Shown piece by piece: positions 1 through 64,000 of a stretch of 64,000 nucleotides of DNA (positions are counted from its first letter, which is position 1; each line of letters begins with the position of its first letter). Under the pieces are notes generated by a model that had not been told where the DNA came from, ran no database searches, and saw only the letters and a program-made list of their open reading frames with translations. A program made the translations under genes and the position numbers. The DNA lies in IMG/VR virus record IMGVR_UViG_3300046616_000314, positions 497,117 to 561,116 of that record. One strand, 5' to 3'.

Positions 1-1
1 G

Positions 2-291
2 TCAACAATAATATGAATTATCGCCAACGCCGAATAAAATTTTGAAACCGATGAACAGCCACCAACCAAGACCGATGCAGAAACCAAGTCCAACAACGAT
101 AACGAAAAGAACTTTGAACAGTATCAAATATTTGATGAGCGCAAGAGCGATCACTACCGTCGCGATGGCGGTGAAACCTATCACGGCGAACACAAAAATT
201 TTGTTCCAGAAAGGAAGATTGTCCACTTTACGAACCCATTGCTTAGTCGGATGTTCGAATAGAAGTTCCCATTCTTCTTTCTTCGTAGCCA

Positions 292-292
<1 letters not shown>
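2..292 (-). CDS. small membrane protein (two hydrophobic segments)
   Basis: ORF abuts serS stop; two TM-like stretches. Confidence 0.6.
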
Positions 293-2496
<2,204 letters not shown>

Positions 2497-2497
<1 letters not shown>

Positions 2498-2751
2498 CAG
2501 AGCCACTTCAGTTTGAAATATACCGCATCATCTTTGTTGTTAAACGATATGGCTGATCCACCGGAAAGCCCGTAGAGATCGAGTGTGCAATCGATCTTTT
2601 CTCTAGCCAACCATTCAGCAAATTCGCCCGTAAACCGATGCTTGAGAGTGCAAGAAACTGGTGATTTGATACCTTGTACAAGGTAATGTTCCCCAACCGT
2701 CTTTGGTGGATTCAGGAAGACGTACTTGCCGTCAATAATTTTGAAACTCAT
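2497..2751 (-). CDS. small FKLKW-motif family protein
   Basis: C-terminus FNNKDDAVYFKLKWL. Confidence 0.75.
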
Positions 2752-3641
2752 AACGCCATCCAAAGTTGGAACTTACGAATGTAATCAACATCCGGTTTAT
2801 TAATTTGAGACCAATTCTCAATCAGAAAATCTCGGAACCATCCGGTAGTCATGACCGTGGTCAATCGTTGTAGTGCCTTTGAGTAGGCTTCGGACGGGTT
2901 GCGTTCTCGACCGGGGAGGATGAAACGCTCTAGGGCGATCACCATAATTTCTTCCCGTGCCAATTTTTGTTGAACGTCTAGGGATGCCGCATCGAATAGT
3001 GTTTTGTCGAGGCTGGCTTTGGACAAATCATTTTTGAAAGTTTCGAACAGCGGACGCCCGCCGTACTTCATCGCATCGTGCAAATCGTCGTGATCAAGCA
3101 TACGCCCGACAGAGTTGTTGCTTTTTGCAAAGAATGCTTCGTTACTCATGTTGGTGTTGATACGTCGAACACCGAATTTTTCTACATTCTCGGCGTGGCG
3201 AAACTGATAGAAATAAAGTTCGCTGAAGCTAGGCTCACCTTCGCTACGATCCTTCAGCCAATGATAATCCTCGATGTTCTTGCGCCAGTGAACATTCCAA
3301 TCCAGATGGCTTCGTTTGATCAACGTCAAAATGGACGGGGAAGGAACGTTTGCCTCACCAAATGGAATATCCATTTTGAAGGAATATGGTAGAGCGTTGA
3401 TTTGCGTTTCTAGCGTTTCGTTGCTTGACAAGGGCGTGATCGTCTCAAACTCTAGACGTGAGCCGTCCTTGAGCTTGAAGCGCACTTTCTTGTCATGCGG
3501 CGACACCATATCCACGATGGAATCTTTTGCTTCGGTAGCCCACGCCAGGATTTCCGAAGGTCGGGCAATGATGTCCCAATCCTTAGCTTCCCGAAAATCG
3601 GGATACCAAAAACTAATTGCGCGTGAGCCGATGATGATCAT
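2748..3641 (-). CDS. putative Pol-beta-superfamily nucleotidyltransferase
   Basis: N-terminal IIGSRA...KDWDII (GS + DxD). Confidence 0.6.
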   Translation of the reverse strand: MIIIGSRAISFWYPDFREAKDWDIIARPSEILAWATEAKDSIVDMVSPHDKKVRFKLKDGSRLEFETITPLSSNETLETQINALPYSFKMDIPFGEANVPSPSILTLIKRSHLDWNVHWRKNIEDYHWLKDRSEGEPSFSELYFYQFRHAENVEKFGVRRINTNMSNEAFFAKSNNSVGRMLDHDDLHDAMKYGGRPLFETFKNDLSKASLDKTLFDAASLDVQQKLAREEIMVIALERFILPGRERNPSEAYSKALQRLTTVMTTGWFRDFLIENWSQINKPDVDYIRKFQLWMAL

Positions 3642-3943
3642 GTGTCTGGGTCAATAATGATTTGAGGATATTTTAGTTTTATAAACGCGAGGTCTTCTTC
3701 GCTTAGATCAAACGCGACATAGTGATTATTGTCAGCAATATTTCCGCCCCAAGGACGAACAGAAATAGATTTATCGGGAAATTGTTTTCTAAACCACTTC
3801 ACGAATTCTCTATTATCATTTCGAAGCGTCTTGAACAATGTTCTAGTCCAAACCGAAGTGCCTTTGGGATGAAACAAAGACAGGGTGAATGACCCATCGT
3901 GTCGTTGTTGGTATCGCGGCGCAAAGGTGAGAAACGTTGTCAT
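3638..3943 (-). CDS. small FKLKW-motif family protein
   Basis: EEDLAFIKLKY near C-terminus. Confidence 0.7.
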   Translation of the reverse strand: MTTFLTFAPRYQQRHDGSFTLSLFHPKGTSVWTRTLFKTLRNDNREFVKWFRKQFPDKSISVRPWGGNIADNNHYVAFDLSEEDLAFIKLKYPQIIIDPDT

Positions 3944-4146
3944 TACGATTCGCGTTGAGACAGCCCGGCATGAGCGCGAAGCGTGTACTCAAAATCCACG
4001 ATTGAGAACGAGAGCCCTACCGCCTCGGCTTCGATTTGGATATCGTGTGCCATATCCAGGGCTTCGCGAAGGTCAATGCGTTCTTCGCGTAGGTCGTCAA
4101 TGATGCCAGCTTGCGCGGCATTGAGATCGAAACTGGTTGTAATCAC
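3943..4146 (-). CDS. hypothetical protein
   Basis: ORF abutting the downstream gene. Confidence 0.5.
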   Translation of the reverse strand: MITTSFDLNAAQAGIIDDLREERIDLREALDMAHDIQIEAEAVGLSFSIVDFEYTLRAHAGLSQRES

Positions 4147-4214
4147 GGTAAAAACTCATAAAAAAATTACGAGAATTTAGTTACCGAATTTGGTTAAGGG
4201 ATGCAAGCGAAAAA

Positions 4215-4829
4215 TTAATCGTCTTTTAGGAGATTGAGAAGCGACGTGTTAGCCACGGCTCCCAAAACAGCCTTTAGCGAAAAATCTGCGAACGATTCCG
4301 CATACTTGTTGGCTTGCTCGATAGCAGCGGCTTGAGCCGTGCCATCGGAATAAAAACTGCCCTCACCCGCGATCATGGTACTCACAGTGGTAGGAGTAGC
4401 AACGATTGTGTTAACACGCGATTGTAAAATGACGGTATTGGCTTCGCTGGGATTAGCCGCCGCCGCTTCTAACTCATCAATCGCAGTCAGAAATGTTCGT
4501 GCTCCAAATGTCGCACCAAATGCCTGAGATACACTGTTCGCCGGTTTATTGGTAGTCAATATGACAGTCGAATAGGTATCCATTTGAGCGGGCAAGTCAG
4601 CAAGCGTGTTGCCAACGTGCATGGATAGTGCATCCATTTCGCCTGAATTTACAAAACTAGCCGATAGGGTTGTGCTAAGTGCGATAAGATCGGCGTCTCC
4701 TGAGTTGGCAAGATTTGCCACTACGGCATTCACGACATTGTTCGCGTCAGCCAATCGTGTGACGAAATAAGGATCAAATTGGTTGCCCGCACCGATGATG
4801 CCAGCAATTTCGTTAATTTTATCGCTCAT
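4215..4829 (-). CDS. hypothetical protein, possibly virion
   Basis: Ala/Asn/Ser-rich; coupled to the PAAR-like gene. Confidence 0.6.
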   Translation of the reverse strand: MSDKINEIAGIIGAGNQFDPYFVTRLADANNVVNAVVANLANSGDADLIALSTTLSASFVNSGEMDALSMHVGNTLADLPAQMDTYSTVILTTNKPANSVSQAFGATFGARTFLTAIDELEAAAANPSEANTVILQSRVNTIVATPTTVSTMIAGEGSFYSDGTAQAAAIEQANKYAESFADFSLKAVLGAVANTSLLNLLKDD

Positions 4830-5686
4830 TATGCGCTCTTAGGAAGATTGGGGTGATATGGTGTGCCGCCGGTCATAGTGTATCCAAGTGGAAGCCCTGA
4901 CATTTGTTGAGAACGTCGGTTCGCGAAATGAATCCAGCCGGGGCTACCTGAACCGCTATACTCCAAAAGAAATTGGGTATAGGGAATTTTGGCAGTCGTA
5001 ATGATCTTGACGGCGAGTTGACGAAGTTCTTCACGGCTAAGTCTGTTACCATTTTTGAACATATGTAGATCGCAAGCCGAACCAATGTTATGATCCGAAG
5101 TGCCAGTAGAATTTCTAAAGCCGCTACCAATCTTGAATTCGATCCCATCGGTGTTGTGTGACAACCAATCCTTAAGAGCATCGACGCTATTGGTAGCGAG
5201 AAATTTCAAATTACAAATAATGTCTGCTTTGTTGACACCATTGTTTCCGCCAGAGGGGATGGTATGGCGCAAAGCCGGTTGATAGACGCCAGACGAGAAA
5301 TCAGCGACCGTAAAATATTTTGAAATTTTTGTGGAATCTGGGGTGGATGAATTGTAGTCGCCGCATCCGACACCCTTGGATGTCCCGTTGACCGGAGTAA
5401 CGCCCGCCGCTCCTGGGTCTTCTGCGTTGCTTACTGAAGCCCGCTCCAAGCTATCAGCGGTACCGGGACCATATTTGTTATCGAGATACGCCCGGCGTTG
5501 ATCCGGTTCCATATCCTCGGTTTCCATACCGATAGATTCGTATTCGGCGACTTCAGCCGAAACACCGCTAGAGCCGACAACAGCCCCGCCGCCTTCGACA
5601 AAATGCGAAGACGCGCCAGTGATGACTTTTCCAAGTTTGCCTTGGACCATGACAACACTACCAACGTGGGCTACAGGATATGGCAT
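4829..5686 (-). CDS. PAAR-like N-terminus plus peptidase M15-type peptidoglycan hydrolase
   Basis: MPYPVAHVGS...ITGASSHFVEG resembles PAAR; SGFR...SDHNIGSACD...WIH are M15 Zn-ligand motifs; ATAAATA upstream (5731-5737). Confidence 0.65.
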   Translation of the reverse strand: MPYPVAHVGSVVMVQGKLGKVITGASSHFVEGGGAVVGSSGVSAEVAEYESIGMETEDMEPDQRRAYLDNKYGPGTADSLERASVSNAEDPGAAGVTPVNGTSKGVGCGDYNSSTPDSTKISKYFTVADFSSGVYQPALRHTIPSGGNNGVNKADIICNLKFLATNSVDALKDWLSHNTDGIEFKIGSGFRNSTGTSDHNIGSACDLHMFKNGNRLSREELRQLAVKIITTAKIPYTQFLLEYSGSGSPGWIHFANRRSQQMSGLPLGYTMTGGTPYHPNLPKSA

Positions 5687-5746
5687 GAAAACCTCAAATA
5701 AAAACCGATGTCTCCGAATAGAGACACCGGTATTTATTGTATTAAA

Positions 5747-6085
5747 TTAGCCCTTTAGGATCGTGCTGGGCGATGCAGCGACGAGACCCGTGGTGGCGTG
5801 AAGATAAGAATTGTCGATATCTTCGCGCGGAGCCATCGGAGCCACGACGAGACGATCAAACGAAAACGTGAAAATTGAGTCTTCGTCAACGGCGCCCATG
5901 AAGGGAGCGAAGCCCAAACCGGCTTCCTGGGCACTAACCATTCGCATCTGAATGGCAATCGGCTTGGTGATGGAAATGGTCTTTTCATCGACCGAATGCA
6001 CTCGTCCAACCAATTCTTCTCCGGTAACTAGTCGAAGAACAACGGTTTTTCCTGCTTCGGGCTTATATTTGGTTTTGATAAGCAT
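5747..6085 (-). CDS. hypothetical protein, possible Sm-like fold
   Basis: VVLRLVTGEELVGRV...ISITKP pattern. Confidence 0.55.
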   Translation of the reverse strand: MLIKTKYKPEAGKTVVLRLVTGEELVGRVHSVDEKTISITKPIAIQMRMVSAQEAGLGFAPFMGAVDEDSIFTFSFDRLVVAPMAPREDIDNSYLHATTGLVAASPSTILKG

Positions 6086-6232
6086 AATTTAAAACTCCTA
6101 AATAATGCATCATCTTATCATGCCTTAACCATCTTTTTCCATTTAAAAGTCTGAGATAATACTGATTTTTTGGGGTCGTTTTGGGGAGGTCTAGATAAAT
6201 ACTTTTACTACTCATTTTGGAGAATAATAATC

Positions 6233-9142
6233 ATGGCAACACTCGTAAGTCCCGGTGTAGACGTTCAAATTTATAATGAAAGCTTCTACGCAACCGCTGG
6301 TACTGGGACAGTTCCTTTGGTGGTATTCGCTAGTGCTGCGAATAAGCCAATTTCTGCTAGTGACTCTACTATCGCTCCATATTCTGTTCCTTCCCGCGCT
6401 GGCGAACTTTTCTTGGCTACTTCGCAACGCGAACTGATCCAACAATTCGGTACGCCTACCTTCAAGACCGTTCAGGGTACCCCTCTGCACGGCGACGAAC
6501 TGAACGAATATGGTCTTCTGGCTGCTTATCAATATCTGGGAATTTCGAACCGTTGCTACGTTGTTCGCGCTGATATCGATACGGCTCAACTGGAATCCAG
6601 CACTTCGGCTCCGGTCGGTGCTCCGCAAGCTGGTACATTCTGGTTTGACGTTGGTGAAACTTCGTTTGGTGTCTTCCAATCGAACGGCAATCCGAACGCT
6701 GGTGTTGCTTGGTTGACCCAACCGGTTCTGGTCGCGGGTTCGGCGAACACCACAAACGGCGAGCCTTCAACTGGCTTCGGCGCCGATGGCGACTTCGCTG
6801 TTGTCGTAAGTGTTTCGGATAACCTGCTTTATGAAAAGCTGGCTGGTGCTTGGTTCCTAGTTGGTTCGACCGCTTGGAAGGCAAACTATCCGACTAAGGT
6901 CCAAGGTTCGACCAACCCGGCTCCGATCCTGACCACCGATACCATCGTTATCACTGTTTATGACAGTGTTGGTGCTCCGACCGCAACAACCATTTCCTTC
7001 AGCGCGACCACTGGTACGCTTCCTGAAATTGTTACAGAAATCAACAACGCAGCTATTCCGAACGTTACGGCTTCGGTCACAACTGGTACGGCTCTGCTGA
7101 TCGCTGAAATCGCTGGTGGTAAGATCACGGTTCAAAATGGTGCTGGTACTCCGCTGGCAACTTTGGGCATCGTTCCGAATACCTATAATGGCGTTTCTCT
7201 GAAGCAAACAAGCAACGCTCAATATCCGGCTAATTCGGTCGCGGGCGACGTTTGGATCAAGGGTACGGTTCCTAACAAGGGTGCTGACTGGTCTGTTAAG
7301 TATTGGTCGTCGGCTGGTCAATGGATCGAAGTTGCGGCTCCGTTCTATCCTTACGACAGCATCGCCGCTGATGGCGACGCTGGTAAGGACGCTGCTGCCT
7401 TGCTCGCCTTCGGTGTTCCTACTGTTGGTACAATCTACGTTGGTTATGACGATGGCGTTGCTTCGGGCGGCACACCGGGTACTCAACAAATTCGTCGTTG
7501 GAATGGCACTATGTTCGAAAACCTCGTTTATGAGGCTTCGACTGTTCCTCCGACTTCGGCTCCTTCGGAAGGTACTCTGTGGTACAATTCTGATCTGCGC
7601 GTTGACATCATGTACGGCGATGGCACGACATGGATGGGCTACAAGCACAAGTTCCAAACAACTGACCCGAACGGCGTCATCATTTCGGGCTCTAAGCCTC
7701 TGGTCCAATCGACCGGTTCGGCTCTGGTCGATAATGACCTGTGGCTGGATTCGAGCGATCTGGAAAACTATCCGCTGCTGTATCGTTACTCGACCACAAC
7801 TGGTCGTTGGACACTGATCGACAACACTGACCAAACCTCGCCGTTTGGTGTCGTGTTCGCTGATGCACGTGCTGACTCGGGTCCGACCTATAGCGGTGCG
7901 CAATCTGGCTATGCATTTAACTCGGAACTGCCCGCCGATATGGTGAAGTCCGATTACCTGCTGCCGGATGCTCCCGATCCTCGCACATACCCAGACGGTA
8001 TGCTGCTGTTCAACACTCGCTATGGTACGTACAACGTTAAGCAATGGGAACCGAACTACTTCGCTCTCGGCGGCTACGACGCTAACACCGACTATACCGA
8101 AGAAACATATCGTATCGGAACCGCTGGTCCCGTCTTCCCGGCTCTGACTGATGCTGGTGTTTGGCTGACAGCAAGCGGCAATGGAACAAACGGTGCTCCG
8201 CTGATGGGTCGTAAGGCTCAACGTGCGATGATCGTTCGTGCCATGGGTGCCACAATCTCCGAAAACGAAAACCTGCGTTCAGACCTAGTTTATTACAACC
8301 TCATCGCCGCACCGGGCTACCCGGAAATGATCGATGAAATGGTTGTCCTGAATACCGATCAAAAGGAAGTGTCGTTCATCGTTGCCGATACGCCTGCGCG
8401 CCTGCGTCCGACCGGTACAGACATCACCGCGTGGGCAACCAATGCGAATGGTGCTTCGTCTAACGGCGAAGATGGTCTGACCACTTCTAGCGATTACGTT
8501 GGTGTCTATTACCCTTGGGGTCTGAGCACCGATCTGTCGGGTAACGAAGTTATGGTTCCGCCTTCTTCGGTTGCTCTCTGCACCATGGCTTATAACGACC
8601 AAGTTGCTTACCCGTGGTTCGCCCCGGCTGGCTTCACTCGTGGTCTGGTCCAGAATGCTACCACCGTTGGTTATCTGACTAGCGAAGGTGAATTCAAGCC
8701 TGTTCTGTTGAACCAAGGTCAAAAGGATGTTCTTTACACCAACAAGATCAACCCAATCGTGTTCATTCCGAACCGTGGCTTGGTTGTCAATGGTCAAAAG
8801 ACCCGTGCGCCGCTTGACAGCGCAATGGACCGCATCAACGTTGCTCGTCTGGTCAACTACCTGAAGTACCAACTGAGCAACATCACGCAACCGTTCTTGT
8901 TCGAACCGAACGATGAACAAACACGTGAATCGGCTCGCGTAACTGTCGAACGTTTCCTTGAAGGTCTCGTTGGTCTGCGCGCCCTGGAAGACTACGGCGT
9001 CCAGTGCGACTTGAACAACAACACCCCGGAACGTCGTGATCGTAATGAATTGTGGATCGATGTCGCTATCATCCCGACCAAGGCTGTCGAATTCATCTAC
9101 ATCCCGGTTCGTATTCTGAACAGCGGCGATTCTATCGCTTAA
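6233..9142 (+). CDS. tail sheath protein (large, with insertion domains)
   Basis: MATLVSPGVDV start; C-terminal YPWFAPAGFTRG, INPI, DRINVARL, FEPND, PTKAVEFIYIP; GGAG RBS. Confidence 0.96.
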   Translation: MATLVSPGVDVQIYNESFYATAGTGTVPLVVFASAANKPISASDSTIAPYSVPSRAGELFLATSQRELIQQFGTPTFKTVQGTPLHGDELNEYGLLAAYQYLGISNRCYVVRADIDTAQLESSTSAPVGAPQAGTFWFDVGETSFGVFQSNGNPNAGVAWLTQPVLVAGSANTTNGEPSTGFGADGDFAVVVSVSDNLLYEKLAGAWFLVGSTAWKANYPTKVQGSTNPAPILTTDTIVITVYDSVGAPTATTISFSATTGTLPEIVTEINNAAIPNVTASVTTGTALLIAEIAGGKITVQNGAGTPLATLGIVPNTYNGVSLKQTSNAQYPANSVAGDVWIKGTVPNKGADWSVKYWSSAGQWIEVAAPFYPYDSIAADGDAGKDAAALLAFGVPTVGTIYVGYDDGVASGGTPGTQQIRRWNGTMFENLVYEASTVPPTSAPSEGTLWYNSDLRVDIMYGDGTTWMGYKHKFQTTDPNGVIISGSKPLVQSTGSALVDNDLWLDSSDLENYPLLYRYSTTTGRWTLIDNTDQTSPFGVVFADARADSGPTYSGAQSGYAFNSELPADMVKSDYLLPDAPDPRTYPDGMLLFNTRYGTYNVKQWEPNYFALGGYDANTDYTEETYRIGTAGPVFPALTDAGVWLTASGNGTNGAPLMGRKAQRAMIVRAMGATISENENLRSDLVYYNLIAAPGYPEMIDEMVVLNTDQKEVSFIVADTPARLRPTGTDITAWATNANGASSNGEDGLTTSSDYVGVYYPWGLSTDLSGNEVMVPPSSVALCTMAYNDQVAYPWFAPAGFTRGLVQNATTVGYLTSEGEFKPVLLNQGQKDVLYTNKINPIVFIPNRGLVVNGQKTRAPLDSAMDRINVARLVNYLKYQLSNITQPFLFEPNDEQTRESARVTVERFLEGLVGLRALEDYGVQCDLNNNTPERRDRNELWIDVAIIPTKAVEFIYIPVRILNSGDSIA

Positions 9143-9165
9143 GGGAAACCTTAAAAGAATTGAAG

Positions 9166-9194
9166 AAGGGGAGGGCGAAAGCTCTCCCCTTTTT
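9166..9194 (+). terminator. intrinsic terminator after sheath gene
   Basis: AAGGGGAGGGC-GAAA-GCTCTCCCCTT then T-tract. Confidence 0.85.
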
Positions 9195-9250
9195 CGTTGA
9201 CAATTATACTCTATCGCTGTATATGATATGGATCATTTATGGAGATAGGC

Positions 9251-9727
9251 ATGTCTGATCTTGTTGAAAAGTATTTTATGGATGCGTGGCGTCCACTCAG
9301 CAAGGTCTATGCACACCCTCCGGTTCTCAACTCACAAGCGGATGCCCTTGCCTGGATTGCCGATCAGCATTCGTATATGCAAAACCAATATCGGCTGACC
9401 GATCCGGCGAACGATAAAACACCACCGCCCAAGCTCACCTTGGATTTGGGTGAATTCGAAAAAGCCATCACCGTTTCGCAATTTCCCTGGACGGCTGTTA
9501 AGATGCGTCGTCGCCCAATTATCGCGAATGGCGTACCGCAACCGCATTATAACTATTCCTACGATATGTGGGAATGGAACGTGTACAAGATGAAGTGGGT
9601 TCGTCTTTCGAATACGGCTTGTGGCTTCGGCGAGCAAAGTGATGCAGATCGTTGTGCCAAGGAACGTTCGGACGAAATTCAAGACATGCTTGATTCTAAC
9701 AAGAATCATCCGCCCGTAATTAAGTAA
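9251..9727 (+). CDS. hypothetical protein
   Basis: TTGACA promoter and GGAG RBS upstream. Confidence 0.7.
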   Translation: MSDLVEKYFMDAWRPLSKVYAHPPVLNSQADALAWIADQHSYMQNQYRLTDPANDKTPPPKLTLDLGEFEKAITVSQFPWTAVKMRRRPIIANGVPQPHYNYSYDMWEWNVYKMKWVRLSNTACGFGEQSDADRCAKERSDEIQDMLDSNKNHPPVIK

Positions 9728-9732
9728 AGAAA

Positions 9733-10902
9733 ATGAAATCTGAATTATTCAAAGTCCTGTCCGACCGTGGGTTCATCAACCAAACAACCAATTTGGCTGC
9801 GTTGGATGATGCGGCTGTTGCTGGTCCGATCACGGCATACATCGGCTTCGACCTGACGGCGAACAGCCTGCATGTCGGTTCTCTGATTCAGATCATGGTG
9901 TTGCGTTGGATGCGCAAGCTGGGTCACAATCCCCTAATTCTCCTGGGCGATGCTACAACTCGTGTGGGCGATCCCTCGGGTAAGAGCACGGCTCGCCCGA
10001 TCCTGACCACGGAACAAATCGGTTCCAATCGCCAAGGAATCGAGAAAGTTTTTAAGACGCTTGTTCCCGAACCTCAATTCGTCACGAACGAAGCGTGGTT
10101 CAACGGCGAAACGGGTTTCTTTGAATTTCTCCAAGAATACGGTTCGATGTTCAGTATCAATCGTATGCTGACGTTCGATTCGGTAAAGAGCCGTCTCAAG
10201 CCCGACTCGTCTCTGTCGTTCCTTGAATTCAACTACATGCTGATGCAAGCGGTTGATTTCTTCAAGCTGAACGAATTGCAAAATTGTATCTTGCAAGTCG
10301 GTGGCTCGGATCAATGGGGCAACATCATCAACGGCGTCGAGCTAACCCGCAAGAAAGCTCAACGGGAAGTCTTCGGGCTGACTACCCCTCTGATGACCAA
10401 CGTTGCTGGGGAAAAAATGGGCAAGACGGCTTCTGGCGCCGTTTGGCTTGATCCCGAAAAGACTTCGGCGTTTGATTTCTGGCAGTTTTGGCGCAATGTC
10501 GAAGATGCCAAGGTTGGTGAATTCCTGCGTCTGTTCACCGAACTTGATCTCGGAGAAATCGAAAATATTATTGCCAAGGATGTCAACGAAGCCAAGATCG
10601 TCCTGGCGGACACCGTTACTGGAATGGTTCATCCCAATTTTGGCGGCGAGCTTCCCGTTCTCAATCGCCATCGGTCGCATCTGTTCGCCGCTGGTCAAGT
10701 ATCGATCTCGCAACTGTTCGTGGAAGTTGGGCTGGCAAAATCGAACGGTGATGCTGCCCGTCTTGCTCAAAATGGTGGTTTGAAATTGGATGATGTTCTG
10801 GTACAAGATGTTCGTCGTCTTGTATCCGAGAGTGACATTCCCGCCTCGGGTATGAAATTCTCGCTTGGGAAAAAGAAGTCGGTAATTTTGAAATTGGTTT
10901 AG
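9733..10902 (+). CDS. tyrS: tyrosyl-tRNA synthetase
   Basis: YIGFDLTANSLHVGS, QVGGSDQWGNI, KMGKT; C-terminal S4-like domain. Confidence 0.98.
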   Translation: MKSELFKVLSDRGFINQTTNLAALDDAAVAGPITAYIGFDLTANSLHVGSLIQIMVLRWMRKLGHNPLILLGDATTRVGDPSGKSTARPILTTEQIGSNRQGIEKVFKTLVPEPQFVTNEAWFNGETGFFEFLQEYGSMFSINRMLTFDSVKSRLKPDSSLSFLEFNYMLMQAVDFFKLNELQNCILQVGGSDQWGNIINGVELTRKKAQREVFGLTTPLMTNVAGEKMGKTASGAVWLDPEKTSAFDFWQFWRNVEDAKVGEFLRLFTELDLGEIENIIAKDVNEAKIVLADTVTGMVHPNFGGELPVLNRHRSHLFAAGQVSISQLFVEVGLAKSNGDAARLAQNGGLKLDDVLVQDVRRLVSESDIPASGMKFSLGKKKSVILKLV

Positions 10903-11052
10903 TAGCTCCGAAAGGGCGAAAGCCCTGAACCCATAAGTCCGAAGGTAGGTGACTGGGAGGCTGTTCAGCGTAAAGGTACTGCTTCACTCCATTAAACACA
11001 GGATGAAGATGCCTCGGATAATCAAGAGTTTGCTTGATATTGGTAGCTACTA
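10900..11052 (+). ncRNA. candidate structured ncRNA (TAAGTCC family)
   Basis: Closing stem TAGTAGCT/AGCTACTA around several hairpins; contains TGAACCCATAAGTCC. Confidence 0.5.
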
Positions 11053-11083
11053 AAAAGAGCCGGGGAGTGATCCCCGGCTCTTT
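11053..11083 (+). terminator. intrinsic terminator, likely bidirectional
   Basis: AAAGAGCCGGGGA-GTGA-TCCCCGGCTCTTT. Confidence 0.8.
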
Positions 11084-11199
11084 CTACGATTCCTAAGAGC
11101 ATCCTACCATTTCTGGCTGTGGGTTTTTCGGGGTCACTCGTTTGAACCGTTGCTACTCTAGACCCTTGTTCACATATTAACCATACGCCTTAACGAAAA

Positions 11200-11691
11200 T
11201 TAACTCAAGTAAATTCGTGCTTTCATGGCGTCTTCGACATATTGGAAGACAAACGAAGTATCTAGTTCGGCGAAAAGCCCTTCGCACCGATCCTTCAACC
11301 ATTGCAGGTTGGATTTATCATCGCGGATGCGCTTCTTCTTCATGACGCGATAGACCTTGTTATTTTCATCGCGTTCGAAGCCTGGGAAGCCCGCTTGTTC
11401 CAGAACCCTTGATTGACGCTTGTTAAGACGGCGCCATTCCCAGTAAGGCAAAAGATACTGGTTGGCGGTGTTCGCCGTGATTTCATACATCGTCATGTAA
11501 CGACTATCAGTCACGCGAGCATATGGGCGCCGCACCATTTCCGCGATCTTGAACGGGCGGTTTTGGGGACTGACCTGTTTCGTCTCACGTTCTGGCTGCA
11601 CCTGTTTAGGTGGCACGTATTCCACGTGTGGAAGCCAGTATTGAGGATCAGGAGAAACCATATCACCAACATTAATTGAAATTATAGTCAT
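11200..11691 (-). CDS. divergent FKLKW-like family protein
   Basis: WLKDRC...FVFQYVEDAMKARIYL. Confidence 0.6.
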   Translation of the reverse strand: MTIISINVGDMVSPDPQYWLPHVEYVPPKQVQPERETKQVSPQNRPFKIAEMVRRPYARVTDSRYMTMYEITANTANQYLLPYWEWRRLNKRQSRVLEQAGFPGFERDENNKVYRVMKKKRIRDDKSNLQWLKDRCEGLFAELDTSFVFQYVEDAMKARIYLS

Positions 11692-11795
11692 ATATTAACG
11701 CAGGAATCCCACAAGTCAAGTATTAACTGAGACTATTACGAATTCTCCTAAATAAATACAGTAAGTGCCTTTTACAGGCTATTAAGGAGATATTC

Positions 11796-12380
11796 ATGGC
11801 TACGGTTTCCAATTTCGGAATTCCTAATGGCGGTGGCGGTGGTCGTGGCGGCTTCATCCATCCCAAGACAAAGCAGAAGTTCCGCGTCCGCGTGTTCAAT
11901 TTTGGACCGGTAGCCGGTGGTTTGGAACTGACGCAACAAGTTGAGACGGTTGATCGTCCCGGCGTTACTTTCGATTCGAACGAAGTTCACTCGTACAACT
12001 CACTGGCGTACTACGCTGGTAAGGCGAAGTGGGATTCGATCAACCTTGTTATCCGTGATGATATTTCTAACTCGGTAAACAAGTTGGTCGGACACCAGTT
12101 GCAGAAGCAAATGAATTTCTTCCAACAAACGTCGGCTGCTGCGGGTTCGAACTATAAGTTCCAAACCTTCATCGAAACCCTCGACGGTGGTAATGACACT
12201 GTGTACGAGCAATGGACTCTTGAAGGCTGCTTCCTAGAATCCGCTAAGTACGATCAGTTTGACTACAAGTCGAGCGATCACATGACCATCCAACTGAGCA
12301 TTCGTTACGATAACGCAACCCAATCTGACGGCTTGATGGACCTGAATCCTCAACTGGGCGTCGGACCTATGCAAATGTAA
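11796..12380 (+). CDS. tail tube protein
   Basis: gp19-like: PKTKQKFRV, YAGKAKWDSINLVIRD, EQWTLEGCF, IQLSIRYDNA; ATAAATA and AAGGAG upstream. Confidence 0.9.
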   Translation: MATVSNFGIPNGGGGGRGGFIHPKTKQKFRVRVFNFGPVAGGLELTQQVETVDRPGVTFDSNEVHSYNSLAYYAGKAKWDSINLVIRDDISNSVNKLVGHQLQKQMNFFQQTSAAAGSNYKFQTFIETLDGGNDTVYEQWTLEGCFLESAKYDQFDYKSSDHMTIQLSIRYDNATQSDGLMDLNPQLGVGPMQM

Positions 12381-12395
12381 TGAGAGAATTGGTCT

Positions 12396-13715
12396 ATGGC
12401 TGATAATAGACTTATTCGCTCACCACGTCAGGCTTCAACGGTTTACGGGTTGGACGGTAATACCGTCCCCCGTAAGAAGTCGCTTTTTTATGTTCGTTTC
12501 CGACGTTCGTCAAACGGGCAAAATAGTAGTGAATGGCAACAAAATTTAGGTTTCATCGTAAAGTCGATTGATCGTCCTTCGGTGCAACCTAATATTGAGG
12601 AGCTAAATCAATACAATAAGCGTCGTCAAGTCACGACAGGGTTTAAGCTACAAGCTATCCGCATGTCTCTATATGATACTGCGGATAGCCTTGTCATGCG
12701 TATGTGGGATGAATATACCCGCTGGTATTTTGGTGACTTCAACCAAGAAGATGACCGTTATTTCAAGTATGACGTTACGTCTGATGAAATGCTGAACAAC
12801 AACGGCGCCGGTTTCGGTTACGTACCTCGTTCGGGATTAGCAGACGAATTGGATTTGAATTCACAATTTTTCTTTGATGCAATCGAAGTCTACCAAGTCT
12901 TCGGTGGATATTTCACGCAATTTGACTTGATCCATCCTAAGATTTCGACTTTCGATCCCGATGATTTCGACTTCGAAAACACCACGCCTTCTACTATTCA
13001 GATGACTTTGAATTATGAGGCTATCAATTATCGCAACAGCGGCGCCCCTCTACCGATCAGTTCTAACGAACAAATCAGTGCAGCTTTCAATCAACAGTTT
13101 GATGGCAACACAATTGATACCGGTGATATTCCATCGAACAAACTGACACGTTTCAGTCAACCGGCTAGTCCGCCTAATTCTTCTTCTATTTTCGCGGATT
13201 TGTCAGGCTCCACAAACATTGGTTCGATCATGCGCAAGACATCATCGACCGTGGGTAGCGGCGTCCTGGGGGTGTTTGGGAACTATGACTTCGGAGCCCT
13301 CGCCACCGGAGTCGCTAACAATCTCGCGGGTAGCAATGATCCGAAGACTCGTAGCCTCGCGGTTGATGTCGCATACCTCGCTAAGGGTAGTCGTACGCTT
13401 GCTACGGCGTTGAATGTTGGCAAGACACTCAATCCCGCCGGTATTTCTGGCGTGAATGTAGCGGCTGGTTCTGCTGCATTGACTGCGGCTGGATCGACTA
13501 AAAACAACGCTTATGCCAACAAATATGTAAACAGTCAGCTTTTGAGTGGCGTGATTTCTTCCGCGATTATTGGCGGAAAAGATTCCAAATCACAAATTCT
13601 TTCTCAGGCGTCTTCGCTAGCTAGTAGTTCTGGGCTTGCTTTGAATTCACAAAGCATCGGAATTATTAATTCATTGCGCCCCGTTATTAGCCAGATTGGC
13701 TTCAACAAAGGATAA
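12396..13715 (+). CDS. tail-tube-like baseplate/tube initiator protein
   Basis: Tube-fold pattern VKSIDRPS...NQYNKRR...YD...IQMTLNYE with a low-complexity tail. Confidence 0.6.
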   Translation: MADNRLIRSPRQASTVYGLDGNTVPRKKSLFYVRFRRSSNGQNSSEWQQNLGFIVKSIDRPSVQPNIEELNQYNKRRQVTTGFKLQAIRMSLYDTADSLVMRMWDEYTRWYFGDFNQEDDRYFKYDVTSDEMLNNNGAGFGYVPRSGLADELDLNSQFFFDAIEVYQVFGGYFTQFDLIHPKISTFDPDDFDFENTTPSTIQMTLNYEAINYRNSGAPLPISSNEQISAAFNQQFDGNTIDTGDIPSNKLTRFSQPASPPNSSSIFADLSGSTNIGSIMRKTSSTVGSGVLGVFGNYDFGALATGVANNLAGSNDPKTRSLAVDVAYLAKGSRTLATALNVGKTLNPAGISGVNVAAGSAALTAAGSTKNNAYANKYVNSQLLSGVISSAIIGGKDSKSQILSQASSLASSSGLALNSQSIGIINSLRPVISQIGFNKG

Positions 13716-13716
13716 T

Positions 13717-14169
13717 ATGCTCGGAAAGAGAACCGCGCACGGAATATTCGTGCCCAAGAACCCACAAAAATATCGCGGAACCAACGCGGATAATATAACC
13801 TATCGTTCTAGCTGGGAACACACATTCATGAATATGTGTGATGCTCATCCTAATATTGTTCAATGGTCGTCGGAATGTATCTCTGTACCCTATCGTAACC
13901 CTCTAACCGGGCGATGGAGCATGTACGTTCCCGATTTCTTGATTGTATATATAGATAAGAAAGGTCAGCACCATTCGGAAATGATCGAGATCAAGCCCTT
14001 GAAAGAGACCCCTCTTTTTGAAGGTAAGGTTGGAAAGCAAGTAAAAATTTCACAGGCTATCAATCAAGCCAAGTGGACTGCCGCTCTCCAATTCTGCGTT
14101 AAGCGCGGGATCAAGTTCCGGGTTATGACAGAGAACGATTTGTTCGGATATAAGAGAAAAACTAAATGA
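13717..14169 (+). CDS. head completion nuclease (T4 gp4-like)
   Basis: PKNPQKY, YRSSWE, WSSE, YVPDF, EIKP, NQAKW, FRVMTE. Confidence 0.9.
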   Translation: MLGKRTAHGIFVPKNPQKYRGTNADNITYRSSWEHTFMNMCDAHPNIVQWSSECISVPYRNPLTGRWSMYVPDFLIVYIDKKGQHHSEMIEIKPLKETPLFEGKVGKQVKISQAINQAKWTAALQFCVKRGIKFRVMTENDLFGYKRKTK

Positions 14170-14690
14170 CACAAGGTATTATCAACACACTGAATCTTCC
14201 TAACATGGATGAGCTTTTCGCCGAAGGCGCGGAGAACGCGGAAAACCATGTCGAAATTGAAGATGATGTTGAGACCGAAACCGAATCTTCGGATGGTGAT
14301 GCACTAGTTCTTCAAAAAGCCCAAGAAGTTTTGGGTTTGATGAACGGAAAAGAGCATGGACAAAAGACTAACGAAATCCATGACCAAACACTGAAGCACG
14401 CACAAGAAATCGTTGATCTTTCGTTCAACGTTGATCAACGTTCGCAACGCGGGCTTCTAGAAGTTGCGGCTTCTTTCTATAAGAATGCCCTGGACGCAGC
14501 CAATTCCAAGCGTGATGCCGAATTGAAAGCCATGAAGCTTGCGCTAGAGAAGCGCAAACTTGACATGGAAGAACATCGCATGAAGGCGGAACTTGGTGAC
14601 AAATCGCTCGCTACGGAAGGTGTCATCGTGGAAAACCGCAACGACATCATCCGTAAGCTGATCGAAATGCGGAACCAAGCAAAACCTTAA
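14166..14690 (+). CDS. hypothetical acidic/coiled-coil protein
   Basis: Coupled to the gp4-like gene. Confidence 0.65.
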   Translation: MTQGIINTLNLPNMDELFAEGAENAENHVEIEDDVETETESSDGDALVLQKAQEVLGLMNGKEHGQKTNEIHDQTLKHAQEIVDLSFNVDQRSQRGLLEVAASFYKNALDAANSKRDAELKAMKLALEKRKLDMEEHRMKAELGDKSLATEGVIVENRNDIIRKLIEMRNQAKP

Positions 14691-15346
14691 AGGCGGTTTT
14701 TCATCTTTTGCATGATGACGAGCGATTCCCAATCGCATTCGAACATAGTCAATTCGTATGCATACCCGTTAGTACCACGCGATCCGCCCGTTCCTGAAAA
14801 AAGCCCGGTGTTGTTCAAGATGTCACTTCCACTAGCGGAATCGTGATATCCAGCACCTTCGGGTTTCCGAATGACGAAACTGATTCTACCAGACCAACCA
14901 AGTAGTTTTTCGGCGCCACTTGGATTATTGTTATCACGCCTCAGTGGACGCCCCAAACGCAAAGGGCGAGCCCAATAAGTAGTCTGATATCCGTAATGAA
15001 TATCCGAGATTTCGAAATTCGTGATCTTGGTTTTGCGTACAAATTCGCGCCGTTTTTGTTGGCTCTTGGTCAGCTTCCCCTTCGGGGTGCCATACCGGAA
15101 TTCTTCATTGGCTAGATAGTTCTCCATGATGACATGAGAATTATCTTCCATCCACTTACAGATTTCCGTGAACGACCCACACCCGCGCAGTTCGTCCATT
15201 TTCTCGTCAAGTGCCCTGCGAATGCTCGCAATACGCTCATCGTAGCGACGCTTCCAATAGCGATCACAGGAATATCGCGCATACTCTTCGCGAGTGGCGA
15301 AAAATTCCTGAGTTTTAGGGCAACGATACGCAGTGACACGCGGCAT
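14687..15346 (-). CDS. hypothetical protein
   Basis: 219-aa ORF with GAGG RBS and TTGACT upstream. Confidence 0.65.
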   Translation of the reverse strand: MPRVTAYRCPKTQEFFATREEYARYSCDRYWKRRYDERIASIRRALDEKMDELRGCGSFTEICKWMEDNSHVIMENYLANEEFRYGTPKGKLTKSQQKRREFVRKTKITNFEISDIHYGYQTTYWARPLRLGRPLRRDNNNPSGAEKLLGWSGRISFVIRKPEGAGYHDSASGSDILNNTGLFSGTGGSRGTNGYAYELTMFECDWESLVIMQKMKNRL

Positions 15347-15439
15347 AGGAAATCCTCATTAATATGGGTGCAATCTAGCAAAACATATTGAAAAGTCAAG
15401 TCGAATAAATATAAGATAGTTTTTAGGAACGCCATAATC

Positions 15440-16219
15440 ATGTCTATTAAGAAGTATCTCGCCGAGGGCGAAAAGCACTACCAATATCGTTTGAAGACGG
15501 TTATGAAGTTGGACGACGACGCAATGGATCGCGTCGAACGTGTTCTGTTGAAGCACCTTCCGGTGGACATTAGCCGTCCTAAGAAGATGATGTTCCAAGC
15601 CCGTCCTCTAGATTTCACCAACGTCGAAAACGCTGAAATTTATTTCGTGGATTTCACCCTAGAGCTTCCCGCTTCTCCTAACGTTTTGGAGAGCGAAATT
15701 CGTATCGCTCTGAAAGCACCGGCTCCCTATGTCATCGTTCGTGGTTTCAATGACCCGACCGCTCTTGAGCAAAACTTGCTGGACGCAGAAGGCGCCATGG
15801 CAATCGCTGCTGCAAAAGAAGGTATGACCCCTGGCGCCCTGATGGACGAAGGTAATTACGCTGATGGTGATGAACCGGAAACTCCGTTGTACGGCGATGC
15901 ATACAACGCAAAACTAAAAGACTATCTGCGTACGATCCAAAAAGATGATCCGACCAACAAGAAGATCGATGCTCCGAATGCTCTCTTCAAGTGGATGGAT
16001 ATGCCCAAGGATGGTGCCGATGACAACATGGCGTTCAACAACGGCATCAAAGACGCCCCTGGTCTCGGTAAGGCTGGCACAAAAGAAAAGCCGGTTGAAA
16101 CTTCGCCGGAAGGAAATCTTGACGATACACAGAAGCGTTACAAGCGTCTCTACGGTAAGGATGGTACTCGCGTAGCATTGACCCGTACTAGTGATGAAGT
16201 TCGCAAGGGTGGCAACTAA
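15440..16219 (+). CDS. hypothetical late/virion protein
   Basis: ATAAATA upstream; N-terminus MSIKKYLAE. Confidence 0.7.
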   Translation: MSIKKYLAEGEKHYQYRLKTVMKLDDDAMDRVERVLLKHLPVDISRPKKMMFQARPLDFTNVENAEIYFVDFTLELPASPNVLESEIRIALKAPAPYVIVRGFNDPTALEQNLLDAEGAMAIAAAKEGMTPGALMDEGNYADGDEPETPLYGDAYNAKLKDYLRTIQKDDPTNKKIDAPNALFKWMDMPKDGADDNMAFNNGIKDAPGLGKAGTKEKPVETSPEGNLDDTQKRYKRLYGKDGTRVALTRTSDEVRKGGN

Positions 16220-17046
16220 TGGCTGATATGCGCTCTCTTCTGCGGATTGTCGAAGGTTGGGAAAAAACCAAGACGAATATGCCGCAACGAATGACATCGG
16301 GACGGTATTCGGACAACCCGATGAAGGATGCTGCTGGTCAGGAATTCCGTAACACGTCACCGCGTTATGCAGATAACCCATTGAAAGAAGACAACGAATT
16401 TCCTCAATACCCCCAAGAAACATTGGACACGCTTCGTGGTCTATTGAATTCCATTGGTGTTGAAGATGATCGTATTGCCCGTGGTGTTGAATTGCAGCCT
16501 TCGGGTTATGCGAAGATCGCGGGAACCATGGGTATTCATCAAAAAGATGTCGTTCGTATGATCGCATTCTTGCGTACCGATCTCCAAGACGATGAAGAAC
16601 AATTGGACGAATCCGAAGACCCGCGTTTTACCTATGAAAAAGACATCATCGGAAACGTAACGGTTCGTGACACCATCACCGGTAAAGAAGAATATATCCA
16701 AGGCGAGCCCGCTTCACAGTTGCTCAATCGTTTGAAGTCAGGTACAGATGAGCAACAATTGCTTAGCTTGTATTTCAAGGATGAGCCTCACGAACTGCAT
16801 GAGGATGACAATTTGTTTAGCCCGTCTGATGACAATTTTGAAGACGAAATCAACAGCAAAAGCGGTTCATACAATTTCCCCTGGAACATTGGTGACGAAC
16901 ATGGCACGGCTACGGCGACCTATACCGATGATGGAAAGATCAAGGTAGTCAGCCTACGTGACGAAGAGGGTCATGAGCTTCAGATGGACCCGGCTATCAA
17001 AGACCAAATTCTTCAACAAGCTATTTCGTTTATTTCAGAGGTATAA
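16219..17046 (+). CDS. acidic hypothetical protein, possibly internal head
   Basis: MRSLLRIVE N-terminus; several LxE motifs. Confidence 0.65.
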   Translation: MADMRSLLRIVEGWEKTKTNMPQRMTSGRYSDNPMKDAAGQEFRNTSPRYADNPLKEDNEFPQYPQETLDTLRGLLNSIGVEDDRIARGVELQPSGYAKIAGTMGIHQKDVVRMIAFLRTDLQDDEEQLDESEDPRFTYEKDIIGNVTVRDTITGKEEYIQGEPASQLLNRLKSGTDEQQLLSLYFKDEPHELHEDDNLFSPSDDNFEDEINSKSGSYNFPWNIGDEHGTATATYTDDGKIKVVSLRDEEGHELQMDPAIKDQILQQAISFISEV

Positions 17047-17047
17047 T

Positions 17048-18031
17048 ATGTATATCAAGGAATTGTTTGAAGACGTTACGCCTTCTGATAACGAATCAAT
17101 TCTTTATCACGGCATGAGCTTTACTCGTGCAGTCGGTGCGATGATGGACAATTCCATTCATGGTCCTTCTGGTGGAGTGACTATGTTTACGGATATGTCG
17201 GCTGCTAAAAAGCAAGCTCGCGAATCGGTAAAAGACCCCAAAAATCTGTATGGTGCGATTGGTGCCATTTCAGCCAAGGTCGAAAACGAACTTCCTCCGG
17301 TTGGTGTTGTTTTCGAATTGAATGGCTATCGTTTGACCAAGGGATATCATATCCAACCGTTGAACGTCGGTTTCTCGGGCACATACCGGGTCGATGGTGA
17401 GATTCACGAACTGCGTCAATTCATTGAACACTTGGAATATCCCAAGACTGTTGCTCGTGCCTATATCGAACGTCTGGTGCAAGCCGCTGCTGAATTGGGT
17501 GATGATTACGTTGCTCAACGTTTTGTTGCGACCGCAAAAGATTTCATCGGCTCGATCAGCGAAGCATACGATCCCGAAAAAGAAAAAGTTCATTTCGACG
17601 CCTTGGATCGTACTGGTTTCTATGGTGCGCAAGGTGCAGGCTGCATTATCCTAGCAAAAGACACTGGTCGTTTGCTGTTTAATCACCGAAGCAATATGGT
17701 TGAACAACCGGGCACTTGGGGTAACTGGGGTGGAGCAATTGATCCTAATGAAGACCCCGCCGTTGCAGCGCGCCGCGAAGTTCAAGAAGAAGCTGAATAC
17801 CACGGTCCTCTAGAACTATTCCCGTTGTTGGTGTTTACAAAGGGTACGTTCCGCTATTCGAATTTCCTCGCTGTCGTAGCTTCAGAATTTGAACCGCAAT
17901 TGGATTGGGAAAGCCAAGGATATCGTTGGTGTGACTTCGGTGATTTCCCTGAACCGCTGCACTTCGGCATGGTTTCATTGTTCAACGACCCGGCGAGCGT
18001 CGCAACGATCAAATCGCACCTGAAAAAATAG
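17048..18031 (+). CDS. NUDIX hydrolase with N-terminal ART-like domain
   Basis: NUDIX box GGAIDPNEDPAVAARREVQEEA; N-terminal ILYHG...VVFELN; MYIKELFE leader. Confidence 0.8.
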   Translation: MYIKELFEDVTPSDNESILYHGMSFTRAVGAMMDNSIHGPSGGVTMFTDMSAAKKQARESVKDPKNLYGAIGAISAKVENELPPVGVVFELNGYRLTKGYHIQPLNVGFSGTYRVDGEIHELRQFIEHLEYPKTVARAYIERLVQAAAELGDDYVAQRFVATAKDFIGSISEAYDPEKEKVHFDALDRTGFYGAQGAGCIILAKDTGRLLFNHRSNMVEQPGTWGNWGGAIDPNEDPAVAARREVQEEAEYHGPLELFPLLVFTKGTFRYSNFLAVVASEFEPQLDWESQGYRWCDFGDFPEPLHFGMVSLFNDPASVATIKSHLKK

Positions 18032-18090
18032 TAGCATTTAAAATTTAAATTTCGTATAGGGCGCCCCTGAGTAATTTCTTGAGGCGCCCT

Positions 18091-18396
18091 ATGACTGTTA
18101 CCCTGGCTCAAAGCGAATTGGCAAAGACCGTGCCTTGCGGGCATTGTGAAGCTAAGGCAGGGCATTCATGTGTTGATTGGCGAAAGAAGCCGATCCGTTA
18201 CTCGCATTCGTCGCGCGTTCTCCAAGCACAAAAGCAAGACGTATCCAAAGATGAATGGACGCCTCAACCTACTCTAAATAATTTTGCTGGCGATATTGAT
18301 ACGCTGGTATCTCGTCTGATGGAATTGAAGGCGAAGGGCTTTCAAAACGTTGCCGTTCAAGGCGGTTATTACACCGCTCTGGTTTCCGCAAACTGA
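18091..18396 (+). CDS. small zinc-finger protein
   Basis: CGHC...C...H..R pattern. Confidence 0.55.
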   Translation: MTVTLAQSELAKTVPCGHCEAKAGHSCVDWRKKPIRYSHSSRVLQAQKQDVSKDEWTPQPTLNNFAGDIDTLVSRLMELKAKGFQNVAVQGGYYTALVSAN

Positions 18397-18461
18397 CCAA
18401 AATTTTCATGGAATTTGGTGGTTTCGTGTGCTAACGTCACCGTCTGGTTTGGGATTCCAAA

Positions 18462-18842
18462 ATGTCTGATATTGAAAACGCTCGCGGTACAACTTTCCTT
18501 AATGAAATGGGTGACATCGAAATCACCTGGGAACCCGCGCAAGATGCAGCCATGCGCGAGATCATCGAAAAGAAAATGAGCGAAGGTGTTCGCTTTATGA
18601 TTCTTGCCCCGATTTTGGGTACGTTCCTGAAAGCCAAGCGTCGCATCAAATCGGTTGACGAACTTCAGACGCTAAGCATCCGTGTCAAGGACCCGGATAT
18701 TGAAGCCCTGTTCAAGGCTGGCAAGGTGTCTCTTGAACGCGCTGAAAACACCGGGACGATCAACCCGGTTGGCTACGCGAAGACTGCGGATGATGCCGTT
18801 AAAAACCGCACTGTGGCTGTCAAAGCCTATCAAGGTGGCTGA
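18462..18842 (+). CDS. hypothetical protein
   Basis: Coupled (TGATG) to the next gene. Confidence 0.7.
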   Translation: MSDIENARGTTFLNEMGDIEITWEPAQDAAMREIIEKKMSEGVRFMILAPILGTFLKAKRRIKSVDELQTLSIRVKDPDIEALFKAGKVSLERAENTGTINPVGYAKTADDAVKNRTVAVKAYQGG

Positions 18843-20098
18843 TGCCCGCTCCTGATGTTGCTTATTTTCTAGATTGTTCGGTGCAATGCGGACATATGGG
18901 TGGTGATACCTATCACTACTTTATGAACGTGTGTCCTGACACCAACGAGATTCTAGACAATTACGACAAACTGGAACGCCCGCCGGGCGAACGCCATATG
19001 CATACCCTATTGGATATGGGTCTCTATCATGAAGACCTGTATCTGAATTGGCGGCATCACAACCGCCAAGACTCTGTAATCGCATCCTTCAATGGAATGC
19101 GCCCCGTTTCCTATACCATTAAGGAACTGGGTTTGACTGCGGTCAACGAACTATACTCGCTAGGTAAAGAGAACCTAGATCGCCCCGGTATGGAACACTT
19201 GCAAGCCAAATACAAATTTGAAACTTGTATTGCTTTGCAGCGTCGATCCATTGCACGCTCGCACGCGGATATGTCGCAACTTTCTACGACAGAAATTCGG
19301 GCGATCCGATTGGATTCCGATGCCCGTGAACGTCAGCAAATGATCGCTGCGCAAGAAGCGCGCAATCAGTATATCAATCCCAATGCACTTCCTGCCCTTC
19401 CCGATGAGGAATGGAATGACGGGCGATGGACACCCACGCCGAAACTAACCGGACCTGAACTGGTTCGTGCTCAACGTTTGCTCCAAGATAAAAACCGGCG
19501 CGTTGTCAAACGAAGCATTAAATTTTTTGAAAAGCTGGTTGGTTCAACGACTGCCCGATTGCTGATTTCTGGCGACAGAATTCGTATTGAGGGTAAGCAT
19601 GGCGTTTATGAAATCAAGAAATCTGGCACGCTGACTGCCGCCCACGGTGCAGCGCGATTGTCTGTGTTCACAAAGAAAAATGATCTGCATCTTTGTGACG
19701 TGTGCATTTACACACCTAATGTTCCGATGCTTGATCACGTCGCCGCGATGATTATGGATATACAGTGCGGCAACGAAGAACAAATTCTATCAATCGGCAA
19801 TCCTTACAACGTGTCGGTACATGCGCGCGAACAGGATTGGCTCGTTCCATTTTTGCCAAAACAAACCCTTGGTGTGAACGGAATTATTTTTGCGGACCAT
19901 ATTACCGCTGGAATGATAACCGGAAATCAAATGCTTGCGTATGGTCCTCGTGAGCTTGAAGACCCGAAAGCCATCGCAGAGCGGGTCCGTATCCAAACAC
20001 TTCTCCGAAAGAGTGTTAGTAAATATTTGTACAACGAACTGATTGATGATTTCGCCGATAGTTATCGCAAAGTCATGGCGTACGCCGAACCATATTAG
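18842..20098 (+). CDS. hypothetical protein
   Basis: 418-aa ORF. Confidence 0.7.
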   Translation: MPAPDVAYFLDCSVQCGHMGGDTYHYFMNVCPDTNEILDNYDKLERPPGERHMHTLLDMGLYHEDLYLNWRHHNRQDSVIASFNGMRPVSYTIKELGLTAVNELYSLGKENLDRPGMEHLQAKYKFETCIALQRRSIARSHADMSQLSTTEIRAIRLDSDARERQQMIAAQEARNQYINPNALPALPDEEWNDGRWTPTPKLTGPELVRAQRLLQDKNRRVVKRSIKFFEKLVGSTTARLLISGDRIRIEGKHGVYEIKKSGTLTAAHGAARLSVFTKKNDLHLCDVCIYTPNVPMLDHVAAMIMDIQCGNEEQILSIGNPYNVSVHAREQDWLVPFLPKQTLGVNGIIFADHITAGMITGNQMLAYGPRELEDPKAIAERVRIQTLLRKSVSKYLYNELIDDFADSYRKVMAYAEPY

Positions 20099-20162
20099 TG
20101 CTTGACAAATTTCGTAGCACGTATAGATTACCGATATTCTTTGATGGTTTCGGGAGATATGC

Positions 20163-20858
20163 GTGGAAAAGACCCTCGGACAAATTGCCGCTGAAGCCAT
20201 CGCCGCTGGTAAGCTGGCTGAAGCTGCGGCAACGGTAGACGAAGCCGAAGCGCATCAGCGCAAGATCGCTCTCGCTGTTGAACGTGCCAAGAATTTCGTT
20301 TCCGAAGCCAAGGAACGCATCAGCGGCGCCATCATGTCGAATCGCAAGATTCCCGCCATCAAGGTTCTTCCGTCGCTCCGGGTTTATAGCCCCAAGCGCG
20401 ATGATGTTGGCGTTCGCGTCGGCGGCGATATGCTGTTTCCTCACGCCTCGGAACAATATGCCGAACTGGTTCGCTGGGGTGCCGAAAACGATCTCGATAT
20501 CACGCTTCAAAATCAACACGATGGCGTAGGTATGGAAGACTGGTACGTCGTCCACACGGTTCCGACTGTCTTGCTCAATAAGAAGCGCGATGCCTACTTC
20601 GCTGCCCTGAAGGGGCATGACGTAAATGGCAAGAACGCCAACCCGACCATCTTCGTCAAGCTGCTGAAGAGTGACAATAAGGTCATTCAGTATCCGGCTT
20701 TGGGTCTTCTGGAAATCCATGAGAAGACTTCGGATGCGCTGATCAACGTCGCGACCTTCCGTCAACTGAACAAGGACGGCACGCTTGGTGCCAAGGTCGG
20801 CGCCAGCCGCCCGGTGTTCGAATTCGACTCCGCTATCCTGACCGAGGGTCTGAAGTAA
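20163..20858 (+). CDS. hypothetical early protein
   Basis: TTGACA-16-TAGATT promoter at 20102; GGAG RBS. Confidence 0.7.
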   Translation: MEKTLGQIAAEAIAAGKLAEAAATVDEAEAHQRKIALAVERAKNFVSEAKERISGAIMSNRKIPAIKVLPSLRVYSPKRDDVGVRVGGDMLFPHASEQYAELVRWGAENDLDITLQNQHDGVGMEDWYVVHTVPTVLLNKKRDAYFAALKGHDVNGKNANPTIFVKLLKSDNKVIQYPALGLLEIHEKTSDALINVATFRQLNKDGTLGAKVGASRPVFEFDSAILTEGLK

Positions 20859-20859
20859 C

Positions 20860-22086
20860 ATGCTGAACCCTCTCATTTTTTTGCTGATCGGTATTCCGAT
20901 TGCGATTTCGCTGCTGTTCTATGCTGCGCTGCGAATCTTCGCGCCCAATTCGGAATTCAAGATCACGCTTCCCGAACTGGGCGTTCAAGCCCTGGTGGGT
21001 ACGCTCTGTATCGCCCTAGTTTGGTGCGTAGGCAATGCTAGCGCGCACTACGATACCGAAGTGCTCAATGGCGCCGTGGTCGCTAAGAAGCCCTGGACGT
21101 TCTCTTGTCCGATTAACACGAGCAATCCATGTCGTAATGGCTACGACTGTAATTGCGTACAAGTGCCGTATGATTGCAGCACGACGACTACGGATTCCAA
21201 GGGCAATAGCGTCACTGTTCCCCAGACGTGCTATCGCACCGAATGCGATACTTGCTACAAGTACGACTGGGAACGTAACTGGTATATCTATACCAATCTT
21301 CCTGGCGATAAATCTTACGAGATTGATCGAATTGACGCACAAGGCGCGGACGAACCTTCACGCTGGACCAAGACCCGCATCGGTGATGGTGCCAGCATCA
21401 CTCACCGCTATAAGAACTGGGTCCGTGCATCCGCCGATTCCCTATTCCATGCGGATAAGGAAAAGGCTGAACGATACGCGCCGATCATCGCCGAATATCC
21501 GACTGAGATTTACGACTACTACAAGGTGGATCGCGTCGCGGCTGCTAATTTCAAGTTTGCCAATGAGTATGCTTGGAATGAAGAAATCGGTCGCACTCTC
21601 GCGGTTGTTGGTCCGAAGCGTCAGATGAATTTGGTCGTTGTCATCGTCAATAACGTTGGGCGTGACTATGCCCCGGCTGTTCGTCGTAATTGGCAAGGGT
21701 TCAAGAAGAACGACGCCATTCTGTTCATCGGTCTGCACAATGGAACGATTGATTGGGCAGAGTCTATGTCTTGGTCCAAGAATGCTCTGTTTGACGTACA
21801 GATGCGTAATCTTGTGATCGATTACGAAGGAAAGAACATCAATTCGGTTGACCCGGTTGAATTCTTTGGTAAGGTGCGTACGATTTCGGAGACGCAGTAT
21901 GTGCGTCGCCCGATGAAAGAGTTTGAGTATCTGAAGGGCAACATTCCGCCCCCGAAGGGTCTTGTGATTACTGCGGTAATCCTGGGTATCCTCTTGGGTA
22001 TCGGAACCAGCTACCTATTCTATCGGATTGATCTGATGGCATTGTTTACTGGTCGTTACTCTTCTTCTCCGCGTTATCGCTATTAA
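20860..22086 (+). CDS. membrane protein with Cys-rich extracytoplasmic domain
   Basis: Two N-terminal TMs, Cys cluster, one C-terminal TM. Confidence 0.75.
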   Translation: MLNPLIFLLIGIPIAISLLFYAALRIFAPNSEFKITLPELGVQALVGTLCIALVWCVGNASAHYDTEVLNGAVVAKKPWTFSCPINTSNPCRNGYDCNCVQVPYDCSTTTTDSKGNSVTVPQTCYRTECDTCYKYDWERNWYIYTNLPGDKSYEIDRIDAQGADEPSRWTKTRIGDGASITHRYKNWVRASADSLFHADKEKAERYAPIIAEYPTEIYDYYKVDRVAAANFKFANEYAWNEEIGRTLAVVGPKRQMNLVVVIVNNVGRDYAPAVRRNWQGFKKNDAILFIGLHNGTIDWAESMSWSKNALFDVQMRNLVIDYEGKNINSVDPVEFFGKVRTISETQYVRRPMKEFEYLKGNIPPPKGLVITAVILGILLGIGTSYLFYRIDLMALFTGRYSSSPRYRY

Positions 22087-22111
22087 TTTCAACAGACAAA
22101 AGGGTTAAAAC

Positions 22112-22696
22112 ATGAGCAAGGGTTCGGGTATTGGTGGTCTGGCTGTCGCTGGGATCATCGCCGCTGTCGTCGTGGCTTTCGGTGTGTTCGGCTTCGTTCA
22201 GTACGCCAACACCGTCGCCTATGGTACGCGCACGGAAGCGGGCATCGAGGCAACGTGGCAGAACAACACGAACATCCTCGGCACGTACACCACCAAGATC
22301 AGCGAAATGGCGCAAGTTCCGAGCATGGCTCGCAACGACCTGACCAAGGTTCTGAAGGCGGCGTTCGGTGATCAAGGTCGCGCGGGCTCGCAAGCCGCCG
22401 TGCAGTTCGTTCGCGAAGCCTATCCGGGTACGATGGATGCGACGCTGTATCGTCGTCTCCAAGAGACCATGGAAGCCGGTCGTAACGAATTCCGCGACAA
22501 CCAAACCAAGCTGATCGACCAAAAGCGCGACTACGAAGTTTCGCTGGGCACGGTCTGGACCGGCGGTTGGCTGAAGATGGCTGGCTTCCCGCGCAAGGAC
22601 ATGACGAAGTTCAATATCGTCACGTCTTCGTCCGCCCAAGAATCGTTCCGTACGGGCGTCGATAACGGCGTCAAGCTGCCGGGCGCCGACAACTAA
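22112..22696 (+). CDS. LemA-like membrane-anchored protein
   Basis: N-terminal TM, helical body, EAYP, EAGRNEF...Y. Confidence 0.6.
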   Translation: MSKGSGIGGLAVAGIIAAVVVAFGVFGFVQYANTVAYGTRTEAGIEATWQNNTNILGTYTTKISEMAQVPSMARNDLTKVLKAAFGDQGRAGSQAAVQFVREAYPGTMDATLYRRLQETMEAGRNEFRDNQTKLIDQKRDYEVSLGTVWTGGWLKMAGFPRKDMTKFNIVTSSSAQESFRTGVDNGVKLPGADN

Positions 22697-22756
22697 GACC
22701 GCGAATGCGCCGGGGGAAAACCCGGCGTCTTTCCCATCAAATCAAACGAGGAAAAC

Positions 22757-23023
22757 ATGACCGGTCTAGAAACTGCTGACAAGGTTATCGCTGACATTCT
22801 CGCCCACGGTGGCAAGGACTATTCGGCGGCTCGCCAGGAAATCGCCGATTTGTTCGATGAAACCCTCTGGAATGGAAACTGGGACGCTACGACCGATTTC
22901 AACCCCGGTCTTCCCAATCTCCGGTTCATCCAAGAGGACGAATACGATCAGCACATGGACGATGAGCGTCCCTCCAAGAAGATGATCTGCTATTCGTGTG
23001 GTCACTACGTCTTCCCGGCGTAA
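22757..23023 (+). CDS. hypothetical protein
   Basis: GAGG RBS; terminator follows at ~23045-23076. Confidence 0.65.
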   Translation: MTGLETADKVIADILAHGGKDYSAARQEIADLFDETLWNGNWDATTDFNPGLPNLRFIQEDEYDQHMDDERPSKKMICYSCGHYVFPA

Positions 23024-23123
23024 AGCAAACCACCTAGCGACAAAGGAAAGCCAGGGCGAAAGCTCTGGCTTTTTTGCATTCAACAATCATAAATAATCTG
23101 TGTGGAATTTATGATTGGCTCCA

Positions 23124-23462
23124 ATGGGTGTTCTGAATAATATTTTTAAAAAGAAAACAGCAAAGCCGCCATTGCCGATGCGAATCATCAGTAATACAGC
23201 GGACAAGGCTATCGTAAAGATTGGTGAAACGATCTACGATATGTCTCGTCGTGTAACGTTGGTGTCGCGTCGAAGTGCTCAATTCACTAGTGAAGACGAT
23301 TGGGTGGCTACCTCTCGCGCAACTGGCAAACAGTTTGATACCGGTACAGGCTCAATTCACGAGGCTCTGAAGAAGCTACACGATTATTGCAATAGCCTTC
23401 AAGAGAGTGAAATCCCTTCCATCTTTGATTTTGTTTGCGAAGCTCCTCAAATTAATATTTGA
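23124..23462 (+). CDS. hypothetical protein
   Basis: ATAAATA upstream. Confidence 0.55.
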   Translation: MGVLNNIFKKKTAKPPLPMRIISNTADKAIVKIGETIYDMSRRVTLVSRRSAQFTSEDDWVATSRATGKQFDTGTGSIHEALKKLHDYCNSLQESEIPSIFDFVCEAPQINI

Positions 23463-23559
23463 CAAGAATCTCGTAATCTCGTATAAGTACATTATCGACT
23501 GACTATCAAGACCATTCCTCTTATCTGGCAATTGCATTTGCACGGAGAGGAATAGAACT

Positions 23560-23928
23560 ATGTTCGAAGGTTTTGAGAATAAAGAAGATGTGTGTAGCCA
23601 ATTCAACATTGGTGATTTTGACGGCGTTATTGTACTCGCCATCTATGATCAGGGAAGCTACGACGGCACTGCCGAAGTAATCTATGTTCATGGGGGTAAG
23701 TTCTACATGGCGTCAGGATCGCATTGTTCGTGTTATGGTTTGGAAGATCAATGGAACCCGGTAGAAATGCCGGTCGAAGGGATCGAAAAAATCATCGCGG
23801 GCGGTGGGCTGCTAAGCGGCTACAAGGATTGGCTATTGAAAGTGATCGCGGCATATGAGCGATTGGACTTATTCAATGCGTCTTCGGACGAGGTTGATGT
23901 AGCCCTGAAATTCATCGTGAACACTTAA
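23560..23928 (+). CDS. hypothetical protein (YDQGSYDG...GSHCSCYG)
   Basis: TTGACA-17-TATAAG promoter; GGAGAGG RBS. Confidence 0.75.
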   Translation: MFEGFENKEDVCSQFNIGDFDGVIVLAIYDQGSYDGTAEVIYVHGGKFYMASGSHCSCYGLEDQWNPVEMPVEGIEKIIAGGGLLSGYKDWLLKVIAAYERLDLFNASSDEVDVALKFIVNT

Positions 23929-23985
23929 TCCAGGGGTTGGACCCCACAACAAGGCTCGCATGATCTTCGGATTGTGCGAGCCCTT

Positions 23986-24180
23986 TCAGGTCTCCAAAAA
24001 TTTCTTAAGCTGATACCAGACGAGCACGGGAACAGTGTGTCCGCCGTCTACTGGTTCTAGTAAATTCATTTCAACAAGCTGTTCAACGATGTCAGCGTCA
24101 TGCGTAGACGACTGTTCACCGTTAGCAATAGCCGTCAAAACGGCTAGTTGGGCTTTATTGCAATTCTCAAAGCGTTTCAT
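23986..24180 (-). CDS. hypothetical small protein
   Basis: AGGAG RBS; TTGACA upstream. Confidence 0.55.
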   Translation of the reverse strand: MKRFENCNKAQLAVLTAIANGEQSSTHDADIVEQLVEMNLLEPVDGGHTVPVLVWYQLKKFLET

Positions 24181-24246
24181 GTTTAAGACTCCTGTCAGGT
24201 TATATAAATAACACATAATGTAAAGCTGTCAAGAGGAATAATTTAC

Positions 24247-26031
24247 ATGCGTCTTCGCGAATTCCAAGGTGAGAGCCCACGTACTATCGATGCTGTTGCA
24301 CAAGCCCTTCAGGGCGGCGGTTTGGGAACCCTGCAACGTCTAGGTGGTAAAACTCGGGTTTACGATGTCACCGACCACGCCCAAAAGGCTGCTATTTTTG
24401 CTATTGCCGGTACACTCTCGGCGGTTGCTTTGGCTTACACCGCCGATATGGGCGATGTTGGCGTAACCACGATTTATTATTGGAAAACATTTGATTTCTA
24501 TCGTGATCCTGACTACCAACTAGATTTGCCGATTCGCGGAAATCTTTATGACATGGTTGAGACCATTGTCGATGCGATTAAGCATCCGCAAATGGGTAAC
24601 ATCCCAGTTGAAGAAGAAATCCATGAAGATCGTGAATTGACCGAAGCTCGTCGTTCTACTGAAGATGAATTTATTGGTATGGTTCGCAACGCTACGGATA
24701 TCAATCCGGCGTATGTTACCTGGGTTGAATTGGACAAGGTTGCTAAGGCAAACGACGTTCAAATTCCGGGTAGCATTCGTTTCAATAAAGCGTTGAAAGT
24801 CGATTCGCACCACTGGAACCTGTCGGGTGGTGATGCATCGAACGTCGAAAAGGATAATGCTAAATTGGGCGACACCTTGGGTGGTCCTATCGAGCAACCC
24901 GAAAACGACGATCCCGAATTCCAAAACATGCTGCAACTGGCGAAGGTCAAGAGCCTGAAGCCCTTGGCGGCAAAGGGTCGTTTGCACTTGACCGGTCGTA
25001 AGCCGAACGGCGCCTTCTTCAAGGTTCCGGGTGTTGAACTGGTTCTGGCTCAACTTGAGCGCATGTTGTCCAATCAGCTTCAAGGTGCTGGCGAACAGAA
25101 CATGCAAGAACAGTACGAGCAACTTCACGACAAGGTGAAGCTGGTCGCTGGTGGACAATCAAACTTTATTAAGTCTCTTTTGATTATGGGTGCGCCGTCT
25201 TCGGGTAAGACTTTCACCGTCATGAAGACCATTAAAGAATTGGGTCTAGTTGAAGGCAAGGACTACGTTGTCAAGAAGGGTCGTATTACGACTGTTGCGA
25301 TGTATCGTACTCTGATTGAGCAAGTCAACGGCATGGTCATCTTCGATGACTGCGATAGCGTCGTTGATGACAAGAACGCTGTTAACATGCTGAAGGGTGC
25401 GTTGGATACTGACCCGGTTCGTGAAATTTCTTACGATACCGCTCGTACCATGAACACCGCTGCAATGGAGGCAGGAGACCGTGATGAGGTAGTTGACGCT
25501 ATCTCTCGTATCCTGCGCAACAAGCCCGCTCCTGGCGATCTGGAACGCTTTGAGCACCTACTGAAGGCTAAAAAGAAAGCCCGCCCTGGTCGCGACGATC
25601 AAGAAGACATGATTGACGATACCGATGACGAAGATTACGGCGACGATTTGGAAGGCGATGAAAACGCCGAAAAGCTTGGCGAAATTCAATCGCTGCTGAT
25701 GAAGCGTCTACCGAACAAGATCGACTTTAAGGGTCGCGTGATCTTCATTTCGAACATGGACGAATCTGAATGGGATGGTGCTATCATCACCCGTGCTTTC
25801 ACCATCAACATGAACTTCACTTCTTCGGAAATGCTGGACTACATCGACAAGGTTAAGTCACACATTAAGACTCCTGGCTTGAGCGAAGAAGACAAGCAAG
25901 AAGTTATGGATTATCTGCGCGCTCTGTGGACTTCGGGTAAACTGAAGCGTGATGTCAACTTCCGTCTTGTTCAGCAAGCATTCGATTTGCGCCTGACCGA
26001 CAACTGGAAAAAGATGCTGGCAATGCTGTAA
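24247..26031 (+). CDS. AAA+ ATPase with N-terminal extension
   Basis: Walker A GAPSSGKT, Walker B VIFDDCD, IFISN sensor; TATAAATA at 24203. Confidence 0.85.
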   Translation: MRLREFQGESPRTIDAVAQALQGGGLGTLQRLGGKTRVYDVTDHAQKAAIFAIAGTLSAVALAYTADMGDVGVTTIYYWKTFDFYRDPDYQLDLPIRGNLYDMVETIVDAIKHPQMGNIPVEEEIHEDRELTEARRSTEDEFIGMVRNATDINPAYVTWVELDKVAKANDVQIPGSIRFNKALKVDSHHWNLSGGDASNVEKDNAKLGDTLGGPIEQPENDDPEFQNMLQLAKVKSLKPLAAKGRLHLTGRKPNGAFFKVPGVELVLAQLERMLSNQLQGAGEQNMQEQYEQLHDKVKLVAGGQSNFIKSLLIMGAPSSGKTFTVMKTIKELGLVEGKDYVVKKGRITTVAMYRTLIEQVNGMVIFDDCDSVVDDKNAVNMLKGALDTDPVREISYDTARTMNTAAMEAGDRDEVVDAISRILRNKPAPGDLERFEHLLKAKKKARPGRDDQEDMIDDTDDEDYGDDLEGDENAEKLGEIQSLLMKRLPNKIDFKGRVIFISNMDESEWDGAIITRAFTINMNFTSSEMLDYIDKVKSHIKTPGLSEEDKQEVMDYLRALWTSGKLKRDVNFRLVQQAFDLRLTDNWKKMLAML

Positions 26032-26054
26032 AAGCATTAACATTTCAATACTTT

Positions 26055-26086
26055 AAAGGGGATGCTGTAACGGCATCCCCTTTTTT
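26055..26086 (+). terminator. intrinsic terminator
   Basis: AAAGGGGATGCTG-TAA-CGGCATCCCCTTTTTT. Confidence 0.85.
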
Positions 26087-26088
26087 GT

Positions 26089-26096
26089 TATAAATA
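26089..26096 (+). promoter_or_regulatory. T4-like late promoter (T)ATAAATA, representative copy
   Basis: TATAAATA before terminase; ATAAATA also at 6195, 11752, 15405, 24204, 28529, 31069, 33321, 36839, 59421 (+) and 5731, 40547 (-), mostly before structural genes. Confidence 0.75.
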
Positions 26097-26146
26097 ACTA
26101 TACTTAACTGATTAGGATCATTGCTAAAGCAATATTCAACATAATT

Positions 26147-27754
26147 ATGGCAAAAAGTTCAGCCTCCGACGTTACCAAAAAAGCAAATATCGATGATGAG
26201 TTTACGGATCAAAATCTAATTGATCTTACTCGTTGTTTCGAAGACCCGGTTTATTTCATCGATAATTTCATGAAAGTCCAACACGCAACCAAGGGGTCTA
26301 TCCCTTTGAAAATGTGGGACTATCAATATGAAATGGTCAAGGCGTTCCACGAAAATCGTTACGTGGTGGCTCTGACTGGTCGCCAGCTTGGTAAGACGAC
26401 TATCGCGGCGGCGTACCTTCTTTGGAAGGCGATGTTCACGCCCGACACTACGATTCTGATCGCGGCGAACACCTACAACCAAGCCTTGGAAATTATGGAC
26501 CGTATTCGCTACGGTTATGAAAATCTTCCAAATTTTATTCGTGCTGGTCAAACCGAATACAACAAGGGCACGATTGCTTTTGACAACGGTTCTAAGATCA
26601 TCAGCCGCGCCACGTCGCCGAACGCCGGTCGTGGTCTTTCGGTCTCGGTTCTGTATCTGGACGAATTTGCATTCGTTGCGCCGAACATCGGTCGCGATTT
26701 CTGGACTGCTATGCTTCCCGTTCTGTCAACGGGTGGTTCGTGTATCATCACGTCAACGCCAAAGTCCGACGAAGACCAATTCGCTGAAATTTATAAAAAT
26801 GCTCTGAACAACACTGACGAGTATGGCAATCCGCTGCCAGGGAAAGTGGGTAAGAATGGTTTCTTCCCCATCACCTTCAAATGGGATGTTCACCCGGATC
26901 GGGATGAAGCATGGGAAACTGAATATCGCTCTAAGCTTGGTGACGCTAAGTTCCGCCAAGAAATGTGCTGCGAATTCGTTACCGACGATGAAACCTTGAT
27001 CAACGGTGTTAAGCTGTCGATGCTGAAAGGCATTGATCCAGATTTCTACACACAAACGGTTCGATGGTACAAAGAGCCGGAAGCCAATAAAACTTATTGC
27101 GTTGCTCTTGATCCAAGCCTTGGAACCGGGGGTGACTATGCGGCTATTCAGGTATTCGAACTTCCTGAAATGATTCAGGTCGCCGAGTGGCAGAATAATA
27201 ACACCGTGGCTATGGGTCAGGTTCGTATTCTCATGCGAATCCTTATGTACATAGAACAGACCATGATGGAGAGCGGCAAGCAAGCCGGTGAGCCTGACAT
27301 TTTCTGGACCGTGGAAAACAACACTATTGGTGAGGCTGTTCTTCAGATCATTGAAGATACTGGTGAAGAACGTTTCCCCGGTATTTTTGTGACCGAAAAA
27401 CGTCGTAAGGGTCAAGGCAAGCGCGTTCGTAAGGGTATGAACACGGACAACAAAAAGAAGTTGTCGGGCTGCGTTCGTCTCAAAAGCCTTATCGAAACTG
27501 ATCGTATGGTGATCAATAGTAATCAGCTAATCAAGGAACTGAAATTTTTCGTGGCTTCTGGTGCATCTTTCAAAGCCAAATCAGGCGAACACGACGACTT
27601 GGTTATGGCTACGTGTCTAGTGGTACGAATGCTAGATGTTGTGTTGAATTGGTCCAACGCTATTGGTGATTTGAAAGAACATATCTCGGACGATCAACTT
27701 TTTGATGATGCTGACGGCGAAGATATGGATGCGGGAATGCCAGTAGTCATTTAA
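26147..27754 (+). CDS. terL: terminase large subunit
   Basis: GRQLGKTT, LYLDEFAFV, ITSTP, LDPSLG, HDDLVMA. Confidence 0.96.
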   Translation: MAKSSASDVTKKANIDDEFTDQNLIDLTRCFEDPVYFIDNFMKVQHATKGSIPLKMWDYQYEMVKAFHENRYVVALTGRQLGKTTIAAAYLLWKAMFTPDTTILIAANTYNQALEIMDRIRYGYENLPNFIRAGQTEYNKGTIAFDNGSKIISRATSPNAGRGLSVSVLYLDEFAFVAPNIGRDFWTAMLPVLSTGGSCIITSTPKSDEDQFAEIYKNALNNTDEYGNPLPGKVGKNGFFPITFKWDVHPDRDEAWETEYRSKLGDAKFRQEMCCEFVTDDETLINGVKLSMLKGIDPDFYTQTVRWYKEPEANKTYCVALDPSLGTGGDYAAIQVFELPEMIQVAEWQNNNTVAMGQVRILMRILMYIEQTMMESGKQAGEPDIFWTVENNTIGEAVLQIIEDTGEERFPGIFVTEKRRKGQGKRVRKGMNTDNKKKLSGCVRLKSLIETDRMVINSNQLIKELKFFVASGASFKAKSGEHDDLVMATCLVVRMLDVVLNWSNAIGDLKEHISDDQLFDDADGEDMDAGMPVVI

Positions 27755-27829
27755 TTGAATATTGTAGTTGACAGTTCTCTAGAAGGTGATATCTTACATA
27801 TAGAGATTGACCCCAACGGAGACGACCTT

Positions 27830-28501
27830 ATGGCTTTCGCCAACGCCAAGACCATCGCCAAGCCGGAAACCAAGGCTAAGAAGGCTGAAGCTCCCGTTGT
27901 GCAAATCGTCGGCGTTGAAGAACACGCCGCTCTGGATGCCGTCATCAAGTCGCTGCTGGCTCTGCAATCGTCGCTCGCCGAAGAAATCAAGGCTGATGGC
28001 GCCGAGCATTTCATCGAAGCTGGTTGCGCTCTGAAGAAGGCGCCGCCGAACTTCCGCGCCATCGAAGGCACTGCCTCTTCGTCGCTGGAACTGAAGAAGC
28101 GTTCTTCGGCTTCGCACCTGACCGAAACCGACGTTGAGCTTCTGAAGGAAGCCGGTATTTCGATCAAGGAAAAGATCGTCACCGTTGGTACCTACGTCAT
28201 CAACCCCGCCTACAAGGATGACGTGGAACTGCTGGAAAAGGTCGAATCGGCTCTGTCGGGCGTCGAAGGCATTCCCGAAGATTTCATGATGATCCAAGAA
28301 GAAGACAAGAAGTTCGTCACCACCGAAGAATCGCTGGACGAACTGTTCACCAAGGACCCGGCTGTTGTTGCCGATCTGATCAGCATCGTGGGTACCATGG
28401 CTCTGAAGCCGACCCTCACCATCAGCGATATCGCTCACGCCCACGGCATCGTTTCGAAGCTGGTGGACAAGCAATTGAAGGCTTCGAAGGAAGCCAAGTA
28501 A
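27830..28501 (+). CDS. hypothetical early protein
   Basis: TTGACA-16-TATCTT promoter, GGAG RBS, strongly biased codons. Confidence 0.75.
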   Translation: MAFANAKTIAKPETKAKKAEAPVVQIVGVEEHAALDAVIKSLLALQSSLAEEIKADGAEHFIEAGCALKKAPPNFRAIEGTASSSLELKKRSSASHLTETDVELLKEAGISIKEKIVTVGTYVINPAYKDDVELLEKVESALSGVEGIPEDFMMIQEEDKKFVTTEESLDELFTKDPAVVADLISIVGTMALKPTLTISDIAHAHGIVSKLVDKQLKASKEAK

Positions 28502-28568
28502 CGTCGGTATCCCGACAGAGCCTCTAACATAAATAGCCTCTGAGACCCTTTCTCGGAGGCTATTTTTT

Positions 28569-29882
28569 ATGTCGTATAATCTTGGTTATTGGGATGATGC
28601 CAGAGGCAGTCGCTTCCGTAGCTATGCCATCGGTGGCAAAGCCGGTCCCGTAATTTATCAGGGTGCAAATTCCCCTGTTCAACCCGATGTCGCCAAGTCT
28701 GGTGACTTGTGGATTCAAACCGGAGTTACCCCAACCCTTCAACAATACGTTGATGGTGAGTGGACAATTCTCGGTGCTGGCGCCGGGGGCACTGGTCCTC
28801 AAGGTCCCGCCGGTCCCGCTGGTGCAAATGGCATCGCAGGCGCGGACGGTGCAGATGGTATCGACGGCGTAAGCGTCTCGAATGCTGTTGTGAACGGTTC
28901 GGGAAATTTAATTCTCACTCTATCCGATAACTCGGTAATTACAGCCGGTTCGGTTTATCCAACCGCCGCCGATACCGCTGTTCTTTACGTATCTAAGTTC
29001 ACTGGTTTCTCTGGGGCTCCCAATGGTTCGGCATCGAAGCCTTTCCCGAACCCGCAAGCCGCACACGATTGGGCACTTGCAAACATTTCTAATGCGGCGG
29101 CTCTGGTCATTCGCATCAACCCTGGTAGCTATCCCGAAGCCCTGACCATTAGCCGCGCAAAAACATTTGTTCGCGGTTATAATGGTAAGCAAGCCGCAAC
29201 AGGTCTATCGGGCGGTGTAACAGTTAACATGGCAAACGCCACGGGCGATTGGACTACTCATCGCTGTAGCGTTGAAGAAGTTCAAGTTACCAATCTTTCG
29301 GGCGGAACTATTTTCGCCGTCACGGGCGCCAGCCCGGTTGGTCTGTATATCAATAAAGTAAAATTGTTTTCGGAAACTCCTTCACAAATTTGTTTCCTGG
29401 CAAACAACACGGTCGCTGCTGGCGTTCGTCTTGAAATCGATGACTGTGATTTCCAAAGCCAAGCCAACGCGGTTGTTGCCGATTTCTCTAACGTTGCTGC
29501 TGGATCGACATATAAGCGTATCCTCACGGAATCCGGTACTGCCCCCGCTATGCGTTTCCGTTCGGGTTACATGACGTGTAGTGACCTGTTCATTGGTTCA
29601 ACCGGAAGCAACGCGGTTATTCAAATTGATGCTGGCACATTGAATATGTCTGGTTCGATTGTGTACAACAATGCTCCTAACACTGATGGTGTTGTCTTGG
29701 CAACTGGTGCGCAATATTTCACTTCGGGTACATTCTACAATGTTCCGACCGGAAGTGGTTTTGTTATTCGAGCCGCTGCGGGTAGTTCTGTCTATTATTC
29801 GTCAACAACATTCCAAGCTAATACTAAAATTTCTTCGAACGCGACCGTAGTTGCTCTGCCAACTACTTTCACACCGGCATAA
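28569..29882 (+). CDS. collagen-repeat tail fibre/appendage protein
   Basis: GPQGPAGPAG repeats; LYVS...NGSASKPF; probable beta-helical C-terminus. Confidence 0.75.
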   Translation: MSYNLGYWDDARGSRFRSYAIGGKAGPVIYQGANSPVQPDVAKSGDLWIQTGVTPTLQQYVDGEWTILGAGAGGTGPQGPAGPAGANGIAGADGADGIDGVSVSNAVVNGSGNLILTLSDNSVITAGSVYPTAADTAVLYVSKFTGFSGAPNGSASKPFPNPQAAHDWALANISNAAALVIRINPGSYPEALTISRAKTFVRGYNGKQAATGLSGGVTVNMANATGDWTTHRCSVEEVQVTNLSGGTIFAVTGASPVGLYINKVKLFSETPSQICFLANNTVAAGVRLEIDDCDFQSQANAVVADFSNVAAGSTYKRILTESGTAPAMRFRSGYMTCSDLFIGSTGSNAVIQIDAGTLNMSGSIVYNNAPNTDGVVLATGAQYFTSGTFYNVPTGSGFVIRAAAGSSVYYSSTTFQANTKISSNATVVALPTTFTPA

Positions 29883-29948
29883 TAACACTTGACTTAAACG
29901 TATAATGGGGTAATCTAAGCTTCTCTTTTGAAGCATGGATTACCCTTT

Positions 29949-30578
29949 ATGCGTTTTGATGCTTGGTCCTATCTGTATCCTCCGCGCCCCGACAAGGCGA
30001 TCTCGCCTTCGTTTGCGAGCTTTTATGAGGATCGCGGATACGTGGCGCAAGTCAAGATGAACGGGACATGCAACATGATTTCGGTTTCACCGGAAAAGAA
30101 ACTGGTCACGATGAACCGCCACAATGAGCCCCATCGCCTGTGGATGCCATCGGTAAAATCGTCGGCGGCTTTTGAAGCTCTGCCCGGTCCCGGTTGGTAC
30201 GTGTTCGTCGCCGAACTGATGCATTCGAAGGTCACGGGTTTCCAGCGTGACACGAATTATATCCATGACGTACTGGTTGCCGATGGAGAATATCTGGTCG
30301 GACAAACCTGGGCTGAACGTCAAGAAGTTCTAGCCGGGCTGTTTGAAACCACGGACACCGGATCGCTTAGCCATCTGGTGATTAACGAGAATACGTGGCT
30401 TGCCCGCAATCATTTCACCGGTTTCGACAAGCTCTATGCTGATGTCCAGCCGCACACCGAAATGGAAGGCTTGGTGTTCAAGAACCAGAAAGCGAAACTC
30501 GCCCTATGTTCGCGCGAGAACGCCAACAATTCCTGGCAAGTGAAGTGCCGCAAGGGCGGCAAGAACTACACTAGCTAG
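29949..30578 (+). CDS. minimal ATP-dependent ligase / capping-enzyme-superfamily nucleotidyltransferase
   Basis: Motif I VKMNG, III VAELM, IIIa IHDVL, IV EGLVFK, V WQVKCRK. Confidence 0.7.
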   Translation: MRFDAWSYLYPPRPDKAISPSFASFYEDRGYVAQVKMNGTCNMISVSPEKKLVTMNRHNEPHRLWMPSVKSSAAFEALPGPGWYVFVAELMHSKVTGFQRDTNYIHDVLVADGEYLVGQTWAERQEVLAGLFETTDTGSLSHLVINENTWLARNHFTGFDKLYADVQPHTEMEGLVFKNQKAKLALCSRENANNSWQVKCRKGGKNYTS

Positions 30579-31048
30579 ACACCGTACTTCAGTTTGTAAG
30601 CGGTTCGTGCTTCTTCGTTATTGAAGAAGATGATGGATGATTTTGCCAATTCAAAGTAGTCCCATTCGTCATCTGCGAATGTAGAACCGCACCAGTGAAA
30701 AACTTCCAAGTTTTTAGTATCGACAAACACTGGGTCTTTGTCTTTTAGAAAATAGGCGGCGATGTCCGCCAGTTCTCCCATAAACTTGCCTTGTTCATTA
30801 TTGAAAGTCGCAAGACTTTCGGCGAACACGATGCATTCATCAGCGATTTCGCTGATCGCACTTTTTGTAGTTTTTTCAATTGTGTCCCAATTGATATGAC
30901 CTTCGTCATCGACATTTTGATCAATTATCGAAGTAATGTCATCGGTTATGTGCCCGATAGCCCGACTCAATGATTTGTTATTGAAGTTTGCAACCGAATC
31001 CGGTTCGTCCGCTTTGAATTGACGGAGGATTTCATCTTTCAGCCACAT
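30575..31048 (-). CDS. FKLKW-motif family protein with N-terminal extension
   Basis: FFNNEEARTAYKLKYG. Confidence 0.65.
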   Translation of the reverse strand: MWLKDEILRQFKADEPDSVANFNNKSLSRAIGHITDDITSIIDQNVDDEGHINWDTIEKTTKSAISEIADECIVFAESLATFNNEQGKFMGELADIAAYFLKDKDPVFVDTKNLEVFHWCGSTFADDEWDYFELAKSSIIFFNNEEARTAYKLKYGV

Positions 31049-31102
31049 AGGTCTTCTCTCAGATTGGAATAAATACATACTATAGATATTTGGGAGAGCC
31101 AA

Positions 31103-33100
31103 GTGATTTTGCTCGACACAGTTGCTACCGAAGTTTTTCAAATCCTGAGATCGTATGACTATACGGTTAAGATGTACGACGACGACGGCAAGCGCGTAAC
31201 TGAACCCTCAGAATGCCGCCGTTTTTTCGCTGAACCCGAAGGTCCCATGGTTGCCATGAACGACGAAGGCGACAACAACAAAATTCGTTTGATTTTGGGC
31301 GAAACTGACATTTCTTCCGTTCGTGGATTGGTCGATACCCTGCGTACCGCAGCCACTAAATACAATATGATTTTTAATATTACACGTCGTGGGCACAAGA
31401 TCACCCCTGCTGATTATGCGACCAAGACATCTGTGAATGAAGACAAGAAAGAAGATAACATGATGATCCTAGAGGGCATGTACGGTACCACTCGTAGTTC
31501 GTACTTAAAGCTAGAGAATGCGCGTATGATCGTGCGCCATTCGAAGAAGATTGACGAAAATGTCATGGGTAGCCGTGGACGTAACATCGAACAAATCTTC
31601 GTTGAAAATGCTCAAGGTGAGCGTTTCTTGTTCCCCACCGCCAACCTTGCTGGTGGTCGCGCTATGACGCAACATATCAATCACGGCGGAACATTCGCCG
31701 ATCAGGTTGGTAGCCAAATCACTCGCATCGCCAACGATTTCCAAAATCTCGGCACGGCTGCTTCGTACATGGGTCAAAATGCTGGCGCCCTGGCAGAATC
31801 GGTTGGTCCGATCCGCGAAGCTTGTAAGGAACGTCTGCGCGAAATGCGTAAGTGTTTTGAGAAGCTGTCTCGTTCGGGCGGCTATCCTGCTGAAGCTCGC
31901 AAGCTTGAAGAACAAGCCAATATGTTGAATGAAGGCGACGAATTCGACTTCACACCGCACGTCAAGAGCCTGCGTAATGCTCTGGTCGTTGAAGGCAAGG
32001 AAATTGATGACACAGTTCTGAAGTCGGTTGCGGAAGCGATGAAACATTGCGGTTGCGAGCCGCTGAAGGAAACCGGTAACGAGACTGTTAAGGTATTTGG
32101 TCGTTTGATCAACAAAGCAGCCTGGGACGAACTGATCTCGGGTCACATTGAATTCATGCAAACTCCGTCGATGCCGTCTGACTCGCCGGGCTTCACAAAT
32201 AAGGATTCGGAACTGCGCTTCAAGCTGGGTCTGGTTATCCCTCAAGTTCGTGACGACACACTGATGACCTTCCTTAGCTTCGTTTCCGATCAACTGGATA
32301 ATCCTCGCCAAGGCGCCGACTTGAAGAACTATCGTCGCGTCGCCAACGCTGCCCTGAAAGCGGCTGGTATGGACGCTTCTTCGGAACTGGCTGGCAATGC
32401 CCAACCGATCCGCGAATTTAATGAATGGTTGAATTCGTTCGATACCCGCAAGGTTCTCGCCCCGGAAGTTGTTGCCGAAGACGAAGACGGCGATGCTGCT
32501 GCCGAAGTTGAAGACGAAAGCGCGGGCGATGATGATTCCATGATCGCGGAAGACGATGATGAAGAGTTGGATGAAGCGCGTGCTCGCCCTTTTGCTAAGG
32601 GAAAATTTGGACTAGGTGAAGATTGGAATGATCCGACTAGCGATGCTTCGGAACAATATTCTCAAGATTCGGAAGATTACATTGAAGAACTGATGAACGA
32701 TTTCTCGGCATCAGACTTCCTAGATTCGGATTATGCCACCAATCTTGATTGGAAGCATGACGAACCAGATAAGACGCAATCCAAGGAATACATTCTTAGC
32801 TGCGTAACTCGTTACCTAGAAGGCAAAGCTCGTGAAGCTGGTTACGATAATCTGAACCTGAAGAACGAAGCCAAGAGCCTCATTGCTGACGTTATCAACA
32901 TGATGTCGGAAGCTGGTTACACCCTGGTTGAAGGAAGCCTTGATAAGTCGGACGTTCTATTGCCTACGAACCAAGGCGAAGACCTGAAGCGCGAAGTCAG
33001 TGCTCCAACCGATGAAGACCCTATGACGGGTCGAGAGGTTGCCACAGACGGCGACCAAGTAGACCGCCTACGAACATTGGCGGGTGTTACTCGAAACTAA
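31103..33100 (+). CDS. large acidic late protein, possibly head core/internal
   Basis: ATAAATA and GGAG upstream; many LxE motifs and acidic linkers. Confidence 0.7.
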   Translation: MILLDTVATEVFQILRSYDYTVKMYDDDGKRVTEPSECRRFFAEPEGPMVAMNDEGDNNKIRLILGETDISSVRGLVDTLRTAATKYNMIFNITRRGHKITPADYATKTSVNEDKKEDNMMILEGMYGTTRSSYLKLENARMIVRHSKKIDENVMGSRGRNIEQIFVENAQGERFLFPTANLAGGRAMTQHINHGGTFADQVGSQITRIANDFQNLGTAASYMGQNAGALAESVGPIREACKERLREMRKCFEKLSRSGGYPAEARKLEEQANMLNEGDEFDFTPHVKSLRNALVVEGKEIDDTVLKSVAEAMKHCGCEPLKETGNETVKVFGRLINKAAWDELISGHIEFMQTPSMPSDSPGFTNKDSELRFKLGLVIPQVRDDTLMTFLSFVSDQLDNPRQGADLKNYRRVANAALKAAGMDASSELAGNAQPIREFNEWLNSFDTRKVLAPEVVAEDEDGDAAAEVEDESAGDDDSMIAEDDDEELDEARARPFAKGKFGLGEDWNDPTSDASEQYSQDSEDYIEELMNDFSASDFLDSDYATNLDWKHDEPDKTQSKEYILSCVTRYLEGKAREAGYDNLNLKNEAKSLIADVINMMSEAGYTLVEGSLDKSDVLLPTNQGEDLKREVSAPTDEDPMTGREVATDGDQVDRLRTLAGVTRN

Positions 33101-33103
33101 AAC

Positions 33104-33134
33104 AAAAGAGCCGGGTTTTCCCGGCTCTTTTTTT
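33104..33134 (+). terminator. intrinsic terminator
   Basis: AAAAGAGCCGGG-TTTT-CCCGGCTCTTTTTTT. Confidence 0.85.
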
Positions 33135-33405
33135 GTTTACGATTAATATTGCAACCGCATTAACCATTCTGATATATTAACCATACTGAGTTGAAGCGGT
33201 ACCGTTTCTTTCCCCAAATCGAAGCAAAAAACTTCTAAACTTGGTTAAAAAAATATTGCGAATTAACCATGTTTTTTGCGATACTGAACAAATCGAGAGG
33301 GAATTACGACCTTTCGAAAGATAAATAGAAGGTCGAAGAATTACTTCGACAGTTACTTTTAAACTACTTTTATACCTGGCAAATTTTAAAAAGGCACATA
33401 ATATA

Positions 33406-34404
33406 ATGGCAACTCTAGCAGAAATTAAAGCTAAGCTTGAAGCTCAAAAGGCACGTACAGGCGGCAACAATAATAACCAACAATCGACTGGCGGCGACAA
33501 CGCCAGCTATCCTTTCTGGAACATGAACTTCGACCAATCGGCGACTGTTCGTTTCCTCCCCGACGCAGACGAAAGCAACGACTTTTTCTGGGTCAAGCGC
33601 GAAGTCATCAAGCTGCCGTTCGACGGCGTTGAAGGTGGCGACAACCCCTCAAATAAGCCTGTAGAAGTCACTGTTCCTTGCTTGGATATGTGGCAACCGA
33701 ATTCCTGCCCGATCATCCAACACACTAAGTCGTGGTGGAAGACCGACAAGGAAGAGATCGCACGTCGTTACTGGAAGAAGAAGTCCTATATCTTCCAAGG
33801 TTTCGTGATCAACTCGCCGTTTGAAGAACAAACCCTTCCCGAGAATCCTATTCGTCGCTTCATGATCAATGCCTCGATTTACGAGATCATTGAAAAGTCG
33901 CTGCTGAATCCTGAAATGGAAGACATGCCGACCGACTTCACTGGTGGTCGTGACTTCAAGATTCAAAAGACCAAGAAGGGCGAATACGCCAACTACGGTA
34001 CGTCGCAATGGTCCATGCGTACTCGCGCTCTGAACGAGCAAGAGTTGATCGCCATCGACCAACACAAGCTGTACGATCTGAAGGAATATCAGGGCAAGCG
34101 TCCTGATGCAGACGGCATCGAAGCTATCAAGGCGATGTTCTTGGATAGCTTGGACGGCAAGCCTTTCGATATGGAAAGCTACGGTAAGTATTACCGTCCG
34201 TACGGCACTCGTTTCGACAACGGCAACGCCCAAACCACTTCGGCTCCGAAGACCCAATCGACTGGTTTCACCGCCCCGGCGGCTGCTAAGGCAGAAGACA
34301 CCACCGTTGGTGCTGCTGAAGCTTCGGCTCCTGCGACCGAAGAAAAGAAGAACACTGACGATATCATTGCGCGCATCATGGCTCGCAAGGCTGCCGCTCA
34401 GTAA
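33406..34404 (+). CDS. single-stranded DNA-binding protein (gp32-like)
   Basis: ATVRFLPD, CLDMW...CPI, YWKKKSY, GRDFKIQKT...YANY; next to uvsX. Confidence 0.85.
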   Translation: MATLAEIKAKLEAQKARTGGNNNNQQSTGGDNASYPFWNMNFDQSATVRFLPDADESNDFFWVKREVIKLPFDGVEGGDNPSNKPVEVTVPCLDMWQPNSCPIIQHTKSWWKTDKEEIARRYWKKKSYIFQGFVINSPFEEQTLPENPIRRFMINASIYEIIEKSLLNPEMEDMPTDFTGGRDFKIQKTKKGEYANYGTSQWSMRTRALNEQELIAIDQHKLYDLKEYQGKRPDADGIEAIKAMFLDSLDGKPFDMESYGKYYRPYGTRFDNGNAQTTSAPKTQSTGFTAPAAAKAEDTTVGAAEASAPATEEKKNTDDIIARIMARKAAAQ

Positions 34405-34486
34405 TTTTTTCTGAACACAACTTTGTGCCGTGGGAGACTAACCGCGCTTCCACGGCATATTTTTTCCTTCATTTTATAGGCAATGA

Positions 34487-35593
34487 ATGACAAGACCAAT
34501 TGACATGACTAAATTTCGGAAAAAGGTCGATAAGTCCATTCCGAATATTTCTCAAGGCTTCAACGACCCGCGCACTTGGTTGAGCACCGGTTGTTATGCC
34601 CTGAACTATCTAATTTGTGATCGCTTCGACGGTGGTATTCCGCTTGAAGGCAAGTTCACAATGTTCGCAGGCGACTCCGGTTCGGGTAAGTCGTATATCG
34701 CTTCGGCAAACATCGTTAAGGATTGTCAAGACAAGGGCGTTTACGTTCTGATCGTTGACACCGAAAACGCCCTGGACGAATCCTGGCTGCATGACTTGGG
34801 CGTTGACACGTCCGAAGACAAAATGTGGAAGATTTCTGGCGCCACCGTCGATGACGTAGCTCAATTACTGGGCGAATTCATGGACCAGTATCGCGAAGAA
34901 AACCAAGCCAAGAAGTATGAAGATCGCGCCAAGGTGATGATCATCATCGACTCGCTTGGTATGCTGATCACGCCGAACCAAGAACGACAGTTCATGGAAG
35001 GCGACATGAAGGGCGACATGGGTCTGAAGGCTAAGCAGATCACCGCTCTGCTGCGCGTGACCATGGCTAAGATCGCTTCGCAACCCATCGGTCTGATTGC
35101 AACCAACCACGTTTATGACAGCCAAGATCAATACAAGCCGGATACTATTCCGGGTGGTAAGATGTTGGAATTCGCTTCGTCGGTTATCATTCAGATGAAC
35201 AAGTATCTTCTGAAGGAAGACGAAGACGGCACAAAGCTGGTTGGTGGTGCTGTTGCTGGTATTCGTTCGACAGCGGTGGTTCGTAAGAGCCGTTATGCTA
35301 AGCCGTTCGAAAAGGTTTATCTGAACATCCCTTATGACAAGGGAATGGACCCCTATTCGGGTCTGTTCGATTTGTTCGAAAAGAAGGGTCTCGTTGTCAA
35401 AGACGGTATGCGTTACGTTTATACTTCTCCGGTAACTGGTGAAGTTCTGAAGGATTATCGTAAGCGTTTCAAGGCTAATGGTTGGCTTGATCAAATCATG
35501 TCCGAACAAGAAGCTTGGGATCAACCCGCTGTTCAAGAAGGCTTCGACCTTACTGAAACAGCGAATGTCACCGATATTACTGAAGTAGAATAA
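34487..35593 (+). CDS. uvsX: RecA/UvsX recombinase
   Basis: STGCYALN, AGDSGSGKS, DTENA, IIIDSLG, ATNHVY, KSR. Confidence 0.93.
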   Translation: MTRPIDMTKFRKKVDKSIPNISQGFNDPRTWLSTGCYALNYLICDRFDGGIPLEGKFTMFAGDSGSGKSYIASANIVKDCQDKGVYVLIVDTENALDESWLHDLGVDTSEDKMWKISGATVDDVAQLLGEFMDQYREENQAKKYEDRAKVMIIIDSLGMLITPNQERQFMEGDMKGDMGLKAKQITALLRVTMAKIASQPIGLIATNHVYDSQDQYKPDTIPGGKMLEFASSVIIQMNKYLLKEDEDGTKLVGGAVAGIRSTAVVRKSRYAKPFEKVYLNIPYDKGMDPYSGLFDLFEKKGLVVKDGMRYVYTSPVTGEVLKDYRKRFKANGWLDQIMSEQEAWDQPAVQEGFDLTETANVTDITEVE

Positions 35594-35657
35594 CTAGTTA
35601 ACCCCCGGTGCGGATTTTGATCCATGGGGCGTAAATTCCGTGGAGTGTATACAGTAA

Positions 35658-35888
35658 ATGAAACATGAATGTCAGTTGATTGCGGAAGTATGGGATTTGT
35701 TCAGAGAGCATATTTCTACTTCTCGCAAGCTTGAAACAGCTATTGCTTTTCTTAAAATTTATGAAGAACATGGCGTAGAAAAACGAGACCTTCTCGACTT
35801 AGTTGAAGAAGACCCCTACCTAGCCCGTGCATTCGATGATTTGTACGGCGAGGAAGAAGAAGACGAAGAAGAAGACTACGAATACTAG
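35658..35888 (+). CDS. small acidic protein
   Basis: GGAG RBS; between uvsX and uvsY-like genes. Confidence 0.75.
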   Translation: MKHECQLIAEVWDLFREHISTSRKLETAIAFLKIYEEHGVEKRDLLDLVEEDPYLARAFDDLYGEEEEDEEEDYEY

Positions 35889-35896
35889 GATAGACA

Positions 35897-36376
35897 ATGG
35901 CAAGAAAATATTATTCAAAAATCGTTCAGAATCCAGATGATTATTCACACGTTGCTGACGCTCTTGAATATTTCGATGCCGAACTAGACAAAGCTTCGGC
36001 TGAGTTGAACCCCCACGGAAGAATCGAGGAAATCGCTCGATCTCTTCCGGGGATTGTCGAATTCCGGTTCGGACAGCTTCAGGAAATTGAAGCCATCATG
36101 AACTATCTAGAGCGTAAGGAAGACAAGGTAAAAGGCGACATCAAGCGTAATTACCTTGAAAACTACAATCGTGCTATTTCTGAACGTCTTGCGGACCAGT
36201 ATGCGAGCATCGAAAAGGAAGTGCTGAACATTCGGCAAATCCGAGAAGAAGTTTCTCTGGTTCGTAATAAATTTTTGGCGATCTCAAAGGGTTTGGAATA
36301 TCTTCATTTCCAAATCACCAACATCGTCAAGCTTCGGGTCGCTGGTATCGAAGATGCTGAACTAACCCGACGCTAA
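35897..36376 (+). CDS. uvsY: UvsY-like recombination mediator
   Basis: Helical protein ending KGLE...FQITNIVKLRVAGIED; synteny with uvsX. Confidence 0.75.
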   Translation: MARKYYSKIVQNPDDYSHVADALEYFDAELDKASAELNPHGRIEEIARSLPGIVEFRFGQLQEIEAIMNYLERKEDKVKGDIKRNYLENYNRAISERLADQYASIEKEVLNIRQIREEVSLVRNKFLAISKGLEYLHFQITNIVKLRVAGIEDAELTRR

Positions 36377-36816
36377 ACCAGCACCGTATAAAATACCGCG
36401 CTATTGATAACCTTGAGTAGGGTAATATCCCTCTCAAGGTTTTCTGTTTCTGCCTCATCGAATTCATATCCGAAAAAGCTGTAGGTGTGGGGCGTTCTGC
36501 TACCGTTGGAAAATATGTCAACCGCGTATTTGCGTTGCCATTTGAAATACATTCCACTTCTGTCTTTCGACAAAAAGAACTTAATTTCCCAATCATCGCC
36601 TCTTAGGAGATAATTGGAGGCATGTCGCGGTGTGTTTTCGGTTCTAAACCACGAATCTCGCGCTCGAATGATTACGCCTTTGAAGTCGTATACCATTTCG
36701 AGATTTTCAAATGTGCCATTTTCCTTAACGAATTTCCATAGTGACAACATTGCCACGGCATCCCAGTGGGCAATCTGGGTACGCAGAGAAATCGGATCGG
36801 GTGCCACAACATTCAT
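36373..36816 (-). CDS. hypothetical protein
   Basis: ORF; C-terminus weakly resembles the FKLKW family. Confidence 0.5.
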   Translation of the reverse strand: MNVVAPDPISLRTQIAHWDAVAMLSLWKFVKENGTFENLEMVYDFKGVIIRARDSWFRTENTPRHASNYLLRGDDWEIKFFLSKDRSGMYFKWQRKYAVDIFSNGSRTPHTYSFFGYEFDEAETENLERDITLLKVINSAVFYTVLV

Positions 36817-36871
36817 AGGTAATTGAAATAACATAAGTATAAATATTAGCAACCTTTATTATGTGGTTTTC

Positions 36872-38200
36872 ATGTCCGATATCAAACAATTCAAATTGGC
36901 GGGGCTATCGGGCAATGTGCAACTCGGTAAGAGTGGACCGCGCCTAAAAATCAACGGGACAGCCGTTGAAGTCCGCACGTCGGATGATACCTCCCTGGCA
37001 GTGCTGCGCGGTGCTCAAGGCTCTGGTTCTAACGATCTGGTCAACCTTACACAATTAAACAACGGGCTTGCAAACGCCGTCAATCTTTCCGCTTCGGCTG
37101 CATATGCCAACGCGACATTTTCAACGATCACCTATACCGACACCAAGGCTTCAGCCGCATATGTAAACGCCGCGCTTTCATTAGCTGCATCAATTACATA
37201 CGTTGATACGAAAGCTTCGGCGGTATATTCGAACGCCACGTTTGCAACATACACGTATGCCAATACTAAAGCAGATGCAACATATGCCAATGCAACCTTT
37301 GCATCCGGTTCATATGCCAACGCTACATTTGCTCCATTGTCCTTGGTCAATACCAAAGCTGACGCCACTTATACCAATGCTGCGTTAGCAAATGCTGCCA
37401 CTATCACGTACGCCGATACTAAAGCATCAGCGGCTTATGCCAACGCTACTTTCTCAACGATCACTTATGCAGATACTAAGGCTTCCGCCGCATATGCTAA
37501 CGCTACCTTTGCTACACAATCCATTGTAAATACCAAAGCCGATGCGGCGTATACCAATGCCGCGCTAGTAAATGCTGCGACCATCACTTATGCAGACACG
37601 AAAGCTTCCGCTGCATACGCGAATGCCACTTTTGCATCAGCAACATTTGCGAACGCGACGTTTGCAACGATGTCATTCACCAATGCCTCCATCCTGGCTG
37701 CTGCGTACACCGCAGGACCCGGTTTGTCTCTTACTGGACGTGCGTTCTCTGCGAACACGACAGGGGTCTCTACGGGGCTTGTGGCTAACAATATCGCGGT
37801 ACGTTCAACCGCGACCAATGGTCAAATTTTGCGTTCGATTGGAACGGCGGGAAGTGAGGCGACTTGGGGCGCCCTCGATCTTACCAATGCGAACAGTGTT
37901 ACCGGTGCATTGCCGGTCACAAACGGCGGCACGGGCGCCACCACGGCTGCTGCGTCACGCGCGGCTCTCGTAACACCAAGTTTTTATAGAGCAAGCTTTA
38001 CCAGTGCTAACGTGTCTAATGGGTCTTATGTCATCGCGCATAATCTTGGACAACAGTTTGTAGCTATTACTTTGGTCGATAACACCAATAGTGTAGTAAT
38101 GCCAGATAACATAGTAATGACTAATGCAACAGCTTCGACAATGGATTTGACTTCTTTTGGCGCGTTATCGGGAACGTGGCAAGTTATTGTATTAGGGTGA
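36872..38200 (+). CDS. repeat-containing fibre-like virion protein
   Basis: TATAAATA upstream; ~20-aa tandem repeats; GALPVTNGGTGATT; IAHNLG. Confidence 0.8.
   Translation: MSDIKQFKLAGLSGNVQLGKSGPRLKINGTAVEVRTSDDTSLAVLRGAQGSGSNDLVNLTQLNNGLANAVNLSASAAYANATFSTITYTDTKASAAYVNAALSLAASITYVDTKASAVYSNATFATYTYANTKADATYANATFASGSYANATFAPLSLVNTKADATYTNAALANAATITYADTKASAAYANATFSTITYADTKASAAYANATFATQSIVNTKADAAYTNAALVNAATITYADTKASAAYANATFASATFANATFATMSFTNASILAAAYTAGPGLSLTGRAFSANTTGVSTGLVANNIAVRSTATNGQILRSIGTAGSEATWGALDLTNANSVTGALPVTNGGTGATTAAASRAALVTPSFYRASFTSANVSNGSYVIAHNLGQQFVAITLVDNTNSVVMPDNIVMTNATASTMDLTSFGALSGTWQVIVLG
37087..37690 (+). repeat. degenerate ~60-bp coding tandem repeat (TKASAAYANATFxTITYAD)
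   Basis: About 9-10 units visible in the translation. Confidence 0.8.
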
Positions 38201-38203
38201 TAA

Positions 38204-38851
38204 ATGCGCTTCGGTAAAATTGATCAACAGACATCGAACAGTACGGTAAGCTATTTTCAGTTAGCTACGGGTCCTACGTCTGCACGTCCAAGTCCTGCGA
38301 CCAATGGGCAGATTCGTTATAATTCAACAAACAGTCGTGCAGAATACTATGCCAACACTGGTTGGAATAATGCTCCCATGTTTGGCAACACAACCATTTC
38401 TGTTCAAAATCTGACGTTACCGGATGCATCCCCGACCGGAAACATGATTTATTGGAGAGACCCGGCTACCTACAATAAAACGCTATCTGTAATGATGCTG
38501 AATTACCGTTTCTCGGTGGCGACTGCTTATAAAGACACATGGTTGCAGGTCGATCCTTCGATTACGGGTTCTAATGTTGGATACGTAGTGCCGACCGCCG
38601 CGACACTAACGTTTATGACTGGCTTTACGGATAACGCCTCCAATAAATCAATCTCGTTGTATGTGGATGACACCGAATACACTAACAGAATGATTTTCAC
38701 GTCCAGCGGTGACATTACGGACCAAGCGGTAAGTTCGCCGATCAATATTGATATCGCCGCCGGGCAAAAAATTCGCTTACGTGTTCGATCCGGTAGCGTT
38801 TTGAGCTTAGGATCGATAGTTTGTATCCTTTATTTCATGTTGAGAAAATAA
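38204..38851 (+). CDS. virion/tail-associated protein
   Basis: GPTSARP...GQIRYNST...EYY motif seen in fibre proteins. Confidence 0.65.
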   Translation: MRFGKIDQQTSNSTVSYFQLATGPTSARPSPATNGQIRYNSTNSRAEYYANTGWNNAPMFGNTTISVQNLTLPDASPTGNMIYWRDPATYNKTLSVMMLNYRFSVATAYKDTWLQVDPSITGSNVGYVVPTAATLTFMTGFTDNASNKSISLYVDDTEYTNRMIFTSSGDITDQAVSSPINIDIAAGQKIRLRVRSGSVLSLGSIVCILYFMLRK

Positions 38852-38852
38852 A

Positions 38853-39632
38853 ATGCCATCAATTTATAATCCTTCTACTACAGTAGATATTGAGATCGAT
38901 GATTTGGGTATTACCATTCATGCTCAACAAATTTTTGATATTACCTACATTCGTCGTCTCACAGTTGTAAATTCTGAGGGATTGCGTGCTGCAATCACTT
39001 CTGGTGATCTAGCATTTGTTTTGTCGGACATTGATAACGTCGTTACGACTTATAGCGTAGCAGATGGTCTAGAAATTATTGACCATGGTGTTTCGGGAAC
39101 GGACGTTGGTATCAACAAGCCGACTCGTCCTGGCATTGTTGAAGGTAATTTCTATGGTCCTTCCACTGACGCGGCTTTGATCAATGATGTCGTTCCAGCC
39201 GATCATTTGAATGCCATTCCCGTAAACTACATGAATGAAACATTCAATAGAATTGGAATTTGCGTAACGACTGCTGTTGCAAACACCTTTGTTAGACTTG
39301 GTGTGTACGGCAACAATAATGGCGCCCCTGGCGAACTTTTGCTCGATGCTGGTGTTGTCCCGTGTGACACCGCTGGAAACAAAGAAATCGTTATTGATTT
39401 CACTACTCCCAACGATTGGATTTTCGTGTCAACGCATACGAGCGGCGATGTCGAATGTAAATCTGTAACCGGTGTTGTCAGCGTCTTTGGTAATATCGAA
39501 GGTGACATTGAAAATGTTGTTCGCCATCTTCATACCGATTTGACCTACGACGGAAGTGGTCTTCCCGAAGAATTTCCTGCTTACACTGTATCCAGTAACT
39601 ATCCACCTTTTGTTTGGTTTAGAAAACTCTAA
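38853..39632 (+). CDS. virion/tail-associated protein
   Basis: VRLGVY...PGELL beta-sandwich-like; in the fibre operon. Confidence 0.6.
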   Translation: MPSIYNPSTTVDIEIDDLGITIHAQQIFDITYIRRLTVVNSEGLRAAITSGDLAFVLSDIDNVVTTYSVADGLEIIDHGVSGTDVGINKPTRPGIVEGNFYGPSTDAALINDVVPADHLNAIPVNYMNETFNRIGICVTTAVANTFVRLGVYGNNNGAPGELLLDAGVVPCDTAGNKEIVIDFTTPNDWIFVSTHTSGDVECKSVTGVVSVFGNIEGDIENVVRHLHTDLTYDGSGLPEEFPAYTVSSNYPPFVWFRKL

Positions 39633-40090
39633 TGGCAACACGTAATGAAACTTACGATAGCAATGGTAATTTGCTGTCGGTTGTAGATACTCGTTCGATT
39701 GAACAAGTAAAAGAAGTAAAGCGTCAAGAGATCAACGCATATCGCGAGGTCAAGCTTGATTCTGGATTGTGGTATCTTGGATACAACTGGGATACCGATG
39801 AGCGTAGTCGCGCCAACATCACAGGCATGACGGCTGGTATGGCATCTGGTATTCCGTTGCCAGCCGGTCTCACATGGCGTGATAGTAATAACAACAATGT
39901 GCCGTTTAATCAGACTAAGCTAGTAACGTTGGCTGGATATATTTTGTTATATGTCAATCAAGTCTACGGCGCTAGTTGGGCAATGAAATCGGTACTTGAG
40001 AATATGGAAACGCTTGAAGAATTAGACGCCTTTGATGTTCGCACGCAATCATGGCCCGATGGCGATATGGATGGCTCGCGCCCCGATTAA
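39632..40090 (+). CDS. DUF4376-like tail fibre assembly protein
   Basis: INAYRE...WDTDERSRANI...WRDSNN. Confidence 0.75.
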   Translation: MATRNETYDSNGNLLSVVDTRSIEQVKEVKRQEINAYREVKLDSGLWYLGYNWDTDERSRANITGMTAGMASGIPLPAGLTWRDSNNNNVPFNQTKLVTLAGYILLYVNQVYGASWAMKSVLENMETLEELDAFDVRTQSWPDGDMDGSRPD

Positions 40091-40527
40091 ATATTTTTGG
40101 CGGTAGACCGGAGCATCCAACGATGCTTTTGGTGAGCTTCGATACGATCACCTAGCAAATTTACGATGCCTTGTTCATTCATTTCGTCAGCGATATGAAG
40201 GGCTTCCGTCATCAAATCCACTATGATTTCGTGCGACGCCATCAGATGCACAAGCATTGCATCTGCGTCGATAGGCGACATGCCAAGTTCTTCAACTCGG
40301 CTCAATTCTAAGAAACGAGCCATACTGGCTGGTGCGTAAGCATCTAGCGTGCGAATGCTTTCGGCAATTTTATCATTTGCTTCCCACATTTCGGTGTATT
40401 GATCTTCCAACATTTTATGAAGTTGATAAAAATCTCGACCTTCCACGTTCCAATGCGCCCCGTGGGTCATCAGATAAAGGGAAAATGACGTTCCTAGAAC
40501 GGCGCGCATGGCTTCAATTAGATTCAT
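40087..40527 (-). CDS. dps: Dps / ferritin-like protein
   Basis: HGAHWNVEG, FYQLH, D..AE.IR, HQKHRWML. Confidence 0.93.
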   Translation of the reverse strand: MNLIEAMRAVLGTSFSLYLMTHGAHWNVEGRDFYQLHKMLEDQYTEMWEANDKIAESIRTLDAYAPASMARFLELSRVEELGMSPIDADAMLVHLMASHEIIVDLMTEALHIADEMNEQGIVNLLGDRIEAHQKHRWMLRSTAKNI

Positions 40528-40625
40528 AACGATCTCCTGTTGGGGATATTTATCAGTATATAAAAGTAGTTGACGGATTTTGGTGGCGTGTTATATACGT
40601 AACTGAAGTCAAGCGGAGACTAATT

Positions 40626-40940
40626 ATGGCGAAGCATCACGAACTGACGAATTCGAAAGACGGGCTGCTTCGTCTCACCGCGAAAATCGAAATTCGTCTG
40701 ACCTTGCAAGACATCGCCACCGCTGTTGTGGCGTCGAAAGGTTTCAATTTCGATGAGGAAGAGGGTCGTGATGAAATCATCGCGAAACTCGTTCCGTCGC
40801 GTCGCCGCGCCGTAGAGATTGCTACGGACGCCAGCACTTACCACGGTCGCGAAAACTGGTGGGAACGTGTGACTAGTTACGACGATGGCGAAGAAATGGT
40901 TGAAGCTGTTCTTCGTCATCTGGAAAAACTCTGGGCGTAA
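40626..40940 (+). CDS. hypothetical early protein
   Basis: TTGACG promoter; GGAG RBS. Confidence 0.7.
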   Translation: MAKHHELTNSKDGLLRLTAKIEIRLTLQDIATAVVASKGFNFDEEEGRDEIIAKLVPSRRRAVEIATDASTYHGRENWWERVTSYDDGEEMVEAVLRHLEKLWA

Positions 40941-41004
40941 TTACCGCTTGACAGTCTCGTTATTTGGTATATCTTACATACATAGCAACCACGGAGATTT
41001 ATTA

Positions 41005-41454
41005 ATGGCTACCCGCACTCGTAAGGCTCCCCGCACCATCCAGCACACCGTTCTGAGCGACTTCGGTCGCGCCCGCCGGGATGAACCCCACTTCCTCGTC
41101 TACAAGCACAAGATTTACGTCGAGAAGGAACGGGTCAACGCCGATCAAGTCCATGCGTGGCTGCAACTGCGCTATGCCGAATCCGCCAGCGGACACCGCT
41201 ACCGCGTGGTCGAATACATCCACGTCAACGGCAAGCGGTACGTGGACTACATTTTCATGGAAACCTGCACCGATGACGATCTGGCGTTCATGAAGCTGAA
41301 GTGGGGCTGGTCGCTGGACAAGGTGAAGCGCGGCGCCCGCGTTCCCCGTCGTCGCCTGTCGAAGGCGTACAAGACCCAACTGGACGACGAAATCGCCCAA
41401 CTGCGCGAGCGGTACTATGCCGCCCAAGCCCTGGAACGTGGCGAAGCGGCGTGA
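41005..41454 (+). CDS. FKLKW-motif family protein
   Basis: DDDLAFMKLKWG; TTGACA-16-TATCTT promoter. Confidence 0.7.
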   Translation: MATRTRKAPRTIQHTVLSDFGRARRDEPHFLVYKHKIYVEKERVNADQVHAWLQLRYAESASGHRYRVVEYIHVNGKRYVDYIFMETCTDDDLAFMKLKWGWSLDKVKRGARVPRRRLSKAYKTQLDDEIAQLRERYYAAQALERGEAA

Positions 41455-41613
41455 TCGGACGACGCCTCACGTGGGACCGCCCTAGGCGGTCCCGTCATGC
41501 GCGCCTTCAGGCTTTGACGGCGAGCATGATGATCCTCGGTGTTTCGCGCGAAGACGCTGAACGCCTCGCTCTCGCTGAAATCACCAAGTACGACTTGGTT
41601 TAAGGATAAAATC

Positions 41614-42468
41614 ATGGGTGCTCCGTCTGTCTGCGGTTTCACGAACCTTCCCATCGAAAATGGCGCCGACATCATGTTCATGGTGGTCAAGAAGCGTCCA
41701 TGGACTCATCTGGTGATGGGACCGCTCGATATGTTCGAACCTGTGACCACGCTCTATCAGGCTCGATACAACGAAGACTATGGTATCGTTGGGTTGACTA
41801 CTGAACAGTGCGTCGTTGTTGACGCCGCCTTGCGCGACATCGGCGGCGCCGAATATACGTTAGAAGACGGTATGTCCTATATCAATGATCTGCCCTCGGA
41901 TTGTTTTGCCTGGATGATGCTTCGGGAAGCTTATGACAATCTGCTTCCGACGCTTGAGTACATGCATTTTTCGAGGACTGACTACAAATTCAAGCCGATC
42001 ATCGAAGAAGAAAACCGGTTGCGCGATCTGATCATTCGCACCATGGATGTTTGCGGTAAACTCGCGGGCGTGGAAGATAACTCGGAACGTTACACGAAGG
42101 CGTTGGACTTACAACGTAAGACGCCCAAGCCTCACCAAAACAACAACGAATATACGACGGCGCAAGACGAAGAATATTTCACGTCGGTTGCTACGCGGCA
42201 CTTGCCCTGTTTTGCGATGGGTGAAGGCAACCGCACGTATTTTACAGAAAATCTCGCCAAGCGAATTTTCGCGGCTCCCCCTGGAACGGACTTTCATGCC
42301 ATCGGCTTGGAATTCCTGCCCTTCCACCGCCTGTATATGGCGATGAAGGTTTCGCGACGTGCTATCTTCCCGATCAATCGGGTTGGTCCGCAACAATACG
42401 AGCCGGAAAACCATCGACGGATCGCGGCGTTCATGGTACAACACGTGGATAGTGTTGGGGAAGACTAA
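41614..42468 (+). CDS. hypothetical protein
   Basis: AAGGA RBS; coupled to the next gene. Confidence 0.7.
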   Translation: MGAPSVCGFTNLPIENGADIMFMVVKKRPWTHLVMGPLDMFEPVTTLYQARYNEDYGIVGLTTEQCVVVDAALRDIGGAEYTLEDGMSYINDLPSDCFAWMMLREAYDNLLPTLEYMHFSRTDYKFKPIIEEENRLRDLIIRTMDVCGKLAGVEDNSERYTKALDLQRKTPKPHQNNNEYTTAQDEEYFTSVATRHLPCFAMGEGNRTYFTENLAKRIFAAPPGTDFHAIGLEFLPFHRLYMAMKVSRRAIFPINRVGPQQYEPENHRRIAAFMVQHVDSVGED

Positions 42469-43178
42469 TGGACGAGAAGTCGGCTCTTGATCAAATGGCG
42501 GAACTGCTGAGCCGGATTGAACCTCTCAATCCGAAGCTCGCGCCGTTCTTGAACGAGTACGATCCTCTTCCGGGGATGAAGGTTCTTCATCACCCGCTGG
42601 TTATCTCGTTGCCTCATTCGGAATTCCAAAACGCTTGGATCAACAAGCAATTCGAGCACAAGACTCAAGCCTTGGAAAAGGCTATCGCGGATCAGGACTG
42701 GTCTTCGTATATCTTCCTGCATGAACGCCCGTATAGGATCGATGCGCTATACACGCTTGTTTTCGATCTGGCTCCCGAAGAACCCGCGCTTTGGAAATTG
42801 ATCGGACAAGCTTGGTGCGATAGCGAAAACATTTATCAGTGCCAAGGTGAATGGGTTGATATATGGTCCATGGACACGCCGGGGCGCGAAGCTGCCATGG
42901 ACGACGAAGAACGAACCGCTCTAGCCGATATGGCAGACACGTTCACTGTCTATCGAGGCATGGGTCATGAGGAAGCCGTTGAAGGCATGTCTTGGACGAC
43001 CGACAAAACGGTTGCTACCAAGTTCGCTAAGCGTTTCACGCACGGTGATCGCCATCCCTACTTGGCTACCGGCAAGATTCGTAAGTCGGATGTTCTTGCT
43101 TACTTCACGGGTCGCAATGAAAGCGAAATCGTGGTCATGTGGGAAGACGTGACGGATATCGTGGTGAAGAAGCTATAG
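42468..43178 (+). CDS. putative ADP-ribosyltransferase-fold protein
   Basis: R-S-E pattern: VYRG...SWTT...ESEIVV. Confidence 0.6.
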   Translation: MDEKSALDQMAELLSRIEPLNPKLAPFLNEYDPLPGMKVLHHPLVISLPHSEFQNAWINKQFEHKTQALEKAIADQDWSSYIFLHERPYRIDALYTLVFDLAPEEPALWKLIGQAWCDSENIYQCQGEWVDIWSMDTPGREAAMDDEERTALADMADTFTVYRGMGHEEAVEGMSWTTDKTVATKFAKRFTHGDRHPYLATGKIRKSDVLAYFTGRNESEIVVMWEDVTDIVVKKL

Positions 43179-43430
43179 CGGTATCCTTGCCAGGGATACC
43201 GCCTTGTAGATGTTAGCAAGACACCATTTAAGCCTTAAGCGAGGCTTGGACTACTGTTTCCGCGACAGGTATGGCAGTCCAACATAGTAAGTTATTTTAG
43301 GCGCAACTTACAGGATCGTCGGGTTTTCTAATAAAACCCCAAAGACTGTCCACCGTTTTACGTCCAGACAGAAGACGGGCGTTTTTGTTGAGTAGCGCGC
43401 ACTTCCCAACAAACCCATCATACCCAACAC
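43178..43430. ncRNA. candidate structured ncRNA
   Basis: ORF-free 250 nt with at least six adjacent hairpins; G-U pairing favours the minus strand. Confidence 0.4.
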
Positions 43431-43486
43431 CAAAATTTTTTACAATAATTTTTGTAAACCATATTTCGGTGTGATATGGTCACGCC

Positions 43487-43972
43487 ATGTTCGAAATCAA
43501 TTTCCCGGTTGTTCTGTCAACCAAGCAATCTCCTGCTACGCATCAAACCCCGCCTCGCATCACGCATTTCGCGGTGTATGCGGAAGCATTCGGGCTGAGC
43601 GATATTAATGACTATGTGATGATTCAGACTCGTGAATTGCGAAAGCAGAGTAACGGCACAAATGGGCAAATTGTTTATTTTACAACCGACGAACGCCGCC
43701 AAGATTTCTTGAAATGGTTGGAAGATTATTCATCTTGGTTTGTTGATTGCAATATCGATAATTCCCAGATGCCTATGCTCCCGCGTTCGGGCACACATAC
43801 GGTATCATTCGTTCGTGCCACGAAACCTACTAATGAAGTGGGTGAATGGGATATCGGAAAAGAATGGTGCTGGATCGTTAAAAATTGTAAGAACCCGGTT
43901 TGGCGAACAAACGATCTATTCGCATTCACCGATGACGAAGAAGCCGCCCACTTCAAACTAACCATGCGATAA
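43487..43972 (+). CDS. FKLKW-motif family protein, possibly two domains
   Basis: FTTDERRQDFLKW and FTDDEEAAHFKL. Confidence 0.7.
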   Translation: MFEINFPVVLSTKQSPATHQTPPRITHFAVYAEAFGLSDINDYVMIQTRELRKQSNGTNGQIVYFTTDERRQDFLKWLEDYSSWFVDCNIDNSQMPMLPRSGTHTVSFVRATKPTNEVGEWDIGKEWCWIVKNCKNPVWRTNDLFAFTDDEEAAHFKLTMR

Positions 43973-43988
43973 GCCTCTAGGAAGCCCC

Positions 43989-44213
43989 ATGCTGCCCCTG
44001 AACCTATCCCCTGGTACCTTGGTTCGTATGACCCTGGTTCCGAGCCCTACGTTCATCCTAGAGCGTTATTACGATCATACACTGGACGGGTATCCCGGCG
44101 ATCCTGAACCGCCTCTGGAACGCCAATGGGTTCTGATTTGGGGTCTAGATAAACGAACCGATTGTCCGTATCAGGTTCGGGTGTCACGTATCGCTCTTAC
44201 CACAGAGACTTAG
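43989..44213 (+). CDS. hypothetical small protein
   Basis: AGGA RBS. Confidence 0.5.
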   Translation: MLPLNLSPGTLVRMTLVPSPTFILERYYDHTLDGYPGDPEPPLERQWVLIWGLDKRTDCPYQVRVSRIALTTET

Positions 44214-44907
44214 GTCGCGGTAAGCAAAGCGGTCGCGGAGGCTCTGTCTTCACGACAGGTATGCCCGGCTTTGGAAATTCTTTATCTTCCATCTTGGGTG
44301 TAGGTTCGTGCTTACGCTTAAGTTCGATCCATTGACCCGCCATGTTGTTGCCGCTGGCAACCCGTTGGTCAAACACGTACCCGAATTGTTCTAGTTGTAA
44401 GACTGTCATGACTCGTGGCTGGCGATTGTCCAGCACATAGCTTCCGTTTGTGGTAACAACGATCAGTACGGCATGATAGCCGCCGGTTTCTGTGTATGTA
44501 AGCGTGAACAGCAACGGCGCCGCATCAACCCCCAGGTCCATCAGTCGGCGCATTTTCCACAACGCAAAGCCGTCGCAGTCGTCGTAGAGCTTCCCATTGC
44601 TCATGCAGGGAAAATCCCATAGATCGCGGTCGCCCCAGGTTACGGAATCATCGCGCCACGTGATGAGCGTGTTGCCTTCGCTATTCACCGCATTGAGGCT
44701 GTTGAGAAGTTCGGGCGTGAACGTGATTGCGGATGCCTTGCCCTTGGCTGCGCGCTTTATGAACGTACGGTCTCTAGCCGCGAAATCTTTCATAGTGGCA
44801 GGGGCAGAAATGTATTTGGAAGTTTGAGGTAAGAAGCGATTATTGATCGGCTTCGCATAAACCGAAGTCGCCAGGAAGGCAAAAATCATACACAATAAAA
44901 CACGCAC
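44197..44907 (-). CDS. transglutaminase-like cysteine peptidase (BTLCP/LapG-like), secreted
   Basis: Signal peptide; D.W..P...DCDGFALWK...HAVL...VLDN Cys-His-Asp triad. Confidence 0.85.
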   Translation of the reverse strand: MRVLLCMIFAFLATSVYAKPINNRFLPQTSKYISAPATMKDFAARDRTFIKRAAKGKASAITFTPELLNSLNAVNSEGNTLITWRDDSVTWGDRDLWDFPCMSNGKLYDDCDGFALWKMRRLMDLGVDAAPLLFTLTYTETGGYHAVLIVVTTNGSYVLDNRQPRVMTVLQLEQFGYVFDQRVASGNNMAGQWIELKRKHEPTPKMEDKEFPKPGIPVVKTEPPRPLCLPRPKSLW

Positions 44908-44946
44908 ATAGATATTTAAAATCCATGTGCATGTTTAAAGTGGGAG

Positions 44947-45201
44947 TTATTTCAGTTCGTCAATTTTCTTCGTAGCTGCGTCAATTAGAGCAACAACGGT
45001 GAAGAGTTGTTCGCGAGCTTGAAGCAGATTATCCTTAGCTTCGCTCGCCATGCTGACTGCCGCATCTTTGTTTTCGAGCGCGGCATGTAGGAACATCCTG
45101 GCTTGCCCAAGTTTGAAGGCAAGATCGGTGTCGGTAGATTTGGCATAAGCCACCGATTCGATGATGTCGTAAATCTGCGTCGTGGTTTCGTGATCAGACA
45201 T
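44947..45201 (-). CDS. hypothetical protein
   Basis: Helical ORF coupled to the upstream ORF. Confidence 0.55.
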   Translation of the reverse strand: MSDHETTTQIYDIIESVAYAKSTDTDLAFKLGQARMFLHAALENKDAAVSMASEAKDNLLQAREQLFTVVALIDAATKKIDELK

Positions 45202-45388
45202 TGGGCTTCCACCCGATCTTGCTGATATGCAGACAGAAGGTGATGTTCGGGCTGGCTTCAAGGTGGACTCGTGCCACGCTATCGCGAACCCATTCTTCGA
45301 TGACGGCTTTCTTTCCGGCGTAGAAGCTCAAGGTGTCTTCGACCCAGATGGTTTTGCCCACGAATTCAGTATCGCCTTTGAAAGCCAT
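45194..45388 (-). CDS. hypothetical small protein
   Basis: GGAG RBS; TTGACA upstream. Confidence 0.6.
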   Translation of the reverse strand: MAFKGDTEFVGKTIWVEDTLSFYAGKKAVIEEWVRDSVARVHLEASPNITFCLHISKIGWKPNV

Positions 45389-45445
45389 GAATATCTCCAA
45401 AAGAATATTTGATTAGACTATCATGAATACTTGTATTGTCAAACG

Positions 45446-45475
45446 AAAAAAGCCCTGACCGAAGCCAGGGCTTTT
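45446..45475 (-). terminator. terminator of the ncRNA operon
   Basis: Minus strand AAAAGCCCTGGC-TTCG-GTCAGGGCTTTTTT. Confidence 0.85.
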
Positions 45476-45481
45476 ATAAGG

Positions 45482-45584
45482 TCGAAGAGAACAGCGAAAC
45501 CGGCGTACTGAGGGTCTGACCCAACATGCGCCCCTTACCGCCGGGTACACGGGAATGGCATGTCTCTATGCTTCGTCTCTTCGA
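45482..45584 (-). ncRNA. candidate structured RNA unit
   Basis: 9-bp closing stem TCGAAGAGA/TCTCTTCGA. Confidence 0.5.
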
Positions 45585-45607
45585 TAAGTGTGCTCTTGCG
45601 AGCGAAT

Positions 45608-45729
45608 TGGTTCCGAAGGAAGGATTTTTACCCCCGACCGTTCGCCGAACTAGCGACCGCTCTTGCACAAACTTTCGTTTGCCCCCGTTTAGTCGCGGCG
45701 CCACGACATCGGGTCTGAGCTACTTCGAA
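45608..45729 (-). ncRNA. tRNA-like RNA with ~54-nt D-loop
   Basis: Acceptor TTCGAAG/CTTCGGA-ACCA; D-stem GCTC/GAGC; T-arm GGGGG-TAAAAAT-CCTTC. Confidence 0.75.
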
Positions 45730-45751
45730 CTTTGATGCTCATTCGAGCAAA

Positions 45752-45948
45752 TGGATATCGAAGGGAGGATTTATACCTCCGTCCTCTCCCGCTGTTAGCA
45801 GGACGCTCTTGCCCCTCAACCGTTTCTTACTGGTGCGTATGCATCCGCAATCAGTTCATAACGATTGAAGCCTGATGTAAGCGGTCATTAAGACACCGAA
45901 GGTCTCCTAACTTACCCCGCCTAGTCTCATCATCTGAGCTACTTCGAA
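45752..45948 (-). ncRNA. tRNA-like RNA with ~127-nt D-loop
   Basis: Same 5' TTCGAAGTAGCTCAGA and GCAAGAGCG; T-arm GGAGG-TATAAAT-CCTCC; CTTCGAT-ATCCA end. Confidence 0.75.
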
Positions 45949-46298
45949 CTTGTGTGCCCATCGGGCAAAACTGTTGATCGTACTCTCCGACCTGTCACGA
46001 CTAGCATGATCCCTGATTTTCATCAAGTCCAACATATGCGCGCTCGTTCCGCAAGCTTACCTTGCCCATCGGGCGAATTGGCGGGGGCACTTCCCTCTTC
46101 GACGGGATCGCTCGCGCGGGGCAATCCCAAAGCCAAAGTGTGAAGGCGGAACCTACCCCCTGCGTCATGGCATTTCGACCACGCAGGTTTTGACTCCGCT
46201 TTTTCAGCCTATCTCCGGGTGATATCACTTCCCGTACCTCGGCGTCTACTCGTTTGCCCATTCAGGCAAATTTTACGGTATCACCTTCATCTATCTCA

Positions 46299-46503
46299 TG
46301 CGGTGCAGCATGGGACTCGAATCTGGCTTCCCGAAGGACCCGCTTACCGCTCCTGCGCTATGGGCACTACTCCATCCGCTTAGGACCGGTGCGCTGACCA
46401 GTCTGATTGTGGGTGGGTCGCTACTCCCACTGTCGGCATTCCTCCAAGGTGCTCCCTGGCTGCTCCACCGTCTCTTTGGACTTAACGGTTCAGCACCGCG
46501 CCA
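46299..46503 (-). ncRNA. candidate structured RNA (TAAGTCC family)
   Basis: GCGGTGC/GCACCGC closing pair; 5' GGCGCGGTGCTGAACCGTTAAGTCCAA. Confidence 0.5.
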
Positions 46504-46747
46504 AGTAATTGTTTTAGGTCGGTCTCTCACCCGCTTCACTACGTTCCACGAGTTTGGGGATCAGCCGAAGGCTTAGCCACCAGAGATTTTCAAACGCAGA
46601 CTGATAACAGAACCAGTCCGATGTACGTCCCTACCTATCTTGATCCGAAGACCAAGAATAAAAGTGAGTGGAGCGCAAGCGCATCAACACTCAAGTATCA
46701 CTGGACTTACCGGTCACACCCTCAACCGCGCCGTGTTTCTCATCTAC

Positions 46748-46775
46748 ACTCTACACTAGTTCAAACTAGTGTCAA
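46748..46775 (-). promoter_or_regulatory. sigma70-type promoter with overlapping palindrome
   Basis: TTGACA-16-TAGAGT; ACACTAGT-TCAA-ACTAGTGT at 46753-46772. Confidence 0.6.
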
Positions 46776-46790
46776 GCATTTATTTTTGTC

Positions 46791-46927
46791 TGGTCTGATC
46801 TTCTACCAACACTGGACACCGCATTATTATTCCAGCTATTGACAGCGAAGCTTCTGAACTTTCCTCGTTGGAGGCGTTATCAGTCGCGAAGGTGTCTGCC
46901 TCTCGGGGGAAAGGCGCGATCAGACCA
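46791..46927 (-). ncRNA. candidate structured RNA
   Basis: 10-bp closing stem TGGTCTGATC/GATCAGACCA; inner GACACC/GGTGTC. Confidence 0.5.
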
Positions 46928-47152
46928 AACAAAACCAAACTAATCACTTGCTAATTTACCTAAGCCACGTTGTGATCCCATGGTTTCATCGAATGCATTA
47001 CAGCATCCGGTGTGTCTTGTTTAGCTTTACTTCCGACTATCCGCCCTACCATAGAGAGCGAAGGGAGCCAGAAGGGTCAAGACTAACCCTAAATCTCGTT
47101 CAAATTTTCAAAGACCAGAGAGAGTTTGTTACCGCCGTCTCTCTATGTCCCC

Positions 47153-47181
47153 AATCTATATCCACTCTTATTTTCTGTCAA
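47153..47181 (-). promoter_or_regulatory. sigma70-type promoter of the ncRNA operon
   Basis: TTGACA-17-TAGATT pointing into the non-coding region. Confidence 0.7.
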
Positions 47182-47263
47182 GCACTATTTTACGAAAAAA
47201 ATTTCGTAGAGAGATAATCACTCGAAAACCCGCCTAAATATCCTTGAGGTACAGGGACATAAC

Positions 47264-47608
47264 ATGACATTTATGAATTTTCTTAAATCCCTAGGTAAGC
47301 TGTTGATGCGCTTGGCGTTCGGTGTGACCGCCTTGCTAATCATTCTGTTTGTTGCGGCGACTGCATCCAACGGCGTACGATCCGAATTGGCGGACGTACA
47401 AACCAAGGCTCAATTGGCTGCGGCTCGCGCGTCGCATAACGAAAAACAAATCGAGGAATTAGAAAAGAAACTGGCTCAAGCCAAGCCGGTAGTTGTAGTT
47501 AAGAAAGAAACCAATGCAAAAACAGCTAAGCCATTTAATGATGATGATTTGCTGCGTCGCGCTCGCAAGCTGCGGAACGATCAAAAGAAATCCAGAAACG
47601 AAGATTAA
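47264..47608 (+). CDS. putative inner-membrane spanin (Rz-like)
   Basis: N-terminal TM plus coiled coil; overlapped by a lipoprotein gene. Confidence 0.65.
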   Translation: MTFMNFLKSLGKLLMRLAFGVTALLIILFVAATASNGVRSELADVQTKAQLAAARASHNEKQIEELEKKLAQAKPVVVVKKETNAKTAKPFNDDDLLRRARKLRNDQKKSRNED

Positions 47609-47861
47609 GCTAGCAAACTCCAAGCCGCCCGCTGTCCAGGCAAAGCAATACGATTGCTCCGACGACAAGCCCGCTGACTTGCCCGCCGACGCCGTTCTTG
47701 CGACGTGGGATGCTAATAAAATTTTTGAATGGGGTTCGAAGGCTTGGAAGTGGGGTGACTCATGCTCAAAAAAACTGAGCTACAACCAACACTACCAAGC
47801 CTGCAAAGATGGTGACAAAAAGGAATGTACCTATGTCAACCAGTTGTCGAAGAAACCCTAA
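47514..47861 (+). CDS. putative outer-membrane spanin lipoprotein (Rz1-like)
   Basis: Lipobox LASC; overlaps the 3' end of the TM gene in another frame. Confidence 0.65.
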   Translation: MQKQLSHLMMMICCVALASCGTIKRNPETKIKLANSKPPAVQAKQYDCSDDKPADLPADAVLATWDANKIFEWGSKAWKWGDSCSKKLSYNQHYQACKDGDKKECTYVNQLSKKP

Positions 47862-48139
47862 CCAAATTTCAGCCGGAAATGTACCATTTGGTCTTCGTCG
47901 TGGAAAGTGACTTTCCACCATTGTTTTCCATCTTCGTCGTAGATCACCGAACGCTCGACAACGGCGTATCCCATGATCCGGGGTGAATTTTCGTGAAACC
48001 ACTTTCCCGCTTCAAAATGGATACATAAATGTTCTTCGGGGGTGAACTGGCTGGTGAACACATAGAAAGCCTTGTGCCCCGGTTCAAAGAGAACCGTAAC
48101 ATGCTTGCTGGTGTCCACTCGCCGTCCGTTCATCAGCAT
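47858..48139 (-). CDS. FKLKW-motif family protein
   Basis: FHDEDQMVHFRLKFG. Confidence 0.75.
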   Translation of the reverse strand: MLMNGRRVDTSKHVTVLFEPGHKAFYVFTSQFTPEEHLCIHFEAGKWFHENSPRIMGYAVVERSVIYDEDGKQWWKVTFHDEDQMVHFRLKFG

Positions 48140-48465
48140 TACTTGGCTTCCACGAACCCGGCGATGATATGACGAGCGGTTTCTTCACTGACCGAATCGA
48201 TAGCCAGGACCATCGTAGACGGAATCATTTGTTCCGCGTCCTGAATCTTTTGGAAGTTGTCATCGTAGGCGGGCTGATAGGACGGGACCAGAAGGACCGT
48301 GTAGCCCTGCGCTTCGTTGCGGAACGACCGAACCTTGGTGCCGTTCTTACGAGCCAGGAGCATCACCAGATTGGCGTACAGAGCGTTCGGATAGAAATCC
48401 ACGCCGCGATACACACCCTTGCTGGTGCGACGAATGACTTGAGCCGGTTCCTTGATCTCGCGCAT
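48139..48465 (-). CDS. hypothetical protein
   Basis: AAGGA RBS; TTGACA upstream. Confidence 0.7.
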   Translation of the reverse strand: MREIKEPAQVIRRTSKGVYRGVDFYPNALYANLVMLLARKNGTKVRSFRNEAQGYTVLLVPSYQPAYDDNFQKIQDAEQMIPSTMVLAIDSVSEETARHIIAGFVEAK

Positions 48466-48527
48466 GTCAGTTCCTTATGTATCTAACCAATACATACCTT
48501 TTAACACGCTAGAGAGTTATGTCAAGG

Positions 48528-48806
48528 CTATTCTTCAGTAGCCGAAATGCTATTGCCGTCACCCTGCCATTTCATCAAGAACATGGCTTGTTCATCTTCT
48601 TCGAAGAAAACGATATCGGCACTGTAATATGGAGGTCTCGCACCCCCGCTAGTAGAGTAGCCCGCCGCAAAGACTTGTACGCCTTCAACCATTCGTGCAG
48701 TGGGCATTTTCTGACTGAGCCATTCTTTCATTTCCCAAATGGAGTCAGCATCTTTGAAGACAACTTTTACAAAGTCTTCGCAGTTCATGAGCTTAGCGAT
48801 ATTCAA
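48528..48806 (-). CDS. FKLKW-motif family protein
   Basis: FEEDEQAMFLMKW. Confidence 0.7.
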   Translation of the reverse strand: MNIAKLMNCEDFVKVVFKDADSIWEMKEWLSQKMPTARMVEGVQVFAAGYSTSGGARPPYYSADIVFFEEDEQAMFLMKWQGDGNSISATEE

Positions 48807-48809
48807 AAT

Positions 48810-49937
48810 TTAACCTTTTTCAATTTCCAAATTCAAACCCAAACGCTTAATGCACGGAAGTTGCAAGACCCAGGCTTTGACGGCATCGAAGCTTTCGAAT
48901 TCCGAATGCCCATCCGGGTACGAAGGATTTTCGTAATCATAGTTCCAGTATAATACCATACGCAGTTGTCCACCGGTATAATATCTTCCCTCCGAACCAC
49001 TGGCGAAGATTTCGAAACGCTGACCCCACAGACCCATGTTGGTATCAACGTTCTCGTGGGTAGCAATGTAGCCATCCCAGGCATACATCATAGCACCATC
49101 CAAGAAGCCTCGTACGGCGCCATGCGGCTTAAGCAATCCAGCAAACTCTACGCGAGAAGGATTTGAATAGACTTCAACCGGACCATCGTCACCCTTGAAA
49201 CCACCTTCAAATTTTTCATCCAAAGTTTTTTGGGATGCGAGCTTAACGTCAGCCGGGTCAAAGACAACCAAGGTCTTGATAGCAGCTTGGCGGAAACCAC
49301 CCGCGTCTTGTTCCATGACAAGACTATCGTAGCCTTCAGCCTTCAAAAATTTAGTTGCGTAATGGCGAGCCTTCGCGGCATTCTCGCGCTCGACCTTTCT
49401 CCATCGACGCAATAATTCATCTAAATTTTTATAAGCTTGGTTTCGTGCTTCTCTATTTCCTTCATTTCGTTCTGCAAAATCGGTTGCTTTTTCGGCTTCC
49501 TCGAATTTGTGTTTAAGGCGTTTGTCATCCTCAACCATCACTTCGATAGTTGCGGCGTATAAAGGATCGCGATGAAGGAAGTCGGATAGTTCAGCCCGAT
49601 TGCGTACGAACAATGGGTTCTTGGCGCGCGTATAGAAACGCATCTGCGCACGTTGGTTGACATCAATATGACCAAGACCGATGTCATTCATATTGAACTT
49701 GAAGAACACGCCATCGGGCATTTGTTCATCCGTCCCGCGCGCTTCTACGCGCCCCAGGTCGAAACCGTTTGCTTTGATGGAGTCTACGTTTTGCTTTCCG
49801 GTCTGGTGGAAGATCGGGATAGGACCACCGGAACCCTTGAAGATGCCATCACCGAACCATGCTGCAAAAGCCGGGTCTGTGTCTAGAATGGATTCGGGAC
49901 GATGAAAGTCCTCAAGAAGATTTAGGAGATCGCGCAT
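48810..49937 (-). CDS. ART-like domain protein (polyvalent-protein type), probable head cargo
   Basis: FAAWFG...IFHQT...GVFF...KNPL...GYDSL...VVFDP; MRDLLNLLE leader; TAAATA immediately upstream. Confidence 0.65.
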   Translation of the reverse strand: MRDLLNLLEDFHRPESILDTDPAFAAWFGDGIFKGSGGPIPIFHQTGKQNVDSIKANGFDLGRVEARGTDEQMPDGVFFKFNMNDIGLGHIDVNQRAQMRFYTRAKNPLFVRNRAELSDFLHRDPLYAATIEVMVEDDKRLKHKFEEAEKATDFAERNEGNREARNQAYKNLDELLRRWRKVERENAAKARHYATKFLKAEGYDSLVMEQDAGGFRQAAIKTLVVFDPADVKLASQKTLDEKFEGGFKGDDGPVEVYSNPSRVEFAGLLKPHGAVRGFLDGAMMYAWDGYIATHENVDTNMGLWGQRFEIFASGSEGRYYTGGQLRMVLYWNYDYENPSYPDGHSEFESFDAVKAWVLQLPCIKRLGLNLEIEKG

Positions 49938-49940
49938 TCA

Positions 49941-50231
49941 TTATTTAGCGGTGTAATGACTGAACTTCATCAAAAACATTACAGCTTCCTCGGATGACCA
50001 GAACCGGAATACACGAACCGGAGTGTCATCGCGAGTGATGAAAAATTCTACGTTTTGAAGATTGCGATCATACAGCCATTTCAAAATTTCGAAATTGGCT
50101 TCCTTGCTCATGTCATGGATGATGACGCAGCGATGACAAATCTTGATGTTTCGGGGATTGTTGTGCCAGAGAACACTTGCGTTATTTTTCTCAACGCCGT
50201 GGACTCGAAATTCGGCAGGATAGACTTTCAT
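49941..50231 (-). CDS. FKLKW-motif family protein
   Basis: FWSSEEAVMFLMKF. Confidence 0.75.
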   Translation of the reverse strand: MKVYPAEFRVHGVEKNNASVLWHNNPRNIKICHRCVIIHDMSKEANFEILKWLYDRNLQNVEFFITRDDTPVRVFRFWSSEEAVMFLMKFSHYTAK

Positions 50232-50521
50232 GAATACATAACGCGGACTAAACCGCCCTTAAGTTTGAAGTATACCGCGTCATCTACGTTGTGAAACCGA
50301 ACGATAATCCGATCATTGATCGGTCTCTCAACATATAGAGTGTGCGGGAAACCTTCTAATGTGTCATATAATTTATCAGAAACATTACTGGCTGTCCATA
50401 AAATCACGTCATGTTCGGGATCGTAGGTATATCTAAGCTTGGTCAGAAACAGATATTCAACCCGTTTATCCGATGTCCAAACGGCATCGTATACTAAGTC
50501 AATACCATCCCAGTCACTCAT
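50228..50521 (-). CDS. FKLKW-motif family protein
   Basis: FHNVDDAVYFKLK. Confidence 0.75.
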   Translation of the reverse strand: MSDWDGIDLVYDAVWTSDKRVEYLFLTKLRYTYDPEHDVILWTASNVSDKLYDTLEGFPHTLYVERPINDRIIVRFHNVDDAVYFKLKGGLVRVMYS

Positions 50522-50817
50522 CAGAAGTATTTAAGCTTGAAGACAGCCGCGTCCTCTTCGGACTTACACCGGACGACGTAAACACACTCGCCGTTGCAGT
50601 ACAGTAATTCAAAGTCGATGGGAGAGCCCTCAACCATCAGTTCTTTGATAATTTCTAGTCGGTTATCGCAGATATCGCTAAGAATCTCATCGTCAACCAA
50701 CAGGTCGCCCGGCTGTTCATGATAAGCGAAGAAATCTGAATCGATTTCGAAGTACGAACTTCCTTCGGGTGAGGGCTTAACCGTCCTGCATGTTCTGGAC
50801 ACGTATAATCCCCTCAA
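50521..50817 (-). CDS. FKLKW-motif family protein
   Basis: SEEDAAVFKLKYF. Confidence 0.75.
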   Translation of the reverse strand: MRGLYVSRTCRTVKPSPEGSSYFEIDSDFFAYHEQPGDLLVDDEILSDICDNRLEIIKELMVEGSPIDFELLYCNGECVYVVRCKSEEDAAVFKLKYF

Positions 50818-50821
50818 AAAA

Positions 50822-50896
50822 TGGTAGACCGGGTGGGGATCGAACCCACGACAATCCGATTAAAAGTCGGATGCTCTACCACTGAGCTACCGGTCC
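50822..50896 (-). tRNA. tRNA-Lys(UUU)
   Basis: Cloverleaf; TCCGA-CT TTT AA-TCGGA; CCA. Confidence 0.95.
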
Positions 50897-50948
50897 ACGG
50901 TGGTATGTGTTTTTCTACAGAATTTTTGTTAGAGCGTCAAGTAGAAAA

Positions 50949-51245
50949 TCAAAGCCATTTGAATTTAAACAGAGCGTAGTCTTCTTCCGAACCAAACTCA
51001 AAGTCGATATAATAGGGAAGATGATACGAATATCCTGCAATAGATGGGCATTTGGACAAGTGTTTCTTGCACCAATCACGCACGTTACTGGTAAGACTCA
51101 AATAAAAAGACGGTGAATTACCCATGCGAGATTGATAAAGCAGATATGTGCGCTCTTGTTCAGTGTCCCAACGAAACGCCATGCTACGATCAAAGATCGT
51201 AACTTTGTCCTCACGCACAATCTTGACTTTGAACATCAGAACCAC
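50949..51245 (-). CDS. FKLKW-motif family protein
   Basis: FGSEEDYALFKFKWL. Confidence 0.75.
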   Translation of the reverse strand: MVLMFKVKIVREDKVTIFDRSMAFRWDTEQERTYLLYQSRMGNSPSFYLSLTSNVRDWCKKHLSKCPSIAGYSYHLPYYIDFEFGSEEDYALFKFKWL

Positions 51246-51514
51246 TTCAGCTTGAACAGAGCCATATCTTCTTCTTTCTCGAATAGGATATAGGCTGCTT
51301 CAAGTTCGGATGCTTTATCCATACCAGTACCAACCGCTCCAAAATATTGATATACAATATTTTGATCGCTAAGCCAATACTCGATCTCTTGATACATTTC
51401 CGTAGTCAAAACTTCTTCGGAGTAAACGCCGCCCAACAACTCGAAATGAGTCATTGCGTCGATCACCTTCCAACGTTGTTCATACGGAATGATGAGGCAG
51501 TTCGTTAAAGCCAT
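51236..51514 (-). CDS. FKLKW-motif family protein
   Basis: FEKEEDMALFKLKWF. Confidence 0.8.
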   Translation of the reverse strand: MALTNCLIIPYEQRWKVIDAMTHFELLGGVYSEEVLTTEMYQEIEYWLSDQNIVYQYFGAVGTGMDKASELEAAYILFEKEEDMALFKLKWF

Positions 51515-51825
51515 TTCAATTGGAACAGTACGAGATTTTCTACAGTGTCAAACTTGAGAAAATATAGCACGTCGGAATAGTAGCTGTCATACCTAAAATT
51601 GAAATCAAACTCATGCTTCCCGGCAACCTCAACCGCATCGTGCTTGAAGAAAGCATAGCCATTATGCATGGGAAGATTGTGAGCACACCATACCCGAATG
51701 TCGGGATGTAAGATGTAATCGTAAGTACCGCGCGCAGACCAACGATAAAGCAACAAGCATTTCGTTGGTAATGCTAAGCAAGTCGGGTCCGTAAAAGGTT
51801 CGCTGGGGATCGGTAACACCGTCAA
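51505..51825 (-). CDS. FKLKW-motif family protein
   Basis: FDTVENLVLFQLKWL. Confidence 0.75.
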   Translation of the reverse strand: MTVLPIPSEPFTDPTCLALPTKCLLLYRWSARGTYDYILHPDIRVWCAHNLPMHNGYAFFKHDAVEVAGKHEFDFNFRYDSYYSDVLYFLKFDTVENLVLFQLKWL

Positions 51826-51853
51826 CCCAGAAAGATAGCGTCCATAATATTAC

Positions 51854-52168
51854 TTATACTTGGGCGCCAGCCCATCTAAGCATGAACAGCATCTTTTCGT
51901 CTACAGTTCTAAAAATAATATACGCCCCATGTTCAAAGCCGCCTGCTGGATAAACGAATATCCCATCAACGTCGTGATCGTAACACCATTGCAACGCCGT
52001 GGGGTGCAGCCGATGGTAAGAATGGAACGGACTGAAACCGTAATACGGAAACTCAAAAAAATTTTCAGAAGGAAAAGTGGGACTATCAGTCACCGCCCAG
52101 GTCGTAGTGGTAATACCAACACCACCGCGACATTGGATTCCCAACTCGGATACATCATCAAACGTCAT
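51854..52168 (-). CDS. FKLKW-motif family protein
   Basis: FRTVDEKMLFMLRW. Confidence 0.75.
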   Translation of the reverse strand: MTFDDVSELGIQCRGGVGITTTTWAVTDSPTFPSENFFEFPYYGFSPFHSYHRLHPTALQWCYDHDVDGIFVYPAGGFEHGAYIIFRTVDEKMLFMLRWAGAQV

Positions 52169-52389
52169 CCGAACTTCAACCGAAACAATGCTGCGTCGTG
52201 TTCATCAATGAACCTAAAGGTAAGGTCTACACGCTTGGTGTTCTCGTTGATTTCAACATCCGAGCATAGCCAATCATTGACCATCATATTGTTTGTGTTA
52301 CACCAATTCTTGCACTTGGTAATTGCTTCCACATAGTTCTCGTATGTTATCAAGTGAACGCAATGAGGATATTTCCAACTCGTAGTCAT
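52165..52389 (-). CDS. FKLKW-motif family protein
   Basis: FIDEHDAALFRLKFG. Confidence 0.8.
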   Translation of the reverse strand: MTTSWKYPHCVHLITYENYVEAITKCKNWCNTNNMMVNDWLCSDVEINENTKRVDLTFRFIDEHDAALFRLKFG

Positions 52390-52640
52390 CCGAATCTCAA
52401 CTTGAATGCGATAACGTCTTCTTCAAATCGGAAGTAATAGACCACTTTCCCTTCCAACAATCGCGCCGCCAAAACATACGCAGGAAGCCCCTCGGCATCC
52501 TTGCACGTTTTTCGTAGCCAATCTTCAGCCAGACCGATGGCTTGAAAACTTTCAAATTGATGGGTCAACCGATGCGGATATTTCGCAAAGTTATGAAGCG
52601 GTAAACCATTTATATCGCGCCGCCGAATAGGATGTATCAT
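52386..52640 (-). CDS. FKLKW-motif family protein
   Basis: FRFEEDVIAFKLRFG. Confidence 0.8.
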   Translation of the reverse strand: MIHPIRRRDINGLPLHNFAKYPHRLTHQFESFQAIGLAEDWLRKTCKDAEGLPAYVLAARLLEGKVVYYFRFEEDVIAFKLRFG

Positions 52641-52894
52641 CCGAATTTCACCTTGAACATCATGGCGTCTTCTTCGCTCTCAAACATATACGTTGTCGTT
52701 GCCGAAAAATCACCGTCTCGCTTTTTATAGTCCGTATGATACTTCCAACGAGACGTGCAGTTGTCTCGCAACCAACTATATAACATTTGAAACGTTGCGC
52801 GATTGCTCACAAATTGCTGCATCGAATCATAAGTGAATGCAACTATAACGTTCGGGATTGTATCAGAGTGCGGATCGCGCGCCATCAGACCCAC
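52637..52894 (-). CDS. FKLKW-motif family protein
   Basis: FESEEDAMMFKVKFG. Confidence 0.8.
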   Translation of the reverse strand: MGLMARDPHSDTIPNVIVAFTYDSMQQFVSNRATFQMLYSWLRDNCTSRWKYHTDYKKRDGDFSATTTYMFESEEDAMMFKVKFG

Positions 52895-53118
52895 TTCAAT
52901 GCAAACATGATTGCATCTTCCTCGCTCTCAAAAAGGAACTGTATTAGTAAGTCGGGACCATCGTCATACCATTTCCACATAGTATCGTAATTCCACCGAT
53001 CTATGCAGTTTTTCTGAAGCCAAATCCGCATCTGTTCCAAATCAATTTCATCATCCATTTCGATGACGATTTTCGGATCAGTGTCTTTATGAGGACCGAG
53101 CCCGATCACGATAGCCAC
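52885..53118 (-). CDS. FKLKW-motif family protein
   Basis: FESEEDAIMFALKWV. Confidence 0.8.
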   Translation of the reverse strand: MAIVIGLGPHKDTDPKIVIEMDDEIDLEQMRIWLQKNCIDRWNYDTMWKWYDDGPDLLIQFLFESEEDAIMFALKWV

Positions 53119-53438
53119 TTCATCTTGAACAACAAAGCATCATCGTCGCGTTGAACACTCAACATGAAATGAGACGCCTTCGGATCATAATCCGGGTCAT
53201 CACCGCGCATCATCCGCATGATGATTTTGAACTTAGCCTTCGGATGCGTAGATGACATGATCCACGCATACACTTCCGGCTTGAAAGTGACGTAATCATT
53301 GTTACGTCCGCGCTTACAACTAAATTTTTGGGGATGACTGACAGAGGTCAGAATATCAGGCAACATGATGTCCCGAAATCGTTGTCGATCCGGTTCACGA
53401 GGCTTTGGAAGCCTAATAAGAGTTGCCTGTTGACGCAT
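53106..53438 (-). CDS. FKLKW-motif family protein
   Basis: DDDALLFKMKWLS. Confidence 0.8.
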   Translation of the reverse strand: MRQQATLIRLPKPREPDRQRFRDIMLPDILTSVSHPQKFSCKRGRNNDYVTFKPEVYAWIMSSTHPKAKFKIIMRMMRGDDPDYDPKASHFMLSVQRDDDALLFKMKWLS

Positions 53439-53482
53439 AGAATAATTATCGCATGTTACGATAATTTCGTCAAGTATTGTGA

Positions 53483-53614
53483 AGATGCTATCTGAATGCA
53501 GTTAGCCGAAAATTAATACCAACCTTCTCAATAAGCTGGTTTTCCAGAATCCCATCATCCACTAGGCATTACAAGTGACGATCCTGTCATCAACCTCATG
53601 ATACAATAGCATCT
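53483..53614 (-). ncRNA. candidate structured RNA 3' of tRNA-Leu(UAA)
   Basis: 9-bp closing stem AGATGCTAT/ATAGCATCT. Confidence 0.4.
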
Positions 53615-53624
53615 ACAGAATACT

Positions 53625-53710
53625 TGGTGCGGGCGGTCGGAATCGAACCGACACGGGCTATGCCCAACAGATTTTAAGTCTGGTGCGTCTACCAGTTTCG
53701 CCACGCCCGC
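53625..53710 (-). tRNA. tRNA-Leu(UAA)
   Basis: Long variable arm; CT TAA AA loop; CCA. Confidence 0.93.
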
Positions 53711-53726
53711 TCACAAGTTTACTTTC

Positions 53727-53811
53727 TGGTAGCTCTACCCGGAGTCGAACCGGGACGCCTTTCGGCAATAGATTTTGAGTCTACCGCGTCTACCAGTTCC
53801 GCCATAGAGCC
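53727..53811 (-). tRNA. tRNA-Leu(CAA)
   Basis: Long variable arm; CT CAA AA loop; CCA. Confidence 0.93.
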
Positions 53812-53854
53812 TCACAGAAAGTATTCTTGATCCTAGATCAAGGGTGGTTTGGTG

Positions 53855-54109
53855 TCAAGTTCTTTTGCCGCGTGTTCCGCCATAATCCGAAAATTTAAAC
53901 ACTTCTTTGGTAGTCTTGATGTTTGAATAATCAATTCTGACGTAATACTTGCCCTTGCGTTTCTTCACTTCGGTAGAACCTCTCAGTTCGCGAATAAAGA
54001 AACTGCCATCGGGTCTTTCGAGCACGGTTCGGTTTAGCGTCTTGGAGCTATCCAATCGACCATTGACGTAGTTTTCGAAGATGATTTCTTGTGAACCAAG
54101 GTTGTTCAT
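53855..54109 (-). CDS. hypothetical protein
   Basis: GAGG RBS; between tRNAs. Confidence 0.65.
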   Translation of the reverse strand: MNNLGSQEIIFENYVNGRLDSSKTLNRTVLERPDGSFFIRELRGSTEVKKRKGKYYVRIDYSNIKTTKEVFKFSDYGGTRGKRT

Positions 54110-54126
54110 TCAATCCTCGAAAAATT

Positions 54127-54211
54127 TGGTGCGAGTGAGAGGAATCGAACCTCCACGCCTTTCGGCGCTAGAACCTAAATCTAGTGCGTCTACCAATTCC
54201 GCCACACTCGC
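54127..54211 (-). tRNA. tRNA-Leu(UAG)
   Basis: CTAGA-TT TAG GT-TCTAG; CCA; own TTGACA-17-TACTTT promoter upstream. Confidence 0.95.
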
Positions 54212-54276
54212 GCAGTGACCTAAGCCACTGTTTAGAAAGTACCATACGAAATTTTTGATGTCAAAATCTAATTTCG

Positions 54277-54564
54277 TCACCAAGCCAAAAGCTGGTCACT
54301 CCCGAAACTCAGAACAAACATGAAGGCATCATCAACCAAATCAAAGTAATAGATGATGTCATATTTACCGCCCCAAACATATTGGCAATAAACTTCATGT
54401 TGCGGGCAATGCTTTTTAATCCATTGGACACGTTTCGGATGGTTGTGAACGTGATCTTTGATGCCACACTTAATGGCAACCAAATAAATTTCATCGCCAT
54501 TGGGCAGAGTGGTTTTCTCGATCTCCATCAGAACCATTCCGATTTCAAAAGCTTCCGGTCCCAC
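54277..54564 (-). CDS. FKLKW-motif family protein
   Basis: FDLVDDAFMFVLSFG. Confidence 0.7.
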   Translation of the reverse strand: MGPEAFEIGMVLMEIEKTTLPNGDEIYLVAIKCGIKDHVHNHPKRVQWIKKHCPQHEVYCQYVWGGKYDIIYYFDLVDDAFMFVLSFGSDQLLAW

Positions 54565-54806
54565 TTCAGTTTGTACAACGCGGCATCGGTGTCATCATCG
54601 AAGACGATGGCTTGAATCTGAAATGACGGCGCCAGGAAAATAATTTCCCATTTGCCTTTGATGTTCTGAGCCAACCATTGACCCAATTCATTTTCGGGAA
54701 TAGGAACCCAACCCGTGCCATTCACCCAGACGGTTTTGCACGCTACTCCATCTACCGTTCTAGGTAGAGGGAGTGAGTGCATATTCATGGCATTGGCGTC
54801 GATCAT
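54528..54806 (-). CDS. FKLKW-motif family protein
   Basis: FDDDTDAALYKLKW. Confidence 0.75.
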   Translation of the reverse strand: MIDANAMNMHSLPLPRTVDGVACKTVWVNGTGWVPIPENELGQWLAQNIKGKWEIIFLAPSFQIQAIVFDDDTDAALYKLKWDRKLLKSEWF

Positions 54807-55162
54807 TGACCCCGGAACTTCTTCGACAGGCGTTCGAATTCCTGGCGTTCCCGTTCCAGAACGAACACTTCGCGCTCGCGTTCCAGCTTCACGCGCTTCT
54901 CGAATTCTTCGTCGGTTTCCAGTCGGTCGCCAACCAAGCCGAGATATTGCTTGTCGGTGGTTTCCGAATAGGGACCATAATCGACGCCGACGTATTCGAA
55001 GCGGATATTGGTGAAGACGCCCGCGCCTTCATGTTGCGTACGCAGTTCATTGATGCGCTTGATGACTTCATCGAAACTGCCTTCGACGTAGGCGTCATCG
55101 GTGATCGTCTTGGTGACGCGCAGCTTTTGGGGACCAGCGGGGGTCTTGACTTGCTTGCTCAT
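54803..55162 (-). CDS. hypothetical protein
   Basis: RLETDEE...ERQEFERLSKKF. Confidence 0.75.
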   Translation of the reverse strand: MSKQVKTPAGPQKLRVTKTITDDAYVEGSFDEVIKRINELRTQHEGAGVFTNIRFEYVGVDYGPYSETTDKQYLGLVGDRLETDEEFEKRVKLEREREVFVLERERQEFERLSKKFRGQ

Positions 55163-55163
55163 G

Positions 55164-55427
55164 TTATTGGTTCCAGACGGAGGCGACGACGAACTGACCG
55201 GTCGCCCGGTCCTTGATCAGGGTGGTGATTTGCAGCACGTTCCAAGCAAGAGCCTTGCCACGAACGTATTCAGCGGCGAAACGCAGGTATTCGTTGCGAC
55301 CCTGTTCGGTGTCGCGTTTGCTGTCCGAATAGCTCTGGTTGAATTCCATGGTTTCGATTTGACCATCGACGTTCAGCGCGAAGGTCTTAGCGCAGCCGAG
55401 GATGTCTTCTTGGGCTTGATCGGTCAT
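55164..55427 (-). CDS. hypothetical protein
   Basis: GGAG RBS; TTGACA upstream. Confidence 0.7.
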   Translation of the reverse strand: MTDQAQEDILGCAKTFALNVDGQIETMEFNQSYSDSKRDTEQGRNEYLRFAAEYVRGKALAWNVLQITTLIKDRATGQFVVASVWNQ

Positions 55428-55476
55428 GTGAATCTCCATAAGCAATAATGGGAGAATATCACATATCAGAGTGTTG

Positions 55477-55773
55477 TCAAGCCCATTTTATCTTGTAGAG
55501 GAAGGCGTCTTCTTCATTTTTGAAGAGGAAATAGTATTTGTACTTCCCGGTCTTACGATAGTCGTAAACGAGGAAGTAATCGTATCTACTGATGTTTTTG
55601 AATAGCCAATCGTTAAGCGGCGATGGATAAACCAGTTCGCCATATTGTCTGCCAGGATTGAACTTGATTATGTTTTTAAGCTGGAAAGGGATGGTGTATC
55701 CCACGGTAAGTTTGACATCACCGAAGGCATGACACGTGTCGTACAAAAGGTCGGTGACGGTATGCACGGGCAT
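55477..55773 (-). CDS. FKLKW-motif family protein
   Basis: FKNEEDAFLYKIKWA. Confidence 0.75.
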   Translation of the reverse strand: MPVHTVTDLLYDTCHAFGDVKLTVGYTIPFQLKNIIKFNPGRQYGELVYPSPLNDWLFKNISRYDYFLVYDYRKTGKYKYYFLFKNEEDAFLYKIKWA

Positions 55774-55826
55774 TAATGGTCTTTCCAGGCTAAATAACAG
55801 CATAACATTGTTCGGAAACTATTGCT

Positions 55827-56075
55827 ATGCGCGAATTTATGAAACTCTTTGAGAACGTCAACGAAGAAAACGATGACATTGAAGTCGAAGAATCTGCTGA
55901 TACTCTAGAGGAAGCGGTTGCAAATATCAAGTCGGTTGGTATGGCACGTGAGCTATTGGCTTCGCATGGTCTAGAACATCTGACTACAGATGGTAGCGTT
56001 ATTCAGTGCATCCTTGATGCATATACCGCCGGTTATGCTGCTGGCTTCGATGCTGGCGACACCCCAGGCATCTAA
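55827..56075 (+). CDS. small acidic late protein
   Basis: TAAATA upstream; MREFMKLFE leader. Confidence 0.7.
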   Translation: MREFMKLFENVNEENDDIEVEESADTLEEAVANIKSVGMARELLASHGLEHLTTDGSVIQCILDAYTAGYAAGFDAGDTPGI

Positions 56076-56081
56076 AAATTT

Positions 56082-56157
56082 TGGAGGATGATCTCGGATT
56101 CGAACCGAGGACCCGCAGGTTAAGGGCCTGCCGCTCTGACCACTGAGCTAATCATCC
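56082..56157 (-). tRNA. tRNA-Lys(CUU), C at position 33
   Basis: GCAGG-CC CTT AA-CCTGC; CCA. Confidence 0.85.
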
Positions 56158-56258
56158 TCAAGCCTTTGAAAAGGCTGAAGTTTCTGCATCGGAAGGATCA
56201 CTGCTTGCAAATTCCCGAATGCTTGAGGGGCGGACCTACGGGTGCCGCCCTTCTTTTT

Positions 56259-56345
56259 TGGTGCGGTCAGAGAGGTTCGAACTCTCACGGGATTTCTCCC
56301 ACAACGCCCTCAACGTTGCGCGTATACCGGTTCCGCCATGACCGC
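56259..56345 (-). tRNA. tRNA-Leu(GAG)
   Basis: CAACG-TT GAG GG-CGTTG; long variable arm; CCA. Confidence 0.93.
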
Positions 56346-56363
56346 ATGAACCGTTTTAAATTT

Positions 56364-56450
56364 TGGTGCGACTAGAGGGATTCGAACCCCCACGCCCTTT
56401 CGGGCACTGCCATCTGAGGGCAGCGCGTCTACCAATTCCGCCATAGTCGC
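56364..56450 (-). tRNA. tRNA-Leu(CAG)
   Basis: CTGCC-CT CAG AT-GGCAG; long variable arm; CCA. Confidence 0.93.
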
Positions 56451-56463
56451 CCTTTCGGCTTAG

Positions 56464-56536
56464 CAGGCGCGGCAGGATTTGAACCCGCGACCGTTGGTTT
56501 TGGAGACCAATGCTCTACCATCTGAGCTACACGCCT
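56464..56536 (-). tRNA. tRNA-Trp(CCA), no encoded CCA end
   Basis: TTGGT-CT CCA AA-ACCAA. Confidence 0.93.
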
Positions 56537-56555
56537 GCAAAACCGAAAGAATAGT

Positions 56556-56632
56556 TGGCGCGAGTTGTAGGATTCGAACCCACGACCCCTGCGTCCGAAG
56601 CGCAGTGCTCTAATCCGCTGAGCTAAACTCGC
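56556..56632 (-). tRNA. tRNA-Arg(UCG)
   Basis: CTGCG-CT TCG GA-CGCAG; CCA. Confidence 0.93.
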
Positions 56633-56645
56633 AAAATGTACTTTG

Positions 56646-56719
56646 CAGGGATGACGGGATTCGAACCCATGACCTTTGCCTTCGCAGGGCAACGCTCTAA
56701 TCCGCTGAGCTACACCCCT
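56646..56719 (-). tRNA. tRNA-Arg(GCG), no encoded CCA end
   Basis: TTGCC-CT GCG AA-GGCAA. Confidence 0.9.
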
Positions 56720-56837
56720 GCAAAATACATTCATAGTTGCCCCCGGTACCGGATTGCACCGGGGGCTTTGTTAAGAGACCTAAACCGTTGGTAGAACGGC
56801 GTAGATCGGATTCACGATGTAAAAGTTGTAGAATAGA

Positions 56838-56877
56838 CAAAGAAAAACCCCGGAGACATTTCTGTCGCCGGGGTTCC
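56838..56877 (-). terminator. attenuator terminator upstream of the Arg/Trp/Leu/Lys tRNA operon
   Basis: AACCCCGG-C-GACA-GAAA-TGTC-T-CCGGGGTT-TTTCTTT. Confidence 0.85.
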
Positions 56878-56904
56878 AATGTGCCAGTAGAGAATTCCTA
56901 TCCG

Positions 56905-56997
56905 TTAGATAGGCATACCCTCACGCACACGGCTCCCCGCGCGTCGAAGCCACTTACGGCGACGCAGCAATTTGGAGAGGGTGGACGACAAGGACAT
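56905..56997 (-). CDS. putative attenuator leader peptide MSLSSTLSKLLRRRKWLRRAGSRVREGMPI (30 aa)
   Basis: Lies between promoter and terminator; codon run matches downstream anticodons. Confidence 0.75.
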   Translation of the reverse strand: MSLSSTLSKLLRRRKWLRRAGSRVREGMPI

Positions 56998-57052
56998 AAT
57001 TTTCTCAGTTTCCTACAGGTGTGATTGTGCCACGAATGGCGTGTTTCGAATA

Positions 57053-57086
57053 CTATTTATCGCAGAACGATAGCCCATGGTCAATA
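57053..57086 (-). promoter_or_regulatory. promoter TATTGAC-N18-GATAAATAG of the leader/tRNA operon
   Basis: Same motif and spacing as 61728-61761. Confidence 0.65.
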
Positions 57087-57128
57087 AAAAAATTCGCTTT
57101 CGTCAACTTTTTTATAACCCATTGATTT

Positions 57129-57479
57129 CTAACCAAATTTTATCTTACATAGGGCATAATCGTATTGCCAAATGTCGTAGTCTCCTTCAAACCAAACGCC
57201 TTTTTCTGAGACATCATCCCAACTGAATGCGGACCCCACGGTTTCGACTCTCCAATCGGTCGTGAAGAGGATATGATTCTTGACTTCCGTGGGACCTAGA
57301 AAATCGTCTCGGACTTTCCGTGGTATAAAAGTACGATGATATGCGTATTGTTTGGTTTCAACCGGACCTTCCCACACGCCCAAGAAGGAACCGGAGCGAT
57401 ATTTTACATCGTTGCTGGACATGGCTAATTGCATGTGTTCGACCATACGCTTAGCGTCGTCGGTATCTACTAATCTCAT
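57129..57479 (-). CDS. FKLKW-motif family protein
   Basis: YDYALCKIKFG. Confidence 0.65.
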   Translation of the reverse strand: MRLVDTDDAKRMVEHMQLAMSSNDVKYRSGSFLGVWEGPVETKQYAYHRTFIPRKVRDDFLGPTEVKNHILFTTDWRVETVGSAFSWDDVSEKGVWFEGDYDIWQYDYALCKIKFG

Positions 57480-57814
57480 CTACCTAATGCCCAAACCATT
57501 TGGAATGCTTCGCGATCCTCTGCGCTAGAGAACCACATATACGCAACGTACTCTTTTCTTTTACCGATTTTGCGTTGAATGACACAACCGGTGAAGGGAC
57601 CAACTTCAAGCCGTCTTAGGGTGTCGGAAAAGCCGCCGCCTTTACTAAACACAAAAAATTTATGCGCCCATTTCAATTCGTATTTTCTATGAAAATATTT
57701 TATGTCGCCCCAGTTCATGTGAGTGCGTTCACCGCGATCTGGCGTGATCGTAAAATAATTTGCGGGTTGGTCCTCTGGATCAAACAGAACCAGAACCGGA
57801 GTCTTATTATCCAC
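57476..57814 (-). CDS. FKLKW-like family protein
   Basis: FSSAEDREAFQMVW. Confidence 0.7.
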   Translation of the reverse strand: MDNKTPVLVLFDPEDQPANYFTITPDRGERTHMNWGDIKYFHRKYELKWAHKFFVFSKGGGFSDTLRRLEVGPFTGCVIQRKIGKRKEYVAYMWFSSAEDREAFQMVWALGR

Positions 57815-58202
57815 GCGGGCACAACCAATTTTGGTGATCGTAATCTGAAAACTTGAGTTTCAAGAAGGCGATATCATCCATGACCGGGACGAAGCTTCTT
57901 CCGGCAAATCGCACAAACACGGTTTCATTATTGACTCCCGTATGGAAGTGAGCCGTCCATGAAATGTTGTGGTCCGTGTGAATGAACCGAATGGAGTCTC
58001 GGGGATGCCAGGGAATACCCATGGTATATTCGCGAGACCATTCAACGCGAACGCCCGGCATGACATCTTCAACCACAGTCAGTTCTTTAATATCTTTTGC
58101 GGTTCGTTCATGAACTGAAATGACACCATGATCGTTCATGTAGCTCATGAACTTTTCGATGATGATGATGTCTTCTTCCATGAGATCGCCATCGATTTTC
58201 AT
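57807..58202 (-). CDS. FKLKW-motif family protein
   Basis: DDIAFLKLKFS. Confidence 0.7.
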   Translation of the reverse strand: MKIDGDLMEEDIIIIEKFMSYMNDHGVISVHERTAKDIKELTVVEDVMPGVRVEWSREYTMGIPWHPRDSIRFIHTDHNISWTAHFHTGVNNETVFVRFAGRSFVPVMDDIAFLKLKFSDYDHQNWLCPRG

Positions 58203-58549
58203 AGCAGCAATCTCGCTTTCACCATGTCTTCTTCATTTTCAAAAAAGAAAACGAGCGCGATTATACCATTCTCGATAATACCCTCTTTGGTAACTGGACC
58301 CTTGGAAGTTTCAAACTCGAAATCCCAACGATCAACAAACGTCTTGTTTGTCAGCTTGGGAATGAAGTCATGGAAGCTTACCAAAGGATTAGGGGTACGA
58401 ACCACCATCTTGAAATCTGTTCGCACACCCATATGCAAACCTTTTTTCCGAAGCTCATGACGCCATAGGAAAAGATTATAGATCGTGAACCCAGGTTGAC
58501 GAGTGCGGAAAGCCGCAATCCATGAGATCGGAAAACCAAACGTGCTCAT
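58199..58549 (-). CDS. FKLKW-like family protein
   Basis: FENEEDMVKARLLL. Confidence 0.7.
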   Translation of the reverse strand: MSTFGFPISWIAAFRTRQPGFTIYNLFLWRHELRKKGLHMGVRTDFKMVVRTPNPLVSFHDFIPKLTNKTFVDRWDFEFETSKGPVTKEGIIENGIIALVFFFENEEDMVKARLLL

Positions 58550-59364
58550 GCTGAAGCCGCCTTGTCTTCAGAAAGCGTCAGTGCATGAGCGGTAATAGGA
58601 GGAAGTCGCTTACCGATGGCTTCTTTGGTCTGGCGAAGGCGTTCCATTCCCACGGCATCATTCTTGATCCAATCTTCGGCGGCGAAGATCAGCTTCATCA
58701 TCGGAGAAGTATCCTTGTTGGATAGTTCTGTTCCGTCTGAGTTTTCTCTGAAATATTGATCGCGAAGATTACTAAGTGCAAGACTGTGTGTGCGTTCAGC
58801 ATTCGATGGAACATATTTCAACAATTCATCGATCTCAAACGTGATATGCCGGTCGTCGGTGCATTCGGCGACGAGAGAAATGTTTTTGAATGAATTGTAG
58901 TCGTTGTATATCATGTCAGCATACAGATTCCCGCGCTCTTTCCATTGGGTCTCTGTCATCCCATCGGGATAATTATCCGTATAGAAATACGGTTCATGGC
59001 TAACCCAAGGCAGATCGTAGAATTCCATAGCCCATGCGGTTATATTATAAGAAACATGACCGTAAACTTTGCCACGAAACGGAATAATGAATACCGTAAA
59101 ATTGAAGTCTACATCATTGCCGCCATAGCCTTTTACTTTGGATTCCAGGCGTTTCTTTTCGATTTCGTCACGAACATTCGACAGAATGTGATAAGCCGGT
59201 TTTTGTTGCATCCAAGCGGAGTCATGAATGTACGTGCATTGCTTTGCGATATGCGAAAGCTCTCCAATCCGGGTGAGATCGGTCACGCGCTGGCGCCATG
59301 CCATCAGGTTATGATGGATGGTGGCGATGTCTCCGGTGAAGCGCACGATATTATTAGCATTCAT
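58546..59364 (-). CDS. hypothetical protein
   Basis: 272-aa ORF heading the operon. Confidence 0.7.
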   Translation of the reverse strand: MNANNIVRFTGDIATIHHNLMAWRQRVTDLTRIGELSHIAKQCTYIHDSAWMQQKPAYHILSNVRDEIEKKRLESKVKGYGGNDVDFNFTVFIIPFRGKVYGHVSYNITAWAMEFYDLPWVSHEPYFYTDNYPDGMTETQWKERGNLYADMIYNDYNSFKNISLVAECTDDRHITFEIDELLKYVPSNAERTHSLALSNLRDQYFRENSDGTELSNKDTSPMMKLIFAAEDWIKNDAVGMERLRQTKEAIGKRLPPITAHALTLSEDKAASA

Positions 59365-59454
59365 CCAAGCATCGTACCGATTCGGGCTACAAAAATCAAA
59401 TCGTTTAATTTGGTCAGGGCATAAATATCATCATACGCTAATTGGTGATTTTTT

Positions 59455-60408
59455 ATGCCTGATATTAATGACGCCCGCATTGACGGCACTTCTGTTTATT
59501 TCATTCCCGATGACGCTAACGTAAGTGTCAGCGGTGAACCGACGACAGTTAAAACGGTTGAAGGTCCCCCAGGTCCGCAGGGTCCGATTGGTAACACGGG
59601 TGTCACGGGCGCATCGATCTCCAACGCGGTTGTCAATTCGACAACGGGTGCTCTGACTTTCACGCTGACTGATAACACGGTCGTTGAAGCAGGCATCGTG
59701 CCGCCCGGTCCCGCTGGTCCACAAGGACCCCAAGGCAACACGGGTGTTCAAGGTATCCAGGGTATTCAGGGCGTCCAAGGAAACCCAGGCTCGCCCGGCA
59801 TCCCAGGTATTCAGGGCATCCAAGGTCCGATTGGTAACGCGGGTGTCCAAGGTCCGCAAGGCGTTGGCGTTACGAATGCTGCTGTCAATTCTAGCACGGG
59901 TGTTCTGACTTTCACCCTATCAAATAACGCCACAGTCGTCGCAGGAACGGTCCCCGCTGGTCCTCAAGGGGTGCAGGGCATCCAAGGCATTCAAGGGCTT
60001 CCTGGCTCTCCTGGCGCGACCGGCAACACGGGTTTGACAGGCAACACGGGTCCGATTGGTCCCAAAGGTGACAACTTCGAAGTCGTCATTTCCAACAGTG
60101 CCGTATCTGGTAACTACGTCATGGACATCGGAACGTCGAACAACCTTTACAACTTGACACTAGTCGGTTCCACGAGTTTGATTTTCTCGAATGCGACACA
60201 AACAACGCGCACCTATACAGGCATCGTTGTCATTCGACAAAACGCCACAGGTGGTTACTCTGTGACTTTCCCTGCCAATTGCCGCACTCCAAATGACGAA
60301 CAATACATCGTTTCCACTGCACCAAACGCGATGGACGTGTACACGTTCTTCACATTTGATGGTGGATCAACCTATCTATTGAATCAAATCGGGCAGTATT
60401 ACCAGTAA
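59455..60408 (+). CDS. collagen-repeat tail fibre/appendage protein
   Basis: G-X-Y triplets; duplicated NAVVNSTTGALTFTL domain; ATAAATA upstream. Confidence 0.8.
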   Translation: MPDINDARIDGTSVYFIPDDANVSVSGEPTTVKTVEGPPGPQGPIGNTGVTGASISNAVVNSTTGALTFTLTDNTVVEAGIVPPGPAGPQGPQGNTGVQGIQGIQGVQGNPGSPGIPGIQGIQGPIGNAGVQGPQGVGVTNAAVNSSTGVLTFTLSNNATVVAGTVPAGPQGVQGIQGIQGLPGSPGATGNTGLTGNTGPIGPKGDNFEVVISNSAVSGNYVMDIGTSNNLYNLTLVGSTSLIFSNATQTTRTYTGIVVIRQNATGGYSVTFPANCRTPNDEQYIVSTAPNAMDVYTFFTFDGGSTYLLNQIGQYYQ

Positions 60409-61679
60409 TGTTATATCGCCACATTTTAAAATTCAAGCCCAACAAGGCAACGATCACAACGAGTCCGAGTTTTTCCACGTTTAGTAATCGTGTGAACAAT
60501 GGTACTGCGTATGCGCTCCCCATTGGTTCTAACGGATCGGCATTTCGGTATACTTGTGCGCAAGGTGGACAATACGTTCTCACTGGGAACGGTGCGACTC
60601 TTTTGAGCATCAGCAAATTTGATGTAAATGGTGTTCTAGAAAGTACGCCAATTTTTACCGATGATTTGATAGCCCGCTGGAATAACCCAAGTGCAGGGTC
60701 TTACGATAGTGCATTTGCATTCATGTCTCGTAATGGGAAAACGGTAATATACGGGTTGACTCGATATAATGGCGGATTGAGAACCACAGGTGTATTCTAT
60801 TATCAGTTCAACGATTCTCTACAGGTTTTCGAGTATAAAACTTTTAGTGCAACGACACCATCCGTCGCAGGCGTCGGGCTGAAATATGCCCTTAGCGATG
60901 ATGGTACGAAAATGGCTCAGTGGTATATGAACGGTACGGATTACGCCACCGGTCAAATCAACGTCGTGGACGTTAACACAATGGCACTCATATACACGGT
61001 TCCGCTGACCAATGTCGCGGTCTCCGATATGTGTTTCATGCCGAATGACGATCTCGTAATAGCCTATGGAACCGGCGGACTATATAATTGGCCAAAGGCT
61101 ACAGTTCGCGTTTATCGGAACGCCACCACTTCGGCAAATGTGTTCGGATCGGTAACTAACCCATCCACCGATGCATCAACAACCTTACCTATTTTCCGAC
61201 GTGAAAATTTTGTGACGAACAATCGTCTTTATATGTTTGGTCAGGGCGCCCCGCTCTCGTCACCGGGCGCGGTCCCAGGTGGCACTTCCACGGGCGCCAG
61301 CATATTCGCCATGGACTACGATCCTGCGACCATGCAGTTCACCCGCGTTTACACGTCTTATGAACCGCGACGCGCAACAGACGCCGCCGTCATCAATACG
61401 GGTGGATATACGCGCCAGCCAACGACCGCCAGCCAAAATTTCTCCATTGGTCACGATGCCAACGGGAACACCTATATCTATGCCATCGCCCCCGGAACCC
61501 CGTACAGCCAGGGCGACCAAGTTCAAGCTCTCCATAAGATCAAGAACGGCGTTGGAAGTGTTCTGAAACCATCTTACATTCCGGTCGCGGCATTCACTAA
61601 CCCAATGCAAAGCGGAATGCTTCAAGCCCCCAACGGCGAAATAATCGTCCCCGGTAATATGATCAAATTCGAAAACTAA
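60408..61679 (+). CDS. putative receptor-binding/virion protein, beta-rich
   Basis: Coupled to the collagen fibre gene. Confidence 0.6.
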   Translation: MLYRHILKFKPNKATITTSPSFSTFSNRVNNGTAYALPIGSNGSAFRYTCAQGGQYVLTGNGATLLSISKFDVNGVLESTPIFTDDLIARWNNPSAGSYDSAFAFMSRNGKTVIYGLTRYNGGLRTTGVFYYQFNDSLQVFEYKTFSATTPSVAGVGLKYALSDDGTKMAQWYMNGTDYATGQINVVDVNTMALIYTVPLTNVAVSDMCFMPNDDLVIAYGTGGLYNWPKATVRVYRNATTSANVFGSVTNPSTDASTTLPIFRRENFVTNNRLYMFGQGAPLSSPGAVPGGTSTGASIFAMDYDPATMQFTRVYTSYEPRRATDAAVINTGGYTRQPTTASQNFSIGHDANGNTYIYAIAPGTPYSQGDQVQALHKIKNGVGSVLKPSYIPVAAFTNPMQSGMLQAPNGEIIVPGNMIKFEN

Positions 61680-61727
61680 GTACCTGATTTTTAACAGGAA
61701 ATTATTTTATCGAAAATTTGATTTTAT

Positions 61728-61761
61728 TATTGACGCTCACTCGTCGTTATGAGATAAATAG
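61728..61761 (+). promoter_or_regulatory. promoter TATTGAC-N18-GATAAATAG of the leader/tRNA operon
   Basis: Same motif and spacing as 57053-57086. Confidence 0.65.
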
Positions 61762-61817
61762 AAATACGAACTGCCACTGAGGCGGCTCGCAACCCATTTT
61801 TGGAGACCACCAGTTCA

Positions 61818-61943
61818 ATGACTCGTTCGTTCCACATTGTTGCAGATATCACCAGCGCGGGCATTCCAGCCGCCGCTGTGATGATCCGTGACTTTGCGAA
61901 CCAACCCGTCAATCAACCGGGTCTCGGAGGCATGTACGTGTAA
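61818..61943 (+). CDS. putative attenuator leader peptide MTRSFHIVADITSAGIPAAAVMIRDFANQPVNQPGLGGMYV (41 aa)
   Basis: GGAG RBS; followed by a terminator; codons match downstream anticodons. Confidence 0.7.
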   Translation: MTRSFHIVADITSAGIPAAAVMIRDFANQPVNQPGLGGMYV

Positions 61944-61970
61944 ACTGAATATCATCAGTTTTAGGGTACC

Positions 61971-62005
61971 GAGCCTCCTGAACGTAAAGTTCTGGGGGCT
62001 TTTTT
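61971..62005 (+). terminator. attenuator terminator upstream of tRNA-Ile
   Basis: GAGCCTCC-T-GAAC-GTAAA-GTTC-T-GGGGGCTT-TTTT. Confidence 0.85.
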
Positions 62006-62025
62006 AATGCCCGAAATCCTGATGG

Positions 62026-62101
62026 GGTCCTTTAGCTCAGTTGGTAGAGCATCGTCTTGATAAGGCGAGGGTCGCTGGTTCAAGTCCAGCAGGGACTACC
62101 A
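62026..62101 (+). tRNA. tRNA-Ile(GAU)
   Basis: TCGTC-TT GAT AA-GGCGA; CCA. Confidence 0.93.
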
Positions 62102-62141
62102 AATTTTTAACTCTAACCGGAAGCCTTATCAACTTCCAAGT

Positions 62142-62216
62142 GGTGCTGTAGCTCAGTGGGAGAGCATCGGGTTGTCAGTCCGAGGGTCGCGGGTTCAATC
62201 CCCGTCAGCACCGCCA
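62142..62216 (+). tRNA. tRNA-Asp(GUC)
   Basis: TCGGG-TT GTC AG-TCCGA; GCCA. Confidence 0.93.
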
Positions 62217-62629
62217 CTTTCGCAGAGGAAGAAATTCCAATGCAAAATTTTCTGATTTGCCTCCCCGGCTGTTTCGATGACCGGGGAGGCAGGTAAGGAA
62301 ATGGTCTTTGACATAACACTCATACTTTTTGAGTGCCTGAATATTATCAGATGGGAACAGTGCCGTTCCTGTGCATGGGAATCATTTCGTGCTTAGCAGT
62401 CTGATATGGGAAGAAATACAGTCACCAAGCCCTGTAGGCTTGTTCTGACTGTTGGCAACTCCACCCGCCTACGGGCGTTTCGGGCACTTTAATAGTATGA
62501 GCGTTGTGTCGGTCTTTGACATTGTTGAAAAAACAAACAGTACACCCCGCCGTGGCGACGATGATCGCGGCGGGGTGACAGGAAAGTTGCGCCAAGTATC
62601 AACCGTGGTACTTCGCATAACTTTTCTGT

Positions 62630-62703
62630 TGGGGAATGGTGTAATGGTAACACGCTGGGCTTTGGTCTCAGAATTCTAGGTTCGAGTCCTAGTTCCCCAA
62701 CCA
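62630..62703 (+). tRNA. tRNA-Gln(UUG)
   Basis: CTGGG-CT TTG GT-CTCAG; CCA. Confidence 0.92.
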
Positions 62704-62747
62704 TTTAAGTTATTACTATTGCTTGAAGGAAACTTCAAGCTCAAAGT

Positions 62748-62826
62748 CGCGGGAAGGACAAGATAGTTAGTCACCAGCCTCATAAGCTGGAATATCTGGT
62801 AGATGCGAGCACTACTCCCGCTCCCA
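62748..62826 (+). tRNA. atypical tRNA-Met(CAU), initiator-like acceptor
   Basis: CGCGGGA/TCCCGCT (C1 mismatch); CCAGC-CT CAT AA-GCTGG; irregular D and T arms. Confidence 0.65.
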
Positions 62827-62830
62827 ACTC

Positions 62831-62998
62831 GGCACGGTGATGAACCGGTAAGTCCAAGCGAATGAAGGTCCGACATAGCGGTTGTTGGAGCAAGGTCCCT
62901 CCCTCAAAGAGGGGCGCCTAGAAATTGGTCCCCTGGAACCCGTGACAATCCAGGGGCGAAAGTCTCTCCATTGGCGGCTGGTTGGAGAGAGCCCGGTA
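62831..62998 (+). ncRNA. candidate structured RNA (TAAGTCC family)
   Basis: GGCACGGTGATGAACCGGTAAGTCCAA then hairpins TCCGACA/TGTTGGA, CCCTC/GAGGG, CCCCTGGA/TCCAGGGG, TCTCTCCA/TGGAGAGA. Confidence 0.55.
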
Positions 62999-63002
62999 TT
63001 GT

Positions 63003-63079
63003 CGGAATATGGCGCAGCTTGGTAGCGCATTTCGCTGGGGGCGAAAGGGTCGCAGGTTCAAATCCTGCTATTCCGACCA
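63003..63079 (+). tRNA. tRNA-Pro(GGG)
   Basis: TTTCG-CT GGG GG-CGAAA; CCA. Confidence 0.93.
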
Positions 63080-63142
63080 ACTTTTTACTTGACGTTACTG
63101 AATAGAATGATACTATACAGTCATTCATTTGGAGATTGTTTC

Positions 63143-63316
63143 ATGGACATCAACGACGACATTATCATCTTCGGTGAAGGTAAGGACGTTGTTGTCCTGA
63201 AGAAAGCCGAATGGGACAAAATCAAGGAAATCATCGCCCGGTATCCCGAAGCGGAAGCCGAACTGAAGGCGGCTAATCTGGAAATCCTGCCCATCGAAAT
63301 CGGGCGGACGCGCTAA
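63143..63316 (+). CDS. hypothetical small protein
   Basis: TTGACG-16-TACTAT promoter; GGAG RBS. Confidence 0.65.
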   Translation: MDINDDIIIFGEGKDVVVLKKAEWDKIKEIIARYPEAEAELKAANLEILPIEIGRTR

Positions 63317-63475
63317 CGAAATTTTACGGCTGTTGGATTTGCGTGTAACAGGTTCGAACCCTGACCATAAGCTCTTACGAGCATATGAGTAAGCCTACGC
63401 AAAATACTTTATTGACAGTACCGCGTCAATAAAGTATAAATATAATTACAAGTTCAGAGGCGAAATGCCCTCTGT

Positions 63476-63550
63476 TCCGTGGTAGCTCAGCGGTAGAGTA
63501 GGTGGCTGTTAACCACTTGGTCGTAGGTTCGAATCCTACCCACGGAGCCA
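63476..63550 (+). tRNA. tRNA-Asn(GUU)
   Basis: GTGG-CT GTT AA-CCAC; GCCA. Confidence 0.95.
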
Positions 63551-63552
63551 GT

Positions 63553-63597
63553 TAAAGCCAGCTAGTCCGCCTAAAGGTGGAGACTAGCTGGCTTTTT
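63553..63597 (+). terminator. intrinsic terminator after tRNA-Asn
   Basis: AAAGCCAGCTAGTC...GACTAGCTGGCTTTTT. Confidence 0.75.
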
Positions 63598-63622
63598 CAT
63601 TCCAAAATTTTATCACATTTGT

Positions 63623-63699
63623 CGGGGTGTAGCGCAGTCTGGTAGCGCGCTCGTTTCGGTAACGAGAGGTCGGAAGTTCGATTCTTCCTACCCCGACCA
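63623..63699 (+). tRNA. tRNA-Pro(CGG), U at position 37
   Basis: CTCGT-TT CGG TA-ACGAG; CCA. Confidence 0.9.
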
Positions 63700-63700
63700 A

Positions 63701-63916
63701 CTATCCTCCAAAGTCTGGCGGAAGAACGCCAAACGGTGGTTCATGATCTACGGGTGCAGCTTGTTCTTTGTCGTACCTACGGCGAATCTTAGCGGCATTT
63801 TTGATGATCGCTTTCGTCATATCCTTGCCCCAGGTTCCGTTCCGGCGAACCGAAGCCCGATCAACGAGTTTGACTCCTGTCTTCTTCGCATACTCGCCAA
63901 GGTACATTGTCCACAT
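63701..63916 (-). CDS. hypothetical small protein
   Basis: 71-aa ORF. Confidence 0.45.
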   Translation of the reverse strand: MWTMYLGEYAKKTGVKLVDRASVRRNGTWGKDMTKAIIKNAAKIRRRYDKEQAAPVDHEPPFGVLPPDFGG

Positions 63917-64000
63917 GACGCTGCTATCGTCGGTAACTTTGCGAAGATACGTTAGGTCGATTTCCTCGTAACCTGAATCGACGGCGATGGCATAAAGATA

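What the first reader, a model, noticed from the sequence alone, without database searches (positions are those of the whole stretch)
10900..62998. Dispersed four-member RNA family sharing an ACC-NN-TAAGTCC motif
GGCGCGGTGCTGAACCGTTAAGTCCAA (minus, ~46502-46476) and GGCACGGTGATGAACCGGTAAGTCCAA (plus, 62831-62857) match at 24 of 27 nt. Both later contain TGGAGCA, able to pair with TCCA. A third copy, GGCGCGGT-TGAGGGTGTG-ACCGGTAAGTCCA (minus, ~46732-46702), keeps the CGGT/ACCG hairpin and starts just after a promoter. A weaker fourth, TGAACCCATAAGTCCGAAG, is at 10926. All lie near the 5' end of intergenic structured RNAs linked to translation genes or the ncRNA operon. The family is unknown to me; a loose resemblance to SRP RNA elements is unverified.
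Basis: seen in the sequence. Interest (0 to 1): 0.65.

Follow-up and report, generated by a model that had tools for sequence, protein, structure and literature searches.

The report
Conserved bulged hairpin in huge-phage RNAs
A roughly 30-base RNA hairpin of unknown function recurs in the tRNA and non-coding RNA operons of two related huge phages, matches no described RNA family, and most likely serves as a shared recognition tag rather than as four related RNA genes.

Summary
The motif is real and not due to chance. ACCNNTAAGTCC occurs 4 times in the window, against 0.04 expected, and nowhere else in the 561-kb phage record.

It is a self-contained irregular hairpin, not the 5' end of four homologous RNAs:
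- P1 is YGGC / G(U)CCR with a bulged U.
- The internal loop is R / (KU)AA.
- P2 is CGGU / ACCG.
- The loop is GMUGA, or longer in some copies.

Covariance models find six firm copies. Three are in the window (A, B, D). Three are in a syntenic 415-kb relative. All are co-oriented with local transcription inside tRNA or ncRNA operons. One copy carries a compensatory G-C to C-G change in P1.

The TGGAGCA pairing and the SRP resemblance are not supported.

Nothing in Rfam matches. I tested and rejected RNase P, Y RNA, K-turn/L7Ae, CRISPR-repeat and GOLLD/ROOL readings. No copies turned up in other huge phages, GenBank phages, metagenome contigs or 185,000 prokaryote genomes.

My best guess, at low-to-moderate confidence, is a common handle bound by one trans-acting factor. 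It would mark or protect the 5' boundary of RNA modules co-transcribed with tRNAs. Transcript ends at the hairpin remain unmapped.

The parts
46699..46736 (-). Copy A. Sequence: ACAC-GGCG-CGGU-[UGAGGGUGUG]-ACCG-GUAAGUCC-AGUG. It is promoter-proximal, starting about +9 of the ncRNA operon transcript.
   Evidence: Model R1, built without this copy, scores it 25.8 bits, E 2e-4. R2 scores it 36.6 bits. Both arms and both flanks are kept around a loop that is 5 nt longer.
46474..46506 (-). Copy B. Sequence: ACUU-GGCG-CGGU-GCUGA-ACCG-UUAAGUCC-AAAG. It lies 230 nt downstream of A in the same operon.
   Evidence: 51 bits. In isolation it folds as P1 + P2.
62827..62859 (+). Copy D. Sequence: ACUC-GGCA-CGGU-GAUGA-ACCG-GUAAGUCC-AAGC. 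It starts right after the CCA of a tRNA-like element, inside the plus-strand tRNA array.
   Evidence: 50.7 bits. The relative has an identical motif, and their similarity ends at GUCCA.
10896..10944 (+). Copy C, doubtful. It carries CUGAACC-CAU-AAGUCC-GAAGG only and has no P1 5' strand. It lies in the 3' UTR of a TyrRS gene (9733-10902), about 100 nt before a terminator-like hairpin.
   Evidence: It is an exact 12-mer match, but R1 and R2 do not find it at E<=5-10 with filters off. TyrRS assignment. It is not conserved behind the TyrRS genes of 8 relatives.
62748..62826 (+). Initiator-like tRNA-like element, anticodon loop CUCAUAA. It has a C1xU72 mismatch, an encoded CCA, and aberrant D and T arms. 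With copy D it forms one conserved 110-nt block.
   Evidence: It is 91% identical to L179 15496-15604, while the flanking sequence is unalignable. Two compensatory changes, U-A to C-G and C-G to U-A, are read. ARAGORN and the Rfam tRNA model do not call it.
46748..46775 (-). Sigma-70-like promoter of the ncRNA operon (TTGACA-16-TAGAGT).
   Evidence: A similar TTGACC-17-TAGATT lies at the same relative place in the relative.
45448..45475 (-). Intrinsic-terminator-like hairpin that ends the roughly 1.3-kb ncRNA operon.
   Evidence: 12-bp stem followed by a T run.
46072..46210 (-). Block X. This is an independently folding conserved RNA domain downstream of B. It is not part of the motif, but it is the candidate long-range partner that I tested.
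   Evidence: 76-78% identical to L179 6278-6460. The consensus fold has 4 pairs changed on both sides. A metatranscriptome contig covers 46084-46234.
62860..63002 (+). 143-nt spacer RNA between copy D and tRNA-Pro. It is not conserved in the relative, where an ORF follows the motif.
   Evidence: z -1.1.

Best explanation
The element is a self-contained RNA hairpin of about 30 nt.

Architecture:
- P1 is 5'-Y-G-G-C paired with G-(bulged U)-C-C-R-3'.
- The internal loop has one purine opposite (K-U-)A-A.
- P2 is CGGU/ACCG.
- The loop is GMUGA, and longer loops are tolerated.

Its loop, bulge and internal-loop bases are nearly invariant, while everything around it differs. I therefore read it as a common handle recognised by one trans-acting factor, most likely a phage or host protein.

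The phage places this handle at the 5' boundary of RNA modules that are co-transcribed with tRNAs. The positions are: at the start of the ncRNA operon (A), between its modules (B), directly after the CCA of a tRNA-like unit (D), and, in the relative, in front of a tRNA-like domain and in the 5' UTR of a small ORF.

Proposed working: after endonucleolytic separation from the upstream unit, near the conserved ACUY just 5' of P1, the hairpin with its bound factor defines and protects the new 5' end or sorts these RNAs.

Shown: recurrence, strand bias, hairpin architecture with some covariation, sharp conservation boundaries, non-coding context.

Inferred: the binding factor, the cleavage, and the stabilising or sorting effect.
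For: Recurrence beyond chance:
- 4 matches against 0.04 expected, and none elsewhere in 561 kb.
- A model built from four copies finds two further copies it had not seen. These are A at 25.8 bits and G001:168885-168917 at 31.5 bits.
- The same model finds nothing in four other large phage records.

RNA level rather than DNA level:
- All six firm copies point the same way as local promoters, tRNAs and terminators.
- Copy A keeps both arms and both flanks around a loop 5 nt longer.
- The promoter-proximal variant in the relative (L179 6677-6637) keeps GGC-R-[6-bp P2]-AA-GUCC and folds at z = -3.2.

Structure:
- 90.7% of cells are paired.
- Pair 5-29 is G-C in five copies and C-G in one.
- Pair 4-30 is U-A in two copies and C-G in two.
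- Pair 12-18 goes from U-A to U.G.
- The slid controls collapse to 10-49% paired.

Module boundary:
- Similarity between the phages, and between paralogues, ends at the last base of the motif.
- D starts 1 nt after an encoded CCA.
- In the relative, one copy sits 10 nt before a tRNA-like domain scoring 19.4 bits with the tRNA model. Another sits 45 nt before an ORF.

Non-coding context: overlapping ORFs match no Pfam or PHROG family.
Against: - Only two genomes and six distinct sequences are available. Covariation is suggestive, not decisive: 35 of 500 shuffles reach the score.
- The hairpin is thermodynamically weak. In isolation z runs from -1.3 to +0.8. In 300-nt context the P2 pairing probability ranges from 0.00 to 0.93.
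- No transcript end has been mapped at any copy. The RNA contigs found cover block X and an internal piece of the B module, not the hairpin.
- One 129-nt adapter-flanked record could even be read as plus-strand, depending on library type.
- One copy in the relative (G001:168885) is followed only by a terminator-like hairpin, so it heads no obvious module.
- No candidate binding protein was identified.
- The minus-strand tRNA arrays carry no copy.
Confidence: 0.35

Rival explanations
1. A nut/put-like processive antitermination signal. The nascent hairpin, alone or with a small phage protein, modifies RNA polymerase so that it reads through Rho-dependent and intrinsic stops in long untranslated operons.
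For: - A variant copy lies within the first 10-40 nt of the transcript in both ncRNA operons.
- These operons are long and untranslated.
- Five of six firm copies have a pentaloop, GAUGA or GCUGA. This fits the GNNRA pattern of lambda/P22 boxB loops, a comparison from my own knowledge.
- A conserved linear stretch follows the stem, as boxA accompanies boxB.
Against: - Two copies lie 230 nt apart in one transcript.
- The minus-strand tRNA arrays have none.
- One copy sits at the very end of a unit.
- Copy A and the variant in the relative have 10-13-nt loops, not pentaloops.
- The sequence after the stem pairs back to the 5' flank rather than staying single-stranded, and it does not resemble boxA.
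Confidence: 0.15
2. A tertiary-structure or assembly module. The hairpin would be a docking element, combining a GNRA-like loop with a UAA/bulged-U receptor-like internal loop. Through it several phage RNAs would pack against each other or against a common RNA partner such as the ribosome, a tRNA or block X. This would resemble the way the phage-borne ornate RNAs build RNA-only assemblies.
For: - Loop, internal-loop and bulge nucleotides are invariant.
- The neighbourhood is rich in GNRA hairpins and conserved structured RNA.
- GOLLD and ROOL are phage RNAs near tRNA islands that form homo-oligomeric cages, and GOLLD can carry tRNAs in its linker (10.1101/2024.12.08.627333).
Against: - No conserved pairing partner was found. 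The best candidates are not conserved between the two phages. The block X candidate strand pairs locally, with covariation.
- One copy sits in an mRNA leader.
- No GOLLD or ROOL match.
Confidence: 0.15
3. A DNA-level site, such as a promoter of a phage-encoded RNA polymerase or the target or footprint of a recombinase or homing endonuclease acting in the tRNA island.
For: - About 25 bp are conserved with sharp edges in otherwise diverged DNA.
- The copies are confined to the tRNA/ncRNA island that spans the contig ends.
- The RNA fold is thermodynamically weak.
Against: - A 5-nt (copy A) or 6-8-nt (variant in the relative) insertion between the two halves would break a linear DNA site, yet both halves stay complementary.
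- A compensatory G-C to C-G change sits 24 nt apart.
- There are only three copies per 561 kb.
- All copies are co-oriented with transcription.
- Copy A lies downstream of an ordinary sigma-70-like promoter.
Confidence: 0.1
4. A divergent member of a known RNA family, with the motif as its conserved core. The candidates are RNase P RNA (P2-P3-CR-I/P4, 'GGAAAGUCC'), SRP RNA, Y RNA (Ro-binding 'GGUCCGA'), 5S rRNA or a small self-cleaving ribozyme.
For: There are short look-alikes only.
- The arrangement GGCR-hairpin-AAGUCC with a bulged U recalls P2-P3-P4 of RNase P.
- B's AAG(U)CCAAAG is complementary to CUUUGGCUU 346 nt downstream.
- GGAGCAAGG occurs both in D and in E. coli M1 RNA.
Against: - No RNase P, SRP, Y RNA, 5S or ribozyme model reaches even E = 10 on any copy.
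- RF00010 finds nothing at these loci in either phage.
- Matches to M1 RNA are 8-12-mers that are not colinear.
- The putative P4 3' strand pairs locally inside block X. Its differences between the phages are compensated there.
- Neither phage has a TROVE/Ro60 gene or an L7Ae gene.
Confidence: 0.03

Closest known systems
Lambdoid nut sites (boxB hairpin plus boxA) and HK022 put RNAs
   Same: These are short, cis-acting, sequence-specific RNA hairpins in phage transcripts, placed early in operons. BoxB has a GNRA-like pentaloop, and a conserved linear element sits next to the stem. They are recognised by one trans-acting partner. This comparison is from my own knowledge.
   Different: - Here the stem is 4 bp and is extended by a second helix with a bulged U.
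- The flank pairs back on itself instead of acting as a boxA.
- Two copies have long loops.
- Copies also occur mid-operon, after a tRNA-like unit and at the end of a unit.
- No N-like protein or boxA was identified.
Stable small RNAs co-transcribed with tRNAs in phage T4 (species 1 and 2 RNAs)
   Same: These are non-tRNA RNAs of unknown function embedded in a phage tRNA operon and released by processing. This comparison is from my own knowledge and was not checked here.
   Different: The T4 RNAs are not known to share a common hairpin tag. No sequence relation was seen: GenBank phages gave no match to the D block or to block X.
GOLLD and ROOL ornate RNAs
   Same: They are phage or prophage non-coding RNAs of unknown function, typically beside tRNA islands. 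GOLLD sometimes carries tRNAs in a linker. The 1.3-kb ncRNA operon here sits beside tRNA arrays, and in the relative it contains tRNA-like pieces.
   Different: There is no match to either Rfam model. The element in question is a 30-nt hairpin repeated in several transcripts, not one large RNA.
RNase P RNA P2-P3-CR-I/P4 region
   Same: The local order is short helix, then variable hairpin, then A-rich linker, then 'AAGUCC', with a bulged U in the helix that uses it.
   Different: Here the AAGUCC strand pairs with the 4 nt just 5' of the hairpin rather than with a distant CR-V strand. No other conserved RNase P region is present, and no model matches.
[quoted passage not shown]
   Same: A hairpin within a few nucleotides of a primary or processed 5' end protects the downstream RNA from 5'-end-dependent decay. 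This matches the placement of A, B, D and the mRNA-leader copy. The comparison is from my own knowledge.
   Different: Such stabilisers need only a stem. Here the loop, bulge and internal-loop bases are conserved across paralogues and genomes, which points to specific recognition.

Membership tests
Bacterial RNase P RNA (Rfam RF00010 and relatives) | Covariance-model score at or near the family threshold. | tested here: not met
   RF00010 gives no match at the loci in G000 or G001. No RNase P family reaches E<=10 in the scans of all loci.
Bacterial RNase P RNA (Rfam RF00010 and relatives) | Long-range P4 helix between CR-I (AAGUCC strand) and CR-V, kept by covariation. | tested here: not met
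   The candidate 3' strand CUUUGGCUU pairs locally with GUCGAAG inside block X. Its changes between the phages are compensated there. No equivalent partner exists for the other copies.
Bacterial RNase P RNA (Rfam RF00010 and relatives) | Colinear conserved regions CR-I to CR-V. | tested here: not met
   Comparison with E. coli rnpB gives only 8-12-nt words in scrambled order.
   No SRP family reaches E<=10 over 45800-47000 or 62000-64000.
Y RNA / YrlA | Match to a Y RNA model at the motif, plus a Ro60 (TROVE) partner gene. | tested here: not met
   The only YrlA hit, at 19 bits, overlaps ordinary tRNAs. Neither phage has a TROVE domain. A host-encoded Ro60 cannot be excluded.
Small self-cleaving ribozymes (hammerhead, twister, pistol, hatchet, HDV-like) | Match to the family model. 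| tested here: not met
   None is listed at E<=10 on any locus.
Small self-cleaving ribozymes (hammerhead, twister, pistol, hatchet, HDV-like) | Site-specific self-cleavage. | not testable with these tools
   This needs an in-vitro transcription and cleavage assay.
Lambda-type nut site | BoxB: a 5-bp stem with a GNRA-like pentaloop. | tested here: inconclusive
   Five of six copies have GAUGA or GCUGA on a 4-bp stem. Copy A has a 10-nt loop.
Lambda-type nut site | BoxA-like single-stranded element, and an N/Nus-dependent effect on termination. | not testable with these tools
   The flank GUAAGUCC does not resemble boxA, and it pairs with the 5' flank. The functional test needs reporters.
CRISPR repeat / solitary-repeat RNA anti-CRISPR | The same unit occurs as a regularly spaced array in a host or phage genome. 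| tested here: not met
   A scan of 185,579 species genomes gave 7 single, unrelated hits and no arrays. There is no spaced array in the window.
K-turn / box C/D-like element bound by L7Ae-type proteins | Tandem sheared G.A pairs next to a 3-nt bulge, plus an L7Ae-family partner. | tested here: not met
   GUGAUGA lies in a 5-nt hairpin loop, where tandem G.A pairs cannot form, as the sequence shows. Neither phage has PF01248.
GOLLD / ROOL | Match to RF01998 or RF03087. | tested here: not met
   No hit in the gathering or E<=10 scans of both ncRNA operons.

The most novel reading that the evidence does not exclude
The hairpin is the address label of a phage-specific RNA system not described before. 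One factor, or one RNA partner, would gather a set of otherwise unrelated phage RNAs: the modules of a 1.3-kb ncRNA operon, an initiator-tRNA look-alike, tRNA-like domains and one mRNA. The purpose would be coordinated processing, protection or assembly during takeover of host translation.
Probability: 0.2. Interest if true: 0.7.

Novelty: new variant of a known kind. Interest (0 to 1): 0.45.

Why it matters
Huge phages carry large translation islands of tRNAs, aminoacyl-tRNA synthetases and unexplained non-coding RNA, and how these transcripts are sorted and matured is unknown.

A short, sharply conserved hairpin shared by unrelated RNAs of the island gives a concrete experimental handle. It can be used as bait to find the factor that binds it, and as a marker to delimit the RNA modules.

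If it proves to be a processing, stabilising or antitermination signal, it would be a compact, portable part. If it is a docking module, it would tie these RNAs to the growing class of phage RNA assemblies found near tRNA islands.

At present it is known from only two metagenomic phage genomes, so its reach is narrow.

Tried and rejected
1. RNase P RNA. No RF00010 hit. E. coli M1 matches are not colinear. The putative P4 partner pairs locally, with covariation.

2. Y RNA / Ro. The 'GUCCGAAGGUAG' of copy C resembles metazoan Y RNA from memory, but there is no Y RNA model hit and no TROVE gene.

3. K-turn / L7Ae. No PF01248.

4. CRISPR-repeat mimic. No arrays anywhere.

5. Permuted tmRNA. One 18.7-bit hit at E 0.28 spans tRNA-Ala to the third copy in the relative. 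ARAGORN finds no tmRNA in the window, in L179 or in the whole 561-kb record.

6. 5S and 16S rRNA look-alikes recalled from memory. No Rfam support.

7. tRNA-like acceptor pairing of B's 5' GCGGUGC with GCACCGC 200 nt downstream. It is perfect in G000 but only 6 of 7 in the relative, it competes with the hairpin, and no tRNA model hits the B module. Left open as a possible alternative fold.

8. Long-range pairing of AAGUCCAA with UUGGACUU at 46031-46022. An 8-mer complement is expected only 0.015 times per kb, but it is not conserved in the relative.

9. A seed for trans pairing. GGACUUA is not enriched, with 29 sites against about 68 expected.

10. More relatives. Pattern scans of IMG/VR returned only chance or coding hits, for example P-loop GTGKST, plus the one relative. 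The metagenome scan gave one coding-looking hit on a gut-metagenome contig (L181, microbial, not followed further). 25 loci and 5 whole records of phages sharing a neighbouring protein hold no copy. GenBank phages hold none.

11. Conservation of copy C behind the TyrRS genes of relatives. Absent.

Full report
**Source and setting**

The window is the last 64 kb of a 561-kb IMG/VR virus record, G000 (97% complete by CheckV). The record carries 36 tRNA genes and no tmRNA. Sixteen of the tRNAs lie in the window, in two divergent arrays.

Between them and upstream lies a stretch of about 1.3 kb on the minus strand. It has a sigma-70-like promoter (46775-46748) and a strong terminator-like hairpin (45475-45448). 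Its small overlapping ORFs match no Pfam or PHROG family.

Yes for three copies.
- The sequences are as quoted.
- ACCNNTAAGTCC occurs four times in the window, against 0.04 in shuffles. It occurs nowhere else in the 561 kb.
- One-mismatch variants are at control level.

**A related phage**

A stricter pattern found the motif twice in one other IMG/VR record of 415 kb (G001). That region (L179) is syntenic. Shared proteins flank an ncRNA operon, a minus-strand tRNA array, a collagen-like gene and a plus-strand tRNA array.

**Copies found by covariance models**

A model built from the four near-identical copies (R1) found two copies it had not seen:
- copy A, at 25.8 bits;
- a third copy in G001 at 168885-168917, at 31.5 bits.

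A second model with the full structure (R2) scores all six at 36.6-53.8 bits, and the next hit is at 16.6 bits inside a coding ORF.

Nothing comparable is present in:
- four other large phage records, or 25 loci of phages that share a neighbouring protein;
- GenBank phages;
- metagenome contigs;
- one genome for each of 185,579 prokaryote species.

**What the element is**

Similarity between paralogues and between the two phages stops at the edges of the motif.
- D and its counterpart share a 110-nt block that ends exactly at ...GUCCA.
- B and its counterpart share only 34 nt.

So this is not a family of homologous RNAs with a common 5' domain.

The 27-33 nt fold on themselves:
- GGC pairs with G(U)CC, with the U bulged out.
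- The base before GGC pairs with the base after CC.
- One purine faces (K-U-)A-A.
- CGGU pairs with ACCG.
- The loop is GAUGA or GCUGA.

On the six-sequence alignment:
- 90.7% of cells are standard pairs.
- Sliding the partner by one column drops this to 44-49%.
- Pair 5-29 is G-C five times and C-G once.
- Pair 4-30 is U-A twice, C-G twice and C.A twice.
- Pair 12-18 is U-A five times and U.G once.

Copy A keeps every arm and flank around a 10-nt loop.

The promoter-proximal element of the relative's operon (L179 6677-6637) scores only 7.3 bits. Even so, it has the same plan, GGC-G-[6-bp helix]-AA-GUCC, and folds at z = -3.2.

These points argue for an RNA-level constraint. So does the fact that all six copies point the way the local genes are transcribed.

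The caveats are real:
- There are six sequences from two genomes.
- 35 of 500 shuffles reach the covariation score.
- The hairpin is weak in energy terms.

**The fourth copy (10926)**

- It matches the 12-mer and 17 of 21 nt of B's 3' half.
- It has no 5' arm, and neither model finds it.
- It is not conserved behind the TyrRS genes of eight relatives.

I treat it as a half-copy or coincidence.

The TGGAGCA pairing exists only after B and D, and it competes with P1. The SRP lead has no support.

**Where the copies sit**

- A starts at about +9 of the ncRNA operon, and the variant in the relative at about +22.
- B lies 230 nt further on.
- D begins one base after the encoded CCA of a tRNA-like element (62748-62826). 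That element has a CAU anticodon loop, a C1xU72 mismatch and odd D and T arms. It is conserved together with D and shows two compensatory changes.
- In the relative, one copy lies 10 nt before a domain that the tRNA model scores at 19.4 bits.
- Another copy in the relative lies 45 nt before a 110-codon ORF.
- The third lies near the end of a unit, just before a terminator-like hairpin.

**Expression**

Runs holding the operon are rhizosphere and freshwater metagenomes.
- A metatranscriptome contig covers 46084-46234 (block X).
- An adapter-flanked 129-nt record covers 46332-46460.
- No RNA contig covers a hairpin, and contigs cannot give ends or strand.

**Known families tested**

I followed several resemblances and dropped them. 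The details are listed under Tried and rejected and Membership tests.

The most tempting was RNase P, with GGCR-hairpin-AAGUCC read as P2-P3-P4 with a bulged U. B's AAG(U)CCAAAG is complementary to CUUUGGCUU 346 nt downstream.
- The RNase P model finds nothing.
- Matches to E. coli M1 RNA are short and out of order.
- The downstream strand belongs to block X, a 139-nt domain conserved at 76-78% between the phages. There it pairs locally, and its substitutions are compensated.

**Most likely working**

The bases that are unpaired in the model (loop, bulged U, UAA) are the most conserved, and the surroundings are free to vary. This is the signature of a recognition element.

Its placement at the start of transcripts, between modules, straight after a tRNA-like 3' end and in an mRNA leader fits a handle at the 5' boundary of RNA modules. 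One factor would read that handle and define, protect or sort them. I put this at about 0.35.

The rivals are:
- a nut/put-like antitermination signal (0.15);
- a tertiary docking or assembly module, in the spirit of the phage RNAs GOLLD and ROOL that also live beside tRNA islands (0.15);
- a DNA-level site (0.1).

Homology to a known RNA family is unlikely (0.03).

**Novelty and verdict**

This is a real, small, previously undescribed RNA motif restricted, as far as these collections show, to one lineage of huge phages. Its kind, a cis-acting recognition hairpin in phage operons, is familiar. Its sequence, fold and distribution are new, and its function is unproven. It is of moderate interest.

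Noticed in passing
window 62748-62826 (+); L179 15496-15575 (+): An initiator-tRNA look-alike. It has a 6-bp acceptor stem with a C1xU72 mismatch (C1xA72 in the relative), anticodon loop CUCAUAA and an encoded CCA. It has a 3-bp D stem without GG and a 9-nt T loop without UUC. It is 91% conserved between the phages, with two compensatory stem changes. Neither ARAGORN nor the Rfam tRNA model calls it. It could be a decoy or a specialised tRNA.
   Followed up: partly
window 46072-46210 (-); L179 6298-6436 (-): Block X is a conserved RNA domain of about 139 nt in both ncRNA operons. Its multi-helix consensus fold has 4 pairs changed on both sides. No Rfam model matches it. A 151-nt contig in a small rhizosphere metatranscriptome covers it.
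   Followed up: partly
window about 46268, 46075, 45965 (-); L179 about 6300, 6155, 5895 (-): Recurrent short hairpins of the form U(U/C)GCCYGA(A)UGGGCA punctuate both ncRNA operons between conserved blocks. They may be processing or protein-binding sites.
   Followed up: no
window 45950-45933 and 45732-45714 (-): The 19-mer AAGUUCGAAGUAGCUCAGA occurs twice in the 3' half of the ncRNA operon. It reads like a T-loop fragment joined to a D-arm start, so it may be a tRNA-derived piece.
   Followed up: no
L179 5941-5997 (-) and 5624-5714 (-): The relative's ncRNA operon holds two tRNA-like pieces. One is a 57-nt tRNA lacking the anticodon arm (Rfam tRNA 37.3 bits). The other is a tRNA-like domain with a long insertion in the anticodon arm and a truncated acceptor stem (19.4 bits).
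   Followed up: partly
window 50200-55800 (-): A tandem series of small paralogous ORFs of about 75-110 codons is interleaved with tRNA genes. Their ends are conserved and their stops and starts overlap (repeat families D3, D4 and D10). Function unknown.
   Followed up: no
window 62026-63699 (+), and G000 3940-8110 (+): The plus-strand tRNA array runs off the end of the contig and appears to continue at its start, in the same gene order as in the relative. The 'linear' record is therefore probably a circular or permuted genome cut inside the tRNA island.
   Followed up: no
window 9733-10902 (+), 6170-9142 (+), 59455-60408 (+), 44197-44907 (-): Protein genes seen while annotating:
- a class I Tyr/Trp-type tRNA synthetase (Pfam E 6e-64);
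- a 990-aa tail sheath;
- a collagen-like G-X-Y repeat protein;
- a BTLCP-type transglutaminase-like cysteine protease.
   Followed up: partly
L179 16838-16884 (+): Two tandem copies of CUGUCCAAGGCUUGGAC(R)GCACUC, each a GUCCAAG/CUUGGAC hairpin, lie directly upstream of the third motif copy in the relative.
   Followed up: no
window 46332-46460: A 129-nt insert with Illumina adapters on both sides, and GGG next to one adapter, turned up in a run labelled as possibly RNA from 'organism A'. It is either a short fragment of the B module or a contaminant. If the library is a template-switch type, the strand would be plus, that is antisense.
   Followed up: no

What the first reader, a model, noticed from the sequence alone, without database searches (positions are those of the whole stretch)
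56082..57086. Leader-peptide attenuator whose codons match the anticodons of the downstream phage tRNA operon
Seen, minus strand in order: promoter (57086-57053), unannotated 30-codon ORF (56997-56905), intrinsic terminator (56877-56838), then six tRNAs: Arg(GCG), Arg(UCG), Trp(CCA), Leu(CAG), Leu(GAG), Lys(CUU). The leader has nine consecutive codons CTG CGT CGC CGT AAG TGG CTT CGA CGC. Each is read by one of those six tRNAs, and all six are represented, including the rare CGA. The two preceding codons, AAA and TTG, match phage tRNA-Lys(UUU) and Leu(CAA) further along the same strand. The fold is a classical attenuator. The control codons form a hairpin (GCGTCG/CGACGC), and CTCTCC can pair with GGGGAG. 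The leader segment CGGGGAGCCGTGTGC can instead pair (about 13 bp) with GCACATTGGAACCCCG, which includes the terminator's 5' arm. A CCTATC/GATAGG hairpin flanks the stop. Established: trp/his/pheST-type attenuation couples ribosome stalling to read-through, and hosts can cleave tRNAs as an anti-phage defence. Inference: the phage senses shortage of particular tRNAs and then transcribes the replacements. I know of no described leader-peptide attenuator controlling tRNA genes in this way.
Basis: partly seen in the sequence, partly recalled or inferred. Interest (0 to 1): 0.95.

Follow-up and report, generated by a model that had tools for sequence, protein, structure and literature searches.

The report
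Leader-peptide attenuators controlling phage tRNA operons
A giant phage places a tiny gene and a transcription stop signal in front of a block of its tRNA genes. The tiny gene is written in the codons those tRNAs read, so the phage probably makes these tRNAs only when they run short. The same design, with codons that change to match the tRNAs, recurs in at least eight other uncultured phages, and I found no published description of it.

Summary
It includes a promoter, a 30-codon ORF, an intrinsic terminator and six tRNAs. Nine consecutive leader codons are each read by one of the six tRNAs, and a terminator/antiterminator/anti-antiterminator topology is present.

Taken alone, the window's codon run is only moderately significant, because another 9-codon run occurs off-frame in the sheath gene. 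I found 15 promoter–short ORF–terminator–tRNA units in 9 uncultured phages (two are in this window), falling into five codon/tRNA types:
- Arg/Leu/Lys/Trp
- Ile/Val/Gln/Pro/Asn
- Ser/His/Tyr
- Leu/Gln
- Met/Gly/Glu/Asn/Pro/Lys/Thr/Gln

In each unit the leader is enriched for codons of its own downstream tRNAs (Fisher p = 4.5e-11, excluding the original unit). Nearly every tRNA is sampled. In the nine units measured and in unit I, the stop codon lies 27–34 nt before the terminator. In the 13 units folded, the last codons form an unusually stable hairpin with the terminator's 5' arm.

Best reading: ribosome-mediated attenuation that gives demand-driven, self-limiting expression of phage tRNAs. 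The mechanism class is known, but the target, the product feedback and the multi-tRNA sensing appear undescribed. There are no expression data and the host is unknown.

The parts
57055..57084 (-). Sigma-70-type promoter: -35 TTGACC, 14-nt spacer, then extended -10 TGCGATAAAT. An A/T-rich tract lies upstream.
   Evidence: The pattern TTGAC-N18-KATAAAT occurs 3 times in the window against 0.03 expected, each time before a tRNA unit. The same promoter heads units in other phages.
56998..57048 (-). 5' UTR (transcription start inferred at about 57048). It has a 5' UUCG hairpin at 57040-57029 and SD-like AGGAAA (57014-57009) and GAGA (57006-57003).
   Evidence: SD-like motifs lie 5-15 nt before the ATG in the homologous units, read from the sequences. 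The start site is not mapped.
56905..56997 (-). Leader ORF: 30 codons plus TAA.
   Evidence: Homologous ORFs are in L091:4019-4105, L105:1354-1268, L214:2891-2799 and L301.
56941..56967 (-). Nine control codons (L R R R K W L R R). Each is read by one of the six downstream tRNAs. They contain the GCGTCG/CGACGC hairpin.
   Evidence: 12 of 29 leader codons are cognate against 4.1 expected.
56974..56979 (-). Segment 1 (CUCUCC), which pairs with GGGGAG of segment 2. This is the anti-antiterminator.
   Evidence: Full-length minimum-free-energy structures.
56925..56939 (-). Segment 2: the 5' arm of the antiterminator (CGGGGAGCCGUGUGC), inside codons 20-25.
   Evidence: hairpin -35.3 kcal/mol, z = -3.95 against shuffles.
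56897..56913 (-). Hairpin CCUAUC/GAUAGG with the UAA stop codon in its loop. It is the apical part of the antiterminator.
   Evidence: An equivalent stop-codon hairpin with a different sequence is present in the other units.
56869..56884 (-). Segment 3: the 3' arm of the antiterminator. It overlaps the first 5 nt of the terminator's 5' arm.
56838..56873 (-). Intrinsic terminator: a 26-nt hairpin with a GAAA loop, followed by UUUUUCUUUG.
   Evidence: The stop codon lies 31 nt before it. The range is 27-34 nt across the nine units.
56720..56837 (-). Spacer between the terminator and the first tRNA. It holds the conserved motif ACATCGTGAATC (56820-56809) and two hairpins.
   Evidence: Function unknown; it could be a processing signal or an internal promoter.
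56082..56719 (-). Regulated genes: tRNA-Arg(GCG), Arg(UCG), Trp(CCA), Leu(CAG), Leu(GAG), Lys(CUU).
61730..62005 (+). Second unit of the same kind, on the other strand:
- promoter TTGACG...TGAGATAAAT (61730-61759);
- SD GGAGA (61802-61806);
- 41-codon ORF (61818-61943);
- antiterminator arm GGAGGC (61926-61931);
- terminator 61973-61999 plus T6.
   Evidence: Homologous leaders are in L091, L105, L303 and L301.
62026..63699 (+). tRNAs downstream of the second unit: Ile(GAU), Asp(GUC), Gln(UUG), Pro(GGG), Asn(GUU), Pro(CGG). An internal promoter lies before Asn.

Best explanation
This is a ribosome-mediated (leader-peptide) transcription attenuator placed in front of a phage tRNA operon.

Proposed mechanism:
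1. A strong host-type promoter starts a transcript that first encodes a 30-codon peptide.
2. If every tRNA needed for the control codons is available, the ribosome runs to the stop codon. In doing so it occupies the 5' arm of the antiterminator, so the terminator forms about 30 nt further on. Transcription ends before the tRNA genes.
3. If any of the sensed tRNAs is scarce (or uncharged), the ribosome stalls on the control codons. This melts the upstream helix (segment 1:2) and leaves segment 2 free to pair with the terminator's 5' arm. RNA polymerase then reads through and makes exactly the tRNAs that were missing.
4. Those tRNAs relieve the stall, which gives negative feedback.

Status of each part:
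- Shown: the sequence elements, their conservation, the codon/anticodon correspondence and its co-variation, and the alternative helices.
- Inferred: translation of the ORF, the direction of the switch, and the physiological trigger. The trigger could be rare-codon demand, host tRNA decay during infection, or anticodon-nuclease defence.
For: (1) Elements and correspondence in the window.

(2) Replication. The shared promoter motif retrieved other phage contigs. Every hit with a gap of at least 240 nt before a same-strand tRNA cluster carries a short ATG ORF plus terminator, and the ORF's codons match that cluster:
- Ser/His: SSSSHCSSSHS before Ser(CGA), His, Ser(UGA), Ser(GCU), Ser(GGA).
- Leu/Gln: CTA CTC CAG CAA CTG CAA CTT before Gln(CUG), Leu(GAG), Leu(CAG), Leu(UAG), Gln(UUG).
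- Arg/Leu/Lys/Trp homologues.
- Ile/Val/Gln/Phe/Met/Pro/Asn homologues.
- A fifth type (QKHNQQTEKGNPTM before Met, Gly, Glu, Asn, Pro, Lys, Thr, Gln) was found by a promoter-independent scan.

(3) Statistics:
- The cross-match matrix is block-diagonal. The ORF frame has the most cognate codons in 9 of 9 units.
- Fisher-combined p = 4.5e-11 for four independent types, excluding the unit that prompted the finding.
- Distinct tRNAs covered by at least one codon: 6/6, 9/10, 5/5, 5/5, 4/4, 6/6, 8/8, 6/7, 8/9, 5/5.

(4) Geometry. The stop codon lies 27-34 nt before the terminator stem in the nine units measured and 32 nt in unit I. By my hand count from the, 62 coordinates, the last control codons lie about 8-15 nt before the antiterminator arm.

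(5) Switch:
- In 13 of 13 units folded, the terminator's 5' arm pairs with the last codons of the ORF when the 3' arm is absent.
- These hairpins are far more stable than shuffles (z from -1.8 to -7.2; 0-2 of 200 shuffles do as well).
- In full-length folds the terminator forms and segment 2 pairs upstream.

(6) Selection is on RNA and codons, not on the protein:
- My comparison of the two sequences printed (L091 against L301) shows two compensatory changes in the antiterminator helix (G-C to A-U, U-A to C-G). These change the peptide from CV to YA.
- Synonymous to nonsynonymous ratios are only 35:52 and 12:14.
- The indel visible in the DNA alignment is a whole codon, and the other length differences among the homologous ORFs are whole codons.

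(7) In the Ile-type units only 26-27 nt separate the U-tract from the first tRNA. That tRNA can therefore be reached only through the terminator.
Against: - There are no transcript, ribosome-profiling or reporter data. The host is unknown, and there is no cultured relative.
- SD-to-ATG spacing is long (11-15 nt) in the Arg/Leu and Ile types. One unit looks leaderless.
- At equilibrium the terminator wins for every simulated ribosome position in the window's leader, so antitermination must be kinetic.
- A ribosome stalled on the last two or three control codons would probably cover the CGGGG arm.
- The correspondence is not perfect. Ser codons at the N-terminus of Arg/Leu leaders and Ala/Thr/Gly codons in Ile-type leaders have no partner in the cluster. 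His, Cys and Trp tRNAs are unsampled in some units.
- The window's second leader is not significantly enriched on its own (12 of 40 against 9.9 expected).
- A conserved motif after the terminator could be an internal promoter, which would make control partial.
- Units within a type are homologous, so only about five cases are independent.
- The control set of unrelated tRNA clusters is small (16).
Confidence: 0.78

Rival explanations
1. The promoter, ORF and terminator form an independent small transcript, either a small RNA or a micro-protein gene. The tRNAs would then be expressed from another start site, or only after a phage-encoded processive antiterminator acts (temporal control). The terminator would not be controlled by translation.
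For: - The terminators are strong (-11 to -23 kcal/mol with U5-7).
- The leaders are very structured (z -3.8 to -5.8).
- In two units an 80-95-aa ORF lies between the terminator and the tRNAs.
- A conserved motif, ACATYGTGAATC, follows the Arg/Leu-type terminators and recurs inside tRNA clusters.
- Other tRNA units have promoters with no leader.
Against: - It does not explain why leader codons track the downstream tRNAs across five types.
- It does not explain why the ORF's last codons always pair with the terminator's 5' arm, or why the stop-to-terminator distance is fixed.
- In Ile-type units there is no room for a promoter between the U-tract and the tRNA (26-27 nt).
- No sigma-70-like promoter was found in the window's spacer.
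Confidence: 0.09
2. The leader is a non-translated RNA that senses tRNAs directly. It would work by codon-anticodon pairing, as a T-box riboswitch does with its specifier codon, and the ORF would be incidental.
For: - The secondary structure is strong and conserved.
- Shine-Dalgarno geometry is weak or distant in several units.
- Codons complementary to the anticodons are exactly what a direct-pairing sensor would also need.
Against: - No T-box or any other Rfam family matches, even at E up to 10.
- The cognate triplets are in one frame that begins at an ATG and ends at a stop at a fixed distance from the terminator. The other five frames carry fewer.
- Length differences among homologous ORFs are whole codons.
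- Runs of 7-11 adjacent codons for up to nine different tRNAs have no precedent in T-boxes, which read one tRNA.
- Part of the control run is base-paired in a hairpin, so those triplets are poorly placed for pairing with tRNA in trans.
Confidence: 0.06
3. The short ORFs encode functional micro-proteins, for example basic or hydrophobic peptides. Their amino-acid composition would happen to resemble the neighbouring tRNA set, perhaps because both reflect phage codon demand.
For: - Peptides are recognisably conserved within a type.
- Gene callers predict the Ile-type ORFs.
Against: - Protein-level constraint is weak.
- Compensatory RNA changes alter the peptide (my comparison of the sequences printed).
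- Composition changes completely between types, in step with the tRNAs.
- Isoacceptor-level matching cannot be a protein-level property. All four Ser anticodon classes are sampled by TCG, TCC, TCA and AGT. Five Leu/Gln anticodons are sampled by seven codons.
Confidence: 0.04
4. Coincidence: an Arg-rich reading of a CG-rich hairpin happens to lie upstream of Arg, Leu, Lys and Trp tRNAs.
For: - Another 9-codon run of the same set occurs off-frame in the sheath gene, with two 8-runs elsewhere.
- The GCGTCG/CGACGC palindrome by itself favours CGN codons.
Against: Independent replication in four further codon/tRNA types and eight further phages.
Confidence: 0.01

Closest known systems
Leader-peptide attenuators of amino-acid biosynthetic operons (trpL, hisL, leuL, thrL, pheL, ilvL/ivbL of enterobacteria)
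   Same: - A promoter-proximal short ORF with a cluster of regulatory codons.
- An intrinsic terminator before the structural genes.
- Mutually exclusive 1:2, 2:3 and 3:4 helices.
- Stalling is predicted to favour the 2:3 antiterminator.
- ilv and thr leaders are also multivalent, sensing several amino acids.
   Different: - The regulated genes are tRNAs, not enzymes. The sensed molecule is therefore (part of) the product itself, not an amino acid.
- Codons are chosen per isoacceptor, sampling nearly every anticodon in the operon, rather than being a run of one codon.
- The stop codon sits in the apical hairpin of the antiterminator, so the whole 5' arm is coding.
- The elements are phage-borne and come in at least five interchangeable specificities behind one promoter type.
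pheST attenuator (pheM leader) of E. coli
   Same: Leader-peptide attenuation that controls a component of the translation apparatus in response to the supply of a charged tRNA.
   Different: It controls a synthetase (a protein), uses a single amino acid (Phe), and is chromosomal. It gives no direct product feedback on the tRNA pool.
T-box riboswitches
   Same: A transcription terminator/antiterminator switch that reads the state of a specific tRNA and controls translation-related genes.
   Different: - A T-box binds one uncharged tRNA directly through a specifier codon and the T-box bulge, without ribosomes.
- No T-box model matches here.
- The element here has an ORF with start, stop and frame-specific codon enrichment.
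Phage processive antitermination (lambda N/nut, Q/qut, HK022 put)
   Same: A phage early promoter followed by a terminator that must be overcome to express downstream genes.
   Different: Those systems modify RNA polymerase through a protein or an RNA element and are blind to codons. Nothing here resembles nut or put, and the codon/tRNA match is unexplained by them.
Phage tRNAs as counter-defence or compensation (T5 and T4 tRNAs against PrrC, PARIS and retron effectors; tRNA replacement during host shut-off)
   Same: This supplies the physiological rationale: phage tRNAs replace host tRNAs that are cleaved or decay (for example PMC11555353, listed).
   Different: To my knowledge those studies describe what the tRNAs do, not a cis-acting sensor that switches their transcription on according to need.

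Membership tests
Ribosome-mediated (leader-peptide) transcription attenuator | Short ORF with a start codon and ribosome-binding site, directly downstream of the promoter | tested here: met
   ATG ORFs of 19-45 codons are present in all 15 units. SD-like AGGA, GGAG or AAGG lies 5-15 nt upstream. The spacing is long in two types and one unit is apparently leaderless, so initiation strength is uncertain.
Ribosome-mediated (leader-peptide) transcription attenuator | Cluster of regulatory codons specific to the thing being sensed | tested here: met
   Nine of nine consecutive cognate codons in the window. 10 of 11, 7 of 7, 10 of 11 and 13 of 18 in other types. Enrichment is frame-specific and set-specific. 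Combined p = 4.5e-11.
Ribosome-mediated (leader-peptide) transcription attenuator | Intrinsic terminator between the leader ORF and the structural genes | tested here: met
   A hairpin plus U5-7 is present in every unit, -11 to -23 kcal/mol.
Ribosome-mediated (leader-peptide) transcription attenuator | Antiterminator helix (2:3) that competes for the terminator's 5' arm, with its own 5' arm reachable by the translating ribosome | tested here: met
   Met in 13 of 13 units folded. z is -1.8 to -7.2 against shuffles. The consensus fold of five Ile-type leaders recovers it. The two compensatory changes between L091 and L301 are my reading of the sequences.
Ribosome-mediated (leader-peptide) transcription attenuator | Upstream helix (1:2) that sequesters segment 2 when the leader is not being translated | tested here: inconclusive
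   It is present in the window's full-length minimum-free-energy fold (CUCUCC:GGGGAG), and the terminator forms in 8 of 9 full-length folds. However, on truncated transcripts without a ribosome, 2:3 already forms in the window's leader. The partner of segment 2 also differs between types.
Ribosome-mediated (leader-peptide) transcription attenuator | Read-through depends on leader translation and rises when the cognate charged tRNA is scarce | not testable with these tools
   This needs reporter fusions or coupled in-vitro transcription-translation. The host is unknown.
T-box riboswitch | Stem I with specifier loop, conserved T-box sequence in the antiterminator bulge, and a match to the Rfam T-box model | tested here: not met
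   No Rfam family other than tRNA reaches its gathering score in the window. No T-box hit appears at E up to 10 in 56700-57150.
Processive antitermination site (nut, put, qut) | A recognisable boxA/boxB or put-like element, together with a phage antiterminator protein | not tested
   No RNA-family hit. I did not search for antiterminator proteins.

The most novel reading that the evidence does not exclude
Large uncultured phages carry a modular 'tRNA homeostat'. Each tRNA operon is preceded by its own multi-input leader peptide, which polls nearly every isoacceptor encoded downstream (OR logic). A block of tRNAs is therefore transcribed only when one of them becomes limiting. The cause could be rare-codon demand, host tRNA decay, or cleavage by anticodon-nuclease defences. 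Transcription shuts off again once supply is restored. Leaders evolve by codon turnover that follows gain and loss of tRNA genes.
Probability: 0.6. Interest if true: 0.95.

Novelty: new variant of a known kind. Interest (0 to 1): 0.9.

Why it matters
If it works as inferred, this is the first case I know of in which tRNA genes are controlled by leader-peptide attenuation. It would also be the first direct feedback from tRNA availability to tRNA transcription.

- It would explain how tRNA-rich giant phages avoid making dozens of tRNAs constitutively.
- It would give phages a built-in sensor for tRNA-targeting host defences.
- It would provide natural, compact, swappable sensors for individual tRNA isoacceptors. 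These could serve as reporters of tRNA supply or as parts for synthetic biology.
- It makes an open question directly testable, namely what phage tRNAs are for and when they are needed. The leaders state, codon by codon, which shortages each phage has been selected to detect.

Tried and rejected
- Close relatives through neighbouring proteins. The 116-aa upstream gene, the 272-aa gene and the 423-aa gene found only the source contig in IMG/VR and in 5.8 billion proteins.
- Degenerate back-translation of the window's leader peptide in IMG/VR: self only.
- INPHARED phage records: only tRNA-level matches for the window, and none for the L005 or L303 leaders. There is no cultured model.
- Rfam at gathering and at permissive thresholds: nothing but tRNAs.
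- GTDB genomes scanned with the promoter pattern: 58 hits, none followed by a tRNA unit. I found no evidence that a host uses the design.
- Post-terminator motif T5AATGCCCRAAATCC: it also follows an ordinary gene terminator in L010, so it is not leader-specific.
- Pfam on the small ORFs between terminator and tRNAs, and on the neighbours: no family.
- Multiple alignment of the five Arg/Leu-type antiterminator regions was too divergent to give a consensus fold. I used per-sequence folds instead.
- Equilibrium folding with a simulated ribosome did not switch the window's leader to the antiterminated state. Only the co-transcriptional (truncated) folds do.
Full report
**1. Where we are**

The window is the last 64 kb of IMGVR_UViG_3300046616_000314, a 561,116-bp contig of an uncultured myovirus-like phage (sheath and large terminase). 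It carries 16 tRNA genes. No cultured relative exists in the phage collection. The genes flanking the finding have no homologue in 5.8 billion proteins.

**2.

- Promoter: TTGACC, a 14-nt spacer, then TGCGATAAAT (57084-57055).
- 5' UTR: about 50 nt, with a UUCG hairpin.
- ORF: 30 codons (56997-56905).
- Terminator: a GAAA-loop hairpin with a U-tract (56873-56838).
- Spacer: 118 nt.
- tRNAs: six (56719-56082).

Codons 11-19 are all read by the six tRNAs, and all six tRNAs are used.

Taken alone, the run is less extraordinary than 0.144^9 suggests. The window contains another 9-run of the same codon set, off-frame in the sheath gene, and two 8-runs. My estimate of a realistic local p, scaling those runs to the length of the leader, is about 0.002-0.01.

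**3. A second unit in the same window**

Upstream of the plus-strand cluster Ile-Asp-Gln-Pro-Asn-Pro there is the same promoter (TTGACG...TGAGATAAAT). A 41-codon ORF (61818-61943) and a terminator follow, with the terminator ending 20 nt before tRNA-Ile. Its overall enrichment is not significant (12 of 40 cognate against 9.9 expected), although N-Q-P-V-N-Q-P sits near its end. The promoter type TTGAC-N18-KATAAAT occurs three times in the window against 0.03 expected, always before tRNAs.

**4. The decisive step: relatives found through the promoter**

Scanning public collections for the shared promoter motif returned mostly chance hits. Every hit followed by a same-strand tRNA cluster at 240 nt or more had a short ORF and a terminator in between. 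In each case the ORF's codons matched that cluster.

| Unit | Leader | Downstream tRNAs |
|---|---|---|
| L005/L008 | TCG TCG TCC TCG CAT tgt TCG TCA AGT CAT TCG | Ser(CGA), His, Ser(UGA), Ser(GCU), Ser(GGA), His |
| L129 (a 608-kb phage) | CTA CTC CAG CAA CTG CAA CTT | Gln(CUG), Leu(GAG), Leu(CAG), Leu(UAG), Gln(UUG) |
| L097 | rich in Ser, Tyr, His | Ser(GCU), Ser(GGA), Tyr, His |
| L091, L105/L037, L214, L301 | homologues of the window's Arg/Leu leader | Arg, Leu, Lys, Trp tRNAs |
| L091, L105, L303, L301/L302 | homologues of the window's second leader | Ile, Val, Gln, Phe, Met, Pro, Asn (Cys) |
| L206 | MQKHNQQTEKGNPTMFGGG, 13 of 18 cognate | Met, Gly, Glu, Asn, Pro, Lys, Thr, Gln, Trp |
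| L214, plus strand | 45-codon ORF | Pro, Pro, Gly, Cys, Gly, Ile, Met, Met |

The last two units came from a promoter-independent scan of every tRNA cluster in all fetched DNA. The scan looked for an ATG ORF ending 20-40 nt before a terminator. It recovered the family members and added those two.

The total is 15 units, 9 phages and 5 codon/tRNA types. One promoter hit (L024) and three units in the window abut tRNAs with no leader, so leaders are not universal.

**5. Statistics**
- Using phage codon usage and standard wobble rules, each leader is enriched for its own type's set (1.2- to 5.2-fold) and mostly depleted for the others.
- The ORF frame has more cognate codons than any of the other five frames in 9 of 9 units.
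- Fisher-combined p is 4.5e-11. This leaves out the unit that prompted the finding and takes one unit per type.
- Nearly every distinct tRNA is sampled at least once: 6/6, 9/10, 5/5, 5/5, 4/4, 6/6, 8/8, 6/7, 8/9, 5/5 (combined p = 3e-4).
- Within types the codons follow gene content. TAT occurs three times only where tRNA-Tyr is present. TCG occurs five times only with tRNA-Ser(CGA). GAT and GAC occur only with tRNA-Asp.

**6. Architecture**
- The stop codon lies 27-34 nt before the terminator stem in the nine units measured and 32 nt in unit I.
- With the upstream part masked and the terminator's 3' arm not yet made, the terminator's 5' arm pairs with the last 4-11 codons of the ORF in 13 of 13 units folded. 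This forms a long hairpin (-19 to -35 kcal/mol) that carries the stop codon in or next to its apical hairpin.
- These hairpins beat dinucleotide shuffles (z from -1.8 to -7.2).
- In full-length folds the terminator forms, and the G-rich arm pairs further upstream.
- For the window's leader, ribosomes placed at codons 11-16 leave the antiterminator intact on the nascent transcript. At codons 17-19 they cover its first bases. At equilibrium the terminator always wins, as it does for trp (my knowledge), so the switch must be kinetic.
- My comparison of the L091 and L301 sequences printed shows two double substitutions that keep the antiterminator helix but change the peptide. Protein-level constraint is weak, and length differences among homologous ORFs are whole codons.
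- From my own knowledge of expressome structures, a spacing of about 30 nt is close to the minimum distance between a ribosome's A site and the polymerase active site. A ribosome reaching the stop codon would then sit just behind a polymerase that is entering the terminator.

**7. Mechanism and rivals**

The best reading is classical ribosome-mediated attenuation applied to tRNA genes. Shortage of any sampled tRNA stalls the ribosome and frees the antiterminator, so the missing tRNAs are transcribed; supply then restores termination.

I considered five rivals:
- an independent small transcript with a constitutive terminator;
- temporal control by a phage antiterminator protein;
- a T-box-like direct sensor;
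- a functional micro-protein;
- chance.

None explains the frame-specific, isoacceptor-level co-variation together with the fixed geometry. In the Ile-type units there is also no room for another promoter (26-27 nt).

Open caveats:
- there are no expression data;
- the host is unknown;
- SD spacing is long in two types;
- some codons and some tRNAs are unmatched;
- a conserved motif after the terminator has unknown function;
- only about five cases are evolutionarily independent;
- the negative-control set is small.

**8. Novelty**

Eight full-text searches found no description of leader-peptide attenuation of tRNA genes, in phages or elsewhere. One apparent hit was checked and was unrelated. 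The library is incomplete, so priority cannot be proven. The mechanism class is textbook. The new features are the target, the product feedback, the multi-isoacceptor sensing and the modular family behind one promoter. I rate it a new variant of a known kind, with high interest.

Noticed in passing
window 61730-62005 (+): A second promoter, 41-codon ORF and terminator unit lies directly before tRNA-Ile, Asp, Gln and Pro. It is homologous to leaders in four other phages. It lies outside the coordinates of the finding.
   Followed up: yes
window 56809-56820 (-); L091:1212-1223 and 4177-4188; L105:1178-1189; L214:2703-2714; L301:1661-1672 and 4925-4936: The conserved motif ACATYGTGAATC (often preceded by TTG or TTT) follows the Arg/Leu-type terminators and recurs between tRNAs inside Ile-type clusters. 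It could be an internal promoter, a protein-binding site or a processing signal.
   Followed up: partly
window 62000-62025; L005:5883-5901; L010:750-768 (-): The sequence T5-6 AATGCCC(A/G)AAATCC follows terminators in three different phage contigs, once after an ordinary protein gene. It is a shared post-terminator element of unknown function.
   Followed up: partly
window about 50949-53438, 54277-54564 and 55477-55803 (-): About eleven tandem small genes (74-110 aa) are interleaved with the tRNA units. All end in a similar C-terminal motif (acidic residues, then F/Y-x-L/V-K/R-W/F). This is a paralogous expansion with no family match.
   Followed up: no
window 62217-63002 (+) and about 63330-63375: Spacers of about 400 and 300 nt between tRNA-Asp, Gln and Pro contain several long GC-rich hairpins. 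A fragment resembling the 3' end of a tRNA (GGTTCGAACCCTGACCA) lies before the tRNA-Asn promoter.
   Followed up: no
window 63144-63316 (+): A small ORF with its own promoter and a good SD, inside the tRNA cluster, begins M-D-I-N-D-D-I-I-I. This is an 8-codon run of Ile, Asp and Asn codons matching tRNAs of that cluster, but no terminator follows it.
   Followed up: partly
window 6772-6798 (+): A second run of nine Arg/Leu/Lys/Trp-set codons lies off-frame inside the tail-sheath gene. It shows that such runs arise without function.
   Followed up: yes
L005:6624-7139 (+): An ORF with an HNH-type motif (inferred from reading the sequence, not from a family search) sits between tRNA-Ser(GCU) and tRNA-Ser(GGA) inside the regulated cluster. 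It may be a homing endonuclease.
   Followed up: no
L304:5923-7149 (= L305:6197-7423): A seryl-tRNA synthetase gene (PF02403, PF00587) follows the Ile-type tRNA cluster about 74 nt after the last tRNA. It may belong to the same attenuated operon.
   Followed up: no
L214:690-767 (-): ARAGORN calls a tRNA with anticodon UCA (reported as SeC) downstream of the Arg/Leu cluster. It is a possible opal-suppressor tRNA.
   Followed up: no
L138 (-), about 7056 in reverse-complement coordinates (Pyrinomonadaceae MAG): A chance promoter-pattern hit in a bacterial genome is followed by a 17-codon Ile/Asn-rich ORF and a terminator-like hairpin. It may be an ordinary bacterial Ile attenuator.
   Followed up: no

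What the first reader, a model, noticed from the sequence alone, without database searches (positions are those of the whole stretch)
61728..63699. Second, sequence-unrelated leader attenuator matched to the Ile/Asp/Gln/Met/Pro/Asn tRNA cluster
Seen, plus strand: the same promoter architecture, a GGAG RBS, a 41-codon ORF (61818-61943), a terminator (61971-62005), then tRNA-Ile(GAU), Asp(GUC), Gln(UUG), Met(CAU), Pro(GGG), Asn(GUU), Pro(CGG). Leader codons 22-34 read ATG ATC cgt GAC ttt gcg AAC CAA CCC gtc AAT CAA CCG. Nine of the 13 (capitals) are cognate and cover all seven tRNAs, including both Pro isoacceptors. Antiterminator: GGAGGC-AT-GTAC pairs with GTAC-CGA-GCCTCC, the terminator's 5' arm. 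Protector: TCCGTGACT, inside the control codons, pairs with GGTCTCGGA. An AAACTGA/TCAGTTT hairpin lies at the stop, as in the first leader. Two different leaders with the same logic argue against coincidence. Caveat: promoter-like sites at 63089 and 63412 and a terminator at 63553 mean Asn and Pro(CGG) may be partly independent. The unmatched codons may correspond to tRNAs outside this window.
Basis: partly seen in the sequence, partly recalled or inferred. Interest (0 to 1): 0.9.

Follow-up and report, generated by a model that had tools for sequence, protein, structure and literature searches.

The report
Codon-matched attenuator before phage tRNA genes
A giant phage puts a tiny translated leader and a transcription stop signal in front of a block of its tRNA genes, and the leader is rich in the amino acids those tRNAs carry. 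The phage therefore probably transcribes the tRNAs only when ribosomes run short of them; the same design recurs in relatives, including a cultured Agrobacterium phage.

Summary
At 61727-62005 (+) there is a sigma-70-type promoter, a 5' hairpin, GGAG, a 41-codon ORF and a strong intrinsic terminator. The terminator ends 20 nt before tRNA-Ile, so the first tRNAs can only be made by read-through.

Codons 22-34 hold 8 codons cognate to all six confirmed downstream tRNAs. Only 3 loci in all six frames of the window do as well.

Comparison decides the case. The window is the end of a 561-kb myovirus contig. I found 14 such leaders in seven phage lineages, including gp469 of cultured Agrobacterium phage Atu_ph07. 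They form several sequence types:
- Arg/Leu/Lys/Trp
- Ile/Val/Gln/Phe/Met/Pro/Asn
- Ser/His(/Tyr)
- Ala/Arg/Phe/Pro/Ile/Tyr/Trp/Met/Glu

Each is enriched in codons for its own tRNA cluster and not for the others. In each, the best partner of the terminator's 5' arm lies just 3' of the control codons.

Best reading: a classical ribosome-mediated attenuator re-used for feedback control of phage tRNA supply. This is inferred; no experiment exists. Nine full-text literature searches found no report of it.

The parts
61727..61761 (+). Promoter: TTATTGAC (-35 TTGACG 61730-61735), 15 nt, TGA, GATAAATAG (extended -10).
   Evidence: The same TTATTGAC-N18-GATAAATAG layout occurs at leader 1. The layout recurs, with small changes in the flanking letters at a few sites, before the leaders in L003, L025, L046, L051, L055 and L068.
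61767..61789 (+). 5'-UTR hairpin just after the likely transcription start.
   Evidence: Centroid fold. The L2-type relatives keep a 5'-UTR hairpin at the same place (consensus fold); the L1- and Ser/His-type leader sequences appear to hold one too, with different sequence (read by eye, not folded).
61802..61805 (+). Shine-Dalgarno GGAG, 12 nt before the ATG.
   Evidence: Relatives keep AGGAG plus about 12 nt plus TTCAATG.
61818..61943 (+). Leader ORF, 41 codons plus TAA.
   Evidence: Homologous ORFs of 43-45 codons in relatives differ by in-frame indels only.
61881..61919 (+). Control run, codons 22-34 (M I R D F A N Q P V N Q P). Eight codons are cognate to Ile GAU, Asp GUC, Asn GUU, Gln UUG, Pro GGG and Pro CGG.
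61923..61937 (+). Region 2, the 5' strand of the antiterminator (CTCGGAGGCATGTAC; GGAGGC at 61926-61931), inside the last six codons.
   Evidence: GGAGG is kept in five L2-type leaders; in L068 a different complementary pair, GGCUUCAUCA:UGAUGAAGCC, takes its place.
61942..61961 (+). Stop hairpin AAACTGA/TCAGTTT, overlapping the TAA stop and nested inside the antiterminator.
   Evidence: Thirteen of 14 leaders have a hairpin at the stop codon.
61966..62005 (+). Region 3/4: GTAC plus the terminator hairpin 61972-62000 and the T tract 62000-62005.
   Evidence: -18.8 kcal/mol.
62000..62019 (+). Post-terminator motif TTTTTTAATGCCCGAAATCC.
   Evidence: It is shared with L003/L012 leaders and with an ordinary gene terminator in L018.
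62026..62101 (+). tRNA-Ile (GAU). It starts 20 nt after the T tract, which leaves no room for a promoter.
62142..62216 (+). tRNA-Asp (GUC).
62630..62703 (+). tRNA-Gln (UUG).
62748..62822 (+). Degenerate tRNA-Met(CAU)-like element. The acceptor and anticodon arms are kept; there is no T arm.
   Evidence: not called as a tRNA; aligns to relatives' tRNA-Met.
63003..63079 (+). tRNA-Pro (GGG).
63089..63116 (+). Internal promoter-like site before the 57-aa ORF 63143-63316.
63412..63441 (+). Internal promoter TTGACA-17-TATAAAT directly before tRNA-Asn.
63476..63550 (+). tRNA-Asn (GUU).
63554..63598 (+). Strong terminator after tRNA-Asn.
63623..63699 (+). tRNA-Pro (CGG), the last gene of the plus-strand block.
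   Evidence: Convergent minus-strand ORFs follow.
56843..57087 (-). Sister element, leader 1. Promoter 57087-57055; ORF 56997-56905 with the run K L L R R R K W L R R; terminator 56875-56843. It precedes tRNAs Arg GCG, Arg UCG, Trp, Leu CAG, Leu GAG and Lys CUU (56719-56082).

Best explanation
This is a ribosome-mediated (leader-peptide) transcription attenuator that controls a phage tRNA operon.

- A host-type promoter at 61730 starts a transcript that meets a strong intrinsic terminator 20 nt before tRNA-Ile.
- A ribosome translates the 41-codon leader while RNA polymerase is still on the leader.
- If the tRNAs for the control run (Ile, Asp, Asn, Gln, Pro; ancestrally also Phe, Val, Met) are plentiful, the ribosome runs on to the TAA. 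It covers GGAGGC...GTAC and melts the stop hairpin, so the terminator forms and transcription ends.
- If any of those tRNAs is scarce, the ribosome stalls in codons 22 to about 32. GGAGGC...GTAC then pairs with GTAC...GCCTCC, the terminator's 5' arm, and polymerase reads into Ile, Asp, Gln and Pro(GGG).
- The product relieves the stall, which gives negative feedback on tRNA supply.

Shown directly: the parts, the codon match, conservation, co-variation with tRNA content across relatives, and the alternative pairings. Inferred: translation of the ORF, stalling, the direction of the switch, and the physiological trigger (host tRNA loss or rising phage demand).
For: 1. Anatomy and energetics.
- The leader is far more structured than shuffled sequence (z = -4.96).
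- The antiterminator is the minimum-energy fold before the 3' arm emerges, for ribosome stalls at codons 22-32. It is weakened at codon 33 and lost at codon 34; with a ribosome at the stop codon its 5' strand is covered and it cannot form.
- The terminator (-18.8 kcal/mol) is about 6 kcal/mol more stable than the extra antiterminator helix (about -12.5), the same direction of difference as I recall for the trp attenuator.
- No promoter fits between the terminator and tRNA-Ile.

2. Codon match is beyond chance. Three loci in six frames of 64 kb do as well as leader 2; leader 1 is unique.

3. The design recurs in relatives.
- Homologues of this leader sit before Ile-Val-Gln-Phe-Met-Pro-Asn(-Cys) clusters in L025/L055, L046, L063 and L064. 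L063 has the same upstream 424-aa gene.
- L068 carries a divergent L2-type leader before a Pro/Gly/Cys/Ile/Met block; its match is the weakest of all (best 12-codon window 5, 4 of 5 tRNAs).
- Leader-1 homologues sit before Arg/Leu/Lys/Trp clusters in L025, L046, L064 and L068.
- A Ser/His leader occurs in L003/L012 and a Ser/Tyr/His leader in L051.
- Atu_ph07 gp469 has 18 of 20 consecutive codons cognate, covering all nine tRNAs of the block behind it and 11 of 11 once Val UAC and Gln CUG further on are counted.

4. The match is specific.
- The cross-matrix shows each leader matches its own type of cluster only.
- The best 12-codon window holds 5-11 cognate codons against background means of 1.2-4.0. 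Nearly all tRNAs are covered.
- Asp codons occur only where tRNA-Asp is present. Tyr codons occur only with tRNA-Tyr. TCG occurs only with Ser CGA.

5. In all 14 leaders the best partner of the terminator's 5' arm lies in the ORF just 3' of the control run, with different sequences in different leaders. Shuffle P ranges from below 0.003 to 0.29.

6. SD-like sequences, in-frame indels and a hairpin at the stop codon are conserved. Types 1 and 3 share one scaffold but carry different control cassettes.
Against: - There is no experimental evidence of translation, stalling or regulated read-through.
- The 1:2 'protector' pairing is weak. In silico, the antiterminator also forms with no ribosome present.
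- The SD spacing is long (12 nt).
- Four of 13 control codons (CGT, TTT, GCG, GTC) have no tRNA in this cluster, and ATG has only the degenerate tRNA-Met-like element.
- tRNA-Asn has its own strong promoter, and Pro(CGG) lies behind a strong terminator. At least two 'sensed' tRNAs are therefore not controlled by this attenuator alone.
- For this leader, synonymous-codon choice carries no extra signal (6 of 7 observed against 6.1 expected). Pooled over 12 leaders the excess is modest (77 against 62.2, P about 0.001, with homologues not independent).
- There are counter-examples. L063 has tRNA-Cys but no Cys codon. Leu(AAG) in L046b and His in L068a are not represented in their leaders.
- The L2-type peptides of relatives are hydrophobic and well conserved (71-84% identity). 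A role for the peptide itself is not excluded.
- In types 1, 3 and Atu_ph07, region 2 lies 5-8 codons before the stop. A ribosome parked at the stop would mask it only partly.
Confidence: 0.8

Rival explanations
1. The parts work as an attenuator, but as a general gauge of translation or amino-acid supply (charged tRNA, elongation capacity, stringent state). On this view it does not sense the abundance of the particular tRNAs, and the composition match is only loosely tuned.
For: - The match is mostly at the amino-acid level. Synonymous-codon choice adds little.
- Several control codons lack a tRNA in the cluster, and some tRNAs have no codon in the leader.
- Classical attenuators respond to charged-tRNA levels (established knowledge of the trp, his, leu and ilv leaders).
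Against: - A general gauge would not need three or four different control cassettes, each tracking its own cluster. Two of them sit on one shared scaffold.
- All isoacceptors of Ser, Leu, Arg and Lys tend to be represented by distinct codons.
Confidence: 0.1
2. The short ORFs are free-standing small-protein (or small-RNA) genes with their own promoter and terminator. Examples would be a hydrophobic membrane peptide (L2 type) or a basic peptide (L1 type). The tRNAs would be made by leaky read-through or from unrecognised promoters, and the composition match would be incidental.
For: - L2-type peptides of relatives are hydrophobic and conserved.
- Small ORFs are common among phage tRNA genes, for example in T5.
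Against: - The window's own L2 peptide is not hydrophobic, yet it keeps the N-Q-P run, GGAGG, the stop hairpin and the terminator.
- Four unrelated peptide types each match their own tRNA cluster.
- An antiterminator segment complementary to the terminator's 5' arm is present in every leader and co-varies with it.
- Only 20 nt separate the terminator from tRNA-Ile.
- No protein family matches were found (no Pfam domains for the hits).
Confidence: 0.06
3. Coincidence: a chance ORF sits between a promoter and the terminator of the upstream tail-fibre operon.
For: Leader 2 on its own is only moderately unusual. About 0.1% of 12- or 13-codon windows score as high.
Against: - The design recurs in 14 leaders across seven lineages, with type-specific matching.
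- The promoter lies downstream of the tail-fibre gene's stop codon.
- The reading frame and the RNA elements are conserved.
Confidence: 0.01

Closest known systems
Classical leader-peptide (ribosome-mediated) transcription attenuators of amino-acid biosynthesis operons (trpL, hisL, leuL, thrL, ilvL, pheL) of Proteobacteria
   Same: - Promoter-proximal short ORF with a run of regulatory codons.
- Intrinsic terminator before the regulated genes.
- Antiterminator that overlaps the terminator's 5' arm.
- Stop codon next to the antiterminator strand.
- Multivalent control runs, as in ilv and thr.
- Terminator and antiterminator energies in the range I recall for trp (about -20 and -12 kcal/mol; from memory, not checked here).
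   Different: - The regulated genes are tRNAs, not enzymes, so the sensed molecule and the product are the same class. This is direct feedback on tRNA supply.
- The element is phage-encoded.
- One leader carries up to 9-11 different amino acids, matched to a whole cluster.
- Region 2 lies inside the ORF, with a conserved hairpin at the stop codon.
- The 1:2 pairing is weak or unclear.
pheM leader attenuator of the pheST (phenylalanyl-tRNA synthetase) operon of E. coli
   Same: A leader-peptide attenuator that regulates a component of the translation apparatus according to the supply of a cognate charged tRNA (from established knowledge, not tested here).
   Different: It controls a synthetase, uses a single amino acid and is a cellular gene. 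No tRNA gene is downstream.
T-box riboswitches
   Same: They couple the state of a specific tRNA to read-through of an intrinsic terminator, using a codon-like specifier.
   Different: T-boxes bind uncharged tRNA directly, without a ribosome or ORF, and have a conserved T-box sequence and specifier loop. Rfam finds no T-box here, at the gathering threshold or at E <= 10.
Phage tRNA clusters seen as codon compensation or as counter-defence against tRNA-cleaving host systems (eLife 2023, PMC10264068; PARIS, PMC11464382; Atu_ph07 genome paper, PMC6102473)
   Same: The same kind of cargo: blocks of tRNA genes in large lytic phages, interspersed with small ORFs and homing endonucleases.
   Different: A term search of the Atu_ph07 paper found no mention of 'attenuat', 'leader' or 'terminator'. 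The other two papers surfaced in a search and were not read. T5's small ORFs among its tRNAs are not of this type.

Membership tests
Ribosome-mediated (leader-peptide) transcription attenuator | Short ORF with SD and start codon close to the promoter, upstream of the regulated genes | tested here: met
   GGAG at 61802 and ORF 61818-61943. SD-like sequence and reading frame are conserved in homologues.
Ribosome-mediated (leader-peptide) transcription attenuator | Run of regulatory codons cognate to what the operon supplies | tested here: met
   Eight of 13 codons cover all six tRNAs; this is rare in six-frame controls. Matching is type-specific in 14 leaders.
Ribosome-mediated (leader-peptide) transcription attenuator | Intrinsic terminator between the leader ORF and the regulated genes | tested here: met
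   Hairpin 61972-62000 plus T6, 20 nt before tRNA-Ile. All 14 leaders have one 47-71 nt after the stop codon.
Ribosome-mediated (leader-peptide) transcription attenuator | Antiterminator pairing that competes for the terminator's 5' arm and is masked by a ribosome that reaches the stop | tested here: met
   GGAGGC/GTAC pairs with GTAC/GCCTCC. It is the minimum-energy fold for stalls at codons 22-32 and its 5' strand is covered when a ribosome sits at the stop. The partner always lies just 3' of the control run and co-varies with the arm.
Ribosome-mediated (leader-peptide) transcription attenuator | Anti-antiterminator (1:2) pairing that involves the control codons | tested here: inconclusive
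The fold without a ribosome still forms the antiterminator.
Ribosome-mediated (leader-peptide) transcription attenuator | Read-through rises when the cognate charged tRNA is limiting and depends on leader translation | not testable with these tools
   This needs reporter assays, Term-seq or Ribo-seq.
T-box riboswitch | Conserved T-box sequence, specifier loop and stem I architecture (Rfam RF00230) | tested here: not met
   No match at the gathering threshold over the window, nor at E <= 10 over 61700-64000.
   Searches give no tRNA call. One search shows homology to relatives' tRNA-Met in the acceptor and anticodon arms only.

The most novel reading that the evidence does not exclude
Giant phages of the Atu_ph07-related lineage run their tRNA operons under codon-matched leader-peptide attenuators. 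Each is a modular sensor in which a cassette of control codons is swapped to fit whichever tRNA cluster lies downstream. The phage thereby measures, codon by codon, whether the infected cell's ribosomes are short of particular tRNAs. Shortage could come from host shut-off, from tRNA-cleaving defence nucleases, or from phage codon demand. The phage replaces exactly those tRNAs, with built-in negative feedback. This would be the first leader-peptide attenuation system known to regulate tRNA genes.
Probability: 0.7. Interest if true: 0.9.

Novelty: new variant of a known kind. Interest (0 to 1): 0.87.

Why it matters
Why phages carry tRNA genes has been debated for decades. The candidate answers are codon compensation, replacement of tRNAs lost after host shut-off, and escape from anticodon nucleases.

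An attenuator that reads tRNA sufficiency at the ribosome would show that these phages treat tRNA supply as a regulated quantity. It would also name the sensed codons directly, so the competing hypotheses become testable with simple reporters.

It would extend ribosome-mediated attenuation from amino-acid biosynthesis to tRNA genes and to viruses. It would show modular evolution of leader cassettes on a fixed RNA scaffold. It would also offer compact, programmable codon- or tRNA-responsive switches for synthetic biology.

Because Atu_ph07 is cultured, the idea can be tested now.

Tried and rejected
**Searches for relatives that found nothing**
- The neighbouring 423-aa protein found only its own contig in viral contigs and nothing in cultured phages.
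- Exact and degenerate DNA patterns from leader 2 (control run, stop hairpin plus GCCTCC) found only the contig itself in viral contigs.
- A protein search with the window's leader-2 peptide found only itself.
- blastn of the leader regions against cultured phages found only tRNA matches or nothing.
- Atu_ph07 gp469 has no detectable homologue in cultured phages, by DNA or protein search.

**Regions and phages checked without result**
- A 48-kb stretch of Sinorhizobium phage Phosso, chosen by synteny with the terminase gene, has no tRNAs. I did not look at the rest of Phosso.
- A further 30 kb of Atu_ph07 holds only single tRNAs without leaders.
- The other tRNAs in the window (Leu UAG, CAA and UAA; Lys UUU) have promoters directly upstream and no leader.

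**Precedents checked**
- I half-remembered that E. coli pheU and pheV carry attenuators. Both sit only about 105 nt behind the preceding gene, which leaves no room for a leader.
- The small ORFs among T5's tRNAs were inspected. T5.070 is a Cys-rich zinc-ribbon-like protein with no terminator before tRNA-Cys, so it is not this design.
- T-box and other Rfam families do not match.

**Literature**
- Nine full-text searches found no report of leader-peptide attenuation of tRNA operons.

- The idea that Phe, Ala and Val tRNAs lie just beyond 64 kb is not supported for the next 1.4 kb. The rest of the 561-kb genome could not be read.


Full report
**Context**

The window is the last 64 kb of IMG/VR contig IMGVR_UViG_3300046616_000314, which is 561,116 bp long. 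The contig ends overlap by 187 nt, 186 of them identical, so the assembly closes on itself. It is a tailed phage with a tail sheath (6170-9142), a large terminase (26147-27754) and a collagen-like tail fibre (59455-60408). The closest cultured relatives by terminase are Sinorhizobium phage Phosso and Agrobacterium phage Atu_ph07, at 57% identity. ARAGORN and Rfam agree on 16 tRNAs in the last 14 kb.

**Checking the observation**

- A promoter with TTATTGAC, 15 nt, TGA and GATAAATAG lies at 61727-61761. Leader 1 on the minus strand has the same layout.
- A 5' hairpin spans 61767-61789.
- GGAG lies at 61802-61805, 12 nt before the ATG.
- A hairpin overlaps the TAA stop (61942-61961).
- The terminator hairpin is 61972-62000, with T6 at 62000-62005.
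- tRNA-Ile starts at 62026. Only 20 nt separate it from the T tract, so Ile and Asp can be transcribed only by reading through this terminator.
- The leader transcript folds far better than shuffled sequence (z = -4.96).
- The internal promoters at 63089 and 63412 and the terminator at 63554-63598 are real.

One item fails. The tRNA-Met(CAU) is not called by ARAGORN, nor by Rfam even at E <= 10. Window 62748-62822 aligns with an unusual tRNA-Met of relatives in the acceptor and anticodon arms, but its T arm is gone. It is a degenerate remnant. The count is therefore 8 of 13 codons for six tRNAs.

**Is the codon match more than chance?**

I used strict wobble rules and every stop-free 13-codon window in all six frames of the window (78,262 windows).
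- Windows with at least 8 cognate codons make up 0.15% of the total.
- Those that also cover all six tRNAs fall in only three loci, one of which is the leader.
- For leader 1 (ATG at 56997, minus strand; run K L L R R R K W L R R), the locus that covers all six tRNAs of its cluster within 11 codons is unique in the window.

General phage codon usage does not explain this, because real genes were among the controls.

**Relatives**

Scanning for the shared promoter layout, not for codon content, brought in further loci.
- IMG/VR gave L003/L012. There the promoter is followed by a 30-codon ORF whose run S S S S H C S S S H S uses TCG, TCC, TCA, AGT and CAT. A terminator follows, and then tRNAs Ser CGA, His, Ser UGA, Ser GCU, Ser GGA and His.
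- The metagenome scan gave L025/L055, L046 and L051.
- A protein search with one leader gave L063 and L064/L065.
- A scan with a post-terminator motif gave L068.

Leader 2 of the window has clear homologues in these loci. They share the start context, the N-Q-(N-I-Q)-P run, Gly-Gly encoded by GGAGG, the same stop hairpin and a terminator that begins GCCTCC. They lie before clusters of Ile GAU, Val UAC, Gln UUG, Phe GAA, Met CAU, Pro UGG and Asn GUU, with Cys GCA in some. In L063 the same ~424-aa gene lies upstream.

This explains the window's 'unmatched' TTT, GTC and ATG codons. They are control codons inherited from an ancestor whose cluster held Phe, Val and Met tRNAs. They do not point to tRNAs just past 64 kb; the next 1.4 kb holds only minus-strand ORFs.

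Leader 1 has homologues before Arg/Leu(/Lys/Trp) clusters in L025, L046, L064 and L068. In L068, six Leu codons use five different triplets ahead of five Leu isoacceptors.

L051 has a Ser/Tyr/His cluster, and its leader holds three TAT codons and no TCG.

In the cultured phage Atu_ph07, the 42-aa 'hypothetical protein' gp469 sits between a promoter-like site and a terminator. The tRNAs that follow are Ala, Arg, Phe, Pro, Ile, Tyr, Trp, Met and Glu. Its run E I I A I E R N V F V R A E A A M F W Y P I has 18 of 20 consecutive codons cognate and covers every tRNA of that block.

**Specificity and its limits**

A cross-matrix of leaders against tRNA sets is block-diagonal: each leader type matches its own kind of cluster and not the others. 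Across 11 leaders, the best 12-codon window holds 5-11 cognate codons against background means of 1.2-4.0. tRNA coverage is 6/6, 5/5, 4/4, 9/10, 6/6, 8/8, 8/9, 6/7, 4/5, 5/5 and 5/5.

Types 1 (Arg/Leu/Lys/Trp) and 3 (Ser/His) share a 3' scaffold: a G-rich segment, GTGTGCG, then the stop hairpin. They carry different control cassettes on it.

The limits are these.
- Homologous leaders are not independent observations.
- L063 has tRNA-Cys but lost the Cys codon.
- Leu(AAG) in L046b and His in L068a are not represented in their leaders.
- Conditional on the peptide sequence, synonymous-codon choice is only modestly better than codon usage predicts overall (77 against 62.2, P about 0.001). For the window's leader 2 alone it is no better (6 of 7 against 6.1 expected).

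The signal is therefore chiefly at the amino-acid level.

**Alternative RNA structures**

Before the terminator's 3' arm is transcribed, GGAGGC...GTAC (61926-61937) pairs with GTAC...GCCTCC (61966-61978), with the stop hairpin nested inside. This is the minimum-energy fold for ribosome stalls at codons 22-32. It weakens at codon 33 and is lost at codon 34; with a ribosome at the stop codon its 5' strand is covered and it cannot form. The full terminator is about 6 kcal/mol more stable than the extra antiterminator helix, the same direction of difference as I recall for the trp attenuator.

In all 14 leaders, the strongest partner of the terminator's 5' arm lies in the ORF immediately 3' of the control run. 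The sequences differ from leader to leader:
- GGAGG:CCUCC
- GGAGGGUG:CACCCUCC
- GGGUUGCGU:ACGCAACCC
- GGCUUCAUCA:UGAUGAAGCC
- CCGGUUCCG:CGGAACCGG

Shuffle P values run from below 0.003 to 0.29. Thirteen of 14 leaders have a small hairpin at the stop codon.

**Mechanism**

The best-supported reading is classical ribosome-mediated attenuation applied to a tRNA operon.
- With the cognate tRNAs plentiful, the ribosome reaches the stop and masks region 2, and the terminator fires.
- With any of them scarce, the ribosome stalls in the control run, region 2 captures the terminator's 5' arm, and the tRNA genes are transcribed.
- Because the product relieves the stall, the loop is homeostatic.

What is shown: the parts, their conservation, the matching, and the competing helices. 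What is inferred: translation, stalling, the sign of the switch, and the trigger. I put this at 0.8. The rivals are a general translation or amino-acid gauge (0.1), free-standing small-peptide genes (0.06) and coincidence (0.01).

**Comparison with known systems and novelty**

The element meets four structural criteria of leader-peptide attenuators. One criterion is inconclusive, and the functional criterion is untestable here. It is not a T-box.

- Nine literature searches found no report of leader-peptide attenuation of tRNA genes, in cells or in phages.
- A term search of the Atu_ph07 genome paper found no mention of 'attenuat', 'leader' or 'terminator'.
- E. coli pheU and pheV have no room for a leader.
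- T5's inter-tRNA ORFs are a different thing.

I rate it a new variant of a known kind: a familiar mechanism with a new class of regulated gene, a new host (a virus) and a new logic (feedback on tRNA supply with swappable codon cassettes).

Noticed in passing
L069 27119-27247 (-) = NC_042013.1 339118-339246, Agrobacterium phage Atu_ph07 gp469: This annotated 'hypothetical protein' of 42 aa is a codon-matched leader. It has a promoter-like site and a terminator, and a 9-nt exact antiterminator complement (CCGGUUCCG against CGGAACCGG). It precedes a nine-tRNA block. It is a cultured, testable example.
   Followed up: yes
window 62748-62822 (+): Degenerate tRNA-Met(CAU)-like element. It is homologous to relatives' unusual tRNA-Met in the acceptor and anticodon arms, but the T arm is replaced. 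No tool calls it as a tRNA.
   Followed up: yes
window about 63330-63375 (+): Apparent 3'-half remnant of a tRNA: a 15-nt exact match to the T arm of a relative's tRNA-Gln. It lies between the 57-aa ORF and the Asn promoter.
   Followed up: partly
window about 50940-55620 (-) and L071 562-1500 (-): A family of small paralogous ORFs that end in a motif like F-K-L-K-W. The four in L071 are 74-82 aa. They are scattered among the tRNA genes and arrayed in tandem just past the contig junction. The three tested have no PHROG match.
   Followed up: partly
window 63814-64000 and L071 1-187: The 561-kb contig has a 187-nt terminal overlap (186/187 identical), which suggests a circular or circularly permuted assembly.
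   Followed up: yes
window 62000-62019; L003 5882-5901; L012 5382-5401; L018 750-769 (-): The motif TTTTTTAATGCCCRAAATCC directly follows terminators in this phage group, including an ordinary protein-gene terminator in L018. Its role is unknown.
   Followed up: partly
window 62259-62290 and 62543-62577 (+): Two strong G+C-rich hairpins without U tracts lie in the long spacer between tRNA-Asp and tRNA-Gln. They may be processing or stability elements. Relatives have only a short spacer there.
   Followed up: no
window 56905-56945 (-), and the 3' parts of the leaders in L003, L025, L046, L051, L064, L068: A conserved block (G-rich segment followed by GTGTGCG) is shared by the Arg/Leu/Lys/Trp-type and Ser/His-type leaders. 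It may be a pause signal or part of region 2. It remains unexplained.
   Followed up: partly
L068 690-767 (-): tRNA with a UCA anticodon (opal-suppressor or SeC-like) in a related 134-kb phage contig.
   Followed up: no
L004 9947-10180 (+), contig IMGVR_UViG_3300024239_000011 (543 kb): Another very large phage contig carries the same promoter layout directly before a tRNA-like sequence and tRNA-Met, with no leader.
   Followed up: partly
L003 about 6650-7110 (+): An ORF with Cys- and His-rich motifs that looks like an HNH homing endonuclease (by eye, not scanned against a family library) is inserted inside the Ser/His tRNA cluster, splitting it. Annotated HNH endonucleases sit among the tRNAs of T5 and Atu_ph07.
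   Followed up: no
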